A stretch of DNA of 35,541 nucleotides from Patescibacteria group bacterium. GTDB taxonomy: Bacteria > Patescibacteriota > Patescibacteriia > UBA1558 > S5-K13. Below the pieces are notes generated by a model that saw only the letters and a list, made by a program, of their open reading frames with translations, ran no database searches and was not told the origin of the DNA. Positions 1-35,541 of the stretch are shown here, piece by piece; position 1 is the first letter of the stretch, and every line of letters starts with the position of its first letter. The translations under genes were made by a program, and so were the position numbers. The stretch lies in assembly GCA_028703545.1 (NCBI GenBank), contig JAQVMR010000001.1, positions 1 to 35,541 of the forward strand. The letters are read 5' to 3'.

Positions 1-1859
1 TAATTAAAAAAGATTTAGAACAATGGTTTTTTAAGGTAACTGCATATGCAGAAAGATTATTGAATGATTTAGAAAATTTGAATTGGCCAGGGGCACTTAA
101 GACAATGCAAAGAAATTGGATTGGAAAATCAGAAGGAGCTGAAATAGATTTTAAAATAAAAGATTGTGAAAAAAGTATAAAGGTTTTTACAACTCGTCCT
201 GATACTTTATATGGAGCAACTTATATGGTACTTGCTCCTGAACACGATTTAATAAATAAATTAAAAAATGATATAAAGAATTTTGATGAAATTTCAAAAT
301 ATATAATAGATACAAGAAAAAAATCAGAATTAGAAAGAACAGAATTAAATAAAGATAAAACAGGAGTAGAATTAATAGGGATAAAAGCAATAAACCCAGT
401 AAATAATAATGAAATCCCAGTTTTTATTTCTGACTATGTTTTATCAAATTATGGAACAGGAGCTATAATGTGTGTTCCCGCCCATGATCAAAGAGATTTT
501 GAATTTGCTAAAAAATTTAATTTAGAAATCATTCCAGTTGTTAGTCCATCTGATGGTTTTGATTTTACTAATACGGAATGTGCCATGGAAGCAGAAGGTA
601 AAATGATTAATAGTGAAGAATTTAATGGATTAAATTGTTCTGAAGCAAAAGAAAAAATTATTCTTCGTGCTAATGGAAAAGCAACAATTCAATATAAGAT
701 TCGGGATTGGCTTGTATCTCGTCAGCGTTATTGGGGAGCACCAATTCCTATAATATATTGTGATACTTGTGGAACGGTTCCAGTTTCCGAATCTGATCTA
801 CCAGTGTTATTACCAGATGATATAGAAGATTTCCGTCCAACAGGAAAATCACCACTTGAATCTTCAGAGAGTTTTAAAAAAGTAAAATGCCCCATTTGCG
901 GAAAAGAAGCTAGAAGAGAATATGATACTATGGATGGTTTTGTAGATAATTCTTGGTATTATTACAGATATTTGGATTCAAAAAATGAACAAGAATTTTG
1001 TTCAAAAGAAAATATGCAAAAGTTTATGCCAGTTGATTGTTATGTTGGTGGAGCAGAGCACGCTGTTGGACATTTAATATATGCAAGATTTTTTACAAAG
1101 GTTTTAAAGGATAATGGATATATTGACTTTGATGAACCGTTTTTGAAATTAATAAATCAGGGATTAATACTTGGTAGTGATGGACAAAAAATGAGCAAGT
1201 CTCGTGGAAATGTCGTAAATCCAGATGAAATGATTGAAGAGTTTGGAGCAGATAGTTTTAGAATGTATGAAATGTTTATGGGTCCACTTGAAGATTATAA
1301 AGCATGGAATACTGACGGAATGAGAGGACAACGAAGATTTTTAGATAAAAATTTTCAGTATTTTTCTTCATTTAAATATGGACAAAATAAAGATGAAAAA
1401 TTATTAAATTTATTACATAAAACAATTAGCAAGATTAAAGACGATATTGAAAATTTTAGATTTAATACGGCCATAAGTGCATTTATGATATATTTTCGAG
1501 AACTTTCTAAATTTAATGAACTTGATAGAGAATATATAGATCCATATTTGATAATGTTATCATGTTTTGCTCCACATATTTGTGAAGAAATTTGGGAGAA
1601 ATTAGGGAATAAAAATTTTATATGTTTGGAAAATTGGCCTTCATATAATGAAAAATTAGCAAAAGATGATACAATAAAATTACCAGTTCAAGTAAATGGT
1701 AAACTGAGAGACACCATTGAGGTTCATTTAGAAATAACTGAACCCGAATTAAAGAGTCTAGTTTTATCAAAAGATAAAATTAAAAAGTATATTGAGGGTC
1801 ATGAAATTGTGAAATTTATTTATGTAAATAAAAAAATTGTCAATATAGTTATAAAATAA
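1..1859 (+). CDS. leuS: Leucyl-tRNA synthetase, 3' portion (5' end lies outside the window)
   Basis: The reading frame starting at position 3 is open from the window edge. IKKDLEQWFFKVTAYAERLL precedes the TTG at 60 that the ORF track uses as a start. The class-I aaRS KMSKS signature is present (GQKMSKSRGN). There are Zn-knuckle-like CDTCG...CPICG pairs and a LeuRS-type C-terminal tail. Stop is TAA at 1857-1859. Confidence 0.93.
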   Translation, partial: IKKDLEQWFFKVTAYAERLLNDLENLNWPGALKTMQRNWIGKSEGAEIDFKIKDCEKSIKVFTTRPDTLYGATYMVLAPEHDLINKLKNDIKNFDEISKYIIDTRKKSELERTELNKDKTGVELIGIKAINPVNNNEIPVFISDYVLSNYGTGAIMCVPAHDQRDFEFAKKFNLEIIPVVSPSDGFDFTNTECAMEAEGKMINSEEFNGLNCSEAKEKIILRANGKATIQYKIRDWLVSRQRYWGAPIPIIYCDTCGTVPVSESDLPVLLPDDIEDFRPTGKSPLESSESFKKVKCPICGKEARREYDTMDGFVDNSWYYYRYLDSKNEQEFCSKENMQKFMPVDCYVGGAEHAVGHLIYARFFTKVLKDNGYIDFDEPFLKLINQGLILGSDGQKMSKSRGNVVNPDEMIEEFGADSFRMYEMFMGPLEDYKAWNTDGMRGQRRFLDKNFQYFSSFKYGQNKDEKLLNLLHKTISKIKDDIENFRFNTAISAFMIYFRELSKFNELDREYIDPYLIMLSCFAPHICEEIWEKLGNKNFICLENWPSYNEKLAKDDTIKLPVQVNGKLRDTIEVHLEITEPELKSLVLSKDKIKKYIEGHEIVKFIYVNKKIVNIVIK

Positions 1860-1867
1860 AAATAAAC

Positions 1868-3076
1868 ATGAATAAAAAAATAAAACTTTTTTTAAGGAAT
1901 TTTCTTCCCTATAGAATGAGTCGTCAAACAAAAGAACTTTTTGTTTCAAATATAATTATAAATTTAGCTCTTGCAATGGTTCAATTATATGAACCAATTT
2001 ATCTTTTTAAACTGGGTTATCAAATTTATGAAATAATAATATTTTATTTACTTGTTTATGTTTTATATTTTTTTGCTCTTCCTTTGGGGGCAAAATTTGC
2101 AAATAAATATGGATATGAAAACGGGATGTTTTTAGGAAGTGTTTTGTATATACCATTTTATTTATCTTTATTTTTAATTACAAAATTTAGCTTCATGTTT
2201 TTCCTTGCAATAGTTTTTTACGTTCTTCAAAAAATGTTTTATTGGCCCGCCTATCATGGAAATTTTTCACACAATTCGGTCGGCAAGGAAGAGGGTAGAG
2301 AAATTAGTTCTGCTTCTATTTCTTCTTCCCTGATGTTTATATTTGGTCCTATTATTGGAGGAGTTTTGATTCAATATTTTGGATTTGCTGTATTGTTTAT
2401 AATTGCTTCAATATTATTTTTAGTATCAAACATTCCGATGCTTCTTACAAGAGAGACCTTTACAAAAAGAGATTTTAGATATTCTTTTATATTTAAAGAT
2501 ATATTTAAAAAATCAAATCTAAAGGCTCTTTTTTCTACGATAGGATATGCTGAAGAGCTCGTGCTTTTTGTTGTTTGGCCTATTTTTATGATTTTTATAA
2601 TTGATAGTTATGAAAAGATAGGTTTTTTGTCTGGCACATCTTCTTTTATAATGCTTTTATCAACTTTGTATATAGGAAGATTGTGTGATAAAAGAGATAA
2701 AAAAGTTATTCTAAGATTGAGTTCATTTTTTTATGTATTTACTTGGGTTGCAAAAATTTTTGTCCGCTCCATATTTCCAATTTTTGTTTTTGATACTTTT
2801 TCTAAAACAGCAAAATCGGGAATTGATGTTTCCATGAGGTCAATTGTTTATGAAGATGCAAGAACAGATTATAGAGAACAAAAAGATGAAAACGATAACA
2901 GTATAATGGAAAGATGCATTAATTACGAGTCAGGATTGGTGCTTGGTAAAATTTTTGCTTGTTTTGCTGTACTTGGTTTGTCCCTTGTTTTTTTATTGCC
3001 AAGTCAATTGAATCAATTTTTTATGTATAGCTTTATTTTTTCCGCTATAATGTCTTTTTTTTATGCATTGTTGTAG
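1868..3076 (+). CDS. Polytopic membrane transporter, MFS-like
   Basis: 402-aa ORF with about 10-12 hydrophobic spans in two halves separated by a charged loop (TRETFTKRDFRYS). The loop after TM2 (LGAKFANKYGYENG) sits where the MFS signature normally lies. No substrate can be inferred. Confidence 0.5.
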   Translation: MNKKIKLFLRNFLPYRMSRQTKELFVSNIIINLALAMVQLYEPIYLFKLGYQIYEIIIFYLLVYVLYFFALPLGAKFANKYGYENGMFLGSVLYIPFYLSLFLITKFSFMFFLAIVFYVLQKMFYWPAYHGNFSHNSVGKEEGREISSASISSSLMFIFGPIIGGVLIQYFGFAVLFIIASILFLVSNIPMLLTRETFTKRDFRYSFIFKDIFKKSNLKALFSTIGYAEELVLFVVWPIFMIFIIDSYEKIGFLSGTSSFIMLLSTLYIGRLCDKRDKKVILRLSSFFYVFTWVAKIFVRSIFPIFVFDTFSKTAKSGIDVSMRSIVYEDARTDYREQKDENDNSIMERCINYESGLVLGKIFACFAVLGLSLVFLLPSQLNQFFMYSFIFSAIMSFFYALL

Positions 3077-3085
3077 ATTTAAAAT

Positions 3086-3919
3086 ATGAATTTATTAGAG
3101 CAAACAAAATTTATTTTAAAAAACTATAGTTTGTCTATAAATAAATTACGCGGACAGAATTTTTTAATTTCAGATAAAATTTTAAAAGATATAATAGACA
3201 TTTCTGATTTAAAAAAAACTGATAATGTTTTAGAAGTTGGACCAGGGTTGGGAACACTTACAAATGCAATTTTAGAAAAAAATGTAAATTTAATTTCAGT
3301 TGAGCTTGATGAAAATTTTATTCCAATTTTAGAAAAAATAAAATCAGTTTCAGAAAATTTTAATTTTATTAAATTTGATATACTAAAATTAAATTTGAAA
3401 AAAGAATTAAATTTAGATTTTTTAAAAAAATACAAGATTATTTCAAATATTCCCTATAATATTACATCTAGATTTCTTAGAATTTTTTTGGAATCAGATT
3501 TTGCACCACAGAAGATGATTTTAATGATTCAAAAAGAAGTAGCACAAAGAATTGTAAATTATGATAAAAAATGGTCTAAACTTTCTGTCATGTGTAATTT
3601 TTATAGCGAACCAAAAATAGAATTTTATGTTTCAAGAAATGATTTTTATCCTAGTCCGGAAGTTGACTCAGCGATAATAAGTTTTTCAAATATTTCTAAA
3701 GACAGATATGGGGTGGATAGAAAAAAGTTTTTTCAGATTGTAAATATAGGATTTTCTTCAAAAAGAAGAACGTTATTGAATAATTTAAAATCAGGATTAA
3801 ATTTGGATAAAAAGAACATTGAAAGCGCTATTTTAAATTGCGAGCTAGATTTAAATATAAGAGCAGAAAAATTAAATTTGGATAATTGGATTAAATTATG
3901 TTCAATTTTGATAAAATAA
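3086..3919 (+). CDS. rsmA: 16S rRNA (adenine1518/1519-N6)-dimethyltransferase
   Basis: KsgA/RsmA N-terminal signature GQNFLISDKIL, then the SAM-binding motif VLEVGPGLGTLT, then the NIPYNITS motif. Length of 277 aa is typical. Confidence 0.9.
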   Translation: MNLLEQTKFILKNYSLSINKLRGQNFLISDKILKDIIDISDLKKTDNVLEVGPGLGTLTNAILEKNVNLISVELDENFIPILEKIKSVSENFNFIKFDILKLNLKKELNLDFLKKYKIISNIPYNITSRFLRIFLESDFAPQKMILMIQKEVAQRIVNYDKKWSKLSVMCNFYSEPKIEFYVSRNDFYPSPEVDSAIISFSNISKDRYGVDRKKFFQIVNIGFSSKRRTLLNNLKSGLNLDKKNIESAILNCELDLNIRAEKLNLDNWIKLCSILIK

Positions 3920-5505
3920 AAAAAATTTTTACTTTTAGAAATATACTTCTTGTAAGTTTTTATGTTTTTATTTTTTTTATTTTTTTATACAACTCTTATT
4001 CTTATCTTGATCCAGATTTTGGCTGGCATTTAAAATTTGGACAAGAAACTTTACTTACAAAACAAGTTCCTCACATAGAGCATTATAATTTTACACTTTT
4101 TGGCAAATCATGGGTTGATCACGAATGGTTATTAAATGTAATTGTTTATGTTATTTATTCCAAAATGGGTTATTTATATGTCAATCTGTTTTTTGCATTT
4201 ATGGCCGTTTTAACATTTATAATAATAAATATTTTGTTATTAAAAAAATATAAAACAAAAATATTTGATCTGATAATTTTATTGCTATTAGAGCTATTAG
4301 CTGTTTTTGGAATTTTACCTCATTTTGGTGTAAGAGTTCAGGAAATTAATTTTTTATTTTTGGCTATACTTATTTTAATTATTTTTCATTTTGAAAAAAA
4401 TAAAAATTATAAAATTCTTTTATTTATAGCACCCTTATTATTTTTTTGGTCATTTCTACACGGAGGATTTCTTATAGGATTTGCTTTGCTTTTTATTTTT
4501 TTCTCTGTAAAAATTTTAGAATTGATTTTTCAAAAATTTAAAAAAATTAACTTTATTGAATACAATATTTTAAGTATAAAAGATTTAATAATTTTTACCT
4601 GCGTGTCTTTATTTAGCTTTTTTCTTACATTTTTGGGTCCATATAAATTCGAGCTTTATAGTTTTTTATATCAATACAAAGACACTTTTTACTTAACTCA
4701 TATCGCAGAATGGGTTCCAGTATTTTATATACCGATAAGTATTTCTAAATTTTTTTATTTAGTTATTTTAGTATCAATTATTTTGTTAGCTTTTTTTTAT
4801 ATAAAATTTAAAAAAATAAAACTTTTTGAATTTTTTATTACTATTTTTTTTGTTATTTTATCTATAAAGTCAAAAAGACACTTCCCTTTATTATTTATTA
4901 GTTCTATTTTTTTCGCATTTGATTACTTAATATTTCTTTTTTATGATTTTTCTAATTTTTTAAATAAAATTTATCGCGAAATTTATTTTATATATAAAAT
5001 ATTTATAATAGTTTTTTTACTAAGTATTTCCCTATTTTTATTTTTAAACATAGGATTTATAGAAGATCCCTTTTTAAATTTTAAAAATGAGTATCCAGTT
5101 GACTTGTTGGATTGTATAAAAAATCAAAAACAAAATCATCAAAGAGTCTTTATGGAGTATGGTTGGGGTGGCTATACTATTTGGACGGCACCAGAGATTA
5201 AAACATTTCTTGATGGAAGATTGCCACAATATCCATTTAAAAATAACAAATCAATACTTCAAGAATATAATCATTTTTTTGATGATAAAGAATCAGAAAG
5301 ATTGTTGGATGAATATAATATAAAAATGCTTGTTTTAAAAAAAGAAAACGAGAAAAATAAATTAAATTGGCTTGAAAGATTTTTCGGTTTCAACGAAAAG
5401 ACATATAAACCATCAAAGAATGCATTAAAAGAATATTTAAATTCCTCAAATAAGTGGATGATTCTATGTAAAGAAAAAATAGGAATAGTGTTTATTAGAA
5501 AATGA
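3898..5505 (+). CDS. Polytopic membrane protein, possibly a GT-C-fold glycosyltransferase
   Basis: 535 aa with more than 10 hydrophobic spans, followed by a ~130-aa soluble C-terminal domain. There is an acidic motif in the first extracytoplasmic loop (YLDPDFGWHLKFG...VDHEWL), as seen in GT-C enzymes. It overlaps the rsmA 3' end by 22 nt. The family call is from memory only. Confidence 0.4.
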   Translation: MFNFDKIKKIFTFRNILLVSFYVFIFFIFLYNSYSYLDPDFGWHLKFGQETLLTKQVPHIEHYNFTLFGKSWVDHEWLLNVIVYVIYSKMGYLYVNLFFAFMAVLTFIIINILLLKKYKTKIFDLIILLLLELLAVFGILPHFGVRVQEINFLFLAILILIIFHFEKNKNYKILLFIAPLLFFWSFLHGGFLIGFALLFIFFSVKILELIFQKFKKINFIEYNILSIKDLIIFTCVSLFSFFLTFLGPYKFELYSFLYQYKDTFYLTHIAEWVPVFYIPISISKFFYLVILVSIILLAFFYIKFKKIKLFEFFITIFFVILSIKSKRHFPLLFISSIFFAFDYLIFLFYDFSNFLNKIYREIYFIYKIFIIVFLLSISLFLFLNIGFIEDPFLNFKNEYPVDLLDCIKNQKQNHQRVFMEYGWGGYTIWTAPEIKTFLDGRLPQYPFKNNKSILQEYNHFFDDKESERLLDEYNIKMLVLKKENEKNKLNWLERFFGFNEKTYKPSKNALKEYLNSSNKWMILCKEKIGIVFIRK

Positions 5506-5585
5506 ATATTATATATTTAATTTTTGATTTTTGTTAAATATTTGATAATTTTTGATACCAACATTAGTTTTTTAGGGTTTTTAAG

Positions 5586-5614
5586 TTTACTTTAATTTGA
5601 AAAATTAGTATAAT
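5586..5614 (+). promoter_or_regulatory. Candidate sigma70-type promoter for the cassette (TTTACT, 17-nt spacer, TATAAT)
   Basis: Perfect TATAAT at 5609-5614, with TTTACT at 5586-5591 exactly 17 nt upstream. It lies 30 nt before the ATG at 5645, in the only sizeable intergenic gap (139 nt) upstream of the cassette. Such matches are frequent in A+T-rich DNA. Confidence 0.35.
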
Positions 5615-5644
5615 ATTGATATACAAACAAACCCTATTTCCATT

Positions 5645-6433
5645 ATGACTTCAAATAATGAAAAAGATTTTTCTTTGGGAAATTCTATTAATAAAAATAA
5701 ATTTTTTAATAGAGTTTTTAATTATTTTTCAAGAGAAGATGTTATAGTAAAATCCATATTTATAGTTGGGATTTTTTCTATTTTTTTTGGAATACTGGGA
5801 ATGTATATAAACATTAAAAATTCTTTGATAACACCTGAAGTTGCTATAGAAAACACAGCGGTTATAGTAGAAGGTTTAAATAGAATAAAAGATACTGATT
5901 TGGATGGATTACCAGACTATGAAGAATTAAATACATATAACACTAGTCCATATTTAGAAGACACAGATTTAGATGGAGTGTCTGACTATGATGAGATGAT
6001 TTTGGGAAGAGACGGAGAATGCAGTGGGGATAATTGTAAAATAATTACAGCACCGGAAGAAGAATTAGACGTCATGAGTTTATTAGGTGGATTAGATTTT
6101 CAGGATGTGGATTTTCAAACATTTAAGCAAACATTAATTGAATCAGGCTATGATGAAGCAACTTTTGATTCTCTAACAGAAGAAGATTTTAATCAAATGA
6201 AACAAATGCTTCCCTCGGAAGAATCAGGCGATGTAAATTTTTCAAATCAAACAGAATTAACAAAAGAGGAGCTTCAACAAATTGAACAAATGAGAAATAT
6301 ATCAATCCAGGATATTAAGAGTCTAATGATACAAGGCGGGGCAACAGAAGAAAAATTATCAGAATTTTCAGACGATGATTTAAAACAAATATATTTACAA
6401 ACACTTGATGAATTATCAAGTTCACAATATTAA
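5645..6433 (+). CDS. Single-pass membrane protein with two TSP3-type Ca-binding repeats and an acidic C-terminal region
   Basis: One N-terminal TM helix (SIFIVGIFSIFFGILGMYINI). Two D-x-D-x-D-G-x-x-D-x-x-E units (DTDLDGLPDYEE, DTDLDGVSDYDE). The remainder is rich in D/E/Q. Its TAA stop lies 4 nt before the giant gene's ATG. Confidence 0.7.
   Translation: MTSNNEKDFSLGNSINKNKFFNRVFNYFSREDVIVKSIFIVGIFSIFFGILGMYINIKNSLITPEVAIENTAVIVEGLNRIKDTDLDGLPDYEELNTYNTSPYLEDTDLDGVSDYDEMILGRDGECSGDNCKIITAPEEELDVMSLLGGLDFQDVDFQTFKQTLIESGYDEATFDSLTEEDFNQMKQMLPSEESGDVNFSNQTELTKEELQQIEQMRNISIQDIKSLMIQGGATEEKLSEFSDDDLKQIYLQTLDELSSSQY
5891..5995 (+). repeat. Two TSP3-type calcium-binding repeats (protein level)
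   Basis: DTDLDGLPDYEE and DTDLDGVSDYDE lie 23 residues apart. Both fit D-x-D-x-D-G-x-x-D-x-x-E. Confidence 0.75.
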
Positions 6434-6437
6434 AAAA

Positions 6438-9400
6438 ATGATAAATAAGAAATCAAAATTTATTTTAATTATTGTAACAACAATATTTGTTTTTAATACT
6501 ATCCTTGTTGTTCCAAGGAAAGTAGAAGCTCAAACCACAGACTACGCCCATATAGCAGTTACGCTTGGTAAGTGGGCATGGGAAAAGGTGGAGCGTGTGG
6601 CGACAAAGTTTTATGATTCATTGGTGACAGTAACATTTAAAAGGGTTATAGGGAATTTTTTAAATAATTTAGCATATGAGGCGGCCACCAGTTTAGCTTA
6701 TGGTGCCCCAGGAGAAAAAAAGAAGTTTTTTACAAAGGGTTTTGATGAATTTCTTGAAAATGAAGCTGATGCAGCCGTGGGAGAAGTTTTAATAGCATTC
6801 GGTGAAAGTTTGGAAATAAAGGGTTTTGATATTTGTAATCCAACGGATCCAAATTTTGCGATTGATTTAGTAACAGATCAGTTTAAAATTAGATCAGGCC
6901 AAAAAATTCAAGCAAGATGTAAATTAAGTGAAATGTCAAAGAAATGGGGAGAAATAGCGCAGAAATATATCGATAATCCTTTAGCATTATTTTCTTTAAA
7001 CGGGCAATCTCTTGCCGAATTGGGTTTTACAGAGGGTGGTAATAAAAACGAACAAATGGCAAAAGTTTTAGAAAATCTTTTAGATCCAAAACAGTCAGAT
7101 GCTGCCGTTGAAATATCGATCCGTGATCAAATACAACAAACAGAAAAAGCCTCTAATGAAAAATCAAAAGATACTATAGCGACCGCGAGAGAAACTGGGG
7201 GAGTATTGCCCAGTACAGACGCACCAACTGAAAGAAAACTCGAACCATCAAAGCAGGCAGAAGAAGACCTGAAAACAAATATCGGCGCTGATAAAAAACA
7301 AAGTCCATTACTAACCTATACAGGAAATCTAGTGGCTGATACAGCAGGAGTATTTATGGATACATATATGGCCGCCTCACTTAAGAATTTAATAATGGAG
7401 TTGTATAGAAAAGCACTAAATGAAAACGAGAGTTATAGCCCGGAACTTAATCAACTTATTGCTAAAAAACCATTTTCTTTCAAGGATTACATAGATCAAG
7501 TTTATTCTTCTGTAAAAAAAATATCTTTTAATATGAACGCAACAGATATTGAGTTAATAAGTGAAATGCAAATGACAATGAGAGATCCTAATTTAGGAAT
7601 TCCGGGTAATCTAAATGATTCTGTTATTGATTCTGATTTTGCAGAAGTTTTAAGAAGGGCTCAACTTCAAGATCCTATGACACTGAGGCAAGCCATAGAA
7701 GAGAATTTAATAAATGGAAATAAAATATTTGGATTTAAAGATTTAAATAATACTCAAATTCTTCAACAGCCAGATTTAAGTGAGGGAATTTCATATGATA
7801 ATATGAAAAAATTGAGAAAAAATAGAGTAATCCCAGTTGGTTGGGAATTGGCGGCTCTTAAGATAGCTCAATTAGCAAAAAATGGAACACTAATATGTCA
7901 ACCCGGTGGATGCACATTAAATGATGTAATGAGTCAGTATAATCAATATGGTAATTATAAATACGGAGAAGTGGTTAATGATGAAGTGCAGTGGAAAACA
8001 GCCCCGGATAACTTATGTGGTTGGAGATCTTATCCTCAACTTAATCTTACACAGGCACAATGCAACAAAGATTATTTAAGAGGAGCCCCACATTATTTAG
8101 ATGATATAGAAGTAAAATGGGTTGGAGATAGTGTTAGTAATGAAAGAACGGGTATCTGTTATAAGTATAGTTTTGATAACAACGGATTTCTATCTGAAAT
8201 AACAGAGGAATCTTCAATAGTAAGTGAAGATGATTGTGATATAGTAAATTCTAACTGGTATTATGAATGGATGGATGGTGGATGTCTTATAATAGAAAGT
8301 GGAGAAGCTCCACTTTGTGGACTTATTAATCCAGACTGGGTATTAAAAGCACCAGTACAAAAATGTTTTGCAAAAGGATATTACAGCGCACTTGAAATGA
8401 ATGAAAGTTCAAATAGGTATCAGGATTGTGCTGACACAAGACAGTGTCTTAAGGAAGATGATGGTGGAAGATGTATAGGGGGATATGGATATTGCTTGAA
8501 GGAGAAGAATATTTGGAAATTTAAAGGAGATGTGTGTGACAAAAACTATAATGGATGTGTAAGCATAACCGATGATGAAAATAAACAGCAAGCATATTTA
8601 ATTAATACATTAAGAGATTGTCCCCAAGAACAATCTGGATGTAGAAAATATTTATCTACAAAGATAAAATCAGACACTTCTTATGTTTGGGATTTAAATA
8701 TAGAAAATTTTTTCTTTAATAGAAATATTACATCTTGTAATAAGTTAAAAGAAGGTTGTAATAATTTTATTAATATAGAAAGGGGGGTTAATTTAATTCC
8801 AAATTCTAGTTTTGAAATAGACGAAGGTAGGGAAGATTTAATTCCAGATGGATGGAGTGTTACTGGTTTTAAATTATCTTCGGCTTCAGCTCTTTTAGGA
8901 AGGTATTCTCTAACTCTAGATAATGGATTGTCAGATAATACAAATATAACCGATTCATTAACAGAAGATTTAGGAGACGATAGTGGGATATCTAATGCAG
9001 ATACTGGCAAAATAAGTGGAAATGAAAGAGATGGTCGTGGAATAAATACAGGAAAAGAAGATCTAAGAAGTAATGGTGAAACATCTAATTCAGATAATGG
9101 CACAGTAAATGGAAATGAAATAGGTGGTGGTGGAATAAATACAGGTGATTTGTCTATGAATATTAAAATACCAGGAATGGGTAATTATGTTTTAAGTTAT
9201 CATGTAAAAAATATTAGCGGAAATAGTGTTGTAGTTCCTTATATAAATGATATGTCACTTGATGATGCAAAATTTGAAGAATCTGAAGCTACGGATTGGA
9301 TTAGAAAATACGCTACATATACAGTATTAGATAATTCTACCGAGGAGCTTTCATTATCAATTAACGGAAGAGGAAGTTTTTATTTAGACGATATTCAATT

Positions 9401-12400
9401 TGAATTTATAGATCAATCGATTTCTGAACCCATTGATTCATTGGGTCGAACATCTTCCAGTAGATCAAATTTAATTCCAAGTCCATACAATGAATACGGT
9501 AATACATCAAATGTTTTCTTTAAAAAAGCACCCGATTATTATAATTGTAAGAGCCTTAATCCAGCTCCTGAATGTGATAATTATTCTAAGTATTGTTCAA
9601 AAGAAGATAATGGTTGTGAACTATATAGACCCGTAAATGGGGATGCTTCGGTAAGTGCTATAGTTACGCAAAATGATGTTTGTCCATCTGAGTGTAATAA
9701 ATTTCAATCATATTCACAGCTACCAAATTATTTTGATAAGTTAGAGGCCCAAGATGCTAATGAAAATATTCCAGATCCTATTACAAGAAATTTTATAGCA
9801 GATACAGCACAAAATTGTCTTGAACCATCTTGTGAGGAGTTTACAAATATAGATAGCACTAGTCAGGGCGGAGAAGGAAGAGAATATTATAATTTTTTAA
9901 GGCAGTGCGTAACGCCCAATGATGTTAATAATGAAATAAGTATATATTATACATGGGAGGGATCTGATACAGCTGGATTTCAATTAAAAACATGGAAATT
10001 ATTAGAGAGCAACTTATCAGACGGTAATATAGCAGGAAGAAATGCTCCATGTACTAATATTGCAATAGGTGGTTTTGAGTGTTCTGATTTGTCGAGTGGG
10101 AGATCCTGTGATCCAGAAAATGATTTAGATTGTAGAAGTTTCTATGATATGAATTCAATATCATATAATAGAAAATTATCAAAAACAATTCCAATTACAG
10201 ATGAATGTATAAGATTAAGAAGAACATTAAGTAATGTCGTTTACAAGGTGGTTCCATCTATGAGTCAAAGGTGTTCAGAGTCAAATGTTGGATGTATTGA
10301 ATATAAAGGAAATAATGGAAATAATATAAGAAATGTTTTGATAGAAAATTTTGAATACGGCACATCAAACCCCTGGAATTTTTCTAATGGATTAAGCTTT
10401 CACCCATCTTCAGAATCATTACAGTATGGAGGTTCCTCATTGGCTGTTTATACGTTTGGGGGGGCGACACAATTTACACTATCATATAATTTAACAGAAA
10501 ATGGATTCAATATTATTCCAGGAAGAGAATATACTCTAAGTTTTTGGGTAAAGAAATTTAGTGACAATGATACATACGGAGAAGATAGTGATTTAATAGA
10601 AGATTCCGAACAACAGGCAATAAATTTTGAAAATTTAATTTTTAATAAAGCAAGGGCACAGGAAAATTCAAATTTGACATTTACGTCTTCTGTCGTTGAA
10701 AATCCAGAATGGGAACTCAGGCAATTAAATATTATTGTAGCACCAACTACTATAACAGAAGAAGATGAAGTTTTATTGATTATAAATATCCCAATAGTAA
10801 ATTCATCTGACTTGAGAGATGGAATATTTATAGACAATATAACACTGAAAGAATTTCAAAATAATTTTTATAAAATAAGAGATTCATGGAATACTCCACG
10901 TGTTTGCGTTGATAATGATAATAATGGAATTATTGATAATAAATATTTAGGTTGTCAGGAATATAAGGACAGGAAAAAATCATCAAATTATTTATATCAG
11001 TTTAGTAATATTTGTAATCCAGAAAATGTAGGATGTCGTGCTGTTATTGACACAAAGAATTCCAAGATGCCATTCAAACAAGTTTTTAATGCTTATTGTA
11101 ATAATACAGGAAGTGCAAGTAATCCAGAATGCACAAAGAATAAATATTATTATTTAAATAATAGAGAAGAGCCAATTTCAGGAAATGATTCAGATAGCAT
11201 GATAAAGGTTCCTGAAGATACAATAGAATATATTGTAGAGGACAATAAATTTCAATGTACTAATTCTGAAAAAGGATGTCAGAATTTAGCTATATTAGAC
11301 AATAGCGGAAATCCAAGCGATGTGTTTATGGTAAATAATCCAGATGATTATATATCAGATGACTATTTTGGTGCTCAAAACCAGACTCTATGTTTATCCA
11401 AGTATAATAATTGTGTGTCTATGGAAAAGTTGGATGGTAGTTATTTATTTAAAATTCATCCAAGGGAGAACTTGTGTGAATATAGAAAAGCAGAAATTGG
11501 TTTGGGATTACCAGCTGGTTTTTATAAGAAAGGAACGAATGAAGCATGTGATGGCCTATTATATAACAAGGGTTATGATGAATCTATGAATAATATAGAA
11601 AATACATTGAATGATCATTCTATATTCCCAGAGTTTACTAATTCTTACGCAGCAGTGTGTCCTCAGGCACAGGATTCTTGTACCGCATTTATAGACCCAC
11701 AGGATAATTTAAATCAGATACCACAAACTTTAAATTTTTATAACACAGAAAATAATAATACCCCCAATTGGAAATTATTTGATTTAAACATAAACGGAAC
11801 AATCGCACCTGTGCAAGGTAATGTTTCTGCCACATCTTCAGGAATTGAGTTTGCTGCCAATTCAGGAGAATTAGCAAGGAATAGTTACAATTTTTCTGTA
11901 GAACAAAAACAAATTTATAAATTAGCTGGATTTGTTAAATTTGATGCATCTTCAGAAAATAAAAATAGATTTATTTCAACACATTTAATTTGTAAAAAGA
12001 ATAAAAACTCAGATGAATATTATTACTCTGTTGCTGAAAATAAATTACCATACGCATTTCCAGATTTAAATTCAAATTATTTTGTAAAGGAAAACGCTGG
12101 TAATGTCGATAAATGGATTTATATATATGGACTCTATACAATAGAGCCAGGTGCAAATTTTTGTAATGTTGCATTCTATTACGGCGGAAATGATGGAAAT
12201 ATATCAATTATAAATATGTCATTTGAAAAATTACAAGGATATTATACATATATTGATAATCAAAATATTGATAGAACAACTTGTATAGAACCAAGCAAAG
12301 AAAAGGGGTGTGTTTTATTTCATCAAGTTACAGATCCAACCCTAAGATGGAGTTCAGATATAAGTTATGATAATTCTAGTTTAGTAATGGGAAATTTGTA

Positions 12401-15400
12401 TTCTGTTGCAGACTCTAATGTGCTCTTGAAGGTTACAAAAGATAGAACTTGTGGAGAATGGGCGACTTGTGGTTCATCTATTAAAACAGTTGATGAAAAA
12501 ACAGGACAAGAAAAAAATTCTTGTATATCTCTTATTGGATGCGACTCCCTCTCTGCAGACAATTCTCAGTGTGATAATTTTATTTTAAGAGATGACAGCG
12601 TAAAACCACTTACATTTGATGATTATCAGAGACAAATGGGTATTGATTTATCATGGTCAGAAATGGATTATAGTGGATATTCTGTGCCAGGACTTTATCC
12701 TCTTGATAGTTTGTCGATATTTCCGACCAACACAACAACAAAGGAATATGAATTGGGGAGATCCGTAATTAAGAGAAATGTATCTGGACAAAATTTAGTT
12801 TATAAGTTTGGCTTGGGAGTTGATCCAGTTGAATCTTATTATAATGCATATAAATACCTAGATAGTCAATATAAAACATGTAGATTGTATCCAGAAAAAG
12901 ATTCACCATTTGTATGGACTCCTAGCATAGTTTTGGAATCTACTGCAACGACAGTTGGTGGAGTTTCTTATTCAATTCCTACATCCTTGAATCAAAGATT
13001 TCAAAATGCGAATATATGTCAACCAAAGTTTAACACTGAGGATCCGCCTTTGATAGATTGGTCACTGGGATTAAATAATGATTGTGATTGTAATTATACA
13101 AAAGTTACATACGGTTCTTCAAAAAATCTATATTTTCCTTATGGATATAGTAATATACCAGCAAATATTACAGAAGAATACTCTGCAACAACCATATCAA
13201 ATAAGAAATCACAAACAAATTTTATAGGATGGCGAGGATTCTGCTTAGAAAGAGATGATTCATTTTTGGCAACACCTCCTAACACAATCAGTGGAAATGG
13301 TGATAGATATAAAACAAGATGTTTATCTTGGTATCCTGTTGATTCTATAAGTGGTGAGATTGATTTATATTCTGTAGCACCAGAATCTAAAATATCTATG
13401 CCATCTGACTCTAAAGTGTGTTTAGTTGCAGATGATTATGTAACGGAAGAAGATAGAGTATACTGTGCCTTTTGGAGTTCAAATGAGAGCGAATCTAAAG
13501 CTGGTTTGTATGGCACTCAAGGGTCAGGTCATGGTTATAATGCTTTTGACCCTCAATTGTCAAGATGCAATGTATTGGCCTATGTGCCAGCAGGGACAAA
13601 ATTGTCACAAAATTCAGAAGAAGATTTTTATAACTACTTTACAAATCCAGATAATTATTGGACTCAGGATGAATTTAATGATAAATTTGTAACACAAACA
13701 CTAACAAATAACCAAGATAAAAGTTATGATATTATATATGGGGTTAATTGGCCAAGCTGGTATGAAAACAATGTTTATTATGCTGGTTTTCACTGTAATC
13801 TTTATTCAGAAGGGGGGCACTATTGGAGAGAGAAGGAGCTAAAATTTAATCCTATAGAATTTATGGAAGTTGAAAATCCTGAGGGCGACCTCACATTGGC
13901 ATTGGAGAGAGATTTCATGGAAGATTTTAAAAATAAATTATTGCCCAAGTTTCCAATTAATCAGCCTATTGATTTTTATTACTATGATGAGGGCGTGAAA
14001 CCTTCTGGTGAAAGCTATGTAGGAACTGACGGTCATGGTGTTTATGAATGGGATGACCTTAATTCCGGTTATAGGGCTAATCTATTCAGTACAGATGATA
14101 AACGAAATGTATTTATTCCACTCAGTAAGAAAGGTTATGGCTTCGACGATGACAATACTCAAGCATGTAGTAGTGCCCAAACTGTTGGAGATGCTTATAG
14201 AGAAGCCTGTGATGCAGCTAATACTCATTTTGGTGATGAATTTAACCCTTCTTTACCATATCCAAAAGGACATGAGGTTTATACAGATTGTGTCAGTGGT
14301 GGAGATTCTGAATCAATGTGGAATCCACTTAGACACAATTATTATGTTCATTATGACGGAACTAATAAGCATACCTACAGTCAAGGATGGCCTATTGGGC
14401 CTCAAAGCGTAGATGATTATGCAGGAAATATGTCATCTTGTCCTTCTGGTGATTGTGCGTCCAGCTATGATGATTTTCAAAGTATTAAAGCTTGTAGGGC
14501 TACTGGACTTATCAGTGATTCAAGTGATTCTGGATTTGATAATGTTATATTTCATTCGGATAATTATTATATAAATTATATACTGAAGTTTGGTGATGTT
14601 GGCACAACAACAGATTCAATATGTACAATACAAAATAATAATATTTGTTCTTCTATAGAAGTTGGGAAATCGAATTTATTCTCATATGATACTCTTATTT
14701 TAAGAGTTAAAGACGTAGCACAAGAAAATACTAATTTTAATGTCAATAATCATATAGGCACAGAGTTTGGTTTGTCGTCTGGTGTGAGTAGTTTAAGAGA
14801 TCCTATACATTCTAATTCTGATAATTTTAAGAATTATTATTATACATACTCTACTGATATTAAAAATTCACTAACAGGAGCTAGGAATAATTTAAGTAAT
14901 TCAATAGTAAAAATTGCAAATATAGAGCATTATCAATATGCAGTCAATGCGTGGGAGGAGGGTAATTGGGTCACATCTTCATATATTTGGGATTTAAGAG
15001 AAAATTCAGAAAACAATGCTCCAATTATCAAGCAAGTAAATAAAGATGGAGAGGGAGCCAGGGGAATAACAGTTAATAACAGTAATTCTGCGGATATATA
15101 TGCCGTGAAAAGTCTAAAAGTTAATTTGAGTTTTTACGCTTACGCTCGGTGGGGCAGATCTCCAATAAAAGAAATAAAATTGGATTGGTATGGCGACGAC
15201 TCCGATACATTAACACTTCCAGGACCATTTAAAAATAAAAGAGCAGAATGTATAAGAAAGTGTGCGGATAAATATAGTTCAATTTCAATACAAGATTGGA
15301 ACAATGGTGATTATTGTAATTCTGATTCTGATTGTACAGGCGGGCAAAAATGTTTTTCCTATGGTTGGGGTAATGATCAAAATTCTTGTGTTGAAGACGA

Positions 15401-15665
15401 ATTTAATTATTCATTTGTATATGTTTGCACCCCAGATAGCGACTATTGGATTGATAGTTGTGAAATAGCGGGTGATGAACCATGTTGTATATTTAATCCA
15501 GCAGTTATAATTACTGACTCTTGGGGAAATTCCTCTGAATCGGGAATGTCTGATGAAAAATCAATTATAATAACAACAAATCAAGGAATTTTGAATATTA
15601 GAAATCGACAACAAAACATAGAAGAAGACGAAGAAGACGAAGAAGACGATGTAACATTTAGATGA
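6438..15665 (+). CDS. Giant secreted Cys-rich multidomain protein (3,075 aa from the preferred start), function unknown
   Basis: Longest ORF in the window (track: 6405..15665). I prefer the ATG at 6438, 4 nt after the upstream TAA, because it gives a classical signal peptide MINKKSKFILIIVTTIFVFNTILVVPRKVEA/QTT. The first ~450 mature residues are Cys-poor. About 88 Cys (hand count) then lie mainly in spacers between three Cys-poor CBM4_9-like beta-sandwich modules. The tail is acidic (EEDEEDEEDD). There is no TM anchor or LPXTG motif. Confidence 0.85.
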   Translation: MINKKSKFILIIVTTIFVFNTILVVPRKVEAQTTDYAHIAVTLGKWAWEKVERVATKFYDSLVTVTFKRVIGNFLNNLAYEAATSLAYGAPGEKKKFFTKGFDEFLENEADAAVGEVLIAFGESLEIKGFDICNPTDPNFAIDLVTDQFKIRSGQKIQARCKLSEMSKKWGEIAQKYIDNPLALFSLNGQSLAELGFTEGGNKNEQMAKVLENLLDPKQSDAAVEISIRDQIQQTEKASNEKSKDTIATARETGGVLPSTDAPTERKLEPSKQAEEDLKTNIGADKKQSPLLTYTGNLVADTAGVFMDTYMAASLKNLIMELYRKALNENESYSPELNQLIAKKPFSFKDYIDQVYSSVKKISFNMNATDIELISEMQMTMRDPNLGIPGNLNDSVIDSDFAEVLRRAQLQDPMTLRQAIEENLINGNKIFGFKDLNNTQILQQPDLSEGISYDNMKKLRKNRVIPVGWELAALKIAQLAKNGTLICQPGGCTLNDVMSQYNQYGNYKYGEVVNDEVQWKTAPDNLCGWRSYPQLNLTQAQCNKDYLRGAPHYLDDIEVKWVGDSVSNERTGICYKYSFDNNGFLSEITEESSIVSEDDCDIVNSNWYYEWMDGGCLIIESGEAPLCGLINPDWVLKAPVQKCFAKGYYSALEMNESSNRYQDCADTRQCLKEDDGGRCIGGYGYCLKEKNIWKFKGDVCDKNYNGCVSITDDENKQQAYLINTLRDCPQEQSGCRKYLSTKIKSDTSYVWDLNIENFFFNRNITSCNKLKEGCNNFINIERGVNLIPNSSFEIDEGREDLIPDGWSVTGFKLSSASALLGRYSLTLDNGLSDNTNITDSLTEDLGDDSGISNADTGKISGNERDGRGINTGKEDLRSNGETSNSDNGTVNGNEIGGGGINTGDLSMNIKIPGMGNYVLSYHVKNISGNSVVVPYINDMSLDDAKFEESEATDWIRKYATYTVLDNSTEELSLSINGRGSFYLDDIQFEFIDQSISEPIDSLGRTSSSRSNLIPSPYNEYGNTSNVFFKKAPDYYNCKSLNPAPECDNYSKYCSKEDNGCELYRPVNGDASVSAIVTQNDVCPSECNKFQSYSQLPNYFDKLEAQDANENIPDPITRNFIADTAQNCLEPSCEEFTNIDSTSQGGEGREYYNFLRQCVTPNDVNNEISIYYTWEGSDTAGFQLKTWKLLESNLSDGNIAGRNAPCTNIAIGGFECSDLSSGRSCDPENDLDCRSFYDMNSISYNRKLSKTIPITDECIRLRRTLSNVVYKVVPSMSQRCSESNVGCIEYKGNNGNNIRNVLIENFEYGTSNPWNFSNGLSFHPSSESLQYGGSSLAVYTFGGATQFTLSYNLTENGFNIIPGREYTLSFWVKKFSDNDTYGEDSDLIEDSEQQAINFENLIFNKARAQENSNLTFTSSVVENPEWELRQLNIIVAPTTITEEDEVLLIINIPIVNSSDLRDGIFIDNITLKEFQNNFYKIRDSWNTPRVCVDNDNNGIIDNKYLGCQEYKDRKKSSNYLYQFSNICNPENVGCRAVIDTKNSKMPFKQVFNAYCNNTGSASNPECTKNKYYYLNNREEPISGNDSDSMIKVPEDTIEYIVEDNKFQCTNSEKGCQNLAILDNSGNPSDVFMVNNPDDYISDDYFGAQNQTLCLSKYNNCVSMEKLDGSYLFKIHPRENLCEYRKAEIGLGLPAGFYKKGTNEACDGLLYNKGYDESMNNIENTLNDHSIFPEFTNSYAAVCPQAQDSCTAFIDPQDNLNQIPQTLNFYNTENNNTPNWKLFDLNINGTIAPVQGNVSATSSGIEFAANSGELARNSYNFSVEQKQIYKLAGFVKFDASSENKNRFISTHLICKKNKNSDEYYYSVAENKLPYAFPDLNSNYFVKENAGNVDKWIYIYGLYTIEPGANFCNVAFYYGGNDGNISIINMSFEKLQGYYTYIDNQNIDRTTCIEPSKEKGCVLFHQVTDPTLRWSSDISYDNSSLVMGNLYSVADSNVLLKVTKDRTCGEWATCGSSIKTVDEKTGQEKNSCISLIGCDSLSADNSQCDNFILRDDSVKPLTFDDYQRQMGIDLSWSEMDYSGYSVPGLYPLDSLSIFPTNTTTKEYELGRSVIKRNVSGQNLVYKFGLGVDPVESYYNAYKYLDSQYKTCRLYPEKDSPFVWTPSIVLESTATTVGGVSYSIPTSLNQRFQNANICQPKFNTEDPPLIDWSLGLNNDCDCNYTKVTYGSSKNLYFPYGYSNIPANITEEYSATTISNKKSQTNFIGWRGFCLERDDSFLATPPNTISGNGDRYKTRCLSWYPVDSISGEIDLYSVAPESKISMPSDSKVCLVADDYVTEEDRVYCAFWSSNESESKAGLYGTQGSGHGYNAFDPQLSRCNVLAYVPAGTKLSQNSEEDFYNYFTNPDNYWTQDEFNDKFVTQTLTNNQDKSYDIIYGVNWPSWYENNVYYAGFHCNLYSEGGHYWREKELKFNPIEFMEVENPEGDLTLALERDFMEDFKNKLLPKFPINQPIDFYYYDEGVKPSGESYVGTDGHGVYEWDDLNSGYRANLFSTDDKRNVFIPLSKKGYGFDDDNTQACSSAQTVGDAYREACDAANTHFGDEFNPSLPYPKGHEVYTDCVSGGDSESMWNPLRHNYYVHYDGTNKHTYSQGWPIGPQSVDDYAGNMSSCPSGDCASSYDDFQSIKACRATGLISDSSDSGFDNVIFHSDNYYINYILKFGDVGTTTDSICTIQNNNICSSIEVGKSNLFSYDTLILRVKDVAQENTNFNVNNHIGTEFGLSSGVSSLRDPIHSNSDNFKNYYYTYSTDIKNSLTGARNNLSNSIVKIANIEHYQYAVNAWEEGNWVTSSYIWDLRENSENNAPIIKQVNKDGEGARGITVNNSNSADIYAVKSLKVNLSFYAYARWGRSPIKEIKLDWYGDDSDTLTLPGPFKNKRAECIRKCADKYSSISIQDWNNGDYCNSDSDCTGGQKCFSYGWGNDQNSCVEDEFNYSFVYVCTPDSDYWIDSCEIAGDEPCCIFNPAVIITDSWGNSSESGMSDEKSIIITTNQGILNIRNRQQNIEEDEEDEEDDVTFR
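9006..9146 (+). repeat. 93-nt-period direct repeat inside a G/N/D/S-rich insert of the giant gene
   Basis: ggaaatgaaagagatggtcgtggaataaatacagga (9018-9053) and ggaaatgaaataggtggtggtggaataaatacaggt (9111-9146) are offset by 93 nt. They encode GNERDGRGINTG and GNEIGGGGINTG. Confidence 0.8.
15621..15647 (+). repeat. Perfect (GAAGAAGAC)x3 microsatellite encoding EEDEEDEED, ending six codons before the giant gene's stop
   Basis: Read directly: gaagaagac gaagaagac gaagaagac, followed by gat gta aca ttt aga tga. Confidence 0.95.
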
Positions 15666-15702
15666 TATTTATTTAATGGATAATGCTCGGGTATAAATTT
15701 GT

Positions 15703-18700
15703 ATGATAAATAGAGATAATAAAATATATAAAACATTGAGAAGTATAATACAAAAATTTAAAAATTTTGAAAATTCTTTAACAAGAAAAAGAAAAATTTT
15801 TTACGCTATTTCTTTATTTTTTATTTGTATATTTTTTTGTTTCCCGGGGGCAACAGCGAGGGCGACATTAATGGATGCAATTCTTAATCTACTTACAAAT
15901 TTATTTTTGACTATACTTAGTTTTTTGGGTTGGATTGCTACTAAACTTATGATAGCTTTAGTTTTTTTTGCAACATGGGGTAAATACACAACAGGCATAC
16001 ATGCAGTTGTTGAAGGATGGAAAATTGCAAGAGATATATGTAATATGTTTTTTATATTTATACTTCTTATAATCTCATTTGCTACTATAATAGGCATAGA
16101 ATCATATTCATATAAAAAATGGCTAGGGAAGGTTGTAATATTTTCAATTCTAATAAATTTTTCTAAAATGATCACAGGTCTTTTAATAGATGTTTCTCAG
16201 ATAGTGATGTTAACATTTGTGAGTGGATTTAAAGATGCAACTGTGGGTAATTTTGCAAAGGGCCTTCATTTAGACCAGTTGATGAAAAAGGAAGCAGGCA
16301 CAAGTTCAGAAGAAAAGAATAGCAGCACAAGTGTTTTTGTAACAGTGGTGTTAGCTTGTATAATGTTGGTAGTTTTAAATGTCATATTGGTTATTATGAT
16401 AGTTATGCTTGTGGGAAGAATTTTGAGTTTTTGGATTTTGGCAATTTTATCTCCTTTTGCATTTTTACTTCAAGCATCTCCTGCGGGGGGTAAATATGCA
16501 AATGAGTGGTGGCAGTCTCTTTCAAAAAATCTTATTAGTGGTCCAATACTTGCAATGTTTATTTATTTGACAATGGCAACAATTCAAAATTCTGTTGATG
16601 CAGACCATAATAAAGTTGAGAATTTATCTGAAATTGGTGGAGTTTTAGACAAAGATGAAGAAAATATGGGTACTAGTGGGGCAACAGTTGGGCAGTATTC
16701 TTTAGAGAAGACCAGTATGATTTTAGATTTTATTATTGTTATTGCTATGATGATTGCAGCCATAAGGATAGCGGGATCGCTTGGAGTAATGGGTTCAAGT
16801 TTTGCTGGTAATATGTCAAATAAATTACAGAAAGCTGGTTCTTCAGCCCTTAAACTTGGTATGGCGGGGGTCGGTGCTGCTACAGGAGCAAATTATTTAG
16901 CGAAAAGATATAGGGCATATAAAGAAATTAGAAAAGATAGAAAAGATCAAAAAGCATATCAAGATGCACAGAAATTTATGGATAGAACTGGAAAAATGAA
17001 GCAGGGCGTTGGTAAATTTATGCAAAATCCACTAAAATCTTTGTCCAGTGACAGAAATAAAGTAGGAAGATTTTTTAAAGGAGCTGAACAAAAAAGACAG
17101 AATGTTGCAAAATGGGCTAGTGGTACTTGGGCTGGAAGACGTGCTCATGATTTAAATTTTGCCCAAAAGGCTAGAGAAAGAGCAGAAAAATCAGCAAATG
17201 CGGCTTCTCATCTTTCTTATGCTAGGAGCATGGGAGTTCGCAATACCCAAGATATAGATAATTTGGAAAATGGTTTAGATACTCGAAGAACCAACATAGA
17301 TAGAGATGAAGCACATTTTATAGAAGAATATAGAAATAGTCATCCAGGGGCCAATATAACAGATATAGATCAGATAGATAAGGGTACATTAAATGAGGAT
17401 CAAAGAGTGCAGCTTGATAATTTGAATAATAATAGAAAAAAAATAGAAACAGAACAGGGACACATAGATGGACTTAGAGATTTGGTTGGAGGTTTAGATG
17501 TGCAAGAGGCGGAATTTATAAATAATTATCGAAATAATAATCCTACTTCTACTGCAACAGATTTAAGTGAAATAGATAGAAGAACCCTGACTGATCAAGA
17601 AAGAAATAAACTTTATAGTTTAATGAATCAAAGAACAAGATATGATCAATCAGGAGAGAATAAAAATTTAGAAACTTTAGATGATTTATATAAAAGACAT
17701 AATATAAAGAATGAACAGAAGAATAGTTTAGATAGGCAAGAGGCGGAATTTATAAATAATTATAGAAATAATAATCCGGGCGTTAGAATAACATCTTTGG
17801 GTGACATAGATAGAACTACTTTGAATGATCAACAGAGAACTGAACTTGCTAAATTGGAAAAACAAAGAAATAAGTTGGGAGAAGTTGGACCGGCTATAAA
17901 TAATTATGAAGATGTTTTAGCAAATACAAGAATTTTAGATGAAACTATAAATCATTTTCAGGAAAAATCAGAGAAATCATCAAGAGCTGCTCAGGGTTGG
18001 ACAGAATTTGGAACTGGTGCCGCAGCTGTATTTAGAAGATCCCTTTTGGCAACATCATTTTTAGCTCCATTTGCTTCTGCTCTTGGGGGGTCATTTTTTG
18101 CTCCACTAGCTAATTTATATGGAATTCATACAGCAACAGGCGGTGTATATGGTGCATTGGCATCTTCTGGTGCAAGCTGGTCAATGGCTGCTGCAGCTGC
18201 ACCTGGCTTAACGAGTGATGCAGGTAAGGCACTTGAGCGAAGTGGTCAGGCAGATGTAAGGGATGCTGCAAATTATTTAAGTAATAAAGTTATGGATGCT
18301 GCAAAAAAATTTGAGGATATGGATACAGGAATGGTAGAACGCATGAGAGATGATATAAAAACTTCTAATGTGGATTATATGGCAGCTCAATTCCAATTAT
18401 TAAAAAGAGGTCTTGTGGGTGTAGATCAAATACCACAGCTTTTATCTGATTTACAAAATCGTGGTGCTGATAGAAATACACTGAGATCATTTGAAGGAGA
18501 AATAAGAAAACAATTCCCAACGGAAGGTAGATGGTTAGATGCACAAGGAAGGCCATTATTAGACGGAGACAGAGGAAGTAGACAGGCAGAACAGATGAGA
18601 CTCAATGGAGTGGGAAGAGTATTAGAGGGTATAAATGCAACGGGATATACACAAGAAATAATAAGAAATGCCATTAGAGAATCAAGAACGCCCGCTGAAC

Positions 18701-19224
18701 TTAGAGCGGATGCAAATCGTTTGTCAATAGAGCAACAAAGGGGTGTTGCTCAAGTTTCTCATAGAATTTTAATAGAGGATAGTGCTGGTATGAATACAGA
18801 GGATTTGAATAAACTAGCTCAATTTTTATCTACATCCCTGAGCTCTAATGTAAATAGAGAAGAGAGACAAACAATGTCTCGTGAGGCCTATAATGAATTA
18901 ATAGGAAGAGATGATATAGCACAGATAAATACAGCAGATTTATTGGTAAATATGGATTTAAATGATGCGGGGTTAGATCAGAGACAGCTTTTGGCAAATA
19001 TTAATCCAGTAGAAATTGGAAATATGGTTAGAACAGCAAATGATTTAGGTGGAGATAGAAAAACCATGGTTAATGATTGGTTGGGACAAATTAGGCCATT
19101 ATTAGATCAAATGCTTACCGGTAATCAACTAGAACAACAGAATGCTCAACGTATCATAGCAAGATTAGGCCAAATGCAGGGAGCGGCCGCTTTAAATACC
19201 ATGAATAATCTTGATTTATATTAG
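15703..19224 (+). CDS. Large polytopic membrane protein (1,173 aa), with a core possibly related to TrbL/VirB6-type channel proteins
   Basis: N-terminal signal/anchor, then at least 7 hydrophobic spans within residues ~30-365. A basic, coiled-coil-like region follows and contains three tandem repeats. A second Gly/Ala-rich hydrophobic patch is present (GAAAVFRRSLLATSFLAPFASALGGSFFAPLANLYG...AAAAAPGL). The ~340-aa tail is rich in Arg, Ala and Gln. The TrbL/VirB6 resemblance of the segment WKIARDICNMFFIFILLIISFATII...ILINFS is from memory and unverified. Confidence 0.75.
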   Translation: MINRDNKIYKTLRSIIQKFKNFENSLTRKRKIFYAISLFFICIFFCFPGATARATLMDAILNLLTNLFLTILSFLGWIATKLMIALVFFATWGKYTTGIHAVVEGWKIARDICNMFFIFILLIISFATIIGIESYSYKKWLGKVVIFSILINFSKMITGLLIDVSQIVMLTFVSGFKDATVGNFAKGLHLDQLMKKEAGTSSEEKNSSTSVFVTVVLACIMLVVLNVILVIMIVMLVGRILSFWILAILSPFAFLLQASPAGGKYANEWWQSLSKNLISGPILAMFIYLTMATIQNSVDADHNKVENLSEIGGVLDKDEENMGTSGATVGQYSLEKTSMILDFIIVIAMMIAAIRIAGSLGVMGSSFAGNMSNKLQKAGSSALKLGMAGVGAATGANYLAKRYRAYKEIRKDRKDQKAYQDAQKFMDRTGKMKQGVGKFMQNPLKSLSSDRNKVGRFFKGAEQKRQNVAKWASGTWAGRRAHDLNFAQKARERAEKSANAASHLSYARSMGVRNTQDIDNLENGLDTRRTNIDRDEAHFIEEYRNSHPGANITDIDQIDKGTLNEDQRVQLDNLNNNRKKIETEQGHIDGLRDLVGGLDVQEAEFINNYRNNNPTSTATDLSEIDRRTLTDQERNKLYSLMNQRTRYDQSGENKNLETLDDLYKRHNIKNEQKNSLDRQEAEFINNYRNNNPGVRITSLGDIDRTTLNDQQRTELAKLEKQRNKLGEVGPAINNYEDVLANTRILDETINHFQEKSEKSSRAAQGWTEFGTGAAAVFRRSLLATSFLAPFASALGGSFFAPLANLYGIHTATGGVYGALASSGASWSMAAAAAPGLTSDAGKALERSGQADVRDAANYLSNKVMDAAKKFEDMDTGMVERMRDDIKTSNVDYMAAQFQLLKRGLVGVDQIPQLLSDLQNRGADRNTLRSFEGEIRKQFPTEGRWLDAQGRPLLDGDRGSRQAEQMRLNGVGRVLEGINATGYTQEIIRNAIRESRTPAELRADANRLSIEQQRGVAQVSHRILIEDSAGMNTEDLNKLAQFLSTSLSSNVNREERQTMSREAYNELIGRDDIAQINTADLLVNMDLNDAGLDQRQLLANINPVEIGNMVRTANDLGGDRKTMVNDWLGQIRPLLDQMLTGNQLEQQNAQRIIARLGQMQGAAALNTMNNLDLY
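17302..17880 (+). repeat. Three tandem protein repeats (periods of 66 and 78 codons) in the 1,173-aa membrane protein
   Basis: The three units are RDEAHFIEEYRNSHPGANITDIDQIDKGTLNEDQRVQLDNL, VQEAEFINNYRNNNPTSTATDLSEIDRRTLTDQERNKLYSL and RQEAEFINNYRNNNPGVRITSLGDIDRTTLNDQQRTELAKL. Units 2 and 3 share a near-identical DNA block, caagaggcggaatttataaataattat, at 17503 and 17737 (234 nt apart). Confidence 0.9.
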
Positions 19225-19389
19225 AAATCAACAAAACAATCAACAAAATAATAATCAAGGCAATAATAGGCCATGACCACCAAGAAATCAACCAATTGAC
19301 GAAGGATTTGATTATAATAATCCAGATTATAATAATTTAAGAATTATTGATTAAAATCATTAAAAAAATTTATAAATGCGTATAATATA

Positions 19390-21210
19390 ATGCAAGAATT
19401 AAAACAAAATCAAAAAATTATAGAATCTATTTTAAGTAAGTTTAATTTAGGTTTAAATTTATATCATTTATTAGAGAGTATTCTGGATGGATATTTTTCT
19501 GATATTTTTGATTTTAATTTTACTATTGAAGATTTAATTAAAAATATAAAACTAGACAAACAAAAGGCGGTTGAACTTTTATTATACTCAGGTGCATTGC
19601 TTTCAGACACACTAGAAGATAAGAAATTAGAAGAATTAAATAAATTTGCAAAAGAAAATGGTTTTGATTTTGAAAAATTATTTGAGGATTCAATTAGCAG
19701 TCTTATTGATACAAGTATCGATGATTTTATAGATTATTCTTTATTAGACGATAATATTGACTCGACCTTAAAAATATTTCAGTACCATCTAATTTTAGCC
19801 ATACAAGAACAAAATAGTTTTGAATTATCAAGATTAGACACAATGATAATGACTCAATTAATGTTTGATCCAGATGTAAAAGACAAAATTCTAGAAGCAC
19901 TATCAAAAAACCAATATATTATTCAAGATAAAAAAATATCTGACTGGATAAAAGAGTTTGAAAGTATAATAAAAAAAGATTATAGGTCAAGCTTTATAGC
20001 AAAAAATAATTTTATCGATAATCAAAACTTAAATATAAAATATAAAAATTTATTGTCAAAGATTTTAGTTATGTATTTAAGGATAAAATTTTCTCCAAAA
20101 AGTTTTGATGATATTACAGAAACGGATTATTTTATAATTCCATATATTAAAGTTTTGTCAGGACAAATTGAAATTACAAACGAAAAAATTGTAAATATAT
20201 TAAAAGATAATTTATATAATTTGATAAATAGCGAAACAGGGATCGATCATGAAATTTTAAATGCTTTTATAGTTTCTGATATGGATAATGATGTTTTCAG
20301 AAGAGGAATTGAAGATGCATTATATAAAAATAGTGAACAAATAACAGACACAAAAATAAAATTAGAAGAAGCTGAAGTTATTGGCACAACAGCTAATTGG
20401 ATAAAAGATTATATAGAAAAAAATGGAATTGATAAATATGATGACATTGCATTTTCAACCTATATACTGGATTCAGAAAATACAAAAAATTTAAAAGAAG
20501 ATGAAAGAGAAATAGTAAAAAGATTATTGCAATTTTATTTGAATATGAAATTTTACTCACAGATTTTTGTTGGGATTGAGAGAGAAAAATGGACCATATA
20601 TCCTATAGAATTAAAGGAGGGAGTAAAAATAAAGAAGGTTTTTGTTCCAGAGTCGGTTGAAGAACGTATTCAAAAAATTCCAGAGAAAAAAGCTTCTAAC
20701 ATAGACACACTTTTAAATGCTTACAAAAATTTTGAATTAAGCTTTAAAAATTTAGAAACTCAAGTTACTAAAGACCTTAAATTAAAAAAAAGTACTGATT
20801 TAGATGAAGAATTTTTGAATTTTATAAATACAAATAAAGTAAAAGAAGCAATGGTTGTTTTGTCTTATGTGTGTAGTAATAATTTGATAAATATATTCTT
20901 TAAAGATAATAAAATTTTACAAAGAGATTTTAAGAAATTTTTAGAAAATAAATTTTCAGAAGATATGATAAATAATATTATAGGATTTTTTGGTACAGTT
21001 GAGTCAGTTAGTTTGTTCTTACAATTTTTATTAACAGAAAAATTGAGATTAATACCAAAAGATTCGGCGATTTTCGGAATGTATTTAGCTAACATATTTA
21101 AGAAATCAAAACAAGAAAAATATTTTCCCATTGTTTATGGTGATGTAAATTCTACTATGTTTATTTTTAGAGAAATAAAAGATGTTGCAGGAAAATTAGT
21201 AATAAAATAG
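19390..21210 (+). CDS. Hypothetical soluble protein (606 aa), last gene of the cassette
   Basis: Long uninterrupted ORF with no hydrophobic spans, no P-loop and no motif I recognise. The composition, rich in K/E/D/N/I/L, suggests a helical protein. A hairpin plus T-run follows the stop. Confidence 0.7.
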   Translation: MQELKQNQKIIESILSKFNLGLNLYHLLESILDGYFSDIFDFNFTIEDLIKNIKLDKQKAVELLLYSGALLSDTLEDKKLEELNKFAKENGFDFEKLFEDSISSLIDTSIDDFIDYSLLDDNIDSTLKIFQYHLILAIQEQNSFELSRLDTMIMTQLMFDPDVKDKILEALSKNQYIIQDKKISDWIKEFESIIKKDYRSSFIAKNNFIDNQNLNIKYKNLLSKILVMYLRIKFSPKSFDDITETDYFIIPYIKVLSGQIEITNEKIVNILKDNLYNLINSETGIDHEILNAFIVSDMDNDVFRRGIEDALYKNSEQITDTKIKLEEAEVIGTTANWIKDYIEKNGIDKYDDIAFSTYILDSENTKNLKEDEREIVKRLLQFYLNMKFYSQIFVGIEREKWTIYPIELKEGVKIKKVFVPESVEERIQKIPEKKASNIDTLLNAYKNFELSFKNLETQVTKDLKLKKSTDLDEEFLNFINTNKVKEAMVVLSYVCSNNLINIFFKDNKILQRDFKKFLENKFSEDMINNIIGFFGTVESVSLFLQFLLTEKLRLIPKDSAIFGMYLANIFKKSKQEKYFPIVYGDVNSTMFIFREIKDVAGKLVIK

Positions 21211-21252
21211 ATTATTGACATTTATATTACAATTATTTAATATCATATAGGG

Positions 21253-21282
21253 GTCGCCATTAATTATTAATCGCGACTTTTT
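21253..21282 (+). terminator. Candidate intrinsic terminator after the 606-aa gene
   Basis: The structure is GTCGC-c-ATTAAT-t-ATTAAT-c-GCGAC followed by TTTTT, 43 nt after the stop at 21210. The T-run abuts the ATG of the RAYT-like gene. The stem is short and mostly A/T, so support is weak. It could instead be a hairpin belonging to the HUH gene. Confidence 0.3.
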
Positions 21283-21804
21283 ATGTTAAAAATTAGTAGA
21301 AACTTTTATCCAGAAGTATTTTATCATATTTATAATAGAGGTGTTGATAAGAGAAAGATATTTTATTGTAGAAGGGATTATTTATTTTTTATAAATAGAA
21401 TTAATTTTTATAGGCGAGTAACAGGGGTTATTATTGTAAGTTATTGTTTGTTACCAAATCATTATCATTTTATTTTGCGTGAACCACCCCACCCAATGGG
21501 TGGTCTTCCACCCATTGGGTGGGGATATAAAACAAATGTAAATCCATTTTCAAATTTTAAAATTCCTAAATTTATGGGTCTTCTAGCCAATTCATATACA
21601 AAATATTTTAATAATAAAAAAGGACGATCTGGAAGATTATTTGAATTTGTTTTTAAGTCTAGAGAAATTAATAAAGAAAATCAATTAAGCAATGTTGTTA
21701 ATTATATTATTTTCAATCCGCTAAAGCATGGATTGGTAAATAATCAGAAAGATTGGAAATATACATTTGTTGATGATAAAAAAATAACCAATGTTTTGCA
21801 TTAG
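21283..21804 (+). CDS. IS200/IS605-type Y1 HUH transposase-like protein (REP-associated tyrosine transposase, RAYT-like)
   Basis: HUH motif in LLPNHYHFIL. The C-terminal catalytic-Tyr helix NYIIFNPLKHGLV matches the Y-I-x-x-N-P-x-x-x-G-L-V pattern of RAYT-like proteins. RSGRLFEFVFKS matches the conserved G-x-L-[FW]-Q-x-R-[FY] strand. The ORF is intact despite an in-frame palindromic insert at 21487-21524. Confidence 0.7.
   Translation: MLKISRNFYPEVFYHIYNRGVDKRKIFYCRRDYLFFINRINFYRRVTGVIIVSYCLLPNHYHFILREPPHPMGGLPPIGWGYKTNVNPFSNFKIPKFMGLLANSYTKYFNNKKGRSGRLFEFVFKSREINKENQLSNVVNYIIFNPLKHGLVNNQKDWKYTFVDDKKITNVLH
21487..21524. repeat. Perfect 17-bp G+C-rich inverted repeat with a 4-nt loop, in frame inside the RAYT-like gene
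   Basis: CCCCACCCAATGGGTGG tctt CCACCCATTGGGTGGGG. The right arm is the exact reverse complement of the left. 12 of 17 arm positions are G/C, in otherwise A+T-rich DNA. It encodes PHPMGGLPPIGWG. Confidence 0.95.
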
Positions 21805-21826
21805 TTATTTTTTATTTTATAAGGAA

Positions 21827-22387
21827 TTATTTTACTCTCTCTACGTAATCCCCGGTTTCTGTGTTTATTCTTATTGTGTCGCCTTCATTTACAAATAGAG
21901 GACATTTAATTTGTGCGCCGGTTTCTATGGTTACAAGTTTTGTGGCGCTTCCTGCTGTATCACCCTTTATACCGGGTGGAGCCGTAATAACTTTAAATTC
22001 CATTTTTGTTGGAAGTCCTATGTTTACTGATTTTCCATTGAATTTTAATATGTCAACTATTGTTCCTTCTCTTAAAAATTGGACTTGATCACCAATATCT
22101 TCTTTTAGAAAAGAGAATTGTTCAAAGCTTTCTTGATCCATGAAGTTGTAGTTATCCCCATCAGAATATAAGAAACTTGCTTTTGTTGTTTCTAAATTTG
22201 CTTCTTCAGCCTTATCTGATCCAGAAAAAGTTTTTTCAACAACAGAACCATTTATAAGATTTTTAAGCTTTGTGCGAAGCACAGCACCACTTCTTGCTTG
22301 TTTTGAATGTTGAGCTAAAACAACCTTATATGGTTGATCGTTTATAGCAATAATTTTTCCTAATTTGATTTCACTAAAATCTAACAT
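21827..22387 (-). CDS. efp: Translation elongation factor P
   Basis: EF-P pattern: G-x-I-I...QPYKVV...RTKLKNLINGSVVEKTF, a KOW-like N-domain and two OB-like domains. The track starts at a TTG at 22411. I prefer the ATG at 22387 (MLDFSEIKLGK...), which gives a standard length (186 aa) and puts the loop-tip residue at position 32. Confidence 0.9.
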   Translation of the reverse strand: MLDFSEIKLGKIIAINDQPYKVVLAQHSKQARSGAVLRTKLKNLINGSVVEKTFSGSDKAEEANLETTKASFLYSDGDNYNFMDQESFEQFSFLKEDIGDQVQFLREGTIVDILKFNGKSVNIGLPTKMEFKVITAPPGIKGDTAGSATKLVTIETGAQIKCPLFVNEGDTIRINTETGDYVERVK

Positions 22388-22412
22388 ATTTTTGTCTTTT
22401 AATAAATTCAAT

Positions 22413-22426
22413 CCCGCTTAAGCGGG
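22413..22426 (-). other. G+C-rich palindrome/hairpin between rpsR and efp
   Basis: CCCGCTTAAGCGGG is a perfect palindrome (5-bp GC stem, 4-nt loop). It sits 23 nt after the rpsR stop and 26 nt before the preferred efp ATG. No clean U-run follows on the minus strand. It could be an attenuator, a processing site or a weak terminator. Confidence 0.3.
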
Positions 22427-22449
22427 GTTGAAGTATAAAATAATTTAAA

Positions 22450-22674
22450 TTATTTTGTATATGGAAGAAGTGCCATAAATCTTGCTCTTTTTATAGCTGT
22501 CTCTAGTTTTCTTTGATGAGCTGAGCAAACTCCACTTCTTTTTTTTGGAACTATTTTTGCATAAGAACTTGTGAATCTTTGAATTGTTTGCGTATCTTTG
22601 AAATCAATAAAATCCACGTTGTTGTGGCAAAAATGACAATATTTTTTTTTGTTCATTGTTGTTGTTTTTTGCAT
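22450..22674 (-). CDS. rpsR: 30S ribosomal protein S18
   Basis: S18 pattern C-x-F-C...IDFKD...RFTSSYAKIVPKKRSGVCSAHQRKLETAIKRARFMALLPY. The track start at 22698 overlaps ssb. The ATG at 22674 lies 4 nt after the ssb stop. The ATG at 22656 (MNKKKYC) is an alternative. Confidence 0.9.
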   Translation of the reverse strand: MQKTTTMNKKKYCHFCHNNVDFIDFKDTQTIQRFTSSYAKIVPKKRSGVCSAHQRKLETAIKRARFMALLPYTK

Positions 22675-22678
22675 AGTT

Positions 22679-23101
22679 TTAAAATGGTATATCTTCAATG
22701 TTTATTTCTTCCTCATCTGCTTCAGATGTTTTTGCATCCGGAGTATTATCTTTTGTTGGTAGAGAATCCCCACCCCTTGAATCAAGCATTATCATATTAT
22801 CAGCAATTATTTCAGTTCTGTATTTTTTATTTCCATTTTGATCTTCCCAACTTCTTGTTTGTAATCTTCCTTCAAAATAAACCTTACTTCCTTTTTTTAG
22901 GTATTGTGCTATTATTTCGGCCAATTTTCTCCATGCAACTATATTATGAAATTCTGCCTTTTCTTGTTTTTGTCCATTTGCATCATTCCAGGTGTAATTT
23001 GTTGCAACAGTTAATGTTACGACTGTTTGTCCGTTTGGGGTTGTGCGAGATTCTGGATCGGCAGTTAGTCTTCCTATTATTGTAGCTTTGTTTAAATCCA
23101 T
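22679..23101 (-). CDS. ssb: Single-stranded DNA-binding protein
   Basis: OB-fold N-terminus MDLNKATIIGRLTADPESRTTPNGQTVVTLTVATN. A disordered acidic tail ends in the canonical DIPF tip. It sits in the classic rpsF-ssb-rpsR arrangement. Confidence 0.92.
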   Translation of the reverse strand: MDLNKATIIGRLTADPESRTTPNGQTVVTLTVATNYTWNDANGQKQEKAEFHNIVAWRKLAEIIAQYLKKGSKVYFEGRLQTRSWEDQNGNKKYRTEIIADNMIMLDSRGGDSLPTKDNTPDAKTSEADEEEINIEDIPF

Positions 23102-23129
23102 ATAATTTTATTTTAAATATTAAAACAAT

Positions 23130-23714
23130 TTAGAATTCGTCTTTATTTAGTATCTCATTTAATTTTTTATCAAGATCGTCTGACTTTTTTGTTTCTTCTG
23201 ATTCTTGATTTATTTCTTTGATTTCTTCTGCTTCTTGTTTTGCTTCTGGTGTTGATTCTAGTTCCCTTGTTTCTGTTTCTAATTTCTCTTCTTTTTTATC
23301 TTCTTCTTTTTTCTCAACTTTTTCTCTGTGTGGTTTTTCTTCTTTTTTTTGTTGTGAAATTTTTTCTCCAGATTTTAATTCTGTTTGATCTTTAACATTT
23401 TCTGGCTTTATTTGGGCAATATTTCTTGGTTTTGTTACGATTAAGTATCTTAATAGACTTTTATTAAGTTTTAAATCTTTTTCTATTGATTTTAAAGAAT
23501 TTGGTTCAGAATCAAATTCAATGACAAAATATGTGCCTCTTTGGCTTTTTTTGATTTCGTAGCTAAGTTTTTTTCTACCCAATTCTTGGCAGTAATTTAC
23601 TTCAGCGCCACTTGTCTTCATAGAAGTCTGAATTTCTTCAGTTATTCTATTATTTTCTGTATCAGGGATATTCCCATCAACAATAAAGGTTAGTTCATAG
23701 TGTGATTTACTCAT
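23130..23714 (-). CDS. rpsF: 30S ribosomal protein S6 with a long charged C-terminal extension
   Basis: The N-terminal ~95 aa match the S6 fold pattern (HYELTFIV...GRKKLSYEIKK...GTYFVIEFD...LLRYLIV). It is the first gene of the rpsF-ssb-rpsR operon. Residues ~100-194 form a low-complexity K/E-rich tail. Confidence 0.88.
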   Translation of the reverse strand: MSKSHYELTFIVDGNIPDTENNRITEEIQTSMKTSGAEVNYCQELGRKKLSYEIKKSQRGTYFVIEFDSEPNSLKSIEKDLKLNKSLLRYLIVTKPRNIAQIKPENVKDQTELKSGEKISQQKKEEKPHREKVEKKEEDKKEEKLETETRELESTPEAKQEAEEIKEINQESEETKKSDDLDKKLNEILNKDEF

Positions 23715-23749
23715 TGTTTTGTTATTTCTAAAAATTTAAGCTTAATAAG

Positions 23750-23778
23750 AATTTAGCATTAAAAAACACAAAAGTCAA
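23750..23778 (-). promoter_or_regulatory. Candidate promoter for rpsF-ssb-rpsR(-efp) (TTGACT, 17-nt spacer, TAAATT)
   Basis: On the minus strand, TTGACT lies at 23778-23773, followed by a 17-nt spacer and TAAATT at 23755-23750. This is 35 nt upstream of the rpsF ATG. Confidence 0.35.
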
Positions 23779-23831
23779 CCCCAAATTAAATTATTTGTAT
23801 GTTTTTGGGTTTTTCAATTATACTTATTAAA

Positions 23832-23840
23832 TGTTATAAT
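23832..23840 (+). promoter_or_regulatory. Candidate extended -10 promoter (TGtTATAAT) for the small ORF-gpmI pair
   Basis: TG at 23832-23833, one spacer base, then a perfect TATAAT at 23835-23840. It lies 25 nt upstream of the ATG at 23866, in the divergent intergenic region shared with rpsF. Confidence 0.35.
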
Positions 23841-23865
23841 AATATAGTAATTAATATTAAACAAT

Positions 23866-24126
23866 ATGGAAGAAATAAAACAAAAATCAGTTGAATGGTA
23901 TTTTCAAGAATTAAATGTCCCAGAAGATAAGAAAGAAAGGGTTTTAATGGCTATTACTGATATGGTTTATAAGTTGAATAAAAGAATAGTCGAGCTTGAA
24001 AAAGAGGAAGATGAATATAAGAGAAAAGAACTTCTAAAAATTATTGATGAGAGGGGTGCTCTTATAAAGGAGAAAATAAATCAAATTTTAGAGGGCAAGG
24101 AAGATAAAATTCTATATGACTACTAA
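23866..24126 (+). CDS. Small hypothetical coiled-coil protein (86 aa)
   Basis: Helical ORF rich in K/E, overlapping the gpmI start by 11 nt (possible translational coupling). An extended -10 element lies upstream. No motif recognised. Confidence 0.45.
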   Translation: MEEIKQKSVEWYFQELNVPEDKKERVLMAITDMVYKLNKRIVELEKEEDEYKRKELLKIIDERGALIKEKINQILEGKEDKILYDY

Positions 24127-25696
24127 ACCAGTTGCTCTTATAATTTTGGACGGTTGGGGTGTATATCGCCCATCTATTGGAAATGCTATAACACTAGCAG
24201 ATGTTTCTTATTGGCGTGAACTTATAAAAAATTACCCTAACTTTTTATTACAAGCGTCTGGAGAGGCAGTTGGACTTCCATATGGAGAAATGGGAAATTC
24301 AGAAGTCGGACACCTAACAATTGGTTCTGGACAAATAGTTTTACAAAGTTTAAATAGAATTAATAAAAAAATATTAGATGGTTCTTTTTTTGAAAATGAA
24401 TCAATTTTAAAAGCAATTGATCATGTGAAGGAAAATAATAGTGCACTTCATTTTTTGGGACTATTGGGAACCGGAGGGGTGCATTCATATGAAGCCCATC
24501 TAGAATCGCTTATAAAATTAGCTTGTGATAAGGAGGTGGATAGAATTTATTTGCATTTATTTTTAGATGGTAGAGATACAGCAAAAAATAAGGGTATAGA
24601 TTTTTTAAGAGGCCTACAAAAAACTTTAAATATATATGGTTGTGGAAAAATTGCAACACTGTCGGGTAGATTTTACGGGATGGATAGAAATAATAATTGG
24701 GACAGAATTAAATTATCTTATGATGCAATTTTTCATGGAGAATCAAAAGATTCATTCGATGATCCAATTTTAGCAATTCAGTCATCTTATGCAAAAAATA
24801 TTTATGACGAGGAATTTAAACCAGTTGTAATAAAAGAAAATGGAAATCCAGTAACACAAATTTCTGACAATGATGCAATTATATTTTTTAATTTCAGAGC
24901 AGATAGGGCAAGACAAATGACACGCGCTATTGTACTTGATGATTTCAAAGAATTTGATAGAAGAAAAAGACCTGATAATGTTTTTATGGTAACTTTTACA
25001 GAATATGAATCTGGACTTCCAGTTGAAATCGCGTTTAAAAGGCAAGATATAAGTGGAACTCTATCAGAAATTATAAGTTCAAACGGTTTAAGGCAGTTGC
25101 ATATTGCAGAGACAGAAAAATATGCTCACGTTACTTTCTTTTTTAACGGATTGAAAGAAGAAAAATTAAAAAATGAAGAAAGAATTTTAATTCCCTCTCC
25201 CTCCGTTGATTCATATGATCAAAAACCGGAAATGTCCGCAAATGAAATTCGCGAGGCATTAAAAGAAAACCTATCAAAAGATAATTTTGATTTTTATATT
25301 GTAAATTTTGCTAACCCAGATATGGTTGGTCACACAGGAAATTTAAATGCATCAGTAAAAGCCGTTGAAGTAGTTGATAATTGTCTATCGGAAATTATTC
25401 CACTAATTTTAGAAAAAGATGGAACGGCAATAATAACGGCTGATCATGGGAATGTTGAAGAGGTTGTTGATTTGAAAAATGGTGAAATTAATAAAGAACA
25501 TAGTAATTTTCCAGTTCCATTTTTAATTGTGAATAATAAATTTAAAGGTAAAAATAATGGAGTTTCTTTAGAAAATATGTATAAAATGCAGATCTCGGGT
25601 GTTTTATCAGATATTGCTCCAACCATATTATCTTTTTTAGACATAAAGCCAGGCACAGAAATGAAAGGTATTAACTTAAGCAAATTAATAAAATAG
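24116..25696 (+). CDS. gpmI: 2,3-bisphosphoglycerate-independent phosphoglycerate mutase
   Basis: The iPGM N-terminus is present (PVALIILDGWG), as is the catalytic-Ser motif MGNSEVGHLTIGSGQ. Metal-ligand blocks are ANPDMVGHTG and ITADHGN. Length of 526 aa is typical. Confidence 0.93.
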   Translation: MTTKPVALIILDGWGVYRPSIGNAITLADVSYWRELIKNYPNFLLQASGEAVGLPYGEMGNSEVGHLTIGSGQIVLQSLNRINKKILDGSFFENESILKAIDHVKENNSALHFLGLLGTGGVHSYEAHLESLIKLACDKEVDRIYLHLFLDGRDTAKNKGIDFLRGLQKTLNIYGCGKIATLSGRFYGMDRNNNWDRIKLSYDAIFHGESKDSFDDPILAIQSSYAKNIYDEEFKPVVIKENGNPVTQISDNDAIIFFNFRADRARQMTRAIVLDDFKEFDRRKRPDNVFMVTFTEYESGLPVEIAFKRQDISGTLSEIISSNGLRQLHIAETEKYAHVTFFFNGLKEEKLKNEERILIPSPSVDSYDQKPEMSANEIREALKENLSKDNFDFYIVNFANPDMVGHTGNLNASVKAVEVVDNCLSEIIPLILEKDGTAIITADHGNVEEVVDLKNGEINKEHSNFPVPFLIVNNKFKGKNNGVSLENMYKMQISGVLSDIAPTILSFLDIKPGTEMKGINLSKLIK

Positions 25697-25777
25697 TTTT
25701 ATAAAACATATTTAAATTTATTAGATAATTTTCTATTTTTTTGGTAAATTTTATAATGGTATAAGTAATATAAAAAC

Positions 25778-26647
25778 ATGAAAAATAAAAATAATAAAAA
25801 AATACCCCATGGGTTTAATAAGAAATATTTATTTATTTTACCATTTGATCATAGAAGTTTTTTTATTGATCTTTTTGGATTTGGGAAAAAATTAAGAAAA
25901 GAAGAAAAAAAAATAATTTCAGATATTAAACAAGTTATTTACGAAGGATTTTTGTCTGCATATAAAACCTCAAAATATAAACAATTCATGGGAATTTTAA
26001 TTGACGAAGAATTTGGGGGATCAATTATCGAAGACGCAAAAAAGAAAAAAATAATTTTATCAATTTCAACTGAAAAGAGCGGGAAAGCATTTTTTGATTT
26101 TGAGTATGGTAAAAATTTTAAAAATCATATTATAAAAAATAAAGCAACCTTTGTAAAAATTTTAATAAGATATGATTATAGAAAAAATAACAAAGTTCAG
26201 TTGAAAAAAATGAAAATTTTGTATGATTTTTGTGTGCATAATAAAATTGATTTACTTTTAGAACTTTTGACTCCAAATATAAAGAATAAATCACTTTTTA
26301 CAAAAAAAGCGGTTGAGGAAATTTTATCATATGGAATCTTTCCTATAATTTGGAAGATAGAAGGTTATGAAAAAAAATCTGATTGGCGCGATGTTATAAA
26401 ATCTATCAAGATTTATCAGAAAGATCCTAAAATTATAATGCTCGGTAGAGGTGAATCAAAAAATTTGATTAAAAAATGGATTAAATCAGCAAAAGAATTT
26501 AGTAATATAATAGGGTTTGCGGTTGGAAGAACTATATTTTTAGATGCAGTTAAAGATTTTTATAGAACAAAAATTACAAGAGAATTTGCTATAAAAAAAA
26601 TAGCTAAAAATTATGAAGAAATAATTAATTTATGGATAAAAATATGA
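25778..26647 (+). CDS. DUF2090-type class-I aldolase-like TIM-barrel protein
   Basis: The blocks ILPFDHRSFF, GILIDEEFG, IWKIEGY and IGFAVGRTIF resemble the DUF2090 family (2-deoxy-5-keto-gluconate-6-phosphate aldolase-like) as I remember it. Not verified by a search. Confidence 0.5.
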   Translation: MKNKNNKKIPHGFNKKYLFILPFDHRSFFIDLFGFGKKLRKEEKKIISDIKQVIYEGFLSAYKTSKYKQFMGILIDEEFGGSIIEDAKKKKIILSISTEKSGKAFFDFEYGKNFKNHIIKNKATFVKILIRYDYRKNNKVQLKKMKILYDFCVHNKIDLLLELLTPNIKNKSLFTKKAVEEILSYGIFPIIWKIEGYEKKSDWRDVIKSIKIYQKDPKIIMLGRGESKNLIKKWIKSAKEFSNIIGFAVGRTIFLDAVKDFYRTKITREFAIKKIAKNYEEIINLWIKI

Positions 26648-27372
26648 ATACATTTTTTTGGATAATAATTTCTACATTAAGCATTTCAATTATTTCTATA
26701 TTAGGAATAATAACTTTTTTATTTAATGAAAAAATTTTAAAAAGAATTATTCTTTTACTTGTTGCTTTGTCTGCCGGAGCATTACTCGGTGGAGCATTTT
26801 TTCATTTAATCCCAGAATCAATTGAGATTTTTGGTATAAATAACAATGTTTTTTTGTATATAATAATAGGATTTTCTATATTTTTTCTCTTAGAACAATT
26901 TATACATTGGCATCATTGTCACAAAACGCCATCAGAACACAAAGAGCCATTTACATATTTGGTTATTATGGCAGACACTATTCACAATTTTTTAGATGGA
27001 ATAATAATTGGATCGTCTTTTCTTATTGATATAAAACTTGGTATAACCACATGGATAGTTGTTGCGCTTCATGAAATTCCACAAGAATTAGGAGACTTTG
27101 GAGTTTTAATTCACGGAGGATGGAAAAAAACAAAAGCATTGTTATTTAATTTCATATCATCTTTATCTGTTGTGCTGGGCGGAATAGTTTCTTATTTATT
27201 TTTAAAAGAAAAAGATGTTTTCTTCTTACTCCCATTTGCAGCGGGAAGTTTTATTTATATTGCATCATCTGATTTAATTCCGGAAATAAAAACACATCCA
27301 AAGTTAAAAGAGGGTTTGCTCCATTTTTTATTTTTTATAACTGGAGTATTTTTTATATTTTTGTTAAAATAA
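26644..27372 (+). CDS. ZIP-family divalent metal (Zn/Fe) transporter
   Basis: ZIP signatures are present: HNFLDGIIIGSSF and ALHEIPQELGDFGVLIHGG. There is a His-rich loop, HWHHCHKTPSEH. About 8 hydrophobic spans. I prefer the ATG at 26644, which forms an ATGA overlap with the upstream stop (track start 26632). Confidence 0.85.
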   Translation: MNTFFWIIISTLSISIISILGIITFLFNEKILKRIILLLVALSAGALLGGAFFHLIPESIEIFGINNNVFLYIIIGFSIFFLLEQFIHWHHCHKTPSEHKEPFTYLVIMADTIHNFLDGIIIGSSFLIDIKLGITTWIVVALHEIPQELGDFGVLIHGGWKKTKALLFNFISSLSVVLGGIVSYLFLKEKDVFFLLPFAAGSFIYIASSDLIPEIKTHPKLKEGLLHFLFFITGVFFIFLLK

Positions 27373-27411
27373 TATTTCAATTTATTTATTTTTAAAAATA
27401 AGACTTAAAAA

Positions 27412-27604
27412 ATGTGCATATTTTTAGAAATAGATTCATTAATCGGGGGTATTTATTTTAATTTCAATTATTGCTATTATAATAGCAAGCGGAATTTTAT
27501 ATATGTTTGATAAAAAACAAGATAAAATAGATGCTGACTTTGAAAGAAGTCTGACAAGTATTCAAAATTGTGTTAATTTTGCAACAACTACAACTAATAA
27601 ATAA
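27412..27604 (+). pseudogene. Possible small membrane-protein ORF split by a +1 frame change at a G5 run
   Basis: An ATG at 27412 opens MCIFLEIDSLIGG, which stops at 27508 in that frame (32 codons). The +1 frame from the G5 run (27445-27449) reads VFILISIIAIIIASGILYMFDKKQDKIDADFERSLTSIQNCVNFATTTTNK and stops at 27602-27604, 11 nt before the next gene. Removing one G would fuse the two into a 63-codon ORF. Confidence 0.25.
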
Positions 27605-27615
27605 TAAGAAAAAAT

Positions 27616-28845
27616 ATGCCAAGAGCTAAAAAAACACAGGACATAGCACCTGTTATAATCAAACAATCAGGACCAAAACCAATAGTAATTGTTATTGCCC
27701 TTATCATAACAGCAATATTTGTTGGTGGAATTGTATTTTTTGGTCAACAAAGAATAGTTAATCAAAATAAAGAAGAATTAGAACAATCAAAAGATCAAAT
27801 TAGGGCGCTACAGGATCAACTAGATCAATTACAAAATGTTATAAATTCAGGCACACAAACCAAACAAGAAGGAAAAAAGTATTATAATGAAAAATATGGA
27901 TTTAGTCTTACTATTCTTAAATCATGGAATAAATATTCAACAGAAGAAAAAGTATTAACAGTTGATTCCGAAAAATTTGATTCAGTAGATGTTTATTTTG
28001 AACAAGATCAACCTATTTTTAATATTGCAGCGATTGATAAGGATAAATGGGAAGATTTACAAAAATCTGAATCTTATAAACCCGTAAAATTAACAGAAAA
28101 TGATAAATATGTATTTTCATTTAGTTTTCATAAAGATGCACAGCAGCCCCTTGTAGAATCTTTAAGAACTGATATAGAAAAGATTGTCTCAACCTTTCAA
28201 TTTGAACAAATACCCCAAGCGCAGCTTAATATTGAAAATTGTTCCTCAGATAAATTTAGTATGAAGGATGGCATTACAAAATTAAATATCGCAGCTTTTA
28301 ATGATCAAGCATTTACAACAACAGTAAATGGTTGCTTTCATACACTCCCAGATGTTTTAAAGACAACAAGTAAATATATTTATATTGGAATTAAGCCAGA
28401 AGGTGTTGGAGGATATATCCTATATGGTAAATATGTGGCTTTATTTAGAGTTAATTTAGAAAATTCAAAATCAGAAAGTATTTTTGGAAGCAATGGGGAT
28501 GCTTTAGCTGTGACAGATATTGATTTTTCATCAGACAATAAATTAATTGTTTATAAAGTAAAGTCAGATAATAATGACGAATTTGTTGTAAAAAATTTAG
28601 AAACATTAAAAGATACAAAATATAAATTACCAGTTTCTGGATCTGATATGCAATTTGGTAACTTTAAATTTTCGCCAGACGCATCAAAAATTGCTATCGC
28701 AATTGGTTATGGTCCAGACAAAGAACATGGATCAGTTTATACAATAAATTTGTCAGATAAAAAATTTACTTCATATCAAACATTTGATGCAAAAATTCCA
28801 TACATTGATTCATGGAAAGACGAAGAAACTCTTAATTTAAAATAA
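27616..28845 (+). CDS. Membrane-anchored protein with a coiled coil and PD40/TolB-like beta-propeller repeats
   Basis: N-terminal TM helix (IVIVIALIITAIFVGGIVFF), then a coiled coil (EELEQSKDQIRALQDQLDQLQ). C-terminal repeats resemble PD40 units (IDFSSDNKLIVYKV..., FKFSPDASKIAIAIGYGPDKEHGSVYTINL). Its stop abuts the next ATG (TAAATG). Confidence 0.55.
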   Translation: MPRAKKTQDIAPVIIKQSGPKPIVIVIALIITAIFVGGIVFFGQQRIVNQNKEELEQSKDQIRALQDQLDQLQNVINSGTQTKQEGKKYYNEKYGFSLTILKSWNKYSTEEKVLTVDSEKFDSVDVYFEQDQPIFNIAAIDKDKWEDLQKSESYKPVKLTENDKYVFSFSFHKDAQQPLVESLRTDIEKIVSTFQFEQIPQAQLNIENCSSDKFSMKDGITKLNIAAFNDQAFTTTVNGCFHTLPDVLKTTSKYIYIGIKPEGVGGYILYGKYVALFRVNLENSKSESIFGSNGDALAVTDIDFSSDNKLIVYKVKSDNNDEFVVKNLETLKDTKYKLPVSGSDMQFGNFKFSPDASKIAIAIGYGPDKEHGSVYTINLSDKKFTSYQTFDAKIPYIDSWKDEETLNLK

Positions 28846-29106
28846 ATGAAAATTATTAGAATTGAAGCAGACTGGTGTCCAGAGTGTGTTATTTTTATGA
28901 AACCAGTTTGGGATGAAATTTCTCGGGAATTTCCTGATATTGTTATGGAGGTTTTAAATTATGATAAAGACGAAGAAATAAAAACAAAGTATAATATTTC
29001 CAAAGTTCCTACATTTGTATTTTTAAATGATTTTGAAGATGAGATTGTAAGAAGAAATGGAATTATCTCAAAGAAGGAAATTATTGAAATAATCAAGCAA
29101 ATTTAA
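28846..29106 (+). CDS. Small thioredoxin-fold protein (WCPEC active site)
   Basis: 86 aa with an N-terminal beta-strand followed by a CxxC motif (IEADWCPECV). The conserved cis-Pro context (KVPTFVF) of the thioredoxin fold is present. Confidence 0.7.
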   Translation: MKIIRIEADWCPECVIFMKPVWDEISREFPDIVMEVLNYDKDEEIKTKYNISKVPTFVFLNDFEDEIVRRNGIISKKEIIEIIKQI

Positions 29107-29108
29107 GT

Positions 29109-30308
29109 ATGAAATTTTTAAAAACATTTTTATTTGTTTTCATATTTTTATTCTTATTTTTAAAGTTTTCTTATGCACAGGAAAATAGAGTTATTGTTGA
29201 TTTTTTTTATTCTCCAACTTGTTCTCATTGCAGTGCCGAGAGGAGGTTTTTTGATGAAATACAGCCCAGATTCCCAGAGCTTGTCGTAAATAGATATAAT
29301 ATCACAGAACAGGAAAATATAGATAAATTAAAAGAATATTATAAAAATTATAATGTATCAGAGCAAGAATATGGACTTGTTCCAATAACATTTATAAATG
29401 ATGAACATTTTGTTGGTTTTGACAAAACAATAAAAGTGAATTTAGAATCAAAAATTACAAAATATGTAGCAGAGTGTAAAAAACCAATCATAGATCAAGG
29501 GTGTGATAAACAGTTAGAGGGAGTTTCAAAAAAAGAACAAATTAAAATTCCATTACTTGGTGTAATTAATATTTCCGGAATTCATCCATTTTTACTTAGT
29601 TCAATTTTTGGATTTTTAGATGGCTTTAATGCTTGTGCTCTTATGGCGCTTGCATTTTTACTCGCGGTTTTAGTTGGAACTGGAGATAGAAAAAGAATAC
29701 TTTTGATTGGTGGAACTTTTGTTTTGGTATCGGGTATTGTTTATTTTATGTTTATTTCTGCGTGGCTTAATTTATTTATGTTTTTGTCATATATAAAATT
29801 TTTGTCATTTATAATCGCACTTCTCGTAATATTTTTTGGCATAACTTTGCTACGTGAATATATTGTAAAAATTGTTTGTAAAATTTGTGACACACCAGAG
29901 AATAAGAAAGAATCATTTCTTACAAAATTTCAGAGAAAGATTTTTGTTAAAATGTCTGCTGTTGGAAAAAGCTCGGTGTCAATTTGGTTTGCAATTCCCA
30001 TAGTTTCTATGCTTGCAGCTGGAGTAAACACAATAGAGCTTTTTTGTTCTCTTGGATTTCCCCTGGCCTATACAAAAATTTTAACAACTTATAATTTAAG
30101 TCCAATCGTATATTATTTATATATTTTGGTTTATATATTTTTCTATGTTTTAGATCAGCTTGTGATTTTATTTATAGCACTTTTTAGTTTAAAAATTACA
30201 ATGATTTCAGAGCGTGGAATAAGAATCGTAAAACTTATAAGCGGAATATTTTTGTTAATACTTGGTATTATAATTTTAATAAATCCGGGAATTATTTCTT
30301 CTATTTAA
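29109..30308 (+). CDS. Thioredoxin-like domain fused to a DsbD/CcdA-like polytopic membrane domain
   Basis: Signal peptide, then a CxxC thioredoxin-like domain (FYSPTCSHCSAE). The membrane domain starts with a DsbD-type motif (GFLDGFNACALMALAFLL). A further CKIC pair lies in a loop. The gene starts 2 nt after the previous stop. Confidence 0.6.
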   Translation: MKFLKTFLFVFIFLFLFLKFSYAQENRVIVDFFYSPTCSHCSAERRFFDEIQPRFPELVVNRYNITEQENIDKLKEYYKNYNVSEQEYGLVPITFINDEHFVGFDKTIKVNLESKITKYVAECKKPIIDQGCDKQLEGVSKKEQIKIPLLGVINISGIHPFLLSSIFGFLDGFNACALMALAFLLAVLVGTGDRKRILLIGGTFVLVSGIVYFMFISAWLNLFMFLSYIKFLSFIIALLVIFFGITLLREYIVKIVCKICDTPENKKESFLTKFQRKIFVKMSAVGKSSVSIWFAIPIVSMLAAGVNTIELFCSLGFPLAYTKILTTYNLSPIVYYLYILVYIFFYVLDQLVILFIALFSLKITMISERGIRIVKLISGIFLLILGIIILINPGIISSI

Positions 30309-30456
30309 TAATATTTTTTTAGAAAAAAATATTTTTATCTCTTTTTTTGTTTTTTTATTGATTCCTATTTTTGTTTTTGCTCAGAGTCCACAGAAGGTAA
30401 GTAGTATATTCAATCACTCAAATCAGAAAAAATTAAATAAATTTTAAGTTCATATT

Positions 30457-30482
30457 AACCCAGCAAAATGTTGGGTTTTTTT
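30457..30482 (+). terminator. Intrinsic terminator between convergent genes
   Basis: AACCCAGCA-aaa-TGTTGGGTT forms a 9-bp stem with one G-U pair, followed by a T-run (T7 counting the stem-end Ts). It lies downstream of the thioredoxin/DsbD operon and 3 nt before the stop of the convergent L,D-transpeptidase gene. Confidence 0.6.
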
Positions 30483-30484
30483 AA

Positions 30485-31684
30485 TTATTTTATTGTAATT
30501 TTTGTTCCTATATCTGCCCAGGAGTAGAGTGCTTCCATATCTGTATATGAGACATTTACACATCCGTGACTCATTTTTTTCCCAAAATTATTGTGCCAAT
30601 AAGCACCGTGAATATAGAATCTGTATTTTTGAGTTGTAAAATGTAGATTCCATTTTGTATTTGGATAATAAAAATTGTAACCACTTCCACCGTATTGCTT
30701 TGATGGAATTTTATCTAAAACTTTAAAGTTTCCAAGGGGCGTGTCCATTCCTCTTATTCCGCTTGATATTAAAAAAGAATCAAGTAGTTTTTCTCCCGAA
30801 TAATATTCAAGTTTTTGTGTTTTTATATCAATCTTTATTATTTTTTCTTGTTTTTTGTTTGATTCTGAGCTTGGATCATAATTATTTTTTACCTCATCTC
30901 CGTCTTTATGGCCATCTCCATCTGTATCAGGATTTTTTAAATCGCTTTTATAGGCGATTTCAAAAAAATTATTTAATCCATCATTATCAGTATCAACTTC
31001 AAGAAGTTTTATATTTTTATCTATTGGTGAGAGATTTTTATTTATTTCATCTCCATCACTAATTTTATCTCCATCAGTGTCTTTATTATCATAATCAGTG
31101 TAATAAAAATGTTCTTCGTCATAATCAAATAATCCATCCCCATCAGAATCATAATTTTTTATAAGGGGAATGCTAAATTTTGAAAAATGTCTCAATGAAT
31201 CATCTTTATTATTTATAATTTGACCATTTTTGTAATTAGATAAATCCATTTCGACAAAATAATCAAAATCAAAACTATTTGTAAGAAATGAATCTGCATT
31301 CAAAAATGGCCTTTTGAAACCATTTTCTATATAATAGAACCCATTGCTATTAATATTTTTTACAATTGTTCCCGTTGTTAAATTATCTATTTGTTTTTCA
31401 TACTTGCCAGATTTATATCTAACCATGCCACCAAACTCAAATGAATTAATTATATTTTTATCTACAGTTTTTACATAATCAAATTTATCAAACCAACTTA
31501 AATAGGTTTTTGAATCTAAAAAATTATATTTTTTATTGTCTGCTCCTATATAAAAAACAGCTCTATCCTCTGATGTTAAAAGTGTACCCCTATAATCTTC
31601 TTGAGCAAGACAGGGTTTAATTGAAAATAAAAAAATTATTATGATAAAAATATTTGAGATGTATTTGATTAGATTTATTGGCAT
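30485..31684 (-). CDS. L,D-transpeptidase (YkuD domain) with four TSP3-type Ca-binding repeats
   Basis: C-terminal YkuD catalytic block IHGAYWHNNFGKKMSHGCVNV. The central repeats are DSDGDGLFDYDE, DTDGDKISDGDE, DTDNDGLNNFFE and DTDGDGHKDGDE. I prefer the ATG at 31684, which gives the signal peptide MPINLIKYISNIFIIIIFLFSIKPCLAQ (track start 31765). Confidence 0.85.
   Translation of the reverse strand: MPINLIKYISNIFIIIIFLFSIKPCLAQEDYRGTLLTSEDRAVFYIGADNKKYNFLDSKTYLSWFDKFDYVKTVDKNIINSFEFGGMVRYKSGKYEKQIDNLTTGTIVKNINSNGFYYIENGFKRPFLNADSFLTNSFDFDYFVEMDLSNYKNGQIINNKDDSLRHFSKFSIPLIKNYDSDGDGLFDYDEEHFYYTDYDNKDTDGDKISDGDEINKNLSPIDKNIKLLEVDTDNDGLNNFFEIAYKSDLKNPDTDGDGHKDGDEVKNNYDPSSESNKKQEKIIKIDIKTQKLEYYSGEKLLDSFLISSGIRGMDTPLGNFKVLDKIPSKQYGGSGYNFYYPNTKWNLHFTTQKYRFYIHGAYWHNNFGKKMSHGCVNVSYTDMEALYSWADIGTKITIK
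30893..31150 (-). repeat. Four TSP3-type calcium-binding repeats (protein level) in the L,D-transpeptidase
   Basis: DSDGDGLFDYDE, DTDGDKISDGDE, DTDNDGLNNFFE and DTDGDGHKDGDE, read from the minus-strand translation. Confidence 0.8.
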
Positions 31685-31741
31685 TTCTATTTGTATTTGA
31701 CTAAAATGTATTGATATGCTATTATTATACCATAAATAAAT

Positions 31742-31954
31742 ATGAAACTTATATATATAGCACAAATAGTAGTAGGAATACTACTCATTATATCTATTTT
31801 ACTTCAATCTCGTGGAGGGGGGCTTTCTTCTGTTTTTGGAGGCACAAGCACTGTTTTTCAGGTTAAAAGAGGTGCAGAAAAATTTATATTCAACTCAACA
31901 ATATTTTTAGGAATAATATTTATAATATTGTGTCTTGCGGTTCTATTTATTTAA
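31742..31954 (+). CDS. secG: Preprotein translocase subunit SecG
   Basis: 70 aa with two TM helices. The SecG hallmark LLQSRGGGLSSVFGG follows TM1. Confidence 0.85.
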   Translation: MKLIYIAQIVVGILLIISILLQSRGGGLSSVFGGTSTVFQVKRGAEKFIFNSTIFLGIIFIILCLAVLFI

Positions 31955-31980
31955 AACCCTAAAACTTTATATAGAAAAAT

Positions 31981-33798
31981 GTGAAGAAATTAATGTTTGG
32001 AATTACTCATAAAATTCTGAAAAGACTAAATAGTTTTTTTAATAAATTAAAAACATTTGTTTTTGGTATTTTTAAGATTAAATACGATCCAGATCATAAA
32101 CTAATTTCCAATTTATCAGATAAAAAGACCCCAAGCATTCATCAACTACTACAGGTCAGTCATTTTATGAAAACTAAAGAAAAAAAAGTTTTTTATATTT
32201 TTTTGATCGCGGGTTTTTTGTCTTTGTTTTTTCTTATTTATAGAACCTTTTTAGCATATACAGTACACGCTCCCGTAGACGGAGGAGAATACAGTGAAGG
32301 TTTAATGGGTAATATAGAATACTTAAATCCAGTTTTAAATAAAGGAAATGATGTTGATAGAGATATATCAAAATTAATTTTTTCGGGACTTTTTAAAATT
32401 AATACAATGGGCGAGATTGAAAATGATTTAGTGAGTGATTATTCTATTTCGGAAGATAAAAAAATATATACTTTTAATTTAAAAGACAATATTTATTTTC
32501 ATGACGGAGTTAATTTAACAGCAGATGATATTGAATTTACTTTGTCTGCAATTCAGAATCCAAATTTTAATAGTTCCTTATATAAAACATTTGACGGTAT
32601 AATTTTTGAAAAAATATCAGACAAATCATTTAAACTTGTTTTAGAAGAACCCTTGCCAATATTTTTGCAAACCCTAACATTTGGAATTTTGCCAGTTCAT
32701 TTATGGCAAAATATACCAGTAGAAAATGCTACACTTTCTGAATTAAACAAGAAACCAATCGGAAGCGGTCCTTATGAATTTTTTTCAATAAAAAAAGATT
32801 CTGATGGCTACATTAAGCAATATACAATTTCAAAGTTTAAAAATTTTTATGGGGACAAGCCATACATAGATAAAATTACATTTAAATTTTATGCAGATTT
32901 CGAGCAAGCATTAAAAGATCTAAAAGCATCAAAGATTTTGAGTTTAAACTATATTCCCAATGAAACAGCTCAGAAAATTAAAGAATTAAGGCATTTCAAT
33001 TTACAACAAGTAAATATCCCAAGATACACGGCGTTATTTTTTAATTCTAAAAAATCAGAATTTTTAAAAGATAAAAAAATAAGACAGGCACTATTACTAT
33101 CCTTAAATAAAAATGAAATTGCAAAGAGCGTAGGGCTTGAAGATTATATTTCTTATGGACCAATGGATCAGATGATAGAAAAACAAAGCGATGAATATAA
33201 TATAGATAAGGCAAGATCTCTTCTTGGTGAATCTGGATGGAAAGATGAAAATGGCCAACTTAAAAAATCCGGAAATCAGATGATTTTAAAAATTACGATA
33301 GTTGACAATCCAGACTATGTTAAATATTTACAACTTATAAAAGATGAATGGTCTAAGCTGGGAATTGCCGTTGAAATTGAGACAATAGATAAGCAAAAAA
33401 TATTGCAAGACATAATTCAGCCTAGAAATTATCAGATTTTATTGTATAGTGAGGTTTTGTCATATGATTTGGATCCTTATTCATTTTGGCACTCATCACA
33501 GATTGCTTCAACTGGATTTAATTTAAGTATGTTTTCAGATAAAGACATTGATACAATTTTAGAGGAAGCGAGGAAAATAGATTCATATGATGATAGGAAA
33601 TTAAAATATGAGGCTTTTCAAAAAATTGTAAAAGACAATGTTTATGCAATATTTTTATTTAATACTCCATATAGTTATCCCTTGAATAAAAAAGTAAAAG
33701 GATTTGAATCAAAATTGGTATATACTCCATCAGATAGATTTTGGAATATAGAGGATTGGTTTATAAAATATAAAATAGTTTTTAAAACGAAAAAATAA
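31981..33798 (+). CDS. ABC transporter substrate-binding protein, family 5 (peptide/nickel type)
   Basis: GTG start, N-terminal TM anchor, then SBP_bac_5-like blocks (FKLVLEEPLPIFLQTL, IGSGPYEF, YDLDPYSFWHSSQ). No permease or ATPase genes are adjacent. Confidence 0.75.
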   Translation: MKKLMFGITHKILKRLNSFFNKLKTFVFGIFKIKYDPDHKLISNLSDKKTPSIHQLLQVSHFMKTKEKKVFYIFLIAGFLSLFFLIYRTFLAYTVHAPVDGGEYSEGLMGNIEYLNPVLNKGNDVDRDISKLIFSGLFKINTMGEIENDLVSDYSISEDKKIYTFNLKDNIYFHDGVNLTADDIEFTLSAIQNPNFNSSLYKTFDGIIFEKISDKSFKLVLEEPLPIFLQTLTFGILPVHLWQNIPVENATLSELNKKPIGSGPYEFFSIKKDSDGYIKQYTISKFKNFYGDKPYIDKITFKFYADFEQALKDLKASKILSLNYIPNETAQKIKELRHFNLQQVNIPRYTALFFNSKKSEFLKDKKIRQALLLSLNKNEIAKSVGLEDYISYGPMDQMIEKQSDEYNIDKARSLLGESGWKDENGQLKKSGNQMILKITIVDNPDYVKYLQLIKDEWSKLGIAVEIETIDKQKILQDIIQPRNYQILLYSEVLSYDLDPYSFWHSSQIASTGFNLSMFSDKDIDTILEEARKIDSYDDRKLKYEAFQKIVKDNVYAIFLFNTPYSYPLNKKVKGFESKLVYTPSDRFWNIEDWFIKYKIVFKTKK

Positions 33799-33953
33799 TT
33801 TATCTATTCGTAAGAAATTATTTCTCTTTTATATAGTTTATGCAATTAATAATTGCAAATTACTTCTAGTTTTTATCATTAATTAAAAAATGATAAATCT
33901 ATTTAATTATTAAAAAATAAAAAACCAAGCCAAGCTTGGAAAATAAAAAATTT

Positions 33954-35541
33954 ATGAATGTTAGAAAAATCTCTTCTCGGGACCTTCGTTCGTCTAATAG
34001 ACAGAGCTCATCCTTTGGTAGAAGAAAACAATCCATGCGTTATCATGTGAAGAAAAAAATAGCTAAAAAAGAAAATATAAAAATTGCATCATTAGATGAT
34101 ACAAAAACATCTGATTATGGAAAATTGAAAATAATGGTAATGGGTGGAAATGAAGAAGTTGGAAGAAATATGACAATTTTAGAATATGAAAAAGATATTA
34201 TTATTATTGATATGGGAGTTTCTTTTCCCGAAGAAGATATGCCGGGAATAGATTTAGTTATTCCAAATATAGAATATTTAAAAGGAAAGGAAAAAAATAT
34301 TCGTGGAATTGTTATTAGCCACGGACACTTAGATCACATTGGTGCAATTCCCTATCTTGTACCACAGTTAGGAAATCCTACAATTTATGGAACACCACTT
34401 ACCCTTGGAATTATTAAAAAAAGAGAAGAAGAGTTTAAAGATATCTCACCACTTAATCTAAAATCCGTAAAAACAAGTGATGTTTTGCATCTAGGGGTTT
34501 TTAGGGTGAAATTTTTTGCAGTGAGTCACAATATTCCAGCATCGGTTGGTCTTATAGTAGACACGCCACTTGGTAAAGTTGTTCATAGTGGTGATTTTAA
34601 ACTTGATTTTGATGGACCAAAAATGGATATGCCAGAAATTGAAAAAATTGCAGACCTGGGTAATCAAAATGTTCTAGCTCTTTTGTCTGATTCGACAAAT
34701 GCCCCCAATCCAGGACACCAAATAAGTGAATCTGAAATTAAAACAAATTTATATGAAATTTTACAAAATGTTCCAGGAAGGGTTATAGTGGGAACATTTT
34801 CATCTCTTTTAAATAGATTGCAACAAATTTTTGAAGCTTGTGAAAAATTAAATAAAAAAATCTTGATTGACGGTTATAGTATGAGAACAAATGTAGAAAT
34901 TGCTCATCAATTGGGATATTTAAGCTATAAAAAAGATTTATTAATTTCAGAAAAACAATTGAAAGAATATCCAAATAATAAAATTGTAATTTGTTGTACT
35001 GGTGCTCAGGGAGAGGATAAGGCGGTGCTTATGAGAATTGTAAATAAAGAACACAGATTTTTAAAAATTGAAAAAGGGGATACTGTAGTGTTTTCTTCAT
35101 CTGTCATTCCAGGCAATGAAAGATCTGTTCAGAGATTAAAGGATAATTTATATCGTCAGGGTGCGGATGTTATTCATTATCAGATGATGGATATTCATGC
35201 TGGCGGACACGCAAAGAAAGAAGATTTGAAATTAATGATCAATTTAGTTAAACCAAGATATTTTATCCCAATAGAGGGAAATCATTCATTTTTACATCTT
35301 CACGCAAAAATTGCACAAGAATGTGGAATAAAAGCAGAAAATATTTTTATAGCTGACAATGGTCAGGTTATGGAATTTACAAAACTTGGCGGAAAATTAA
35401 CAAATAAAAAAGTTAATGCTGATTATGTTTTTGTAGATGGACTTGGAGTTGGAGATATCTCAAACATTGTCCTTCGTGATAGAAAACAAATGTCTGAAGA
35501 TGGAATGATAGTTGCAATTGCAACAATTTCTTCAAAAACTG
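33954..35541 (+). CDS. rnj: Ribonuclease J, 5' portion (3' end lies outside the window)
   Basis: This gene is not in the supplied ORF track because the frame has no stop before the window edge. I translated it by hand from the ATG at 33954. The metallo-beta-lactamase motif VISHGHLDHIGAIPYL is present. RNase J blocks follow (FFAVSHNIPASVG, HSGDFKLD, DSTNA, HAGGHAKKEDL). The basic N-terminal extension is consistent with the family. Confidence 0.9.
   Translation, partial: MNVRKISSRDLRSSNRQSSSFGRRKQSMRYHVKKKIAKKENIKIASLDDTKTSDYGKLKIMVMGGNEEVGRNMTILEYEKDIIIIDMGVSFPEEDMPGIDLVIPNIEYLKGKEKNIRGIVISHGHLDHIGAIPYLVPQLGNPTIYGTPLTLGIIKKREEEFKDISPLNLKSVKTSDVLHLGVFRVKFFAVSHNIPASVGLIVDTPLGKVVHSGDFKLDFDGPKMDMPEIEKIADLGNQNVLALLSDSTNAPNPGHQISESEIKTNLYEILQNVPGRVIVGTFSSLLNRLQQIFEACEKLNKKILIDGYSMRTNVEIAHQLGYLSYKKDLLISEKQLKEYPNNKIVICCTGAQGEDKAVLMRIVNKEHRFLKIEKGDTVVFSSSVIPGNERSVQRLKDNLYRQGADVIHYQMMDIHAGGHAKKEDLKLMINLVKPRYFIPIEGNHSFLHLHAKIAQECGIKAENIFIADNGQVMEFTKLGGKLTNKKVNADYVFVDGLGVGDISNIVLRDRKQMSEDGMIVAIATISSKT

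What the first reader, a model, noticed from the sequence alone, without database searches (positions are those of the whole stretch)
5586..21282. Four-gene cassette around a 3,075-aa exoprotein: candidate uncharacterised cell-surface or host-contact system
Four same-strand genes fill about 44% of the window, with gaps of 4, 37 and 165 nt between them. A promoter-like element (TTTACT-17-TATAAT) sits in the 139-nt gap upstream. A hairpin plus T-run follows the last stop. In order, the products are as follows. (1) A single-pass membrane protein with two TSP3 Ca-binding repeats. (2) A signal-peptide-bearing giant Cys-rich protein with three CBM-like beta-sandwiches. (3) A 1,173-aa polytopic membrane protein. 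(4) A 606-aa soluble orphan. By eye, none has a P-loop (GxxxxGK[ST]), a protease, nuclease or glycosidase motif, an LPXTG signal or a C-terminal anchor. The flanks are pure housekeeping (rsmA upstream, ribosomal proteins downstream), so the cassette looks like a chromosomal core-adjacent accessory module. My inference is that this is an anchor, an extended adhesin-like fibre and a membrane platform or conduit used for cell-cell or host attachment. The pairing of a giant exoprotein with a possibly VirB6-like membrane protein, with no VirB4/VirD4 ATPase in the window, does not match any described secretion or adhesion system I know.
Basis: partly seen in the sequence, partly recalled or inferred. 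Interest (0 to 1): 0.85.

Follow-up and report, generated by a model that had tools for sequence, protein, structure and literature searches.

The report
Surface half of a Patescibacteria T4SS

Summary
Four co-directional genes lie at 5645-21210, with gaps of 4, 37 and 165 nt and a terminal hairpin.

The window is a Patescibacteria (CPR) MAG contig.
- Gene 3 has an N-terminal VirB6/TrbL-like domain. The five best Foldseek hits are all R388 TrwI/VirB6, and the Pfam TrbL match is sub-threshold. It also has an ~800-aa C-terminal extension, which makes it an "extended VirB6".
- In related genomes, g3-g4 is followed by x, VirB3 (PrgI), a TrsD-like gene and VirB4. This was seen in 36 of 56 loci with enough downstream DNA.
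- g4 follows g3 in 67 of 68 loci.
- The giant protein lies upstream of g3 in 43 of 54 loci.
- g1 precedes the giant protein in 69 of 70 loci.

The cassette is therefore the surface and membrane module of the known monoderm-type CPR T4SS. In this lineage it is separated from the ATPase genes.

Two things appear undescribed:
- the tight linkage to a Sec-exported, 88-Cys giant protein with CBM_4_9-like domains and its TSP3 membrane partner;
- the g4 and x accessory families.

The adhesin role is inferred and was not tested. Verdict: a new variant of a known kind, of moderate interest.

The parts
5586..5614 (+). Promoter-like TTTACT-17-TATAAT in the 139-nt gap upstream of g1
   Evidence: The match exists. 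Such matches are about as frequent as chance in this AT-rich DNA (111 found, 92.7 expected).
5645..6433 (+). g1: 262-aa single-pass membrane protein with two TSP3-type Ca-binding motifs (aa 83-91 and 106-114) and an acidic, internally repeated C-terminus. It is the obligate partner of g2.
   Evidence: Hydrophobic span 33-51. DxDxDGxxD occurs twice. Pfam TSP3_bac scores 19.1 bits, below cut-off. The g1-family HMM scores E 2.7e-56. g1 lies directly upstream of g2 in 18 of 20 loci and 69 of 70 loci.
6438..15665 (+). g2: 3,075-aa Sec-exported giant protein with 88 Cys. An alternative TTG start lies at 6405.
   Evidence: Homologues are Patescibacteria or unassigned 'bacterium' hypothetical proteins only. 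A g2 relative lies upstream of g3 in 43 of 54 loci.
6438..6530 (+). g2 signal peptide (aa 1-31), with cleavage predicted after VEA|Q
   Evidence: A31 and Q32 are conserved in at least 80% of 27 homologues. N-termini of the same K-rich, hydrophobic, AxA-Q type occur in most of the 30 full-length homologues.
6531..7997 (+). g2 conserved N-domain (aa 32-520). It has no relative among solved structures.
   Evidence: Conservation profile and alignment A4. The PDB profile search gave 0 hits. The AF2 model was poor, with pLDDT above 70 only for about aa 371-511. Foldseek found nothing.
8235..8789 (+). First disulfide-rich module of g2, with C-x6-GC motifs. Seven such motifs occur between aa 700 and 1614.
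   Evidence: Invariant Cys columns and motif scan.
8790..9407 (+). g2 CBM-like beta-sandwich 1 (aa 785-990). It is interrupted by a low-complexity insert that holds a 2 x 93-nt tandem repeat (8953-9138).
   Evidence: Boundary motifs NLIPNSSFE and FYLDDIQFEF. Profile A5 matches the CBMs of 4d0q (E 0.004) and 4mgq (E 0.038). Tandem repeat D2.
10335..10853 (+). g2 CBM_4_9-like beta-sandwich 2 (aa 1300-1472)
   Evidence: Pfam CBM_4_9 gives E 0.52 for the window protein, at aa 1314-1386 in TTG numbering. CBM_4_9 matches 9 of 18 family members, best E 6e-12. Boundaries.
11706..12233 (+). g2 putative beta-sandwich 3 (aa 1757-1932). This is the weakest of the three.
   Evidence: Assigned only from boundary motifs similar to those of the other two and from its lower conservation.
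13485..15665 (+). g2 variable C-terminal third (aa ~2350-3075)
   Evidence: Alignment occupancy is 0.4-0.7 and column identity about 0.2, against 0.5-0.6 in the core.
15703..16878 (+). g3 N-terminal polytopic VirB6/TrbL-like domain (aa 1-392)
   Evidence: The AF2 model has pLDDT 75.7. The five best Foldseek PDB hits are all R388 TrwI/VirB6, with probability 0.96-0.99. Chain identity was checked by length in PMC9259494. Pfam TrbL gives E 0.003 and 17.8 bits, below the 25.9 cut-off. There are 25 invariant residues across 19 homologues. The family has 23,537 representatives at E<=1e-3.
16879..19224 (+). g3 C-terminal hydrophilic extension (~780 aa). It holds a very basic stretch (aa ~400-500), three 66-78-aa repeats (DNA 17294-17777), a Gly/Ala-rich hydrophobic patch (aa ~765-835) and a C-terminal domain.
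   Evidence: Sequence and repeat analysis. It is conserved only in close relatives: most homologues match just the first ~30-35% of g3.
19390..21210 (+). g4: 606-aa soluble protein made of two tandem copies of the g4-family domain (aa 6-252 and 260-606). It is the constant partner of the VirB6-like gene.
   Evidence: The g4-family HMM scores E 7.7e-84 with two domains. g4 lies directly downstream of g3 in 67 of 68 loci. Its family shares an N-terminal ~80-aa module with family x, which precedes VirB3 in relatives (hhalign 96.8%, E 3e-10). It has no Pfam, NCBIfam or PDB relatives.
21233..21282 (+). Hairpin plus T-run after the g4 stop; a likely intrinsic terminator
   Evidence: Sequence. ViennaRNA fold of 21206-21290 gives -15.0 kcal/mol with the stem GGGGUCGC...GCGACU followed by UUUU.

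Best explanation

**Shown**
- g3 is an 'extended VirB6'. Its N-terminal polytopic domain resembles the VirB6 subunit that forms the pentameric base of the T4SS channel and stalk in R388. It is followed by a long hydrophilic extension.
- g4 always accompanies g3. Its family shares an N-terminal module with a second family (x). In relatives, x sits between g4 and VirB3 - TrsD-like - VirB4.
- g1 and g2 are an obligate pair, and both have features of exported or surface proteins. g1 is a single-pass membrane protein with TSP3 Ca-binding motifs. g2 is a signal-peptide-bearing, disulfide-rich giant with a conserved N-domain, CBM_4_9-like sandwiches and a variable C-terminal third.
- The g1-g2 pair is usually encoded immediately upstream of g3.

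**Inferred**
- g2 is exported by Sec and held at the cell surface through its conserved N-terminal part, by g1 and/or the VirB6 platform.
- g2 uses its CBM-like domains and variable distal part to bind glycans on the host cell surface. This would place the T4SS channel against the host. The role resembles that of the PrgA/PrgB/PrgC adhesins encoded upstream of prgH-prgI-prgJ in pCF10.
- The VirB3 and VirB4 genes of this organism lie elsewhere in the genome.
For: **g3 is VirB6-like**
- The five best Foldseek hits are all TrwI/VirB6, with probability 0.96-0.99. Chain identity was confirmed by chain length.
- Pfam TrbL gives E 0.003.
- A relative of g3 hits an NCBIfam conjugation transmembrane family (pLS20_p028) at E 3e-4.

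**Linkage to the T4SS core**
- VirB3/PrgI, a TrsD-like gene and VirB4 lie within about 8 kb downstream of g3-g4 in 36 of 56 loci.
- In locus L031, PrgI scores 33 bits against a cut-off of 27. VirB4 of the CD1110 family scores 368 bits against a cut-off of 325.
- Of 40 loci with both flanks, 17 have both g2 and VirB4, 15 have g2 only, 8 have VirB4 only and none has neither.

**Linkage within the cassette**
- g4 is next to g3 in 67 of 68 loci.
- g2 is upstream of g3 in 43 of 54 loci.
- In the g2-centred scan, g1 is directly upstream of g2 in 69 of 70 loci. g3 is within 6 kb downstream in 32 of 52 loci, which is a lower bound.
- The genes flanking the cassette differ between lineages, so the linkage is not just inherited genome-wide synteny.

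**g2 features**
- The signal peptide is conserved.
- CBM_4_9 matches 9 of 18 relatives, and the profile gives weak CBM hits in the PDB.

**Literature**
- The CPR T4SS is known and is essential for epibiotic growth in Southlakia (PMC10633639).
- VirB4 occurs in 2,417 of 3,035 CPR assemblies, and ksgA/rsmA is often near virB4 (PMC12102498). rsmA lies two genes upstream of g1 here.
- pCF10 has the same order, adhesins then VirB6, VirB3 and VirB4.
Against: - No VirB3, VirB4, VirD4 or pilin gene lies in the 35.5-kb window. Their presence elsewhere in this genome was not tested.
- The VirB6 assignment rests on modest scores: TM-score 0.33-0.46, Foldseek E 0.03-0.1, and a Pfam match below threshold. 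hhalign against a single PrgH sequence was not significant. A profile search of PDB sequences did not find TrwI.
- The g1-g2 pair is separable from g3. There was no g3 within the 2-5.5 kb of available downstream DNA in 18 of 52 g2-centred loci. Eleven of 54 g3 loci had no g2 upstream.
- No evidence bears on whether g2 binds sugars, is attached to the surface, or contacts g1 or g3. The AF2 model of the g2 N-domain was poor.
Confidence: 0.6

Rival explanations
1. There are two independent modules that are neighbours only by history. g1-g2 is a general cell-surface adhesin or envelope-structure pair, similar to the large Cys-rich extracellular proteins reported in other CPR. It has no mechanistic tie to the T4SS. 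g3-g4 is simply the VirB6 part of the T4SS.
For: - g1-g2 occurs without a nearby g3 in 18 of 52 g2-centred loci.
- The T4SS cluster occurs without g2 in 11 of 54 loci, with housekeeping genes upstream instead.
- Other genes, including convergent lipoprotein genes, are often inserted between g2 and g3.
- g2 has a Sec signal peptide and needs no T4SS for export.
- Large Cys-rich extracellular proteins have been proposed as attachment proteins in CPR without any link to a T4SS (PMC4736985).
Against: - Linkage of g2 to g3 persists in 62-80% of loci, across lineages whose g3 domains are only 34-45% identical and whose outer flanks differ.
- Gaps are only 7-76 nt in the window's clade.
- Every g3-g4 pair with both flanks sequenced has either g2 or VirB4 nearby.
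Confidence: 0.25
2. The cassette is an autonomous, ATPase-independent surface-fibre platform. In this lineage the VirB6-like protein has been co-opted as a membrane base that anchors or assembles the giant Sec-exported protein. In that role g2 would replace VirB5 or the pilus, and the four genes would work without VirB3 or VirB4.
For: - The window's clade (L001, L002, L009-L012, L016, L017) keeps g1-g2-g3-g4 tightly packed but has no VirB3 or VirB4 within 8-16 kb.
- g3 and g4 are enlarged in this clade. g3 is 1,173 aa with a clade-specific extension. g4 is duplicated to 606 aa.
- In R388, VirB6 is the pentameric base on which VirB5 sits (PMC9259494).
Against: - A split locus does not mean the ATPase is absent. 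VirB4 occurs in about 80% of CPR assemblies, and the rest of this genome was not examined.
- No similarity between the g2 N-domain and VirB5 was detected, although the model was too poor to judge.
Confidence: 0.1
3. g3 is not a VirB6 homologue. It is an unrelated helical membrane protein family that resembles VirB6 only superficially, and the cassette is a distinct Patescibacteria envelope system that often lies beside the T4SS.
For: - All direct similarity scores are sub-threshold or modest.
- Long helical membrane proteins can give spurious Foldseek matches.
Against: - The five best of 350,542 PDB chains are all VirB6, with a clear drop in probability from 0.96 to 0.21 at rank 6.
- Independent weak hits to TrbL and to a Gram-positive conjugation transmembrane family point the same way.
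- The gene sits where VirB6 (PrgH) sits in monoderm T4SS operons, upstream of VirB3 and VirB4.
Confidence: 0.05

Closest known systems
Chromosomal T4SS of Patescibacteria (Southlakia epibionticum SEML1_0006-0019; survey of 3,035 genomes by Quinonero-Coronel et al. 2025)
   Same: - It is a monoderm, MPF-FATA-related system with VirB3/PrgI, TrsD, VirB4 and VirB6, chromosomal and usually without a relaxase, and often near ksgA/rsmA (PMC12102498, PMC10633639).
- Relatives of this cassette carry exactly these genes downstream of g3-g4.
   Different: - The survey reports no adhesins and does not mention a giant protein.
- It detected VirB6 in only 480 cases.
- Here the VirB6-like gene is linked to g1-g2 and g4, and in this lineage it is separated from virB4.
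- No VirB2-like pilin array is present in the window.
pCF10 Prg/Pcf T4SS of Enterococcus faecalis with its PrgA/PrgB/PrgC surface proteins
   Same: The gene order is the same: surface adhesins first, then VirB6 (PrgH), VirB3 (PrgI) and VirB4 (PrgJ) on one strand. The adhesins mediate cell-cell contact for a monoderm T4SS.
   Different: - PrgB and PrgC are LPXTG-anchored. g2 has no LPXTG motif and no detectable homology to PrgB.
- g2 is three times larger, Cys-rich and carries CBM-like domains.
- pCF10 is a conjugative plasmid with a relaxase and a coupling protein.
Extended VirB6 proteins (Rickettsiales RvhB6 and Anaplasma VirB6 paralogues)
   Same: Both have a VirB6-like polytopic domain with five or more hydrophobic helices plus a large hydrophilic C-proximal domain of unknown role (PMC12857230; PMC7648143).
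   Different: The Rickettsiales proteins belong to diderm T4SSs and show no sequence relationship in the extension. The g3 extension is conserved only within a narrow clade.
R388 TrwI/VirB6 - TrwJ/VirB5 stalk
   Same: It is the best structural match for the g3 N-domain. VirB6 forms a pentameric base that carries an extracellular protein (VirB5) and contacts VirB3 and VirB4 (PMC9259494).
   Different: - The similarity is only modest (TM 0.33-0.46, 10-14% identity).
- R388 is a diderm system.
- No VirB5-like fold was detected in g2.
Large cysteine-rich extracellular proteins of CPR (Peribacteria, Anantharaman et al. 2016)
   Same: They are large (about 1,655 aa on average), carry signal peptides, are Cys-rich, lack annotation and are proposed to mediate attachment (PMC4736985).
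   Different: They come from a different lineage. No homology to g2 was tested here. They are not reported as linked to T4SS genes.

Membership tests
VirB6/TrbL family (T4SS inner-membrane platform), for g3 | Polytopic domain with at least 5 hydrophobic helices | tested here: met
   Eight or nine hydrophobic segments lie within aa 32-357. The AF2 model is all-helical with pLDDT 75.7.
VirB6/TrbL family (T4SS inner-membrane platform), for g3 | Match to Pfam TrbL (PF04610) at or above the gathering score | tested here: not met
   The score is 17.8 bits (E 0.003) against a cut-off of 25.9, aligned over profile positions 31-186 of 215. Only 2 of 28 family members match at E<=0.1. A few homologues carry a precomputed PF19590 hit; I did not check which family that accession is.
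VirB6/TrbL family (T4SS inner-membrane platform), for g3 | Fold similarity to a solved VirB6 | tested here: met
   Foldseek ranks 1-5 are R388 TrwI/VirB6 chains (8rt9_F, 7o3v_J/F/G, 8rtd_L), with probability 0.96-0.99, E 0.03-0.1 and TM (target) 0.33-0.46. The next hit has probability 0.21. The similarity is modest and no hit reaches E<=0.001.
VirB6/TrbL family (T4SS inner-membrane platform), for g3 | Encoded with VirB3 and VirB4 | tested here: inconclusive
   Not met in the window. Met in 36 of 56 related loci with at least 6 kb downstream. The rest of this genome could not be examined.
VirB6/TrbL family (T4SS inner-membrane platform), for g3 | Assembles as a pentamer that contacts VirB3 and VirB4 | not testable with these tools
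   This needs a multimer prediction or an experiment.
Patescibacteria-type (MPF-FATA-related) T4SS locus | VirB4 ATPase, the hallmark of every T4SS | tested here: not met
   No window ORF matches VirB4 and none of the four proteins has a Walker A motif. In relatives VirB4 is present, for example L031 with NCBIfam CD1110 at 368 bits against a cut-off of 325. The window therefore holds only part of such a locus.
Patescibacteria-type (MPF-FATA-related) T4SS locus | VirB3/PrgI and TrsD-like genes next to virB4 | tested here: not met
   Both are absent from the window. They are present in relatives: PrgI scores 33 bits against a cut-off of 27, and the TrsD-like protein hits NCBIfam TrsD at E 5.6e-8, below that model's cut-off.
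CBM_4_9 carbohydrate-binding modules, for the g2 beta-sandwiches | Pfam PF02018 match at or above the gathering score | tested here: not met
   The window protein scores 11.1 bits (E 0.52) against a cut-off of 25.9. At family level, 9 of 18 relatives match at E<=0.01, best 6.1e-12. Profile A5 hits the CBMs of 4d0q (E 0.004) and 4mgq (E 0.038). The domains are CBM-like, but membership of the window copies is not established.
CBM_4_9 carbohydrate-binding modules, for the g2 beta-sandwiches | Binds a carbohydrate ligand | not testable with these tools
   This needs glycan arrays or binding assays.
Gram-positive T4SS surface adhesins (PrgB/PrgC type), for g2 | C-terminal LPXTG sorting signal and sortase anchoring | tested here: not met
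   g2 has no LPXTG-like motif and no C-terminal hydrophobic anchor.
Bacterial TSP3 repeat proteins, for g1 | DxDxDGxxD Ca-binding repeats, or a Pfam PF18884 match | tested here: inconclusive
   Two exact motifs lie at aa 83 and 106. Pfam scores 19.1 bits, below the 25 cut-off. The same repeats in the window's YkuD protein score 28.2 bits.
VirB5 (stalk or pilus-tip protein), for the g2 N-domain | Helical-bundle VirB5 fold | tested here: inconclusive
   The AF2 model of aa 32-830 had pLDDT 52.9. Foldseek and the PDB profile search gave no hits. The model is too poor to exclude the fold.

The most novel reading that the evidence does not exclude
The VirB6-like protein serves as the membrane base for a giant Sec-exported, disulfide-rich, glycan-binding fibre (g2, tethered with g1). 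That fibre would replace the VirB5 tip, the pilus or LPXTG adhesins as the host-contact organ of the Patescibacteria T4SS. In the window's clade the four-gene module might even work without the VirB3 and VirB4 genes. This would be a new way of building the extracellular part of a type IV system.
Probability: 0.15. Interest if true: 0.8.

Novelty: new variant of a known kind. Interest (0 to 1): 0.5.

Why it matters
- The Patescibacteria T4SS is essential for epibiotic growth in the one species tested. How it reaches the host is unknown, and the published survey found no adhesins.
- A giant CBM-bearing exoprotein and its membrane partner are linked to the VirB6-like gene in most loci recovered from two scans: at least 505 g3-encoding stretches in species-representative genomes and 522 g2-encoding stretches in metagenome contigs. 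This pair is a concrete candidate for the host-contact element.
- The analysis also defines further conserved, unannotated gene families at or next to these T4SS loci: g1 and g4 from the window, and x and a ~200-aa membrane protein found in relatives.
- It shows that a very large VirB6-like family (23,537 cluster representatives at 50% identity) scores below the curated Pfam TrbL and NCBIfam cut-offs, so routine annotation with those libraries leaves it unnamed.

Tried and rejected
**Direct family and structure searches**
- Pfam and NCBIfam scans of the four proteins gave nothing above cut-off.
- phmmer of g2 and g4 against PDB sequences gave nothing.
- Profile searches of PDB sequences gave nothing for the g3 N-domain (A3), the g2 N-domain (A4), the g4 family (A6) or the x family (A7).
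- The first g3 profile (A1) was swamped by low-complexity hits from the K/E-rich tail. I rebuilt it truncated as A3.
- hhalign of the g3 family against a single pCF10 PrgH sequence was not significant (probability 1.2%).

**Searches that failed or were blocked**
- An exact-sequence lookup of g3 in the contig index found nothing.
- The homologue search with full-length g2 timed out. I repeated it with aa 990-2190. Proteins longer than about 2,100 aa did not come back from that index.
- R388 is not in the plasmid collection. I verified the identity of the Foldseek target chains from chain lengths given in PMC9259494 instead.

**Ideas tested**
- VirB5-like g2 N-domain: the AF2 model was poor (pLDDT 52.9) and Foldseek found nothing, so the idea is neither supported nor excluded.
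- Diversity-generating retroelement targeting g2: no template/variable-type repeats and no reverse transcriptase in the window. Rejected.
- The window's g4 as a g4-x fusion, as seen in L072, L079 and L082: the x-family HMM does not hit the window. g4 is an internal duplication instead.
- The promoter as evidence for an operon start: promoter-like matches are at chance frequency.

**Not possible with these tools**
- I could not check for VirB4 elsewhere in this genome or in large contigs of the same clade.

Full report
**1. Observation**

The window is AT-rich (21-39% GC). It is identical in length and content to a 35,541-bp contig of a 'Patescibacteria group bacterium' MAG: g3 is 100% identical to NCBI protein PHH83_00035.

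The four ORFs are as described:
- g1 is 5645-6433.
- g2 is 6438-15665 (3,075 aa from the ATG; the mechanical ORF starts at a TTG at 6405).
- g3 is 15703-19224.
- g4 is 19390-21210.
- The gaps are 4, 37 and 165 nt.

The TTTACT-17-TATAAT match at 5586-5614 exists. It carries no statistical weight in this DNA, where 111 promoter-like sites were found against 92.7 expected. The hairpin and T-run after g4 fold well.

- g1 has one span and two DxDxDGxxD motifs.
- g2 has an N-terminal signal sequence and 88 Cys.
- g3 is hydrophobic only in its first ~360 aa.
- g4 is soluble.
- None of the four has a Walker A, LPXTG or HExxH motif.

Two details need correcting. A 535-aa unassigned membrane protein lies between rsmA and g1. 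A weak IS200-like ORF follows g4.

**2. What g3 is**

Curated libraries give nothing above threshold for any of the four proteins. Several independent lines point to VirB6 for the g3 N-terminal domain.
- Only the first third of g3 is widely conserved. The first search found 142 homologues, which carry Patescibacteria names, generic 'bacterium' labels or no name, apart from two with other labels that are probably mislabelled.
- A profile of this domain finds 23,537 cluster representatives at E<=1e-3 among 1.84 billion proteins.
- The isolated domain gives a sub-threshold Pfam TrbL/VirB6 match (E 0.003, 17.8 bits against a 25.9 cut-off).
- An AlphaFold2 model of aa 1-399 (pLDDT 75.7) finds R388 TrwI/VirB6 chains as its five best matches among 350,542 PDB chains. 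Probabilities are 0.96-0.99 and TM-scores 0.33-0.46. Probability falls to 0.21 at rank 6.
- The R388 paper states that VirB6 was built for residues 1-272 and VirB5 for residues 32-229. The 260-272-residue target chains are therefore VirB6.

The remaining ~780 aa hold a strongly basic stretch, three 66-78-aa repeats, a Gly/Ala-rich hydrophobic patch and a C-terminal domain. This architecture fits what the T4SS nomenclature review calls 'extended VirB6'.

**3. Neighbourhood in relatives**

Six look-ups of homologue-bearing contigs were followed by a scan of species-representative genomes. That scan found at least 505 stretches encoding a relative of the g3 domain, and 80 loci were kept. I analysed these by BLAST and HMMs.
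- g4-family genes follow g3 directly in 67 of 68 loci with at least 1.5 kb downstream.
- A g2 relative lies upstream in 43 of 54 loci with at least 9 kb upstream.
- VirB3 (PrgI), a TrsD-like protein and VirB4 lie within about 8 kb downstream in 36 of 56 loci with at least 6 kb downstream.
- Of 40 loci with both flanks, 17 have both g2 and VirB4, 15 have g2 only, 8 have VirB4 only and none has neither.

A full cluster, for example in L031, reads g1 - g2 - a ~200-aa membrane protein - g3 - g4 - x - PrgI - TrsD-like - VirB4 - a ~200-aa protein. In L031, PrgI scores 33 bits against a Pfam cut-off of 27. VirB4 scores 368 bits against the 325-bit cut-off of the NCBIfam CD1110 family.

In the window's own clade (L001, L002, L009-L012, L016, L017), the x-VirB3-TrsD-VirB4 half is missing. 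The efp-rpsR-ssb-rpsF genes follow instead.

I also ran the converse scan, centred on g2, in JGI metagenome contigs. It found 522 relatives, and 80 loci were analysed.
- g1 lies directly upstream of g2 in 69 of 70 loci.
- g3 lies within 6 kb downstream in 32 of 52 loci. This is a lower bound, because only 2-5.5 kb of downstream DNA was available in the other loci. In at least one lineage g3 lies about 8 kb further on.

The genes outside the cassette differ between lineages. The conserved order therefore reflects selection on the cassette and not general synteny.

**4. The other three proteins**

*g2.* Homologues are Patescibacteria or unassigned 'bacterium' hypothetical proteins only. An alignment of 27 full-length relatives shows the following:
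- a conserved signal peptide with an A-x-A|Q site;
- a conserved N-domain (aa 32-520);
- repeated disulfide-rich modules, with seven C-x6-GC motifs and many invariant Cys;
- three beta-sandwich regions between those modules (aa 785-990, 1300-1472 and 1757-1932);
- a poorly conserved C-terminal third.

CBM_4_9 is only E 0.52 in the window protein. It matches 9 of 18 relatives, best E 6e-12. The family profile weakly hits CBM structures. The N-domain has no detectable relative among solved structures. Its AF2 model was too poor (pLDDT 52.9) for fold comparison.

*g1.* This is a family of single-pass TSP3-motif membrane proteins.

*g4.* This protein has no relatives in Pfam, NCBIfam or PDB sequences.
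- The window copy holds two tandem copies of the family domain.
- The g4 family shares an N-terminal ~80-residue module with family x, which precedes VirB3 (hhalign 96.8%, E 3e-10).
- g4 and x appear to be fused in three loci, where both queries hit the same ORF.

**5. Mechanism**

*Shown.* g3 is VirB6-like. In relatives it sits where VirB6 sits in monoderm T4SS operons. g4 is its constant partner. g1-g2 are an obligate pair, bear a signal peptide (g2) or a single membrane span (g1), and are usually encoded just upstream.

*Inferred.*
- g2 is Sec-exported. Its conserved N-terminal part is retained at the surface by g1 and/or the VirB6 platform. Its CBM-like domains and variable distal third bind host-surface glycans, bringing the T4SS channel into contact with the host.
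- The basic g3 extension, g4 and x probably form a cytoplasmic accessory assembly.
- VirB3 and VirB4 of this organism are probably encoded elsewhere. VirB4 is present in 2,417 of 3,035 Patescibacteria assemblies.

The gene order parallels pCF10, where prgA, prgB and prgC (surface adhesins) precede prgH (VirB6), prgI (VirB3) and prgJ (VirB4).

*Rivals.*
- g1-g2 is an independent adhesin pair that merely neighbours the T4SS (confidence 0.25).
- The four genes form an autonomous, ATPase-independent fibre platform in this clade (0.10).
- g3 only mimics VirB6 (0.05).

**6. Comparison with the literature, and novelty**

The Patescibacteria T4SS is already described as MPF-FATA-related, chromosomal, usually without a relaxase, often near ksgA/rsmA, and essential in Southlakia. 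rsmA lies two genes upstream of g1 in this window.

The survey detected VirB6 in only 480 cases. It states that no adhesins such as PrgB were found, and it does not mention giant neighbours. Large Cys-rich extracellular proteins have been noted in another CPR lineage, but without a T4SS link. Three further full-text searches found no description of this linkage.

The system itself is therefore known. What appears new is its conserved coupling to the g1-g2 giant-protein module, the g4 and x families, and the split arrangement in this clade. I rate it a new variant of a known kind, with interest 0.5.

The evidence does not support that belief.

Noticed in passing
window 21283-21804 (+): A 173-aa ORF lies immediately after the cassette terminator. 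It has a weak Pfam Y1_Tnp (IS200-like transposase) match (E 0.005, below cut-off). It is absent from the same position in the close relative L001. In L002 that position holds Fic and AbiEii genes. The site between g4 and efp therefore looks like an insertion hot spot.
   Followed up: partly
window 28846-29106 and 29109-30308 (+): A thioredoxin (Pfam 45.5 bits) is followed by a 399-aa polytopic membrane protein with an N-terminal thioredoxin-like CSHC motif. The pair is conserved in L001. It could be extracytoplasmic disulfide machinery, which would be relevant to an 88-Cys exoprotein 13 kb away. No link was tested.
   Followed up: no
window 30485-31765 (-): A YkuD-type L,D-transpeptidase carries TSP3 repeats that match the g1-family HMM (E 5e-17). 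The same Ca-binding repeat is therefore used in at least two envelope proteins of this organism.
   Followed up: partly
L003:9370-9966, L031:9351-9971 and about 55 other loci: A conserved ~200-aa protein with a hydrophobic SFGLTLLWIDxHVFL...FCKLG motif is encoded between g2 and g3 in most Falkowbacteria-like clusters. It has no Pfam match. It is absent from the window and its clade.
   Followed up: partly
L003:8643-9095 (-), L005:7163-9456 (-), L098, L109, L110, L124, L133, L164 downstream of g2: A small, convergently oriented gene with a lipoprotein-like N-terminus often lies directly after the giant gene. In L005 there are two, and both have a Por_Secre_tail domain. None is present in the window.
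   Followed up: no
L072:13157-15616, L079:13072-14997, L082:5397-8339: The g4 and x queries both hit a single ORF in these three loci, which suggests a gene fusion. L079 also has an unusually long VirB4 ORF (1,310 aa).
   Followed up: partly
record titles of L012-L014, L016, L018, L019 and many others: Many species-representative MAG records that carry this Patescibacteria-type cassette are titled 'uncultured Gammaproteobacteria bacterium'. These titles are probably wrong.
   Followed up: no
window 3898-5505 (+): A 535-aa, highly hydrophobic polytopic membrane protein overlaps the end of rsmA by 22 nt. It has no Pfam match and lies directly upstream of the cassette. Whether it belongs with the cassette was not examined.
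   Followed up: no
window 8953-9138 (+): A tandem 93-nt (31-aa) Gly/Asn/Ser/Asp-rich repeat (76% identity between copies) lies inside the first CBM-like region of g2. Most homologues lack this insert (alignment occupancy 0.19).
   Followed up: partly

Follow-up and report, generated by a model that had tools for sequence, protein, structure and literature searches.

What could a single secreted protein of about 3,000 residues, densely set with cysteines, do for a member of the Patescibacteria? These organisms make up much of bacterial diversity, and those in culture grow on other cells, a lifestyle for which their type IV secretion system (T4SS) is essential in the one species tested. The question is raised by a stretch of 35,541 nucleotides from a Patescibacteria group bacterium (hereafter the window), in which a preliminary description had drawn attention to one very long gene.

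An intact ORF encodes a giant protein with a signal peptide and no anchor

The gene occupies positions 6438-15665 of the window, from an ATG at 6438 to a stop codon at 15663-15665, and its intact ORF encodes 3,075 amino acids (the giant protein); it lies on the forward strand, as do the other features whose coordinates are given below. Our residue numbers count from this ATG. Those of the preliminary description are 11 higher because they were counted from an upstream TTG at 6405. That description had proposed a giant secreted protein with a classical signal peptide cut after VEA, and both proposals hold up. The signal peptide (residues 1-31; 6438-6530), called from sequence features only, is MINKKSKFILIIVTTIFVFNTILVVPRKVEA|Q, with a basic n-region, a hydrophobic core, and predicted cleavage at VEA|Q. 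In an alignment of the family, the Ala of the A-x-A cleavage site is invariant.

The signal peptide is also the sole strongly hydrophobic 19-mer in the protein, and only 4 of 156 relatives have one past residue 60. As the giant protein contains neither a second such segment nor an LPXTG-type motif, the earlier statement that it has no transmembrane anchor stands. The C terminus is acidic, as had also been noted, but this tail is unique to the window protein and is not conserved in the family. We rejected a sortase-anchored PrgB-type adhesin, given the lack of an LPXTG-like motif and of a C-terminal hydrophobic segment, together with the acidic tail. Lacking an anchor of its own, the protein would depend on another one to remain attached to the cell.

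An ORF of such unusual length, in a metagenome-assembled genome, might be an artefact of assembly or annotation (fused genes or a frameshift). We give this explanation practically no weight, because hundreds of independent assemblies, one complete genome among them, contain full-length, co-linear homologues (2,400-3,500 aa). Some of these homologues, of 3,062-3,126 aa and from independent assemblies, cover 99-100% of the query. Because independent assemblies carry co-linear homologues of nearly equal length, chimerism of the ORF appears unlikely.

Clustering at 50% identity divides the family into at least 1,000 clusters. The signature RIIPVGWELAA alone retrieved 364 species genomes. All giant-family genomes with informative titles are of Parcubacteria-type Patescibacteria, and the signature search detected no homologues outside these lineages. 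No Pfam or NCBIfam family matches the giant protein above threshold. This is a large family of ultra-small Patescibacteria whose description we did not find in the literature searched, which left out most subscription-journal papers, so that an earlier description is possible.

The cysteines are conserved, paired, and almost certainly form disulfides

The giant protein contains exactly 88 cysteines (about 88 had been counted by hand), none of them in the signal peptide. They make up 2.86% of its residues, compared to 0.70% in the 17 other ORFs of the window (binomial p = 2e-27). As described previously, the N-terminal stretch holds only two, Cys133 (FDICNP) and Cys161 (ARCKL), before residue 487. 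Cysteine-free stretches span residues 162-486, 775-1036, 1287-1489, and 2738-2937, and as many as four gaps of at least 200 residues never occurred in 20,000 random placements. Eleven pairs are spaced C-x6-C (permutation mean, 2.1), which suggests stapled hairpins. The protein contains no CxxC motif and only two C-x3-C motifs.

Extensive disulfide bonding had been suggested for this protein, and examination of homologues clearly supports it, as the cysteine positions are conserved. Some 50 of the 88 recur in 33 or more of the 35 aligned homologues, approximately 44 cysteine columns are near-invariant among homologues that are 25-30% identical, and roughly half of the invariant alignment columns are cysteine. 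The cysteine count, which ranges from 75 to 168, is even in 74 of 81 full-length relatives (p = 3e-15). Among 258 variable cysteine columns, 113 have a partner with an identical distribution, compared to a mean of 1.6 after shuffling, a control that ignores phylogeny. Variable cysteines thus seem to be gained and lost in pairs, including pairs inside lineage-specific loops. Judging from these patterns, the cysteines are almost certainly structural disulfides. About 44 bonds, mostly local, probably hold the protein together, and its fold would depend on them.

High cysteine content and strict conservation are also found in metalloproteins, and the cysteines could in principle be ligands of Zn or Fe-S, or redox-active sites. 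This is highly improbable for a protein that its signal peptide places outside the cytoplasm, that lacks CxxC and has C-x3-C only twice, and whose relatives show even cysteine counts and pairwise gain and loss. Irrespective of its role, 75-168 conserved, paired cysteines are an unusual feature in a bacterial protein. Since many Patescibacteria live anaerobically and lack an electron-transport chain, the family raises the question of where such cells find the oxidizing power for these disulfides and how oxidative folding is carried out. A DsbA-family gene lies near the giant gene in 12 of 57 loci.

Cysteine-rich segments are the conserved core

The N-terminal region (residues 32-365; 6531-7532) is predicted to form long helices, at low confidence (AF2 pLDDT 30-50), and carries a conserved motif, LAYDxAxxxASGxxGQKPLF, as well as the conserved pair Cys133/Cys161. 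A 46-sequence profile of this region matched no PDB sequence, and hhalign gave probabilities below 1% against the pilin, PrgI, and TraC-like families encoded at T4SS loci. A resemblance of the region to VirB5/TrbJ or to a pilin, which we considered, found no support in Pfam, the PDB profile search, or Foldseek.

A compact, conserved alpha/beta domain follows at about residues 366-619 (7533-8294; pLDDT 85-96) and runs on into the first cysteine-rich segment. This domain, taken to about residue 650, contains the family signature RIIPVGWELAA and the invariant residues R460, G468, W469, and E470. Foldseek found no known fold for it, the best E-values being 0.39 (PDB) and 0.31 (BFVD).

Three cysteine-rich segments alternate with the modules described below. 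S1 (residues 620-779; 8295-8774) contains 12 cysteines, 11 of them near-invariant, in addition to the first C-x6-C hairpins, and is 33.5% identical to distant family members. S2 (residues 1025-1294; 9510-10319) contains 16 cysteines, of which 12 are invariant in 46 sequences, and is modelled as an all-beta, hairpin-rich folded domain (pLDDT 80-92). It is the best-conserved segment, with 38.4% identity to distant members; a search of PDB sequences up to E = 10 gave no match, and its sequences have no Pfam family in common. S3 (residues 1488-1759; 10899-11714) has 14 cysteines, 12 near-invariant, and a partial model (pLDDT 40-90). By profile comparison S1 resembles S3 (86.6%, hhalign) and S2 (71%). 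BLASTP self-comparison of the giant protein revealed no internal repeats, and only profiles link S1, S2, and S3 with one another, or the modules M1 and M2.

The cysteine-rich C-terminal half (residues 1947-2759; 12276-14714) begins with mostly invariant cysteines (1949-2453) and continues into a variable region (residues 2460-2759) that is present in only 10 of 33 relatives. Consistent with this, when 85 sequences were searched with a C-terminal-third query, matching ORFs turned up in only 16. The conserved C-terminal domain (14715-15665) has DWGDG ... DNWG motifs and a cysteine-rich insert at residues 2938-3017, and is followed by the non-conserved acidic tail and the stop codon. We had taken the C-terminal WDFGDG motif to be PKD-like, but no Pfam PKD match was obtained in six C-terminal segments at E <= 1, and we dropped this assignment.

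In the preliminary description the cysteine-rich segments were spacers between cysteine-free modules. "Spacer" is the wrong word, because these segments are the best conserved (32-38% identity to distant members, versus 23-26% for the two conserved cysteine-free modules) and the one that we modelled, S2, folds confidently. The cysteine-rich segments are the conserved core, and the cysteine-free CBM-like modules are the more variable parts. As far as sequence and fold searches reach, the domain at residues 366-650 and the S domains appear to have no detectable relatives among known families, which makes them targets for structure determination.

Two cysteine-free modules are CBM-type jelly rolls

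Three nearly cysteine-free blocks had been pointed out. Two of these, M1 and M2, are found family-wide, while the third (at about residues 1749-1948) contains Cys 1852 and 1909 and is specific to a subclade.

M2 (residues 1295-1487; 10320-10898) is matched by Foldseek, with probability 1.0 throughout, to CBM22 (4xup, and also 4xuo), CBM4 (3k4z), and CBM16 (2zew), with E-values from 1.9e-5 (4xup) to 3.7e-3 (2zew) and target TM scores of about 0.6 for single-module matches. Among M2 orthologues, 43 of 50 match Pfam CBM_4_9 (PF02018; best E 1.4e-9). The window copy itself scores 19.5 bits (E 0.0013) when searched alone and 11.1 bits within the whole protein, both below the gathering threshold of 25.9 bits. 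M1 (residues 780-1024; 8775-9509), which includes a window-specific low-complexity loop of ~70 residues, resembles M2 (95%, hhalign). CBM_4_9 matches were obtained for 22 of 50 orthologous M1 segments (best E 1.1e-7), although not for the window copy. Thus, M1 and M2 are CBM_4_9/CBM22-type carbohydrate-binding jelly rolls, M1 by sequence and M2 by both sequence and Foldseek. M3 (residues 1760-1946; 11715-12275) is an insertion specific to the subclade of the window protein, covered by only 14 of 33 family members, and its two cysteines occur together in the same 7 of 35 homologues. We found no support for M3 as a third CBM, as five orthologues gave no significant Pfam match and hhalign matched it to neither M1 nor M2.

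CBM_4_9 modules usually accompany glycoside hydrolases. The giant protein might therefore be exported to process polysaccharides as an enzyme, or be a scaffold like that of cellulosomes, in which the CBMs target a hidden catalytic domain such as residues 366-650. Invariant R460, W469, and E470 in that domain could be catalytic, and some relatives have Dockerin_1 matches (dockerin-like repeats). However, Pfam and NCBIfam revealed no catalytic family in the window protein, nor do the precomputed Pfam matches of 35 homologues include one, Foldseek gave no enzyme fold for residues 32-790, and the operon context is one of secretion rather than sugar use. We consider an enzyme or scaffold very improbable. 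In comparison with the known CBM_4_9, CBM22, and CBM16 modules of the PF02018 clan, on which M2 superposes, the modules of the giant protein differ in belonging to a protein without a detectable catalytic domain, and the window copies fall below the Pfam cut-off. Since CBM folds are also found in enzymes and wall-binding proteins, their ligand could be the cell's own wall.

The giant gene is flanked by two constant neighbours

The preliminary description, accurate on much of the giant protein, covered that protein only and did not touch on its genomic context. The genes around it keep a fixed order across the family. KsgA comes first, followed by a small membrane protein that carries Ca-binding repeats, the giant protein, a VirB6-like protein, and a protein of the p419/p444 family.

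In the window, the small protein (262 aa; 5645-6433) has a single hydrophobic segment, the N-terminal transmembrane segment at residues 33-51, one cysteine pair, and thrombospondin-type-3-like Ca-binding Asp repeats (a weak Pfam TSP3_bac match). It is 32% identical to its counterpart in locus L001, and a homologue lies directly upstream of the giant gene in 73 of 74 loci. A nearby L,D-transpeptidase also carries Ca-binding TSP3 repeats.

Downstream, the polytopic VirB6/TrbL-like membrane protein (1,173 aa; 15703-19224) has about seven hydrophobic segments in residues 32-357, followed by a hydrophilic extension of ~800 residues with three repeats. It is 33% identical to its L001 counterpart. 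The match to Pfam TrbL (PF04610) is remote, and with 17.7 bits (E 0.0032) the window copy stays under the cut-off of 25.9 bits; 5 of 12 relatives match TrbL (best E 6.7e-6), and one has a precomputed PF04610 assignment. Its N-terminal domain gave no meaningful match to PDB sequences. A TrbL/VirB6-like domain joined to an extension of ~800 residues recalls the extended VirB6 proteins of Rickettsiales; the likeness concerns this neighbour and not the giant protein, and differs in that the assignment is remote and below threshold. VirB6 proteins with large hydrophilic extensions have been described (PMC12857230).

The next gene encodes p606 (606 aa; 19390-21210), a member of the p419/p444 family without a Pfam match above threshold. 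Relatives have one or two copies of such genes between the VirB6-like gene and PrgI. The p444 and p419 profiles match each other with 100% probability (hhalign), and the p419 model matches 37 of 49 loci. We considered and rejected a TrsD-like or VirB4-N-terminal-like identity for p606/p419/p444 (hhalign probability 0.07%; no VirB4 similarity).

In relatives, type IV secretion genes follow the giant gene

In the complete genome (L032), KsgA, the small protein, the giant protein, the VirB6-like protein, p444, PrgI (Pfam, 3e-9), a TraC-like protein, and VirB4 (P-loop_TraG, 7e-28) are encoded in this order on one strand. The same run through VirB4 is present in L034, L052, L074, L076, and L081. 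L062 and L049 reach PrgI and the TraC-like gene, with VirB4 undetected before the sequence ends, and L003 resembles the L032 order with extra genes inserted. Overall, 49 loci of relatives extend 5.5 kb or more downstream, and PrgI was detected there in 15 of them, usually with TraC-like and VirB4 genes; in complete loci the giant gene heads the operon. Neither PrgI nor VirB4 is present in the window, where the cluster ends after the p606 gene, and in the closest relatives (L008-L014) it likewise stops after a p606-type gene. The link of the window protein to the ATPase core is therefore one of homologous context only.

The VirB6-like gene lies downstream of the giant gene in 44 of 49 loci, and it keeps this place also in loci whose ATPase genes are now elsewhere. 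Because this pairing extends across lineages that are only 25-30% identical, it is hard to explain without functional coupling. KsgA has been found near virB4 and comF in ABY1-class loci (PMC12102498). The giant and VirB6-like genes could be adjacent simply because both are placed near KsgA, and not because they work together. The giant protein itself has no Pfam or NCBIfam match to the named T4SS subunits VirB2 pilin, VirB5, PrgA/B/C, VirB1, and VirB8.

A candidate glycan-binding contact component

With a VirB6-like neighbour, and a T4SS operon following in relatives, the giant protein has a likely role in this system. We favour, by a modest degree, a Sec-exported, disulfide-stapled, lectin-bearing surface component that is coupled to the Patescibacteria T4SS and would bind host glycans. 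In this model, an anchorless extracellular protein of ~3,000 residues would comprise, from N to C terminus, a helical region, a compact domain of no detectable known fold, and a chain of cysteine-rich beta domains carrying two CBM_4_9-type jelly rolls and a third, lineage-specific module, followed by a variable region and a conserved C-terminal domain. It would be made together with its two constant neighbours, the small Ca-binding-repeat protein and the VirB6-like protein, which probably hold it at the cell surface. There it could act as the part of the T4SS that makes contact outside the cell by binding glycans, in a role like that of the unrelated adhesins whose genes precede those of the channel in conjugation operons of Gram-positive bacteria.

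Several observations would also fit an autonomous host-attachment fibre or adhesin that binds host glycans alone, with T4SS adjacency a mere conserved chromosomal neighbourhood. CBM modules suit glycan binding, giant surface proteins with a proposed part in attachment are common in CPR bacteria (PMC8080830, PMC13059738), the giant gene persists without PrgI or VirB4 nearby in the window and in its closest relatives, and no VirB6-like gene was found within reach in L004, L020, L027, L038, and L077. Nonetheless, the persistence of the giant/VirB6-like pair across distant lineages, together with the need of an anchorless protein for a partner that retains it on the cell, leads us to regard an adhesin acting alone as unlikely, if a serious contender.

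We know of no extracellular channel in monoderm T4SSs. The giant protein could fill this place as a structural part of the T4SS or envelope, a rigid disulfide-stapled stalk or conduit that stands over the VirB6 channel and crosses both wall and S-layer, with CBMs that bind the cell's own wall polymers. In favour of this, the giant gene heads the operon in complete loci, and the extremely conserved core with its invariant cysteines is more typical of machinery than of adhesins, which evolve fast; the TSP3 repeats common to the small partner and the nearby L,D-transpeptidase hint at wall association. Against a stalk or conduit, we saw no oligomerisation or channel-like feature, the models being elongated multi-domain chains, and the C-terminal third is variable, as expected of a ligand-facing end. 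Moreover, homologues were detected only in Parcubacteria-type lineages, yet T4SSs are reported in most Patescibacteria classes (PMC12102498). We judge this reading decidedly improbable. Bolder than the contact component that we favour, and rather unlikely, is a so far unseen extracellular apparatus of the repurposed Patescibacteria T4SS, in which a single disulfide-stapled chain of ~3,000 residues docks on the VirB6-like protein, reaches and grips the host envelope through its lectins, and perhaps forms or guides the transfer path between epibiont and host. If true, T4SSs would have a surface structure of a new kind, with no relation to pili, VirB5, or Gram-positive adhesins, and it would include at least two domain types without detectable known relatives (residues 366-650 and the cysteine-rich S domains).

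The contact component that we favour would have its closest functional parallel in pCF10 of Enterococcus. There, VirB6 (PrgH), VirB3 (PrgI), and VirB4 (PrgJ) are encoded in this order, with surface-protein genes upstream on the same strand. PrgB (aggregation substance), PrgA, and PrgC of this MPF-FATA system are likewise large Sec-exported surface proteins encoded upstream of channel genes, and these adhesins mediate cell-to-cell contact for the secretion machine; complete giant loci have the same gene order. Unlike them, the giant protein is cysteine-rich and two to three times larger, and it resembles them in neither sequence nor fold; an LPXTG anchor is lacking, as are domains of the polymer-adhesin or Ig-like kind. 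A survey of Patescibacteria T4SSs reported no PrgB-like adhesin and no PrgB homologue, and its supplementary tables do not mention CBM_4_9 or TSP3 near virB4 (PMC12102498). The giant family, which may be the missing host-contact part of this system, is thus a concrete candidate where the survey reported none. In Southlakia, growth as an epibiont requires T4SS genes (PMC10633639).

Two further groups of proteins invite comparison. The giants of Vampirococcus lugosii and Absconditicoccaceae are also very large, have a signal peptide or membrane segment and interaction domains, and have been proposed to function in host attachment (PMC8080830, PMC13059738). Their published descriptions set them apart, as they contain WD40, TPR, PKD, and saposin domains, and neither a cysteine-rich architecture nor T4SS linkage was reported for them. 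Eukaryotic proteins with EGF/LDL-receptor-type or thrombospondin type 1 repeats share with the giant protein a long chain of many small, locally disulfide-stabilised modules. The giant protein matches no such family, and the resemblance is architectural only; one relative (P0033) bears Pfam TSP_1 matches.

The giant protein belongs to a large family and carries an export signal

The gene for the giant protein lies in AT-rich DNA (G+C of the window ~21-39% in 1-kb blocks) at 6438-15665 on the forward strand (stop 15663-15665) and encodes 3,075 aa beginning MINKKSKF. The start, ATG 6438, was placed by the N-termini of homologues and lies 11 codons downstream of the TTG where the mechanically called ORF begins. 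The product is identical to hypothetical protein PHH83_00030 of an NCBI Patescibacteria MAG. The N-terminus has the sequence features of a typical signal peptide with the site VEA/Q, whose alanine is invariant in the family alignment. This is the sole strongly hydrophobic segment; the preliminary description was right that the protein has a classical signal peptide and no transmembrane anchor. We found no LPXTG-type motif. The acidic C-terminal tail described earlier is present, although it is peculiar to the window protein and not shared with relatives.

Independent assemblies yielded 34 further proteins that match the giant; they measure 1,711-3,299 aa (two are truncated), and their best local alignments have 24-62% identity. 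Used as query in an exhaustive search, residues 620-1800 returned 1,265 representative clusters (50% identity) at E <= 1e-3, including 1,033 at E <= 1e-30, and lengths were mostly 2,400-3,500 aa among the 150 matches listed. Because so many matching proteins occur in independent assemblies, chimerism or a frameshift is very unlikely, and the chance that the giant is an artefact is practically negligible. The peptide [IV][IVL]PVGWExAA alone recovered relatives in 364 GTDB species genomes. Informative record titles name Komeili-, Falkow-, Buchanan-, Uhr- or Kuenenbacteria or "Parcubacteria group"; we take GTDB class ABY1 to be the home of these named lineages. Many GTDB records carrying the giant's Patescibacteria-type locus (fetched loci L005, L007, L009, L010, L013-L015 and others) are titled 'uncultured Gammaproteobacteria'. 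These are third-party binned assemblies, and the titles look like mislabels.

Cysteines are conserved and tend to vary in pairs

The giant, earlier credited with about 88 cysteines, contains exactly 88, placed as described once an 11-residue offset is removed. Cys133 and Cys161 (in FDICNP and ARCKL) are indeed the only ones before residue 487. Chance does not explain the pattern. Cysteine makes up 2.86% of the giant versus 0.70% of the 17 other window ORFs (p = 2e-27). Residues 162-486, 775-1036, 1287-1489 and 2738-2937 are cysteine-free, and gaps of at least 200 residues, of which there are four, were never so numerous in 20,000 random placements. Of three blocks previously called almost free of cysteine, the first two lack it entirely, while the third (~1749-1948) contains two. 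C-x6-C pairs number 11 versus 2.1 expected (consensus C-x5-G-C-x-E-[FY]), from which we judge that many disulfides are probably local.

In an alignment of 35 sequences, ~50 of the 88 cysteines are found in at least 33, and cysteine accounts for about half of the 74 invariant columns in a 33-sequence tool alignment. After removal of the signal peptide, 81 full-length relatives have 75-168 cysteines (median 110), and the number is even in 74 (p = 3e-15). In the alignment of cysteine-rich segment S2, lineage-specific loops add cysteines two at a time. Across the family, 113 of 258 variable cysteine columns have a nearby partner of identical distribution versus 1.6 in column shuffles, an excess that is overstated because this control ignores phylogeny. 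Such conserved cysteines could instead bind metal; however, the absence of any CxxC motif from the giant speaks against such metal sites and against redox sites. We consider metal binding highly improbable. Together, cysteine conservation, even parity, pairwise gain and loss, the lack of CxxC and extracytoplasmic location support a predicted ~44 structural disulfides, in line with the earlier suggestion of extensive bonding. We are confident that the giant is secreted and disulfide-bonded.

Cysteine-rich segments form the conserved scaffold

We cut the protein along the family alignment into cysteine-rich segments S1 (residues 620-780), S2 (1025-1295) and S3 (1488-1760) and modules M1 (780-1025) and M2 (1295-1488), both cysteine-free, and M3 (1760-1947), which is nearly so and occurs in only 14 of 33 sequences. 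Identity to distant members is 33.5%, 38.4% and 32.4% for S1, S2 and S3 versus 22.8% for M1 and 26.3% for M2. Since the cysteine-rich segments are the best-conserved parts, the preliminary view of them as spacers between modules is inverted: they make up a conserved scaffold to which the more variable lectin-like modules are added. Profile comparison linked S1, S2 and S3 to one another (71-87%) and M1 to M2 (95%).

AlphaFold2 modeling of residues 1025-1760 with 31 homologues (mean pLDDT 73.7) predicted S2 as short strands (pLDDT 80-92). A search of PDB sequences with S2 gave 0 matches at E <= 10, and no Pfam family was shared. The M2 model resembles CBM22, CBM4 and CBM16 jelly rolls (Foldseek: 4xup, 3k4z, 2zew; probability 1.0, best E 1.9e-5, target TM ~0.6 for single-module matches). 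Pfam CBM_4_9 matches 43 of 50 M2 and 22 of 50 M1 orthologues; in the window protein, M2 is sub-threshold (19.5 bits) and M1 silent. M3 had no assignable family in the Pfam search. We regard a hidden glycan-active enzyme or scaffold as very unlikely. The window M1 also contains a low-complexity loop of ~70 residues (8940-9150, residues ~835-905) that is rich in G/N/D/S/T, includes GISNADTGKISGNERDGRGINTGKEDLRSNGETSNSDNGTVNGNEIGGGGINTGD and is absent from distant relatives.

In a model of residues 32-790, residues 32-360 form long helices at low confidence, and residues ~370-650, predicted with very high confidence (pLDDT 85-96), form an alpha/beta-plus-beta domain that carries the invariant RIIPVGWELAA signature. 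This model had no significant structural match (best E 0.39 in PDB, 0.31 in BFVD). Within the C-terminal third, the middle (2460-2760) is variable and present in 10 of 33 relatives. Conservation returns over the final ~300 residues (DWGDG...DNWG), whose likeness to a PKD domain was not confirmed by Pfam. P0033, a distant relative, bears Pfam thrombospondin type 1 (PF00090, PF19028) and PA14 matches, so the family scaffold can accept adhesion modules of eukaryote-like type.

The giant gene precedes T4SS genes in many relatives

We analyzed 84 fetched loci and the window by ORF calling and phmmer/jackhmmer. A homologue of a 262-aa protein with one transmembrane segment and TSP3-like Ca-binding repeats (5645-6433) lies immediately upstream of the giant in 73 of 74 loci, and KsgA lies upstream of this small gene in 67 of 75. 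Among the 49 loci whose downstream sequence spans 5.5 kb or more, 44 encode a homologue of the 1,173-aa VirB6-like protein (15703-19224) downstream (in a few, 6-8 kb from the giant), 37 match the p419 model, which also matches the window's 606-aa protein p606 (19390-21210), and 15 have PrgI further on. In L032, from complete genome CP129476.1, p444 is followed on the same strand by PrgI/VirB3 (Pfam, 3e-9), TraC-like, VirB4 (P-loop_TraG, 7e-28; AAA_10; DUF87) and ComF-like genes. The same run extends to VirB4 in L034, L052, L074, L076 and L081 and reaches PrgI and TraC-like genes in L062 and L049, where VirB4 was not detected before the sequences end; L003 has a similar run with additional genes inserted. 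In 10-12 of 57 loci (L003, 1261-7225; L062, 1300-3875; ~10 further loci), the KsgA-giant cluster is preceded by divergently oriented genes for two T4SS_pilin proteins (PF18895) and a DsbA-family thioredoxin, an enzyme that could plausibly oxidise the giant's cysteines to disulfides.

The window's cluster ends after p606, so the window, like its closest relatives (L008-L014), displays no more of this arrangement than the giant, VirB6-like and p606 genes. The next ORF (21283-21804, 173 aa) weakly matches an IS200-like Y1 transposase (E 0.005), and beyond it the opposite strand encodes EF-P and ribosomal protein S6. Synteny with the PrgI, TraC-like and VirB4 genes of relatives breaks off precisely at the 173-aa ORF, which may mark a rearrangement that split the operon in the window lineage. 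Between KsgA and the small TSP3 gene, the window has an inserted gene (3898-5505) for a 535-aa polytopic membrane protein without a family match; in the majority of the remaining loci, just 0.7-1 kb separates KsgA from the giant gene.

The VirB6-like protein, with ~7 hydrophobic segments, bears a remote TrbL/VirB6 signature: the window copy falls below the Pfam cut-off (E 0.0032), 5 of 12 relatives match (best E 6.7e-6) and one has a precomputed PF04610 match. Its hydrophilic extension of ~800 aa, which resembles the 'extended VirB6' type of other T4SSs, contains three protein-level repeats opening EAxFIxxYRNxxP (~17308-17950; residues 536, 602 and 680), beneath which Tandem Repeats Finder found no DNA repeat. 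By hhalign (100%), the p419 and p444 groups belong to a single family, which includes p606; in relatives, these two paralogue types separate the VirB6-like gene from PrgI (L003, 22211-23482 and 25065-26432). p606 has no Pfam match above threshold, shows no similarity to VirB4 and is probably an unrecognised T4SS-associated protein.

A possible role in positioning the T4SS

The giant has a signal peptide, no anchor, conserved paired cysteines and CBM-type modules, and stands in a fixed order (small membrane protein, giant, VirB6-like) within an operon that runs on to VirB3/VirB4 in many relatives. From sequence, predicted structure and gene order, we lean towards a model in which Sec exports the giant, an enzyme presumably of DsbA type oxidises it beyond the membrane, and the small TSP3 protein, the VirB6-like protein or both keep it at the surface. 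The giant would project as a rigid chain stapled by disulfides, with its lectin modules and its variable C-terminal region binding host-cell glycans, and would thereby position the T4SS. A functional link to the VirB6-like protein is likely. We think it unlikely that the giant is a stand-alone adhesin whose neighbours are merely conserved.

T4SS-linked adhesins are known in Firmicutes, and in enterococcal plasmids adhesins are encoded ahead of prgH-prgI-prgJ. The giant, positioning the T4SS, would act like these; the parallel is in working only, as the giant has neither homology to them nor an LPXTG anchor. Southlakia cannot grow epibiotically without the T4SS (PMC10633639; PMC12857230), and CPR bacteria are known to have giant surface proteins (PMC8080830, PMC13059738). 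A survey of Patescibacteria T4SSs placed KsgA near virB4 and comF in ABY1 loci, which the giant's context (KsgA, VirB4, ComF-like) fits, and detected no adhesin such as PrgB (PMC12102498); it does not mention the giant, and CBM_4_9 and TSP3 are absent from its supplements' lists. In the literature searched, which covered few subscription journals, we found no description of the family and its cysteine-stapled domains, of the residues 370-650 domain without detectable structural relative, or of the fixed place beside the VirB6-like gene, heading the T4SS operon in complete loci.

Elsewhere in the window, a YkuD L,D-transpeptidase (30485-31765, reverse strand) shares the TSP3-type Ca-binding repeat with the small upstream protein, which hints that the repeat is a wall/envelope-association module in these bacteria. 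The giant could alternatively serve the secretion machine or the envelope as a structural stalk or conduit and bind the cell's own wall, which we consider quite unlikely. Two ORFs of ~400 aa each (27616-28845 and 29109-30308) have no Pfam match; the second encodes 8 cysteines (2.0%), well over the window background of 0.7%.

Follow-up and report, generated by a model that had tools for sequence, protein, structure and literature searches.

The T4SS of Patescibacteria has been reported to derive from the MPF_FATA class, and the published order of its genes is VirB6, x, VirB3, TrsD, VirB4 (Quinonero-Coronel et al. 2025, PMC12102498). This 2025 survey counted no more than 480 VirB6 homologues, which came from a minority of genomes, and it found no adhesin; its rows for two ABY1 genomes (GCA_000992375.1 and GCA_000992395.1) give VirB4 and TrsD with VirB6 absent. 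The system is essential in the one species tested, Southlakia epibionticum, and reviewers have called its role completely unknown (PMC11665869, PMC12857230).

TrwI, the VirB6 of R388, is a protein of 342 aa without a C-terminal appendage, and the diderm MPF_T conjugation system to which it belongs has VirB5 and VirB7-11. Most helices of R388 VirB6 lie outside the membrane, and a topology based on hydropathy may mislead. PrgH of pCF10, a monoderm MPF_FATA VirB6, has 266 aa and likewise no extension; its gene lies directly upstream of prgI (VirB3) and a virB4 homologue, and the conjugative plasmid that carries it also encodes a relaxase, a coupling protein and the adhesin PrgB. There are also longer proteins, which we take to include F-plasmid TraG, the Rickettsiales paralogues (Anaplasma VirB6-4) and the MPF_FA TcpH/ConG type, of 700-900 aa. 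A VirB6-like hydrophobic core joined to a large hydrophilic C-proximal domain defines the recognised class of extended-VirB6 proteins (PMC12857230; PMC7648143).

The gene described here, from an ultra-small Patescibacteria bacterium, very probably specifies the polytopic, VirB6-type membrane subunit of the Patescibacteria T4SS, which is chromosomal and derived from conjugation, in the form found in ABY1 (Falkowbacteria, Komeilibacteria, Kerfeldbacteria and relatives). Its family shares with the published VirB6 the phylum, the kind of chromosomal cluster and the position within it, with no relaxase nearby. Since VirB6 is missing from the accessible survey rows of the two ABY1 genomes, this VirB6-like family seems to have escaped the VirB6 profiles of the survey.

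Organisation of the gene and its product

The window, by which we mean the whole stretch of 35,541 nucleotides that was analysed, contains the following features.

5645..6433, + strand: single-pass membrane protein of 262 aa with bacterial TSP3 (calcium-binding type) repeats (weak Pfam TSP3_bac match)
6405..15665, + strand: giant secreted or anchored protein of 3,086 aa, N/S/D-rich, with a Cys-rich C-terminus (N-terminal hydrophobic signal)
15703..19224, + strand: whole gene for the extended VirB6-like protein (ORF list, translation)
15703..15861, + strand: basic N-terminus (aa 1-30) and hydrophobic helix H0 (aa 31-53) (charge, consensus)
15775..16842, + strand: conserved, family-defining VirB6/TrbL-like membrane core, aa 25-380 (homologue alignments, AlphaFold, Foldseek, invariant polar residues)
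16129..16602, + strand: match to PF04610 TrbL, aa 143-300, profile positions 31-186 of 215 (Pfam)
16843..17169, + strand: basic linker, aa 381-489, predicted disordered (pLDDT < 50 for aa 386-488)
17170..17994, + strand: helical repeat region, aa 490-764 (pLDDT 84-96, all helical)
17299-17454, 17497-17652 and 17731-17886, + strand: three repeat cores of ~52 aa (pairwise identity)
17995..18339, + strand: Gly/Ala/Ser-rich, weakly hydrophobic low-complexity patch, aa 765-879 (composition, hydropathy, pLDDT < 50)
18340..19221, + strand: lineage-specific helical tail domain, aa 880-1173 (pLDDT about 70-93)
19390..21210, + strand: ORF606 ('X606'), soluble, without signal peptide (position, internally duplicated domain)

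The reading frame begins with ATG and encodes 1,173 aa followed by a stop codon; the database entry 'MAG: hypothetical protein PHH83_00035, Patescibacteria group bacterium' matches the product with 100% identity. This ORF and the four parts described in the original prediction are all present in the translation, and the seven or more hydrophobic spans placed there at residues ~30-365 correspond to eight helices at aa 31-366 in Kyte-Doolittle scans and AlphaFold models, five or more being counted as polytopic. The first of these, H0, is signal-anchor-like and is followed by seven more. The segment before it is basic (family means of 4.0 K+R vs 0.3 D+E), H0 ends in an A-x-A-like motif (ATARA), and the family consensus has 'AxA' after H0. 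It is predicted to be a signal anchor or a cleavable signal peptide, cleavage being suggested by the motif.

The basic, Q/N-rich region with three repeats proved to be correct as to the repeats, which begin at aa 533, 599 and 677 (nt 17299, 17497 and 17731) and share 20-29 of 52 residues in pairs, whereas none of 100 shuffles gave more than 14; at the DNA level they have diverged too far to be picked up by a tandem-repeat check. As to composition, aa 400-789 are rich in N, R, D, K, E and Q with a net charge of +8, and it is the membrane-proximal part that is strongly basic. The second hydrophobic patch is indeed rich in small residues (25% Ala, 14% Gly and 13% Ser in aa 790-860) but only weakly hydrophobic, and we rejected it as a confident TM segment: its maximum 19-residue hydropathy of 1.48 is under the usual threshold and its pLDDT is < 50. 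The tail was rightly called R/A/Q/G-rich (R 9.6%, A 8.3%, Q 8.3% and G 7.7% in aa 861-1173), although L (11.5%), N and D stand out there just as much and the net charge is -7. No specific fold match was found for aa 880-1173.

A VirB6/TrbL-like membrane core

The N-terminal core of ~355 residues is a conserved helical membrane domain, and it is called distantly VirB6/TrbL-like on three independent lines, family-level Pfam TrbL matches, AlphaFold fold matches and gene context. Its most conserved stretch in the family is the block GWKIARDICNMFF...MLTFV, which the original prediction had quoted, its invariant residues are W106, R110, N114, N152, F153, S154, F172, R239, S250, P251, G280 and P281, and the polar ones among them sit inside helices. 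At least 495 species-level genomes, mostly of class ABY1 Patescibacteria, encode the core (aa ~25-380), and all family members are annotated 'hypothetical protein' in the databases.

TrbL (PF04610) is the top Pfam match of the isolated core, with an E value of 0.0033 and 17.7 bits, which is under the Pfam gathering cut-off of 25.9 bits; a scan of the full-length protein gave no TrbL match at E <= 0.1. At the level of the family, however, 12 of 88 cores match TrbL (best E 1.2e-6), no other Pfam family is matched by more than two, and the target is related to the TrbL-matching members at E <= 1e-35. TrwI matches TrbL far more strongly (E 5e-50 vs 3e-3 for the target). PrgH, used as a control, is itself a weak match (29.2 bits, E 9.9e-7), over profile positions 26-181, the same span as in the target. 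Judging from the equivalence of E value and bits in PrgH, the best family member probably passes the cut-off. These comparisons point to a transitive, family-level link of the target to TrbL.

Direct alignments were less decisive. Comparisons by hhalign with TrwI, PrgH and TrwI-family profiles gave probabilities of 0.5-2.7% and E values of 0.017-0.11, and with two family alignments (A2 and A5) against the TrwI family (A4) 2.1-2.7% and 0.017-0.023, the TrwI profile being narrow (>=51% identity). These scores are not significant, though the aligned segment was consistent: in every comparison with TrwI the central helices containing 'LSP...P...KY..WW' were placed together. PrgH gave no significant direct alignment with the family profile, and a profile search of PDB sequences with the core found nothing.

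In the AlphaFold model of the core (pLDDT 81.7) the best structural match is TrwI/VirB6 of R388 (PF04610; PDB 7o3v, 8rt9, 8rtd), whose chains 8rtd_L, 8rt9_F, 7o3v_G and 7o3v_J take the first four places in a Foldseek search of the PDB (probability 0.97-0.99), with the next matches at 0.28 or lower. With the full-length model TrwI/VirB6 takes five of the seven top places (0.94-0.97). The modelled core is similar in fold to solved VirB6, with the caveat that the matches have E values of about 0.03-0.18, TM-scores of 0.32-0.46 and an rmsd of about 10 A. The proposal of a TrbL/VirB6-like core is thus supported by family-level sequence, fold and gene context, while the target itself stays below the Pfam cut-off and its profile-profile comparison with TrwI is not significant.

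The gene cluster and its ATPase half

The window also contains the housekeeping genes leuS, ksgA, rpsF and iPGM, and the locus is therefore chromosomal. In most relatives the VirB6-like gene is part of a co-directional cluster in the order TSP3 protein, giant, VirB6-like, X606, Y, PrgI/VirB3, TrsD-like, VirB4 ATPase and a small bitopic protein, in which the VirB6-like protein is the only polytopic one. Homologues of the TSP3 protein hold the same position in related loci, and a homologous giant is encoded ahead of the VirB6-like protein in 47 of the 59 loci whose upstream sequence extends to at least 9 kb; the giant of the window has no Pfam domain in a Pfam scan. An ORF606 homologue is directly downstream in 67 of 72 loci. 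ORF606 is internally duplicated (aa 7-253 and 259-606) and matches no Pfam or NCBIfam entry.

Among the 59 loci with at least 7 kb of downstream sequence, 45 have the VirB6-like gene co-directionally upstream of PrgI/VirB3, TrsD-like and VirB4; the T4SS module is contiguous in 38 of these and follows insertions of 4.7-9.2 kb in the remainder. In loci L006, L007 and L008, for example, the order is VirB6-like, X, Y, PrgI (PF12666), TraC-like and VirB4, the last with matches to P-loop_TraG (1e-30), AAA_10 and DUF87. The related-locus PrgI scores 28 bits, above its cut-off, and a TraC-like/TrsD protein is also present. This resembles the arrangement of prgH, and like TrwI the protein is polytopic and comes from clusters containing VirB3 and VirB4; in contrast to the TrwI system, no VirB5 or VirB7-11 was seen here.

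Of this cluster the window itself has just the first half, made up of the TSP3 protein, the giant, the VirB6-like gene and ORF606. PrgI, TrsD and VirB4 are not found in the 16.3 kb downstream or the 15.7 kb upstream of the gene, so that, within the 35.5-kb contig examined, the two halves do not lie side by side in this lineage. It is similarly absent within the 7.7-10 kb flanks of 12 other loci, including all the closest relatives (L012, L013, L001 and L016). The four genes of the first half stay together and intact in such loci, and the giant has a signal sequence; they might then have separated from the ATPase half and work on their own, without a VirB4-powered T4SS, for instance as a platform for export or anchoring of the giant or as a device for host attachment. 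We consider this unlikely. Absence within a flank is weak evidence, because the ATPase module or its first gene Y returns behind unrelated genes, at the distances given above, in eight loci (L002, L018, L059, L063, L068, L083, L086 and L091), and L005 and L009 have the inserted gene set of L002. VirB4 is also reported as near-ubiquitous in Patescibacteria, ABY1 included (PMC12102498), and the giant's own signal sequence suggests export by Sec. The giant, TSP3 and ORF606 proteins of the window all have homologues in ATPase-containing loci.

A hypervariable C-terminal half

All 120 homologues listed align to the target only in the core, and yet all 120 have a C-terminal region of 306-1,498 aa (median 523; ~790 aa in the target). 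Homologues thus always carry a long second half, but not the same one, and cores 70-92% identical can have unrelated C-termini. Core and C-terminal half differ in their evolutionary dynamics, and the latter is hypervariable, with very fast turnover between relatives. The protein has the VirB6-like core and the large hydrophilic central or C-proximal domain, at least one in number, by which extended VirB6 is defined (PMC12857230). It resembles that class in architecture and in its variable, repeat-bearing extensions, TraG and TcpH being likened from descriptions, although no sequence similarity was found between the extensions of the target and those of known extended-VirB6 proteins. The known examples are moreover conjugative or effector-translocating machines of other phyla, whereas in the present family one extension takes the place of another among close relatives, and there is linkage to the gene for a giant secreted protein.

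The G+C content of the second half had been taken as a possible sign of strong amino-acid constraint or of a different evolutionary origin. The counts behind this are exact (30 G/C in 18121-18180, 4 in 4801-4860), and 600-nt windows across 18001-19200 have a GC of 0.37-0.41 vs about 0.23 just downstream. When the expected GC is calculated from amino-acid composition and the window's own codon usage, however, it reproduces the sliding profile (r = 0.98). The peak of the gene, in the Gly/Ala/Ser patch, is 0.46 both observed and expected, and the tail has 0.384 vs an expected 0.382, with a GC3 of 0.211 vs 0.212. GC3 is flat along the gene (0.15-0.26) and equal to that of neighbouring genes. The higher G+C of the tail is therefore fully accounted for by amino-acid composition, which was the first of the two readings.

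That the C-terminal half came from a source of higher GC, or by gene fusion, is very unlikely, even though G+C there is locally 0.37-0.46, most family members lack this tail, and equally identical cores carry unrelated C-termini (P0005 vs the target; P0025 vs P0029, with 92% core identity). One relative, P0003, is even closer to the target in the tail (82%) than in the core (70%). Against such an origin, besides the native GC3 and the composition-predicted GC, an exhaustive phmmer search of 1.84 billion representatives found the tail in only 5 real homologous clusters, all of the same architecture. The C-terminal half has no similarity to Y, X606, PrgI, TrsD or post192 (E > 0.05), and no pair with distant cores shares a C-terminus. 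One candidate for the tail in another architecture, P0121, was rejected as a spurious match to a repeat protein. No donor family that matches aa 880-1173 significantly turned up outside VirB6-like proteins, nor did codon usage shift at synonymous sites.

Assignment and proposed function

It is extremely unlikely that the core belongs to an unrelated membrane protein of another function, for instance in transport or in assembly of the giant, and that its likeness to VirB6 is a by-product of hydrophobic helices. The direct scores are all weak (TM-scores are < 0.5, the Pfam score misses the cut-off and hhalign gives no significance), but TrbL is the sole recurrent Pfam family, VirB6 chains rank first in both fold searches and are clearly set apart from what follows, and most genomes have the gene in tight, co-directional linkage with VirB3, TrsD and VirB4, in clusters with no other VirB6 candidate.

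If the protein is a VirB6-type subunit, the core would, by analogy with the pentamer of R388, assemble in several copies into a central platform or protochannel close to the membrane, over the VirB4 ATPase, and the invariant polar residues R110, D111, N114, N152, S154, K155, D163, Q166 and R239 may be found along the conduit or where subunits meet. The basic disordered linker, three helical repeats, Gly/Ala patch and helical tail, which occupy the C-terminal ~790 residues, make up an extended-VirB6 appendage, which is probably a specificity or adaptor module. Just after the core the family means are 5.4 K+R vs 0.8 D+E, 92% of the 120 listed homologues are net positive there, and 112 of them have no strongly hydrophobic segment further on. 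By the positive-inside rule the predicted topology leans slightly towards a cytoplasmic appendage, which would be a docking site for X606 and Y, the soluble proteins of the cluster, or for substrates. The very fast turnover of the appendage, on the other side, fits exposure to the host cell as well.

A more speculative and rather doubtful reading makes the conserved front half of the cluster (the calcium-binding TSP3 protein, the secreted giant of ~3,000 aa and the VirB6-like protein, whose C-terminal module is replaceable) the host-contact and specificity end of the ABY1 T4SS. The giant would then be the 'missing adhesin' or an extracellular conduit and the appendage a cassette-like determinant, exchanged or rapidly remade to suit different hosts or substrates, and this end may work uncoupled from the ATPase genes in some lineages, that of the window among them.

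The assignment of a previously unannotated family as the VirB6-type subunit of the ABY1-class system is an advance in annotation and architecture inside a known kind of system, and not a new type of system. It also defines a nine-gene cluster in which another four conserved proteins are uncharacterised (the giant, the TSP3 protein, X606 and Y), so that family and cluster provide concrete targets for structure prediction, cryo-ET and genetics, and it identifies the VirB6 appendage as the fast-evolving part of the machine.

Architecture of the target protein

The target ORF (15703-19224, + strand) lies in a Patescibacteria MAG contig of 35.5 kb and about 28% G+C, starts with ATG, encodes 1,173 aa and is identical to the database entry 'hypothetical protein PHH83_00035'. 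All four parts ascribed to it by the original prediction exist. Where at least seven N-terminal hydrophobic spans had been expected, hydropathy and two AlphaFold models place eight hydrophobic helices at aa 31-366, and the three repeats claimed for the basic Q/N region are found as cores of about 52 aa beginning at aa 533, 599 and 677, with 20-29 of 52 positions identical against a shuffle maximum of 14. The patch described as hydrophobic and rich in Gly and Ala does have that composition (Ala 25%, Gly 14% at aa 790-860), but it is not a confident transmembrane (TM) segment because hydropathy peaks at 1.48 and pLDDT is below 50. Similarly, the tail is rich in Arg, Ala, Gln and Gly as stated, although Leu, Asn and Asp are equally abundant. 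In the full-length AlphaFold model (pLDDT 72) the C-terminal half divides into four segments:

aa 386-488, basic linker, disordered
aa 490-760, helical repeat region, confident (pLDDT 84-96)
aa 765-875, Gly/Ala patch, low confidence
aa 880-1172, helical tail

A fold search with this model found nothing specific for the C-terminal domains and returned only generic helical repeats at a probability of 0.5 or less.

The core is probably related to VirB6/TrbL

Homologues of the target form 142 clusters at 90% identity. Among the 120 listed, the proteins are long (763-1,891 aa), lack functional annotation and, with few exceptions, derive from MAGs of Patescibacteria or unclassified bacteria, and in all of them similarity to the target is limited to aa ~25-400. 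Two record names, Xanthomonadaceae and Verrucomicrobiae, are inconsistent with this. A scan of species-representative genomes found relatives in at least 495 genomes, the named ones being Falkowbacteria, Komeilibacteria, Kerfeldbacteria and Parcubacteria, which belong to class ABY1 (supplement of PMC12102498). MAG records titled 'uncultured Gammaproteobacteria bacterium' (loci L014, L017, L018, L024, L026 and about 30 more), and one titled 'Planctomycetota', also carry the Patescibacteria-type gene with a type IV secretion system (T4SS) cluster; these titles are probably mislabelled taxonomy. Within the hydrophobic helices of the core the polar residues R110, N114, N152, S154 and R239 are invariant, and D111, K155, D163 and Q166 of the core are nearly so.

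When the core is scanned alone its best Pfam match is TrbL (PF04610; E 0.0033, 17.7 bits against a cut-off of 25.9), while the full-length target gave no TrbL match at E <= 0.1 in Pfam and NCBIfam scans. TrbL is matched by 12 of 88 family cores (best E 1.2e-6) and any other family by at most two. On the same profile TrwI scores E 5e-50 and PrgH, a genuine monoderm VirB6, only 29.2 bits; PrgH and the target share a span of the profile. PDB sequence searches gave noise with the single target sequence and no match with the core profile. The full-length family profile matched coiled-coil proteins only, and these were rejected as arising from K/E/A-rich C-terminal columns. Scores of hhalign against TrwI, PrgH and the narrow TrwI-family profile were below significance, and PF19590, precomputed on four homologues, was not reproduced at E <= 10 with full-length proteins or N-terminal cores.

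The four top PDB matches of the core model (pLDDT 81.7) are all TrwI/VirB6 chains of the R388 T4SS, at probabilities of 0.97-0.99, and every lower-ranked match is at 0.28 or less; the full-length model gives the same result. The scores themselves are modest, with E about 0.03 and TM 0.32-0.46. Together with the gene context described below, Pfam and fold provide three independent lines that support a tie between the core and VirB6/TrbL. We consider the VirB6-like reading very likely, and the target would on this basis be a divergent, newly recognised VirB6-like protein of an already known type.

The gene cluster in the window and in relatives

The genes around the target in the window are:

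5645-6433 (+), TSP3-repeat single-pass membrane protein, 262 aa; upstream, the conserved first gene of the cluster
6405-15665 (+), giant protein, 3,086 aa; N-terminal signal or anchor, N/S/D-rich, Cys-rich C-terminus
19390-21210 (+), ORF606, soluble protein, 606 aa; downstream of the target, no known domain

The TSP3 protein has bacterial repeats of the calcium-binding type and an acidic C-terminus. At its 3' end the gene runs into the called TTG start of the giant ORF; translation of the giant probably begins instead at a nearby downstream ATG (Met 2 or 12 of the called ORF). A Pfam scan found no domain in the giant protein; 47 of 59 loci have a homologue of it, 2,600-3,200 aa long, on the upstream side of the VirB6-like gene. 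An ORF606 homologue (X) is directly downstream of that gene in 67 of 72 loci. In the window ORF606 is longer because part of it is duplicated internally, with aa 7-253 and 259-606 each matching the family model. Housekeeping genes (leuS, ksgA, rpsF, iPGM and RNase J) flank these genes in the window, and domain scans of the window ORFs found no ATPase gene.

Two arrangements occur among the related loci and are joined by locus L008, where the order is TSP3, giant, VirB6-like, X, a second soluble protein (Y), PrgI (VirB3 type), TraC-like, VirB4 and a small bitopic protein. This order agrees with that reported for a locus in Patescibacteria (VirB6, x, VirB3, TrsD, VirB4; PMC12102498). An HMM was built for each component and 89 loci were scanned. 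PrgI/VirB4 are present and co-directional in 45 of the 59 loci whose downstream sequence reaches 7 kb or more. A contiguous T4SS module is seen in 38 loci, and the module follows 4.7-9.2 kb of inserted unrelated genes in eight loci, one of which (L002, with Y alone at the locus edge) was left out of the 45. Thirteen loci have no T4SS module within reach; the window is one of them, as are L012, L013, L001 and L016, which are closest to it. Within the cluster only the VirB6-like protein is polytopic; two TM segments occur in PrgI, the final gene encodes a bitopic protein, and both X and Y are soluble.

In three loci the VirB6-like gene is immediately followed by an ORF that matches the Y model (613-984 aa), and there is no separate X (L054, 12740-14899; L066, 5385-8336; L071, 12310-14148). 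These single long ORFs suggest fusion of X with Y, which would tie the two soluble proteins together functionally.

Composition and evolution of the C-terminal appendage

The original prediction took the higher G+C of the Gly/Ala patch and tail as a possible sign of strong amino-acid constraint or of a different origin. Its counts of 30 and 4 G/C in two 60-nt stretches were exact on recount, but the interpretation as a different origin does not hold. GC3 along the target is flat (0.15-0.26) and equals that of the 16 other window genes (0.13-0.21), the rise being confined to codon positions 1 and 2. When expected G+C was calculated from the amino-acid sequence and the codon usage of the window, with the target left out, the predicted profile correlated with the observed one at r = 0.98; for aa 790-1173, G+C was 0.384 observed against 0.382 expected and GC3 0.211 against 0.212. 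The compositional signal of the tail is therefore due to its amino acids (Ala, Gly, Arg) and is no sign of foreign DNA.

Sequence comparison gave no support for an origin of the tail by fusion with other cluster genes: no similarity (E > 0.05) points to an extra tail, or a long ORF606, derived from the 'missing' Y. When 1.84 billion representatives were searched exhaustively with phmmer, the tail turned up in only five real clusters, of about 950-1,180 aa, each having the N-terminal core or being the query's own cluster. A sixth match without the core, P0121, is a PD40-like beta-propeller repeat protein and was rejected because its score merely adds up weak matches to 11 repeats.

Core and appendage differ strongly in evolutionary dynamics. 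Homologues P0002 to P0005 have cores 70-71% identical to that of the target, whereas their tails range from 82% identity down to no detectable similarity. In the family as a whole, C-terminal similarity of any kind survives in only half of the pairs whose cores are 70-80% identical, and 236 pairs at 65% core identity or more have none, including one pair at 92%. In this pair, P0025 and P0029, and likewise in P0001 (the target) and P0005, whose cores are 70% identical, the C-terminal regions of about 520-690 aa lack detectable similarity. This points to the appendage having been replaced between closely related proteins, although the contigs are short and an assembly chimera is possible. In the pairwise comparison of the family, a C-terminus is never shared by two proteins with distant cores. 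On these comparisons the appendage is hypervariable or undergoes replacement within lineages, and is not an import from other lineages.

Relation to known secretion systems and a possible mechanism

Chromosomal MPF_FATA-derived T4SSs of unknown function are known in Patescibacteria, and the system is essential in Southlakia epibionticum (PMC12102498, PMC12857230, PMC11665869). The VirB6 homologues counted in a 2025 survey number only 480, and the survey reports no adhesin; its Table S3 rows for the ABY1 genomes GCA_000992375.1 and GCA_000992395.1 list VirB4 and TrsD, with VirB6 absent (PMC12102498). Going by those rows, the VirB6 component that the survey's profiles missed appears to be the target family. 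The target architecture fits the recognised 'extended-VirB6' class, in which the role of the appendages is unknown (PMC12857230). A by-product of this analysis is the definition of an ABY1 T4SS cluster, including a conserved giant protein. Published work describes no adhesin close to the T4SS genes of Patescibacteria, which makes the giant protein a candidate surface or host-contact component.

On the model of R388, multiple copies of the core would build a central platform or protochannel above VirB4. The N-terminus (K+R 4.0 against D+E 0.3) and the segment after the core (5.4 against 0.8) are both positively charged, and by the positive-inside rule both would lie in the cytoplasm. The R388 structure indicates that hydropathy of VirB6 does not predict topology (PMC12857230). 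If the post-core segment is cytoplasmic, the appendage could dock soluble X and Y or substrates. We lean only slightly towards a cytoplasmic appendage; its fast turnover would also suit exposure to the host.

Other features of the window

At exactly the place where most relatives have the rest of the T4SS cluster, the window has a RAYT-like ORF (REP-associated tyrosine transposase; 21283-21804, + strand). It contains in frame a G+C-rich hairpin (21487-21524) with perfect 17-nt arms, CCCCACCCAATGGGTGG and CCACCCATTGGGTGGGG, which is unique in the 28% G+C window and sits between the two halves over which the transposase domain is matched. Around this gene, a search for REP-like repeats gave one local hairpin only. 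Between ksgA and the cluster, an ORF at 3898-5505 (+; DNA G+C 0.20-0.22) encodes a protein of 535 aa for which about 11 TM helices are predicted and which has no Pfam or NCBIfam match; it is not at that position in loci L005 and L009, where ksgA abuts the TSP3 gene. Finally, a YkuD L,D-transpeptidase with a TSP3 repeat (30485-31765, - strand) cross-matches the HMM of the cluster TSP3 protein.

Follow-up and report, generated by a model that had tools for sequence, protein, structure and literature searches.

RAYT-type enzymes and the palindromes associated with them are a widespread pairing in bacteria. The locus described here raises the question of why a gene for such an enzyme carries a long, perfect, G+C-rich palindrome within its own reading frame, and whether that palindrome matters as DNA, as RNA or as the peptide that it encodes. 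The window, meaning the whole stretch of DNA that was analyzed, is one whole 35.5-kb contig (35,541 nt) of a Patescibacteria group bacterium. The features of interest are the following.

21215..21243, + strand: Y1 gene promoter-like site, TTGACA-17-TAATAT, with both hexamers kept in the related loci L161 and L163
21283..21804, + strand: Y1/HUH gene, RAYT/TnpA_REP-like, 173 aa (profiles, AF2 model, Foldseek, alignments)
21460..21468, + strand: HUH motif H60-Y61-H62; H60 and H62 are invariant (n = 118 sequences)
21481..21558, + strand: clade-specific insert, codons 67-92, whose first half is the hairpin (alignments and AF2 model)
21487..21524, no strand: hairpin with a perfect 17-bp stem and a 4-nt loop, built of two inverted 15-nt palindromic units and encoding P69-G81
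21489..21503, no strand: unit 1, CCACCCA-A-TGGGTGG, an odd-centred palindrome; the hairpins of relatives are all built of such units
21508..21522, no strand: unit 2, CCACCCA-T-TGGGTGG, whose centre base complements that of unit 1
21703..21720, + strand: catalytic-tyrosine motif Y141-I-I-F-N145-P146; Y141 and N145 are invariant

A RAYT-like enzyme gene with an in-frame hairpin

The protein is a RAYT/TnpA_REP-like member of class 2 TnpA_Y1, with the TnpA_REP fold and intact HUH and Y---NP motifs, the latter being the catalytic-tyrosine motif of that class (PMC6006769). The AF2 model of the 173-aa protein (pLDDT 88.4, pTM 0.83) has E. coli TnpA_REP as its top Foldseek match (4ER8; E=3.6e-7, TM 0.66/0.69), followed by the TnpA proteins of ISDra2 and IS608, and a profile search also finds 4ER8 (E=1.2e-6). 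Matches to family profiles fall below their cut-offs. Pfam Y1_Tnp (PF01797) is matched with E=0.005 and 17.4 bits (cut-off 23) and NCBIfam REP_Tyr_transpos (NF047646) with 62.5 bits (cut-off 80), the latter in two stretches because the insert splits the match. PF01797 is present in the precomputed annotation of many relatives. Relatives range from 165 to 213 aa, and most have a C-terminal tail of ~35 aa that is missing from the window protein. No extra Pfam domain was found.

The hairpin consists of two 17-nt arms, CCCCACCCAATGGGTGG (21487-21503) and CCACCCATTGGGTGGGG (21508-21524), which are 100% complementary and are separated by a TCTT loop. Its G+C content is 66%, compared with 26% in the Y1 gene and 21-39% across the window. 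The first-pass annotation called it a perfect, G+C-rich hairpin and the strongest inverted repeat of the window, and both descriptions hold: it is the sole perfect inverted repeat of at least 15 nt among those listed in the 35.5 kb, and the sole G+C-rich inverted repeat with a stem of at least 9 bp. The predicted folding energy is -39.8 kcal/mol as RNA (z = -6.2), which 0 of 200 shuffled sequences equaled, and -23.6 kcal/mol as single-stranded DNA. The first hairpin codon is the seventh past H62 of the motif N59-H-Y-H62, and the hairpin leaves the reading frame intact, adding PHPMGGLPPIGWG to the protein. Within each arm is an odd-centred 15-nt palindrome; the hairpin as a whole thus comprises two copies of one unit, inverted relative to each other because their centre bases are complementary. 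This palindromy within the arms is missing from the first-pass annotation.

The first-pass annotation took the hairpin for an insertion, the link from the HUH strand to the conserved helix that follows being short in related proteins. Alignments agree: the linker from the HUH motif to the SYTKYFN helix is 20 aa in insert-free homologues and 41 aa in the window protein. It also proposed to check by modelling for a surface loop, and in the AF2 model the insert forms a loop of low confidence that connects the HUH strand (60-66) to helix 93-113, with a pLDDT of 51-53 over the hairpin residues. The second half of the insert (YKTNVNPF...) is conserved as protein in part of the clade.

The palindrome is conserved at one codon position across the clade

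The hairpin is not private to the genome of the window. A palindrome is present at the matching codon position in all 12 of the closest homologues, and in 10 of these 12 orthologous loci it forms a perfect G+C-rich stem of 12-19 bp that begins 29-38 nt past the PNH codons and differs in sequence from all others. Across the clade, 13 of 13 sampled loci retain a palindromic insert at the site, 11 of them with a perfect stem of at least 12 bp. In relatives, too, the arms consist of palindromic units, of 13-15 nt, and the sequence of the unit follows protein relatedness among the relatives compared. The hairpins start with CCCCAC, ACCGAC, ACCCAC, TACCAC, CCAACG and so on, with no consistent GTAG/GTGG foot. 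An assembly artefact is ruled out by same-site hairpins in independent assemblies (JGI, ENA, NCBI, Logan).

The stems differ between loci through changes that preserve pairing. In an alignment of 11 sequences, 11 of 14 base pairs show double changes and none shows a one-sided change, 99.3% of the cells are paired, no G-T pair occurs among 153 stem cells, and the covariation score was reached by 0 of 500 shuffles. The peptide is variable: orthologous hairpins encode residues such as TLRVGDPEG, TPGVVDPGG, TSEVPHLGG and NQRPTFLTSDV, whereas the preceding E-P is conserved clade-wide and the following Y-K-x-N-V-N in most members. The first-pass annotation had counted a peptide conserved without its palindrome as evidence against its reading; the opposite was found, with the palindrome conserved and the peptide not. 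Its view of the insert as lineage-specific stands in the sense that the insert is clade-wide, at the same codon position and with full covariation, but not in the sense of one genome.

Searches beyond the clade covered several collections. The exact doublet, with any 4-nt loop, had 0 matches in 185,579 species genomes, a set to which the genome of the window does not belong. The 15-mer unit matched 96 viral contigs, once each and never as a doublet, which by rough estimate is the chance level. When the clade alignment was used to scan metagenome loci, the results were saturated with generic family members at 27-42% identity, and no clade member was among them. A search for hidden palindromes by back-translation of loop peptides was discarded, the background being too high, with control regions before the HUH motif giving equally long potential stems. 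Repeated TPGV, DPRG and TSEV peptides were noticed in proteins P0124, P0129, P0135, P0195 and P0258, an anecdotal pointer.

Copies of the unit flank the gene in relatives

The first-pass annotation had suggested a search for further copies of the element; they are present in the gene flanks of relatives but not in the window. With up to three mismatches allowed, no second copy of the 15-nt unit is present in the 35.5-kb window, gene flanks included. The longest stretch common to the 5' and 3' flanks of the window gene is 8 nt, equal to background, and the two-sided repeat of a REPtron or TIRtron is absent. Likewise, the 20-kb locus of the syntenic sister L161 has no further copy of its unit. 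Both loci retain the internal doublet but have lost the flanking copies and the C-terminal tail.

Conversely, in nearly all other relatives the locus-specific internal unit recurs ahead of the ATG, at a distance of ~40-170 nt, and next to the stop codon, 0-7 nt away. Flanking copies of the internal unit occur in L163, L167, L169, L171-L175 and L082-L084, and L081 has upstream copies and no 3' copy. Except in L081, copies are on both sides of the gene wherever the contig of the relative extends far enough, and the same repeat brackets the gene on both sides in L163, L167, L171, L172/L173, L175 and L082-L084, which is the layout of REPtrons and TIRtrons. Flanking units are usually identical to the internal unit save for the centre base, and in L082 and L172/L173 the internal copy matches the flanking copies including the spacer and flanks. 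One unit in L163 (at 9910) is located directly upstream of the -35 box and thus outside the mRNA. Paralogues in one MAG or locus differ in both unit and protein (L081 vs L084, and the two genes in L082). A single dispersed copy (L163:16828) was found in ~116 kb of DNA flanking the genes of relatives.

The homology between a half-gene paralogue in L163 (3868-4335) and the full gene opens at the first base of the internal hairpin and extends as far as the 3' hairpin. Judged from these sequence comparisons, the internal doublet and its flanking counterparts evolve concertedly, and the doublet can form the border of a gene segment that is duplicated. Concerted evolution and a hairpin-bounded duplicate provide indirect evidence that the hairpins may be live DNA substrates.

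The pattern extends to the wider family, which comprises roughly 34,600 representatives. The 5' and 3' flanks share at least 11 nt in 100 of 129 family genes, compared with 25 of 642 permuted pairs. An in-frame internal copy of the flank unit was found in 14 of the 93 family genes with flank repeats, vs 16 of 1,846 controls. The distant members L061 and L107 are independent cases of internal copies, and internal copies are in two different loops in different clades.

The Y1 gene is a strain-variable accessory gene rather than a fixed housekeeping gene, and it comes and goes between near-identical strains; it is absent from the three closest genomes. In the "empty" spacers of these closest relatives, local alignment scores for remnants of the window hairpin did not exceed those of random windows. 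An 11-nt resemblance between a hairpin arm of L272 and the segment encoding YNRG was dropped, as it is about what chance would give by rough estimate. Comparison of filled and empty loci yielded no clean insertion boundary or target duplication; the boundary is undefinable because the whole A+T-rich spacer differs between strains.

Interpretation of the internal doublet

We consider it likely that the hairpin is the cognate REP/TIR-like DNA palindrome of the gene's own RAYT-type Y1/HUH enzyme, a REPIN-like inverted doublet carried in frame by a permissive loop. The loop, which leads from the HUH strand to helix alpha-C, would be disordered. The element would work at the DNA level, as a single-stranded hairpin bound by the Y1 enzyme, which could cut and rejoin it much as TnpA_REP and IS200/IS605 TnpA treat theirs. 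Processing, gene conversion among copies, or both would keep the arms perfect and the internal copy identical to the flanking ones, and the encoded peptide would be a passenger. In the window and its sister, the internal doublet is the sole remaining copy within the locus surveyed. Of the three readings offered by the first-pass annotation, a REP-like element that landed in its own mobiliser is the one supported by the same unit flanking the gene in 11 related loci, by the RAYT/TnpA_REP-like fold and motifs and by the low-confidence loop that holds the insert, but a recent or genome-specific landing is not borne out.

Some observations weigh against this reading. Because no second copy of the unit is present in either the 35.5-kb window or the 20-kb L161 locus, the putative REP identity of the hairpin in the genome of the window is argued from relatives, and its binding and cleavage by the enzyme are posited by analogy. 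Canonical REPs have a GT[AG]G foot that is missing from these units, and, with a single dispersed copy in the flanking DNA surveyed, the units do not look like a high-copy family. Moreover, stems that are perfect without flanking templates, as in the window and L161, need either selection on the hairpin or intrinsic self-correction of palindromes.

Self-correction is central to a neutral alternative, in which a palindrome that entered a permissive loop long ago is no longer acted on by the enzyme, is kept perfect through intrastrand template switching or quasi-palindrome correction, and persists since most deletions would break the frame. The untemplated stems of the window and L161 are what such a passenger would show, as are a loop that is disordered in the model, an unconstrained peptide and a Y1 gene that is dispensable in close relatives. 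We nevertheless regard this explanation as unlikely. Long perfect palindromes are usually prone to deletion, yet all 13 clade loci sampled have kept a palindromic insert, 11 of them with a perfect stem of at least 12 bp. In addition, the internal copy of relatives tracks the flanking copies unit for unit, spacer and flanks included (L082 and L172/L173), and the half-gene copy has hairpin boundaries, which together suggest exchange between copies or cleavage at hairpins and not self-correction alone. At the other extreme, the internal doublet may itself be a selected third site of the element, bound or cut by its own enzyme. It could act as an autoregulatory operator or decoy, or as a programmed site of cleavage or recombination for self-truncation, duplication and mobilisation of the half gene, with enzyme-driven regeneration of perfect palindromes and with the doublet as sole substrate after loss of the flanks. 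A position strictly conserved in the clade, a hairpin that, in the window and L161, has outlasted its flanking counterparts, the use of two different loops by different clades and a half-gene copy that ends at the hairpin are consistent with such a role. But most family genes with flank repeats have no internal copy (14 of 93 do), so the family does not need one, and two permissive loops with local insertion explain the recurrence equally well; we judge a selected third site to be quite unlikely.

An effect on translation, which the first-pass annotation had raised, fares poorly. According to this explanation, the hairpin in the mRNA slows or stalls ribosomes or recruits an RNase, limiting synthesis of a potentially harmful nuclease. 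The stability predicted for the RNA and the location of the hairpin in the middle of the ORF, downstream of a good promoter, would suit such a regulator, and IS200, which uses RNA structure to limit transposase synthesis, provides a precedent. Against it, the stems contain no G-U pairs, all changes being double Watson-Crick replacements, and identical units are in non-coding flanks, including the one in L163 outside the mRNA. The best Rfam matches reach 21-31 bits where the gathering scores are 80-100, no terminator-like site or T run is present in 21000-22000, and inspection by eye revealed no conserved slippery heptamer upstream of the hairpin. RNA-level regulation as the explanation is therefore very unlikely, but an additional effect may exist, since the RNA would form the same hairpin. 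Finally, a function of the loop peptide PHPMGGLPPIGWG as protein, with an incidental palindrome, is exceedingly improbable: conservation of YKxNVNxF.G in part of the clade concerns the second half of the insert, whereas the hairpin-coded residues differ wholly among orthologues despite perfect nucleotide symmetry, and their model confidence is low.

Comparison with known systems

An in-frame palindrome in the gene of its own enzyme is known for one RAYT subclass, to which the present analysis adds a Patescibacteria-like clade with 2.1-like motifs. In subclass 2.4, tnpA_REP genes were reported to carry REPs in frame within the beta3/alphaC loop (Quentin, Siguier, Chandler, Fichant 2018, PMC6006769). 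As in subclass 2.4 (RAYT group 4), the cognate palindrome is inside the enzyme gene, between HuH and Y, with the frame kept. Nonetheless, the 2.4 motifs (NH[IFV]H, WQ, YIxNNP) are not matched by those found here (NHYH, F[EQ] and YI.[LF]NP; in the window NHYH, F120-E121 and YIIFNP), the units are 13-15-nt odd-centred palindromes in doublets without the GT[AG]G foot, A+T-rich, Patescibacteria-like hosts take the place of Cyanobacteria or Bacteroidetes, and flanking copies are missing in the window.

The signature of subclass 2.1, NH[YF]H / FQ / Y[IV]HLNP, appears to fit the clade best. The clade consensus is NH[YHF]H, FQ and YINLNP. In the window, NHYH matches, FE replaces FQ, and YIIFNP (YINLNP in the clade) is close but not identical to Y[IV]HLNP. 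Members of subclass 2.1 have a median length of 238 aa and a long C-terminal HTH-like domain, whereas the proteins here are shorter (173-213 aa) and probably lack that domain. Quentin et al. (2018) detected nothing REP-like in the vicinity of 2.1 genes and did not report copies inside them (PMC6006769). In TIRtrons, a tyrosine-transposase gene lies between inverted repeats that have no relation to GTAG REPs (Di Nocera et al. 2013, PMC3733652), and some of these mostly low-copy repeats are self-complementary or "double palindromic" (PMC3733652).

The doublet resembles the REPINs of Bertels and Rainey in that two inverted palindromic units form one long hairpin tied to a single-copy RAYT-type gene. 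REPIN units co-evolve with their enzyme, and the unit here follows protein relatedness. REPINs are, however, extragenic and present in tens to hundreds of copies, whereas here one to three copies were seen at the gene, one of them coding, and almost none elsewhere in the DNA surveyed. With the TnpA of IS200/IS605 elements (IS608, ISDra2), the enzyme shares its catalytic fold and the presence of hairpins near both gene ends, and duplication elsewhere of a segment bounded by two hairpins is what single-stranded "peel and paste" chemistry would be expected to yield. The tyrosine motif differs (Y---NP here, Y---Q in IS200/IS605), and multiple identical copies are absent. Unlike in IS200/IS605, no asymmetric bulge interrupts these perfect, symmetric hairpins, whose stems therefore carry no information on strand choice. 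In-frame palindromes are also tolerated in ORFs, as extra surface peptide, in Rickettsia RPEs, intragenic REPs (PMC3733652) and Nematomorpha mitochondria (PMC6649704). Those are in unrelated host genes; here the element is hosted by the gene of what is presumed to be its own enzyme, at a site inherited clade-wide.

Implications

For annotation, an insert that splits the match explains profile scores below the cut-off, and it also explains odd P/G-rich peptides in these proteins. For studies of mechanism, the loci offer small, clean enzyme-hairpin pairs, including a 38-nt candidate substrate inside the gene of a 173-aa enzyme, for the biochemistry of RAYT specificity. For the family, a large group of subclass 2.1-like Y1 genes, which are common in Patescibacteria and were reported as REP-less, are usually bracketed by short locus-specific palindromes, and in one clade a further doublet, in frame and always at the same codon position, is passed on with the gene.

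A Perfect Hairpin inside the Y1 Gene

The first-pass annotation had singled out a perfect, G+C-rich hairpin as the strongest in the window, following the HUH motif in frame. Both points are confirmed. At 21487-21524, CCCCACCCAATGGGTGG, a loop (tctt) and CCACCCATTGGGTGGGG form a perfect inverted repeat; no other of at least 15 nt was reported across the 35.5-kb window, and among perfect hairpins there with stems of at least 9 bp it alone is G+C-rich. G+C is 66% in the hairpin, 26% in the host gene, and 21-39% in the window. The predicted folding energy is -39.8 kcal/mol as RNA (z = -6.2; 0 of 200 shuffles as stable) and -23.6 kcal/mol as single-stranded DNA. The hairpin encodes P69-G81 (PHPMGGLPPIGWG) of the 173-aa product of the ORF at 21283..21804(+), and its first codon is the seventh past H62 of the motif N59-H-Y-H62. 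Both arms are palindromic in their own right over 15 nt around an odd centre (CCACCCA-A-TGGGTGG and CCACCCA-T-TGGGTGG), which makes the element an inverted doublet of a single unit; folding as two small hairpins (-11.2 kcal/mol) is less favorable than one long hairpin. An antisense ORF of 41 aa (21465-21590, minus strand) carries a near-identical peptide (PHPMGGRPPIGWG) through the hairpin, a trivial effect of the palindrome and no evidence of a gene.

The protein matches Pfam Y1_Tnp and NCBIfam REP_Tyr_transpos, both with scores under the curated cut-offs, and no other family; the insert divides the REP_Tyr_transpos match into two pieces. Residues H15, N18, N59, H60, H62, Y141, and N145 are invariant in an alignment of 118 homologues and cover the HUH motif and the Y---NP tyrosine motif that defines class 2 TnpA_Y1 (PMC6006769). 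Confidence in the AlphaFold model is high overall (pLDDT 88.4, pTM 0.83) and drops at residues 67-92 (pLDDT ~51-53), where the insert is modeled as coil joining the HUH strand (60-66) to the next helix (93-113). Its top structural match is Escherichia coli TnpA_REP with a bound REP hairpin (4ER8; TM 0.66/0.69), a relation also found by sequence profile, followed by the ISDra2 and IS608 transposases.

The Insert Is Conserved as DNA Symmetry

The first-pass annotation took the stretch joining HUH to the SYTKYFN helix to be short in related proteins. This linker is indeed 20 aa in ordinary family members (119 of the proteins scored), and it measures 36-43 aa in the window protein and in P0002-P0010, the relatives nearest to it (43-52% identity). 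The insert is absent from ordinary members and is shared clade-wide with these relatives. DNA was fetched for 12 relatives, and 10 have a perfect G+C-rich stem of 12-19 bp at the same place, 29-38 nt downstream of the start of the PNH codons, with loops of 3-4 nt (9 nt at locus L161). Examples of hairpins in relatives:

ACCGACCCTCAGGGTC-ggc-GACCCTGAGGGTCGGT
ACCCACCCTTAGGGTG-gaa-...
TACCACCTCCGAGGTG-ccc-...
CCAACGTCCGACGTT-tct-...
CCGACCTCGCAGGTC-gaac-...

Except at L082, where the doublet is in direct orientation, and L083, with a single unit and a 6-bp stem, every hairpin is built as a doublet from an odd-centred palindrome 13-15 nt long. In an alignment of 11 sequences over their 14 inner pairs, 99.3% of cells were paired, with two-sided changes in 11 of 14 pairs and one-sided (G-T) changes in none; no shuffle matched the observed covariation, and slid controls fell to 29-50% pairing. 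The encoded peptides are unrelated among orthologues (TLRVGDPEG, TPGVVDPGG, TSEVPHLGG, and NQRPTFLTSDV), and the flanking residues are kept, the preceding E-P clade-wide and the following Y-K-x-N-V-N in most members. Across the clade, the insert is conserved as DNA symmetry rather than as a peptide.

Copies of the Unit Flank Y1 Genes

When each relative's locus was searched with its own unit, further copies turned up at set positions on the two sides of the gene. Those on the 5' side precede the ATG by ~40-170 nt, in most cases 75-125 nt, and those on the 3' side lie within 0-7 nt of the stop codon, some overlapping it; they occur either as single units or as doublets. Flanking units are present in L163, L167, L169, L171-L175, and L082-L084, and upstream only in L081. 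They mostly match the internal unit except at the centre base; for L082 and L172/L173 the match between flank and internal copies is complete, spacer and adjacent bases included. Close proteins have a common unit (L163/L174, L171/L172, and L167/L169), and those of distant proteins differ. RAYTs and REPs are known to co-evolve, and sharing of units according to protein relatedness is this same pattern.

The flanking-unit layout is family-wide. Among family loci L001-L160, 5' and 3' flanks share at least 11 nt (median 15) in 100 of 129 distinct genes versus 25 of 642 permuted pairs, and the shared sequences are short locus-specific palindromes, such as AGGTGCG-A-CGCACCT and AGGTGAC-A-GTCACCT. 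An in-frame internal copy is found in 14 of 93 genes having a flank unit versus 16 of 1846 controls. One site for such copies is the HUH-to-Y loop, used in the window's clade and in distant L061 and L107. The other is the loop preceding the HUH strand, at about aa 35-55, in members without the post-HUH insert (L012, L040, and L047, also L052 and L134), where peptides such as NQSLAL and NQGGAL recur; this loop is a second permissive site. The 13-bp perfect hairpins of L061 (6190-6221) and L107 (10045-10077; Moheibacter, Bacteroidota) lie 51 nt past the PNH codons, match their own flank repeats, and seem to have entered the same loop independently.

Some genomes have two diverged Y1 paralogues (L081 and L084 of the same MAG; L082:6085-6687 and 14735-15316), each with its own unit in flank and internal positions. 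The MAG of L081 and L084 is labeled "uncultured Gammaproteobacteria", yet its Y1 genes are ~27-28% G+C and the other labeled clade member, L083, is from Patescibacteria.

A Duplication Bounded by Hairpins

Locus L163 has a truncated second Y1 copy (P0023, 3868-4335) 6 kb from the full gene (10001-10642). DNA homology between the two starts exactly where the internal doublet starts and stops at the 3' hairpin, with zero bases beyond either end; therefore, the segment bounded by the two hairpins was duplicated. This would be the expected product of hairpin-directed cutting and joining of single-stranded DNA. Centre bases are swapped (C...G vs. G...C) between close relatives, L163 versus L174 and L171 versus L172. 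Together with the duplication, this swap is indirect evidence of hairpins acting as live sites on the DNA.

Other features of L163 were observed. P0023 has an extra in-frame insert of ~36 nt (4168-4205), absent from the full gene, with near-complementary ends (ACCCCTCAC ... GTGTGGGGT). A DGR-like cassette (bAvd, DUF559, and reverse transcriptase; 14434-16929) adjoins the Y1 locus, and a dispersed copy of the unit directly past the reverse transcriptase gene (16828-16840) has an 8-nt 5' flank, TTAATTCC, in common with the upstream copy.

Presence and Absence of the Y1 Gene among Strains

The window and L161 are syntenic (giant ORFs, an ORF of 606 aa in the window and 441 aa in L161, the Y1 gene, and efp-rpsR-ssb-rpsF) and have promoter hexamers TTGACA-17-TAATAT in common. 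Both Y1 proteins are missing a C-terminal tail of ~35 aa, and no flanking unit copies (up to three mismatches) were found in either locus. Each gene retains a perfect internal hairpin, differing in sequence and loop length; at the window locus, a lone internal copy of the palindrome is all that is left.

Named matches to an EF-P probe at 55-71% identity are Patescibacteria. The three closest genomes by EF-P, L272 (98%), L276 (94%), and L277 (88%), have the same neighbors but no Y1 gene; between efp and the gene upstream of it there is only a spacer of 100-125 nt, which contains an A+T-rich terminator hairpin:

L272:6561-6686, empty site
L276:6585-6690, empty site
L277:6561-6663, empty site
Window 21211-21826, stretch for comparison

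Because L161 has the gene yet lies outside the group formed by the window and these three genomes (EF-P 80%, SSB 77%), either three losses or two gains at the same spacer are needed. Under loss or gain alike, the Y1 gene is a strain-variable accessory gene. The empty site of L272 has a perfect 12-bp hairpin at 6585-6613 (also in L273-L275), GTAGAGGCGTAG-taatg-CTACGCCTCTAC, the only G+C-rich perfect one in the 12.5-kb locus. Its ends form a GTAG...CTAC "double foot", and it could be a REP-like relic left on its own; a link between it and the window unit was sought and none was found.

Also in this neighborhood, the giant window ORFs upstream (6405-15665, 3086 aa; 15703-19224, 1173 aa) are syntenic with those of L161, L272, L276, and L277, and the adjacent 606-aa protein is fast-evolving (37-82% identity among strains with EF-P 80-98% identical). 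The interval from a promoter-like site (21215-21243) to ATG 21283 lacks an obvious Shine-Dalgarno sequence and contains a 25-nt near-palindrome followed by TTTTT (21253-21282; GTCGCCATTAAT-T-ATTAATCGCGAC), perhaps a structure of the 5' leader or a terminator belonging to the upstream ORF. At 22407-22432, rpsR and the start of efp on the minus strand have a G+C-rich palindrome, TTCAATCCCGCTTAAGCGGGGTTGAA, between them.

A Probable Hairpin Substrate within Its Own Enzyme's Gene

We consider it probable that the internal hairpin is a DNA-level substrate that the Y1 enzyme binds and can cut and rejoin, with its copies homogenized and its peptide a passenger. As observations we count the fold and motifs, the location in the loop, the perfect, covarying palindrome found clade-wide, the agreement of internal with flank units among relatives, and the duplication with hairpins at its ends. 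By analogy with the established biochemistry of TnpA_REP (4ER8) and of IS608 and ISDra2 TnpA, a unit or doublet would fold on single-stranded DNA and be bound by the enzyme, with cutting and rejoining possible beside the stem. Either these reactions or gene conversion between the three copies could homogenize units and keep stems perfect, and the encoded peptide would ride in a permissive loop.

An inert passenger, its arms kept perfect by self-correction of the palindrome, is an unlikely alternative, and a third site selected for autoregulation or self-truncation, which overlaps the substrate reading, is less likely still. An RNA structure modulating translation had also been proposed. The stems have no G-T pairs, and units also lie in non-coding flanks, at least one upstream of a promoter; both observations argue for constraint on DNA over RNA, and we place a translational brake below the preceding alternatives, as improbable. 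That the loop functions as protein is very improbable.

A matching case has been reported for subclass 2.4 tnpA_REP genes: besides flanking REPs, they often have REPs that keep the reading frame within the beta3/alphaC loop, which separates HuH from Y, and the insert was modeled as a peripheral extension (Quentin et al. 2018, PMC6006769). The phenomenon is the same. The NH[IFV]H, WQ, and YIxNNP motifs of that subclass are absent from the window protein, whose NHYH, F[EQ], and YI.[LF]NP are closest to subclass 2.1. REP-like sequences were not found near subclass 2.1 genes (PMC6006769), whereas flank palindromes are common in the family here. The TIRYT/TIRtron genes, which have non-GTAG inverted repeats on their flanks, some of these "double palindromic", are the counterpart of subclass 2.1 (Di Nocera et al. 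2013, PMC3733652). The units here lack a GT[AG]G foot and are low-copy in the sequence covered and are therefore not canonical REPs. The suggestion of a REP-like element within its own mobilizer is supported by the internal and flank units of relatives. The first-pass observation stands, and its leading interpretation is supported with corrections: the insert is clade-wide, the window has no second copy of the unit, and an RNA role gains no support. A literature search for RAYTs linked to Patescibacteria found no report. RAYT-type genes that contain their cognate palindrome in frame are known; what is new is that subclass and phylum differ from the known case and that the units are non-canonical.
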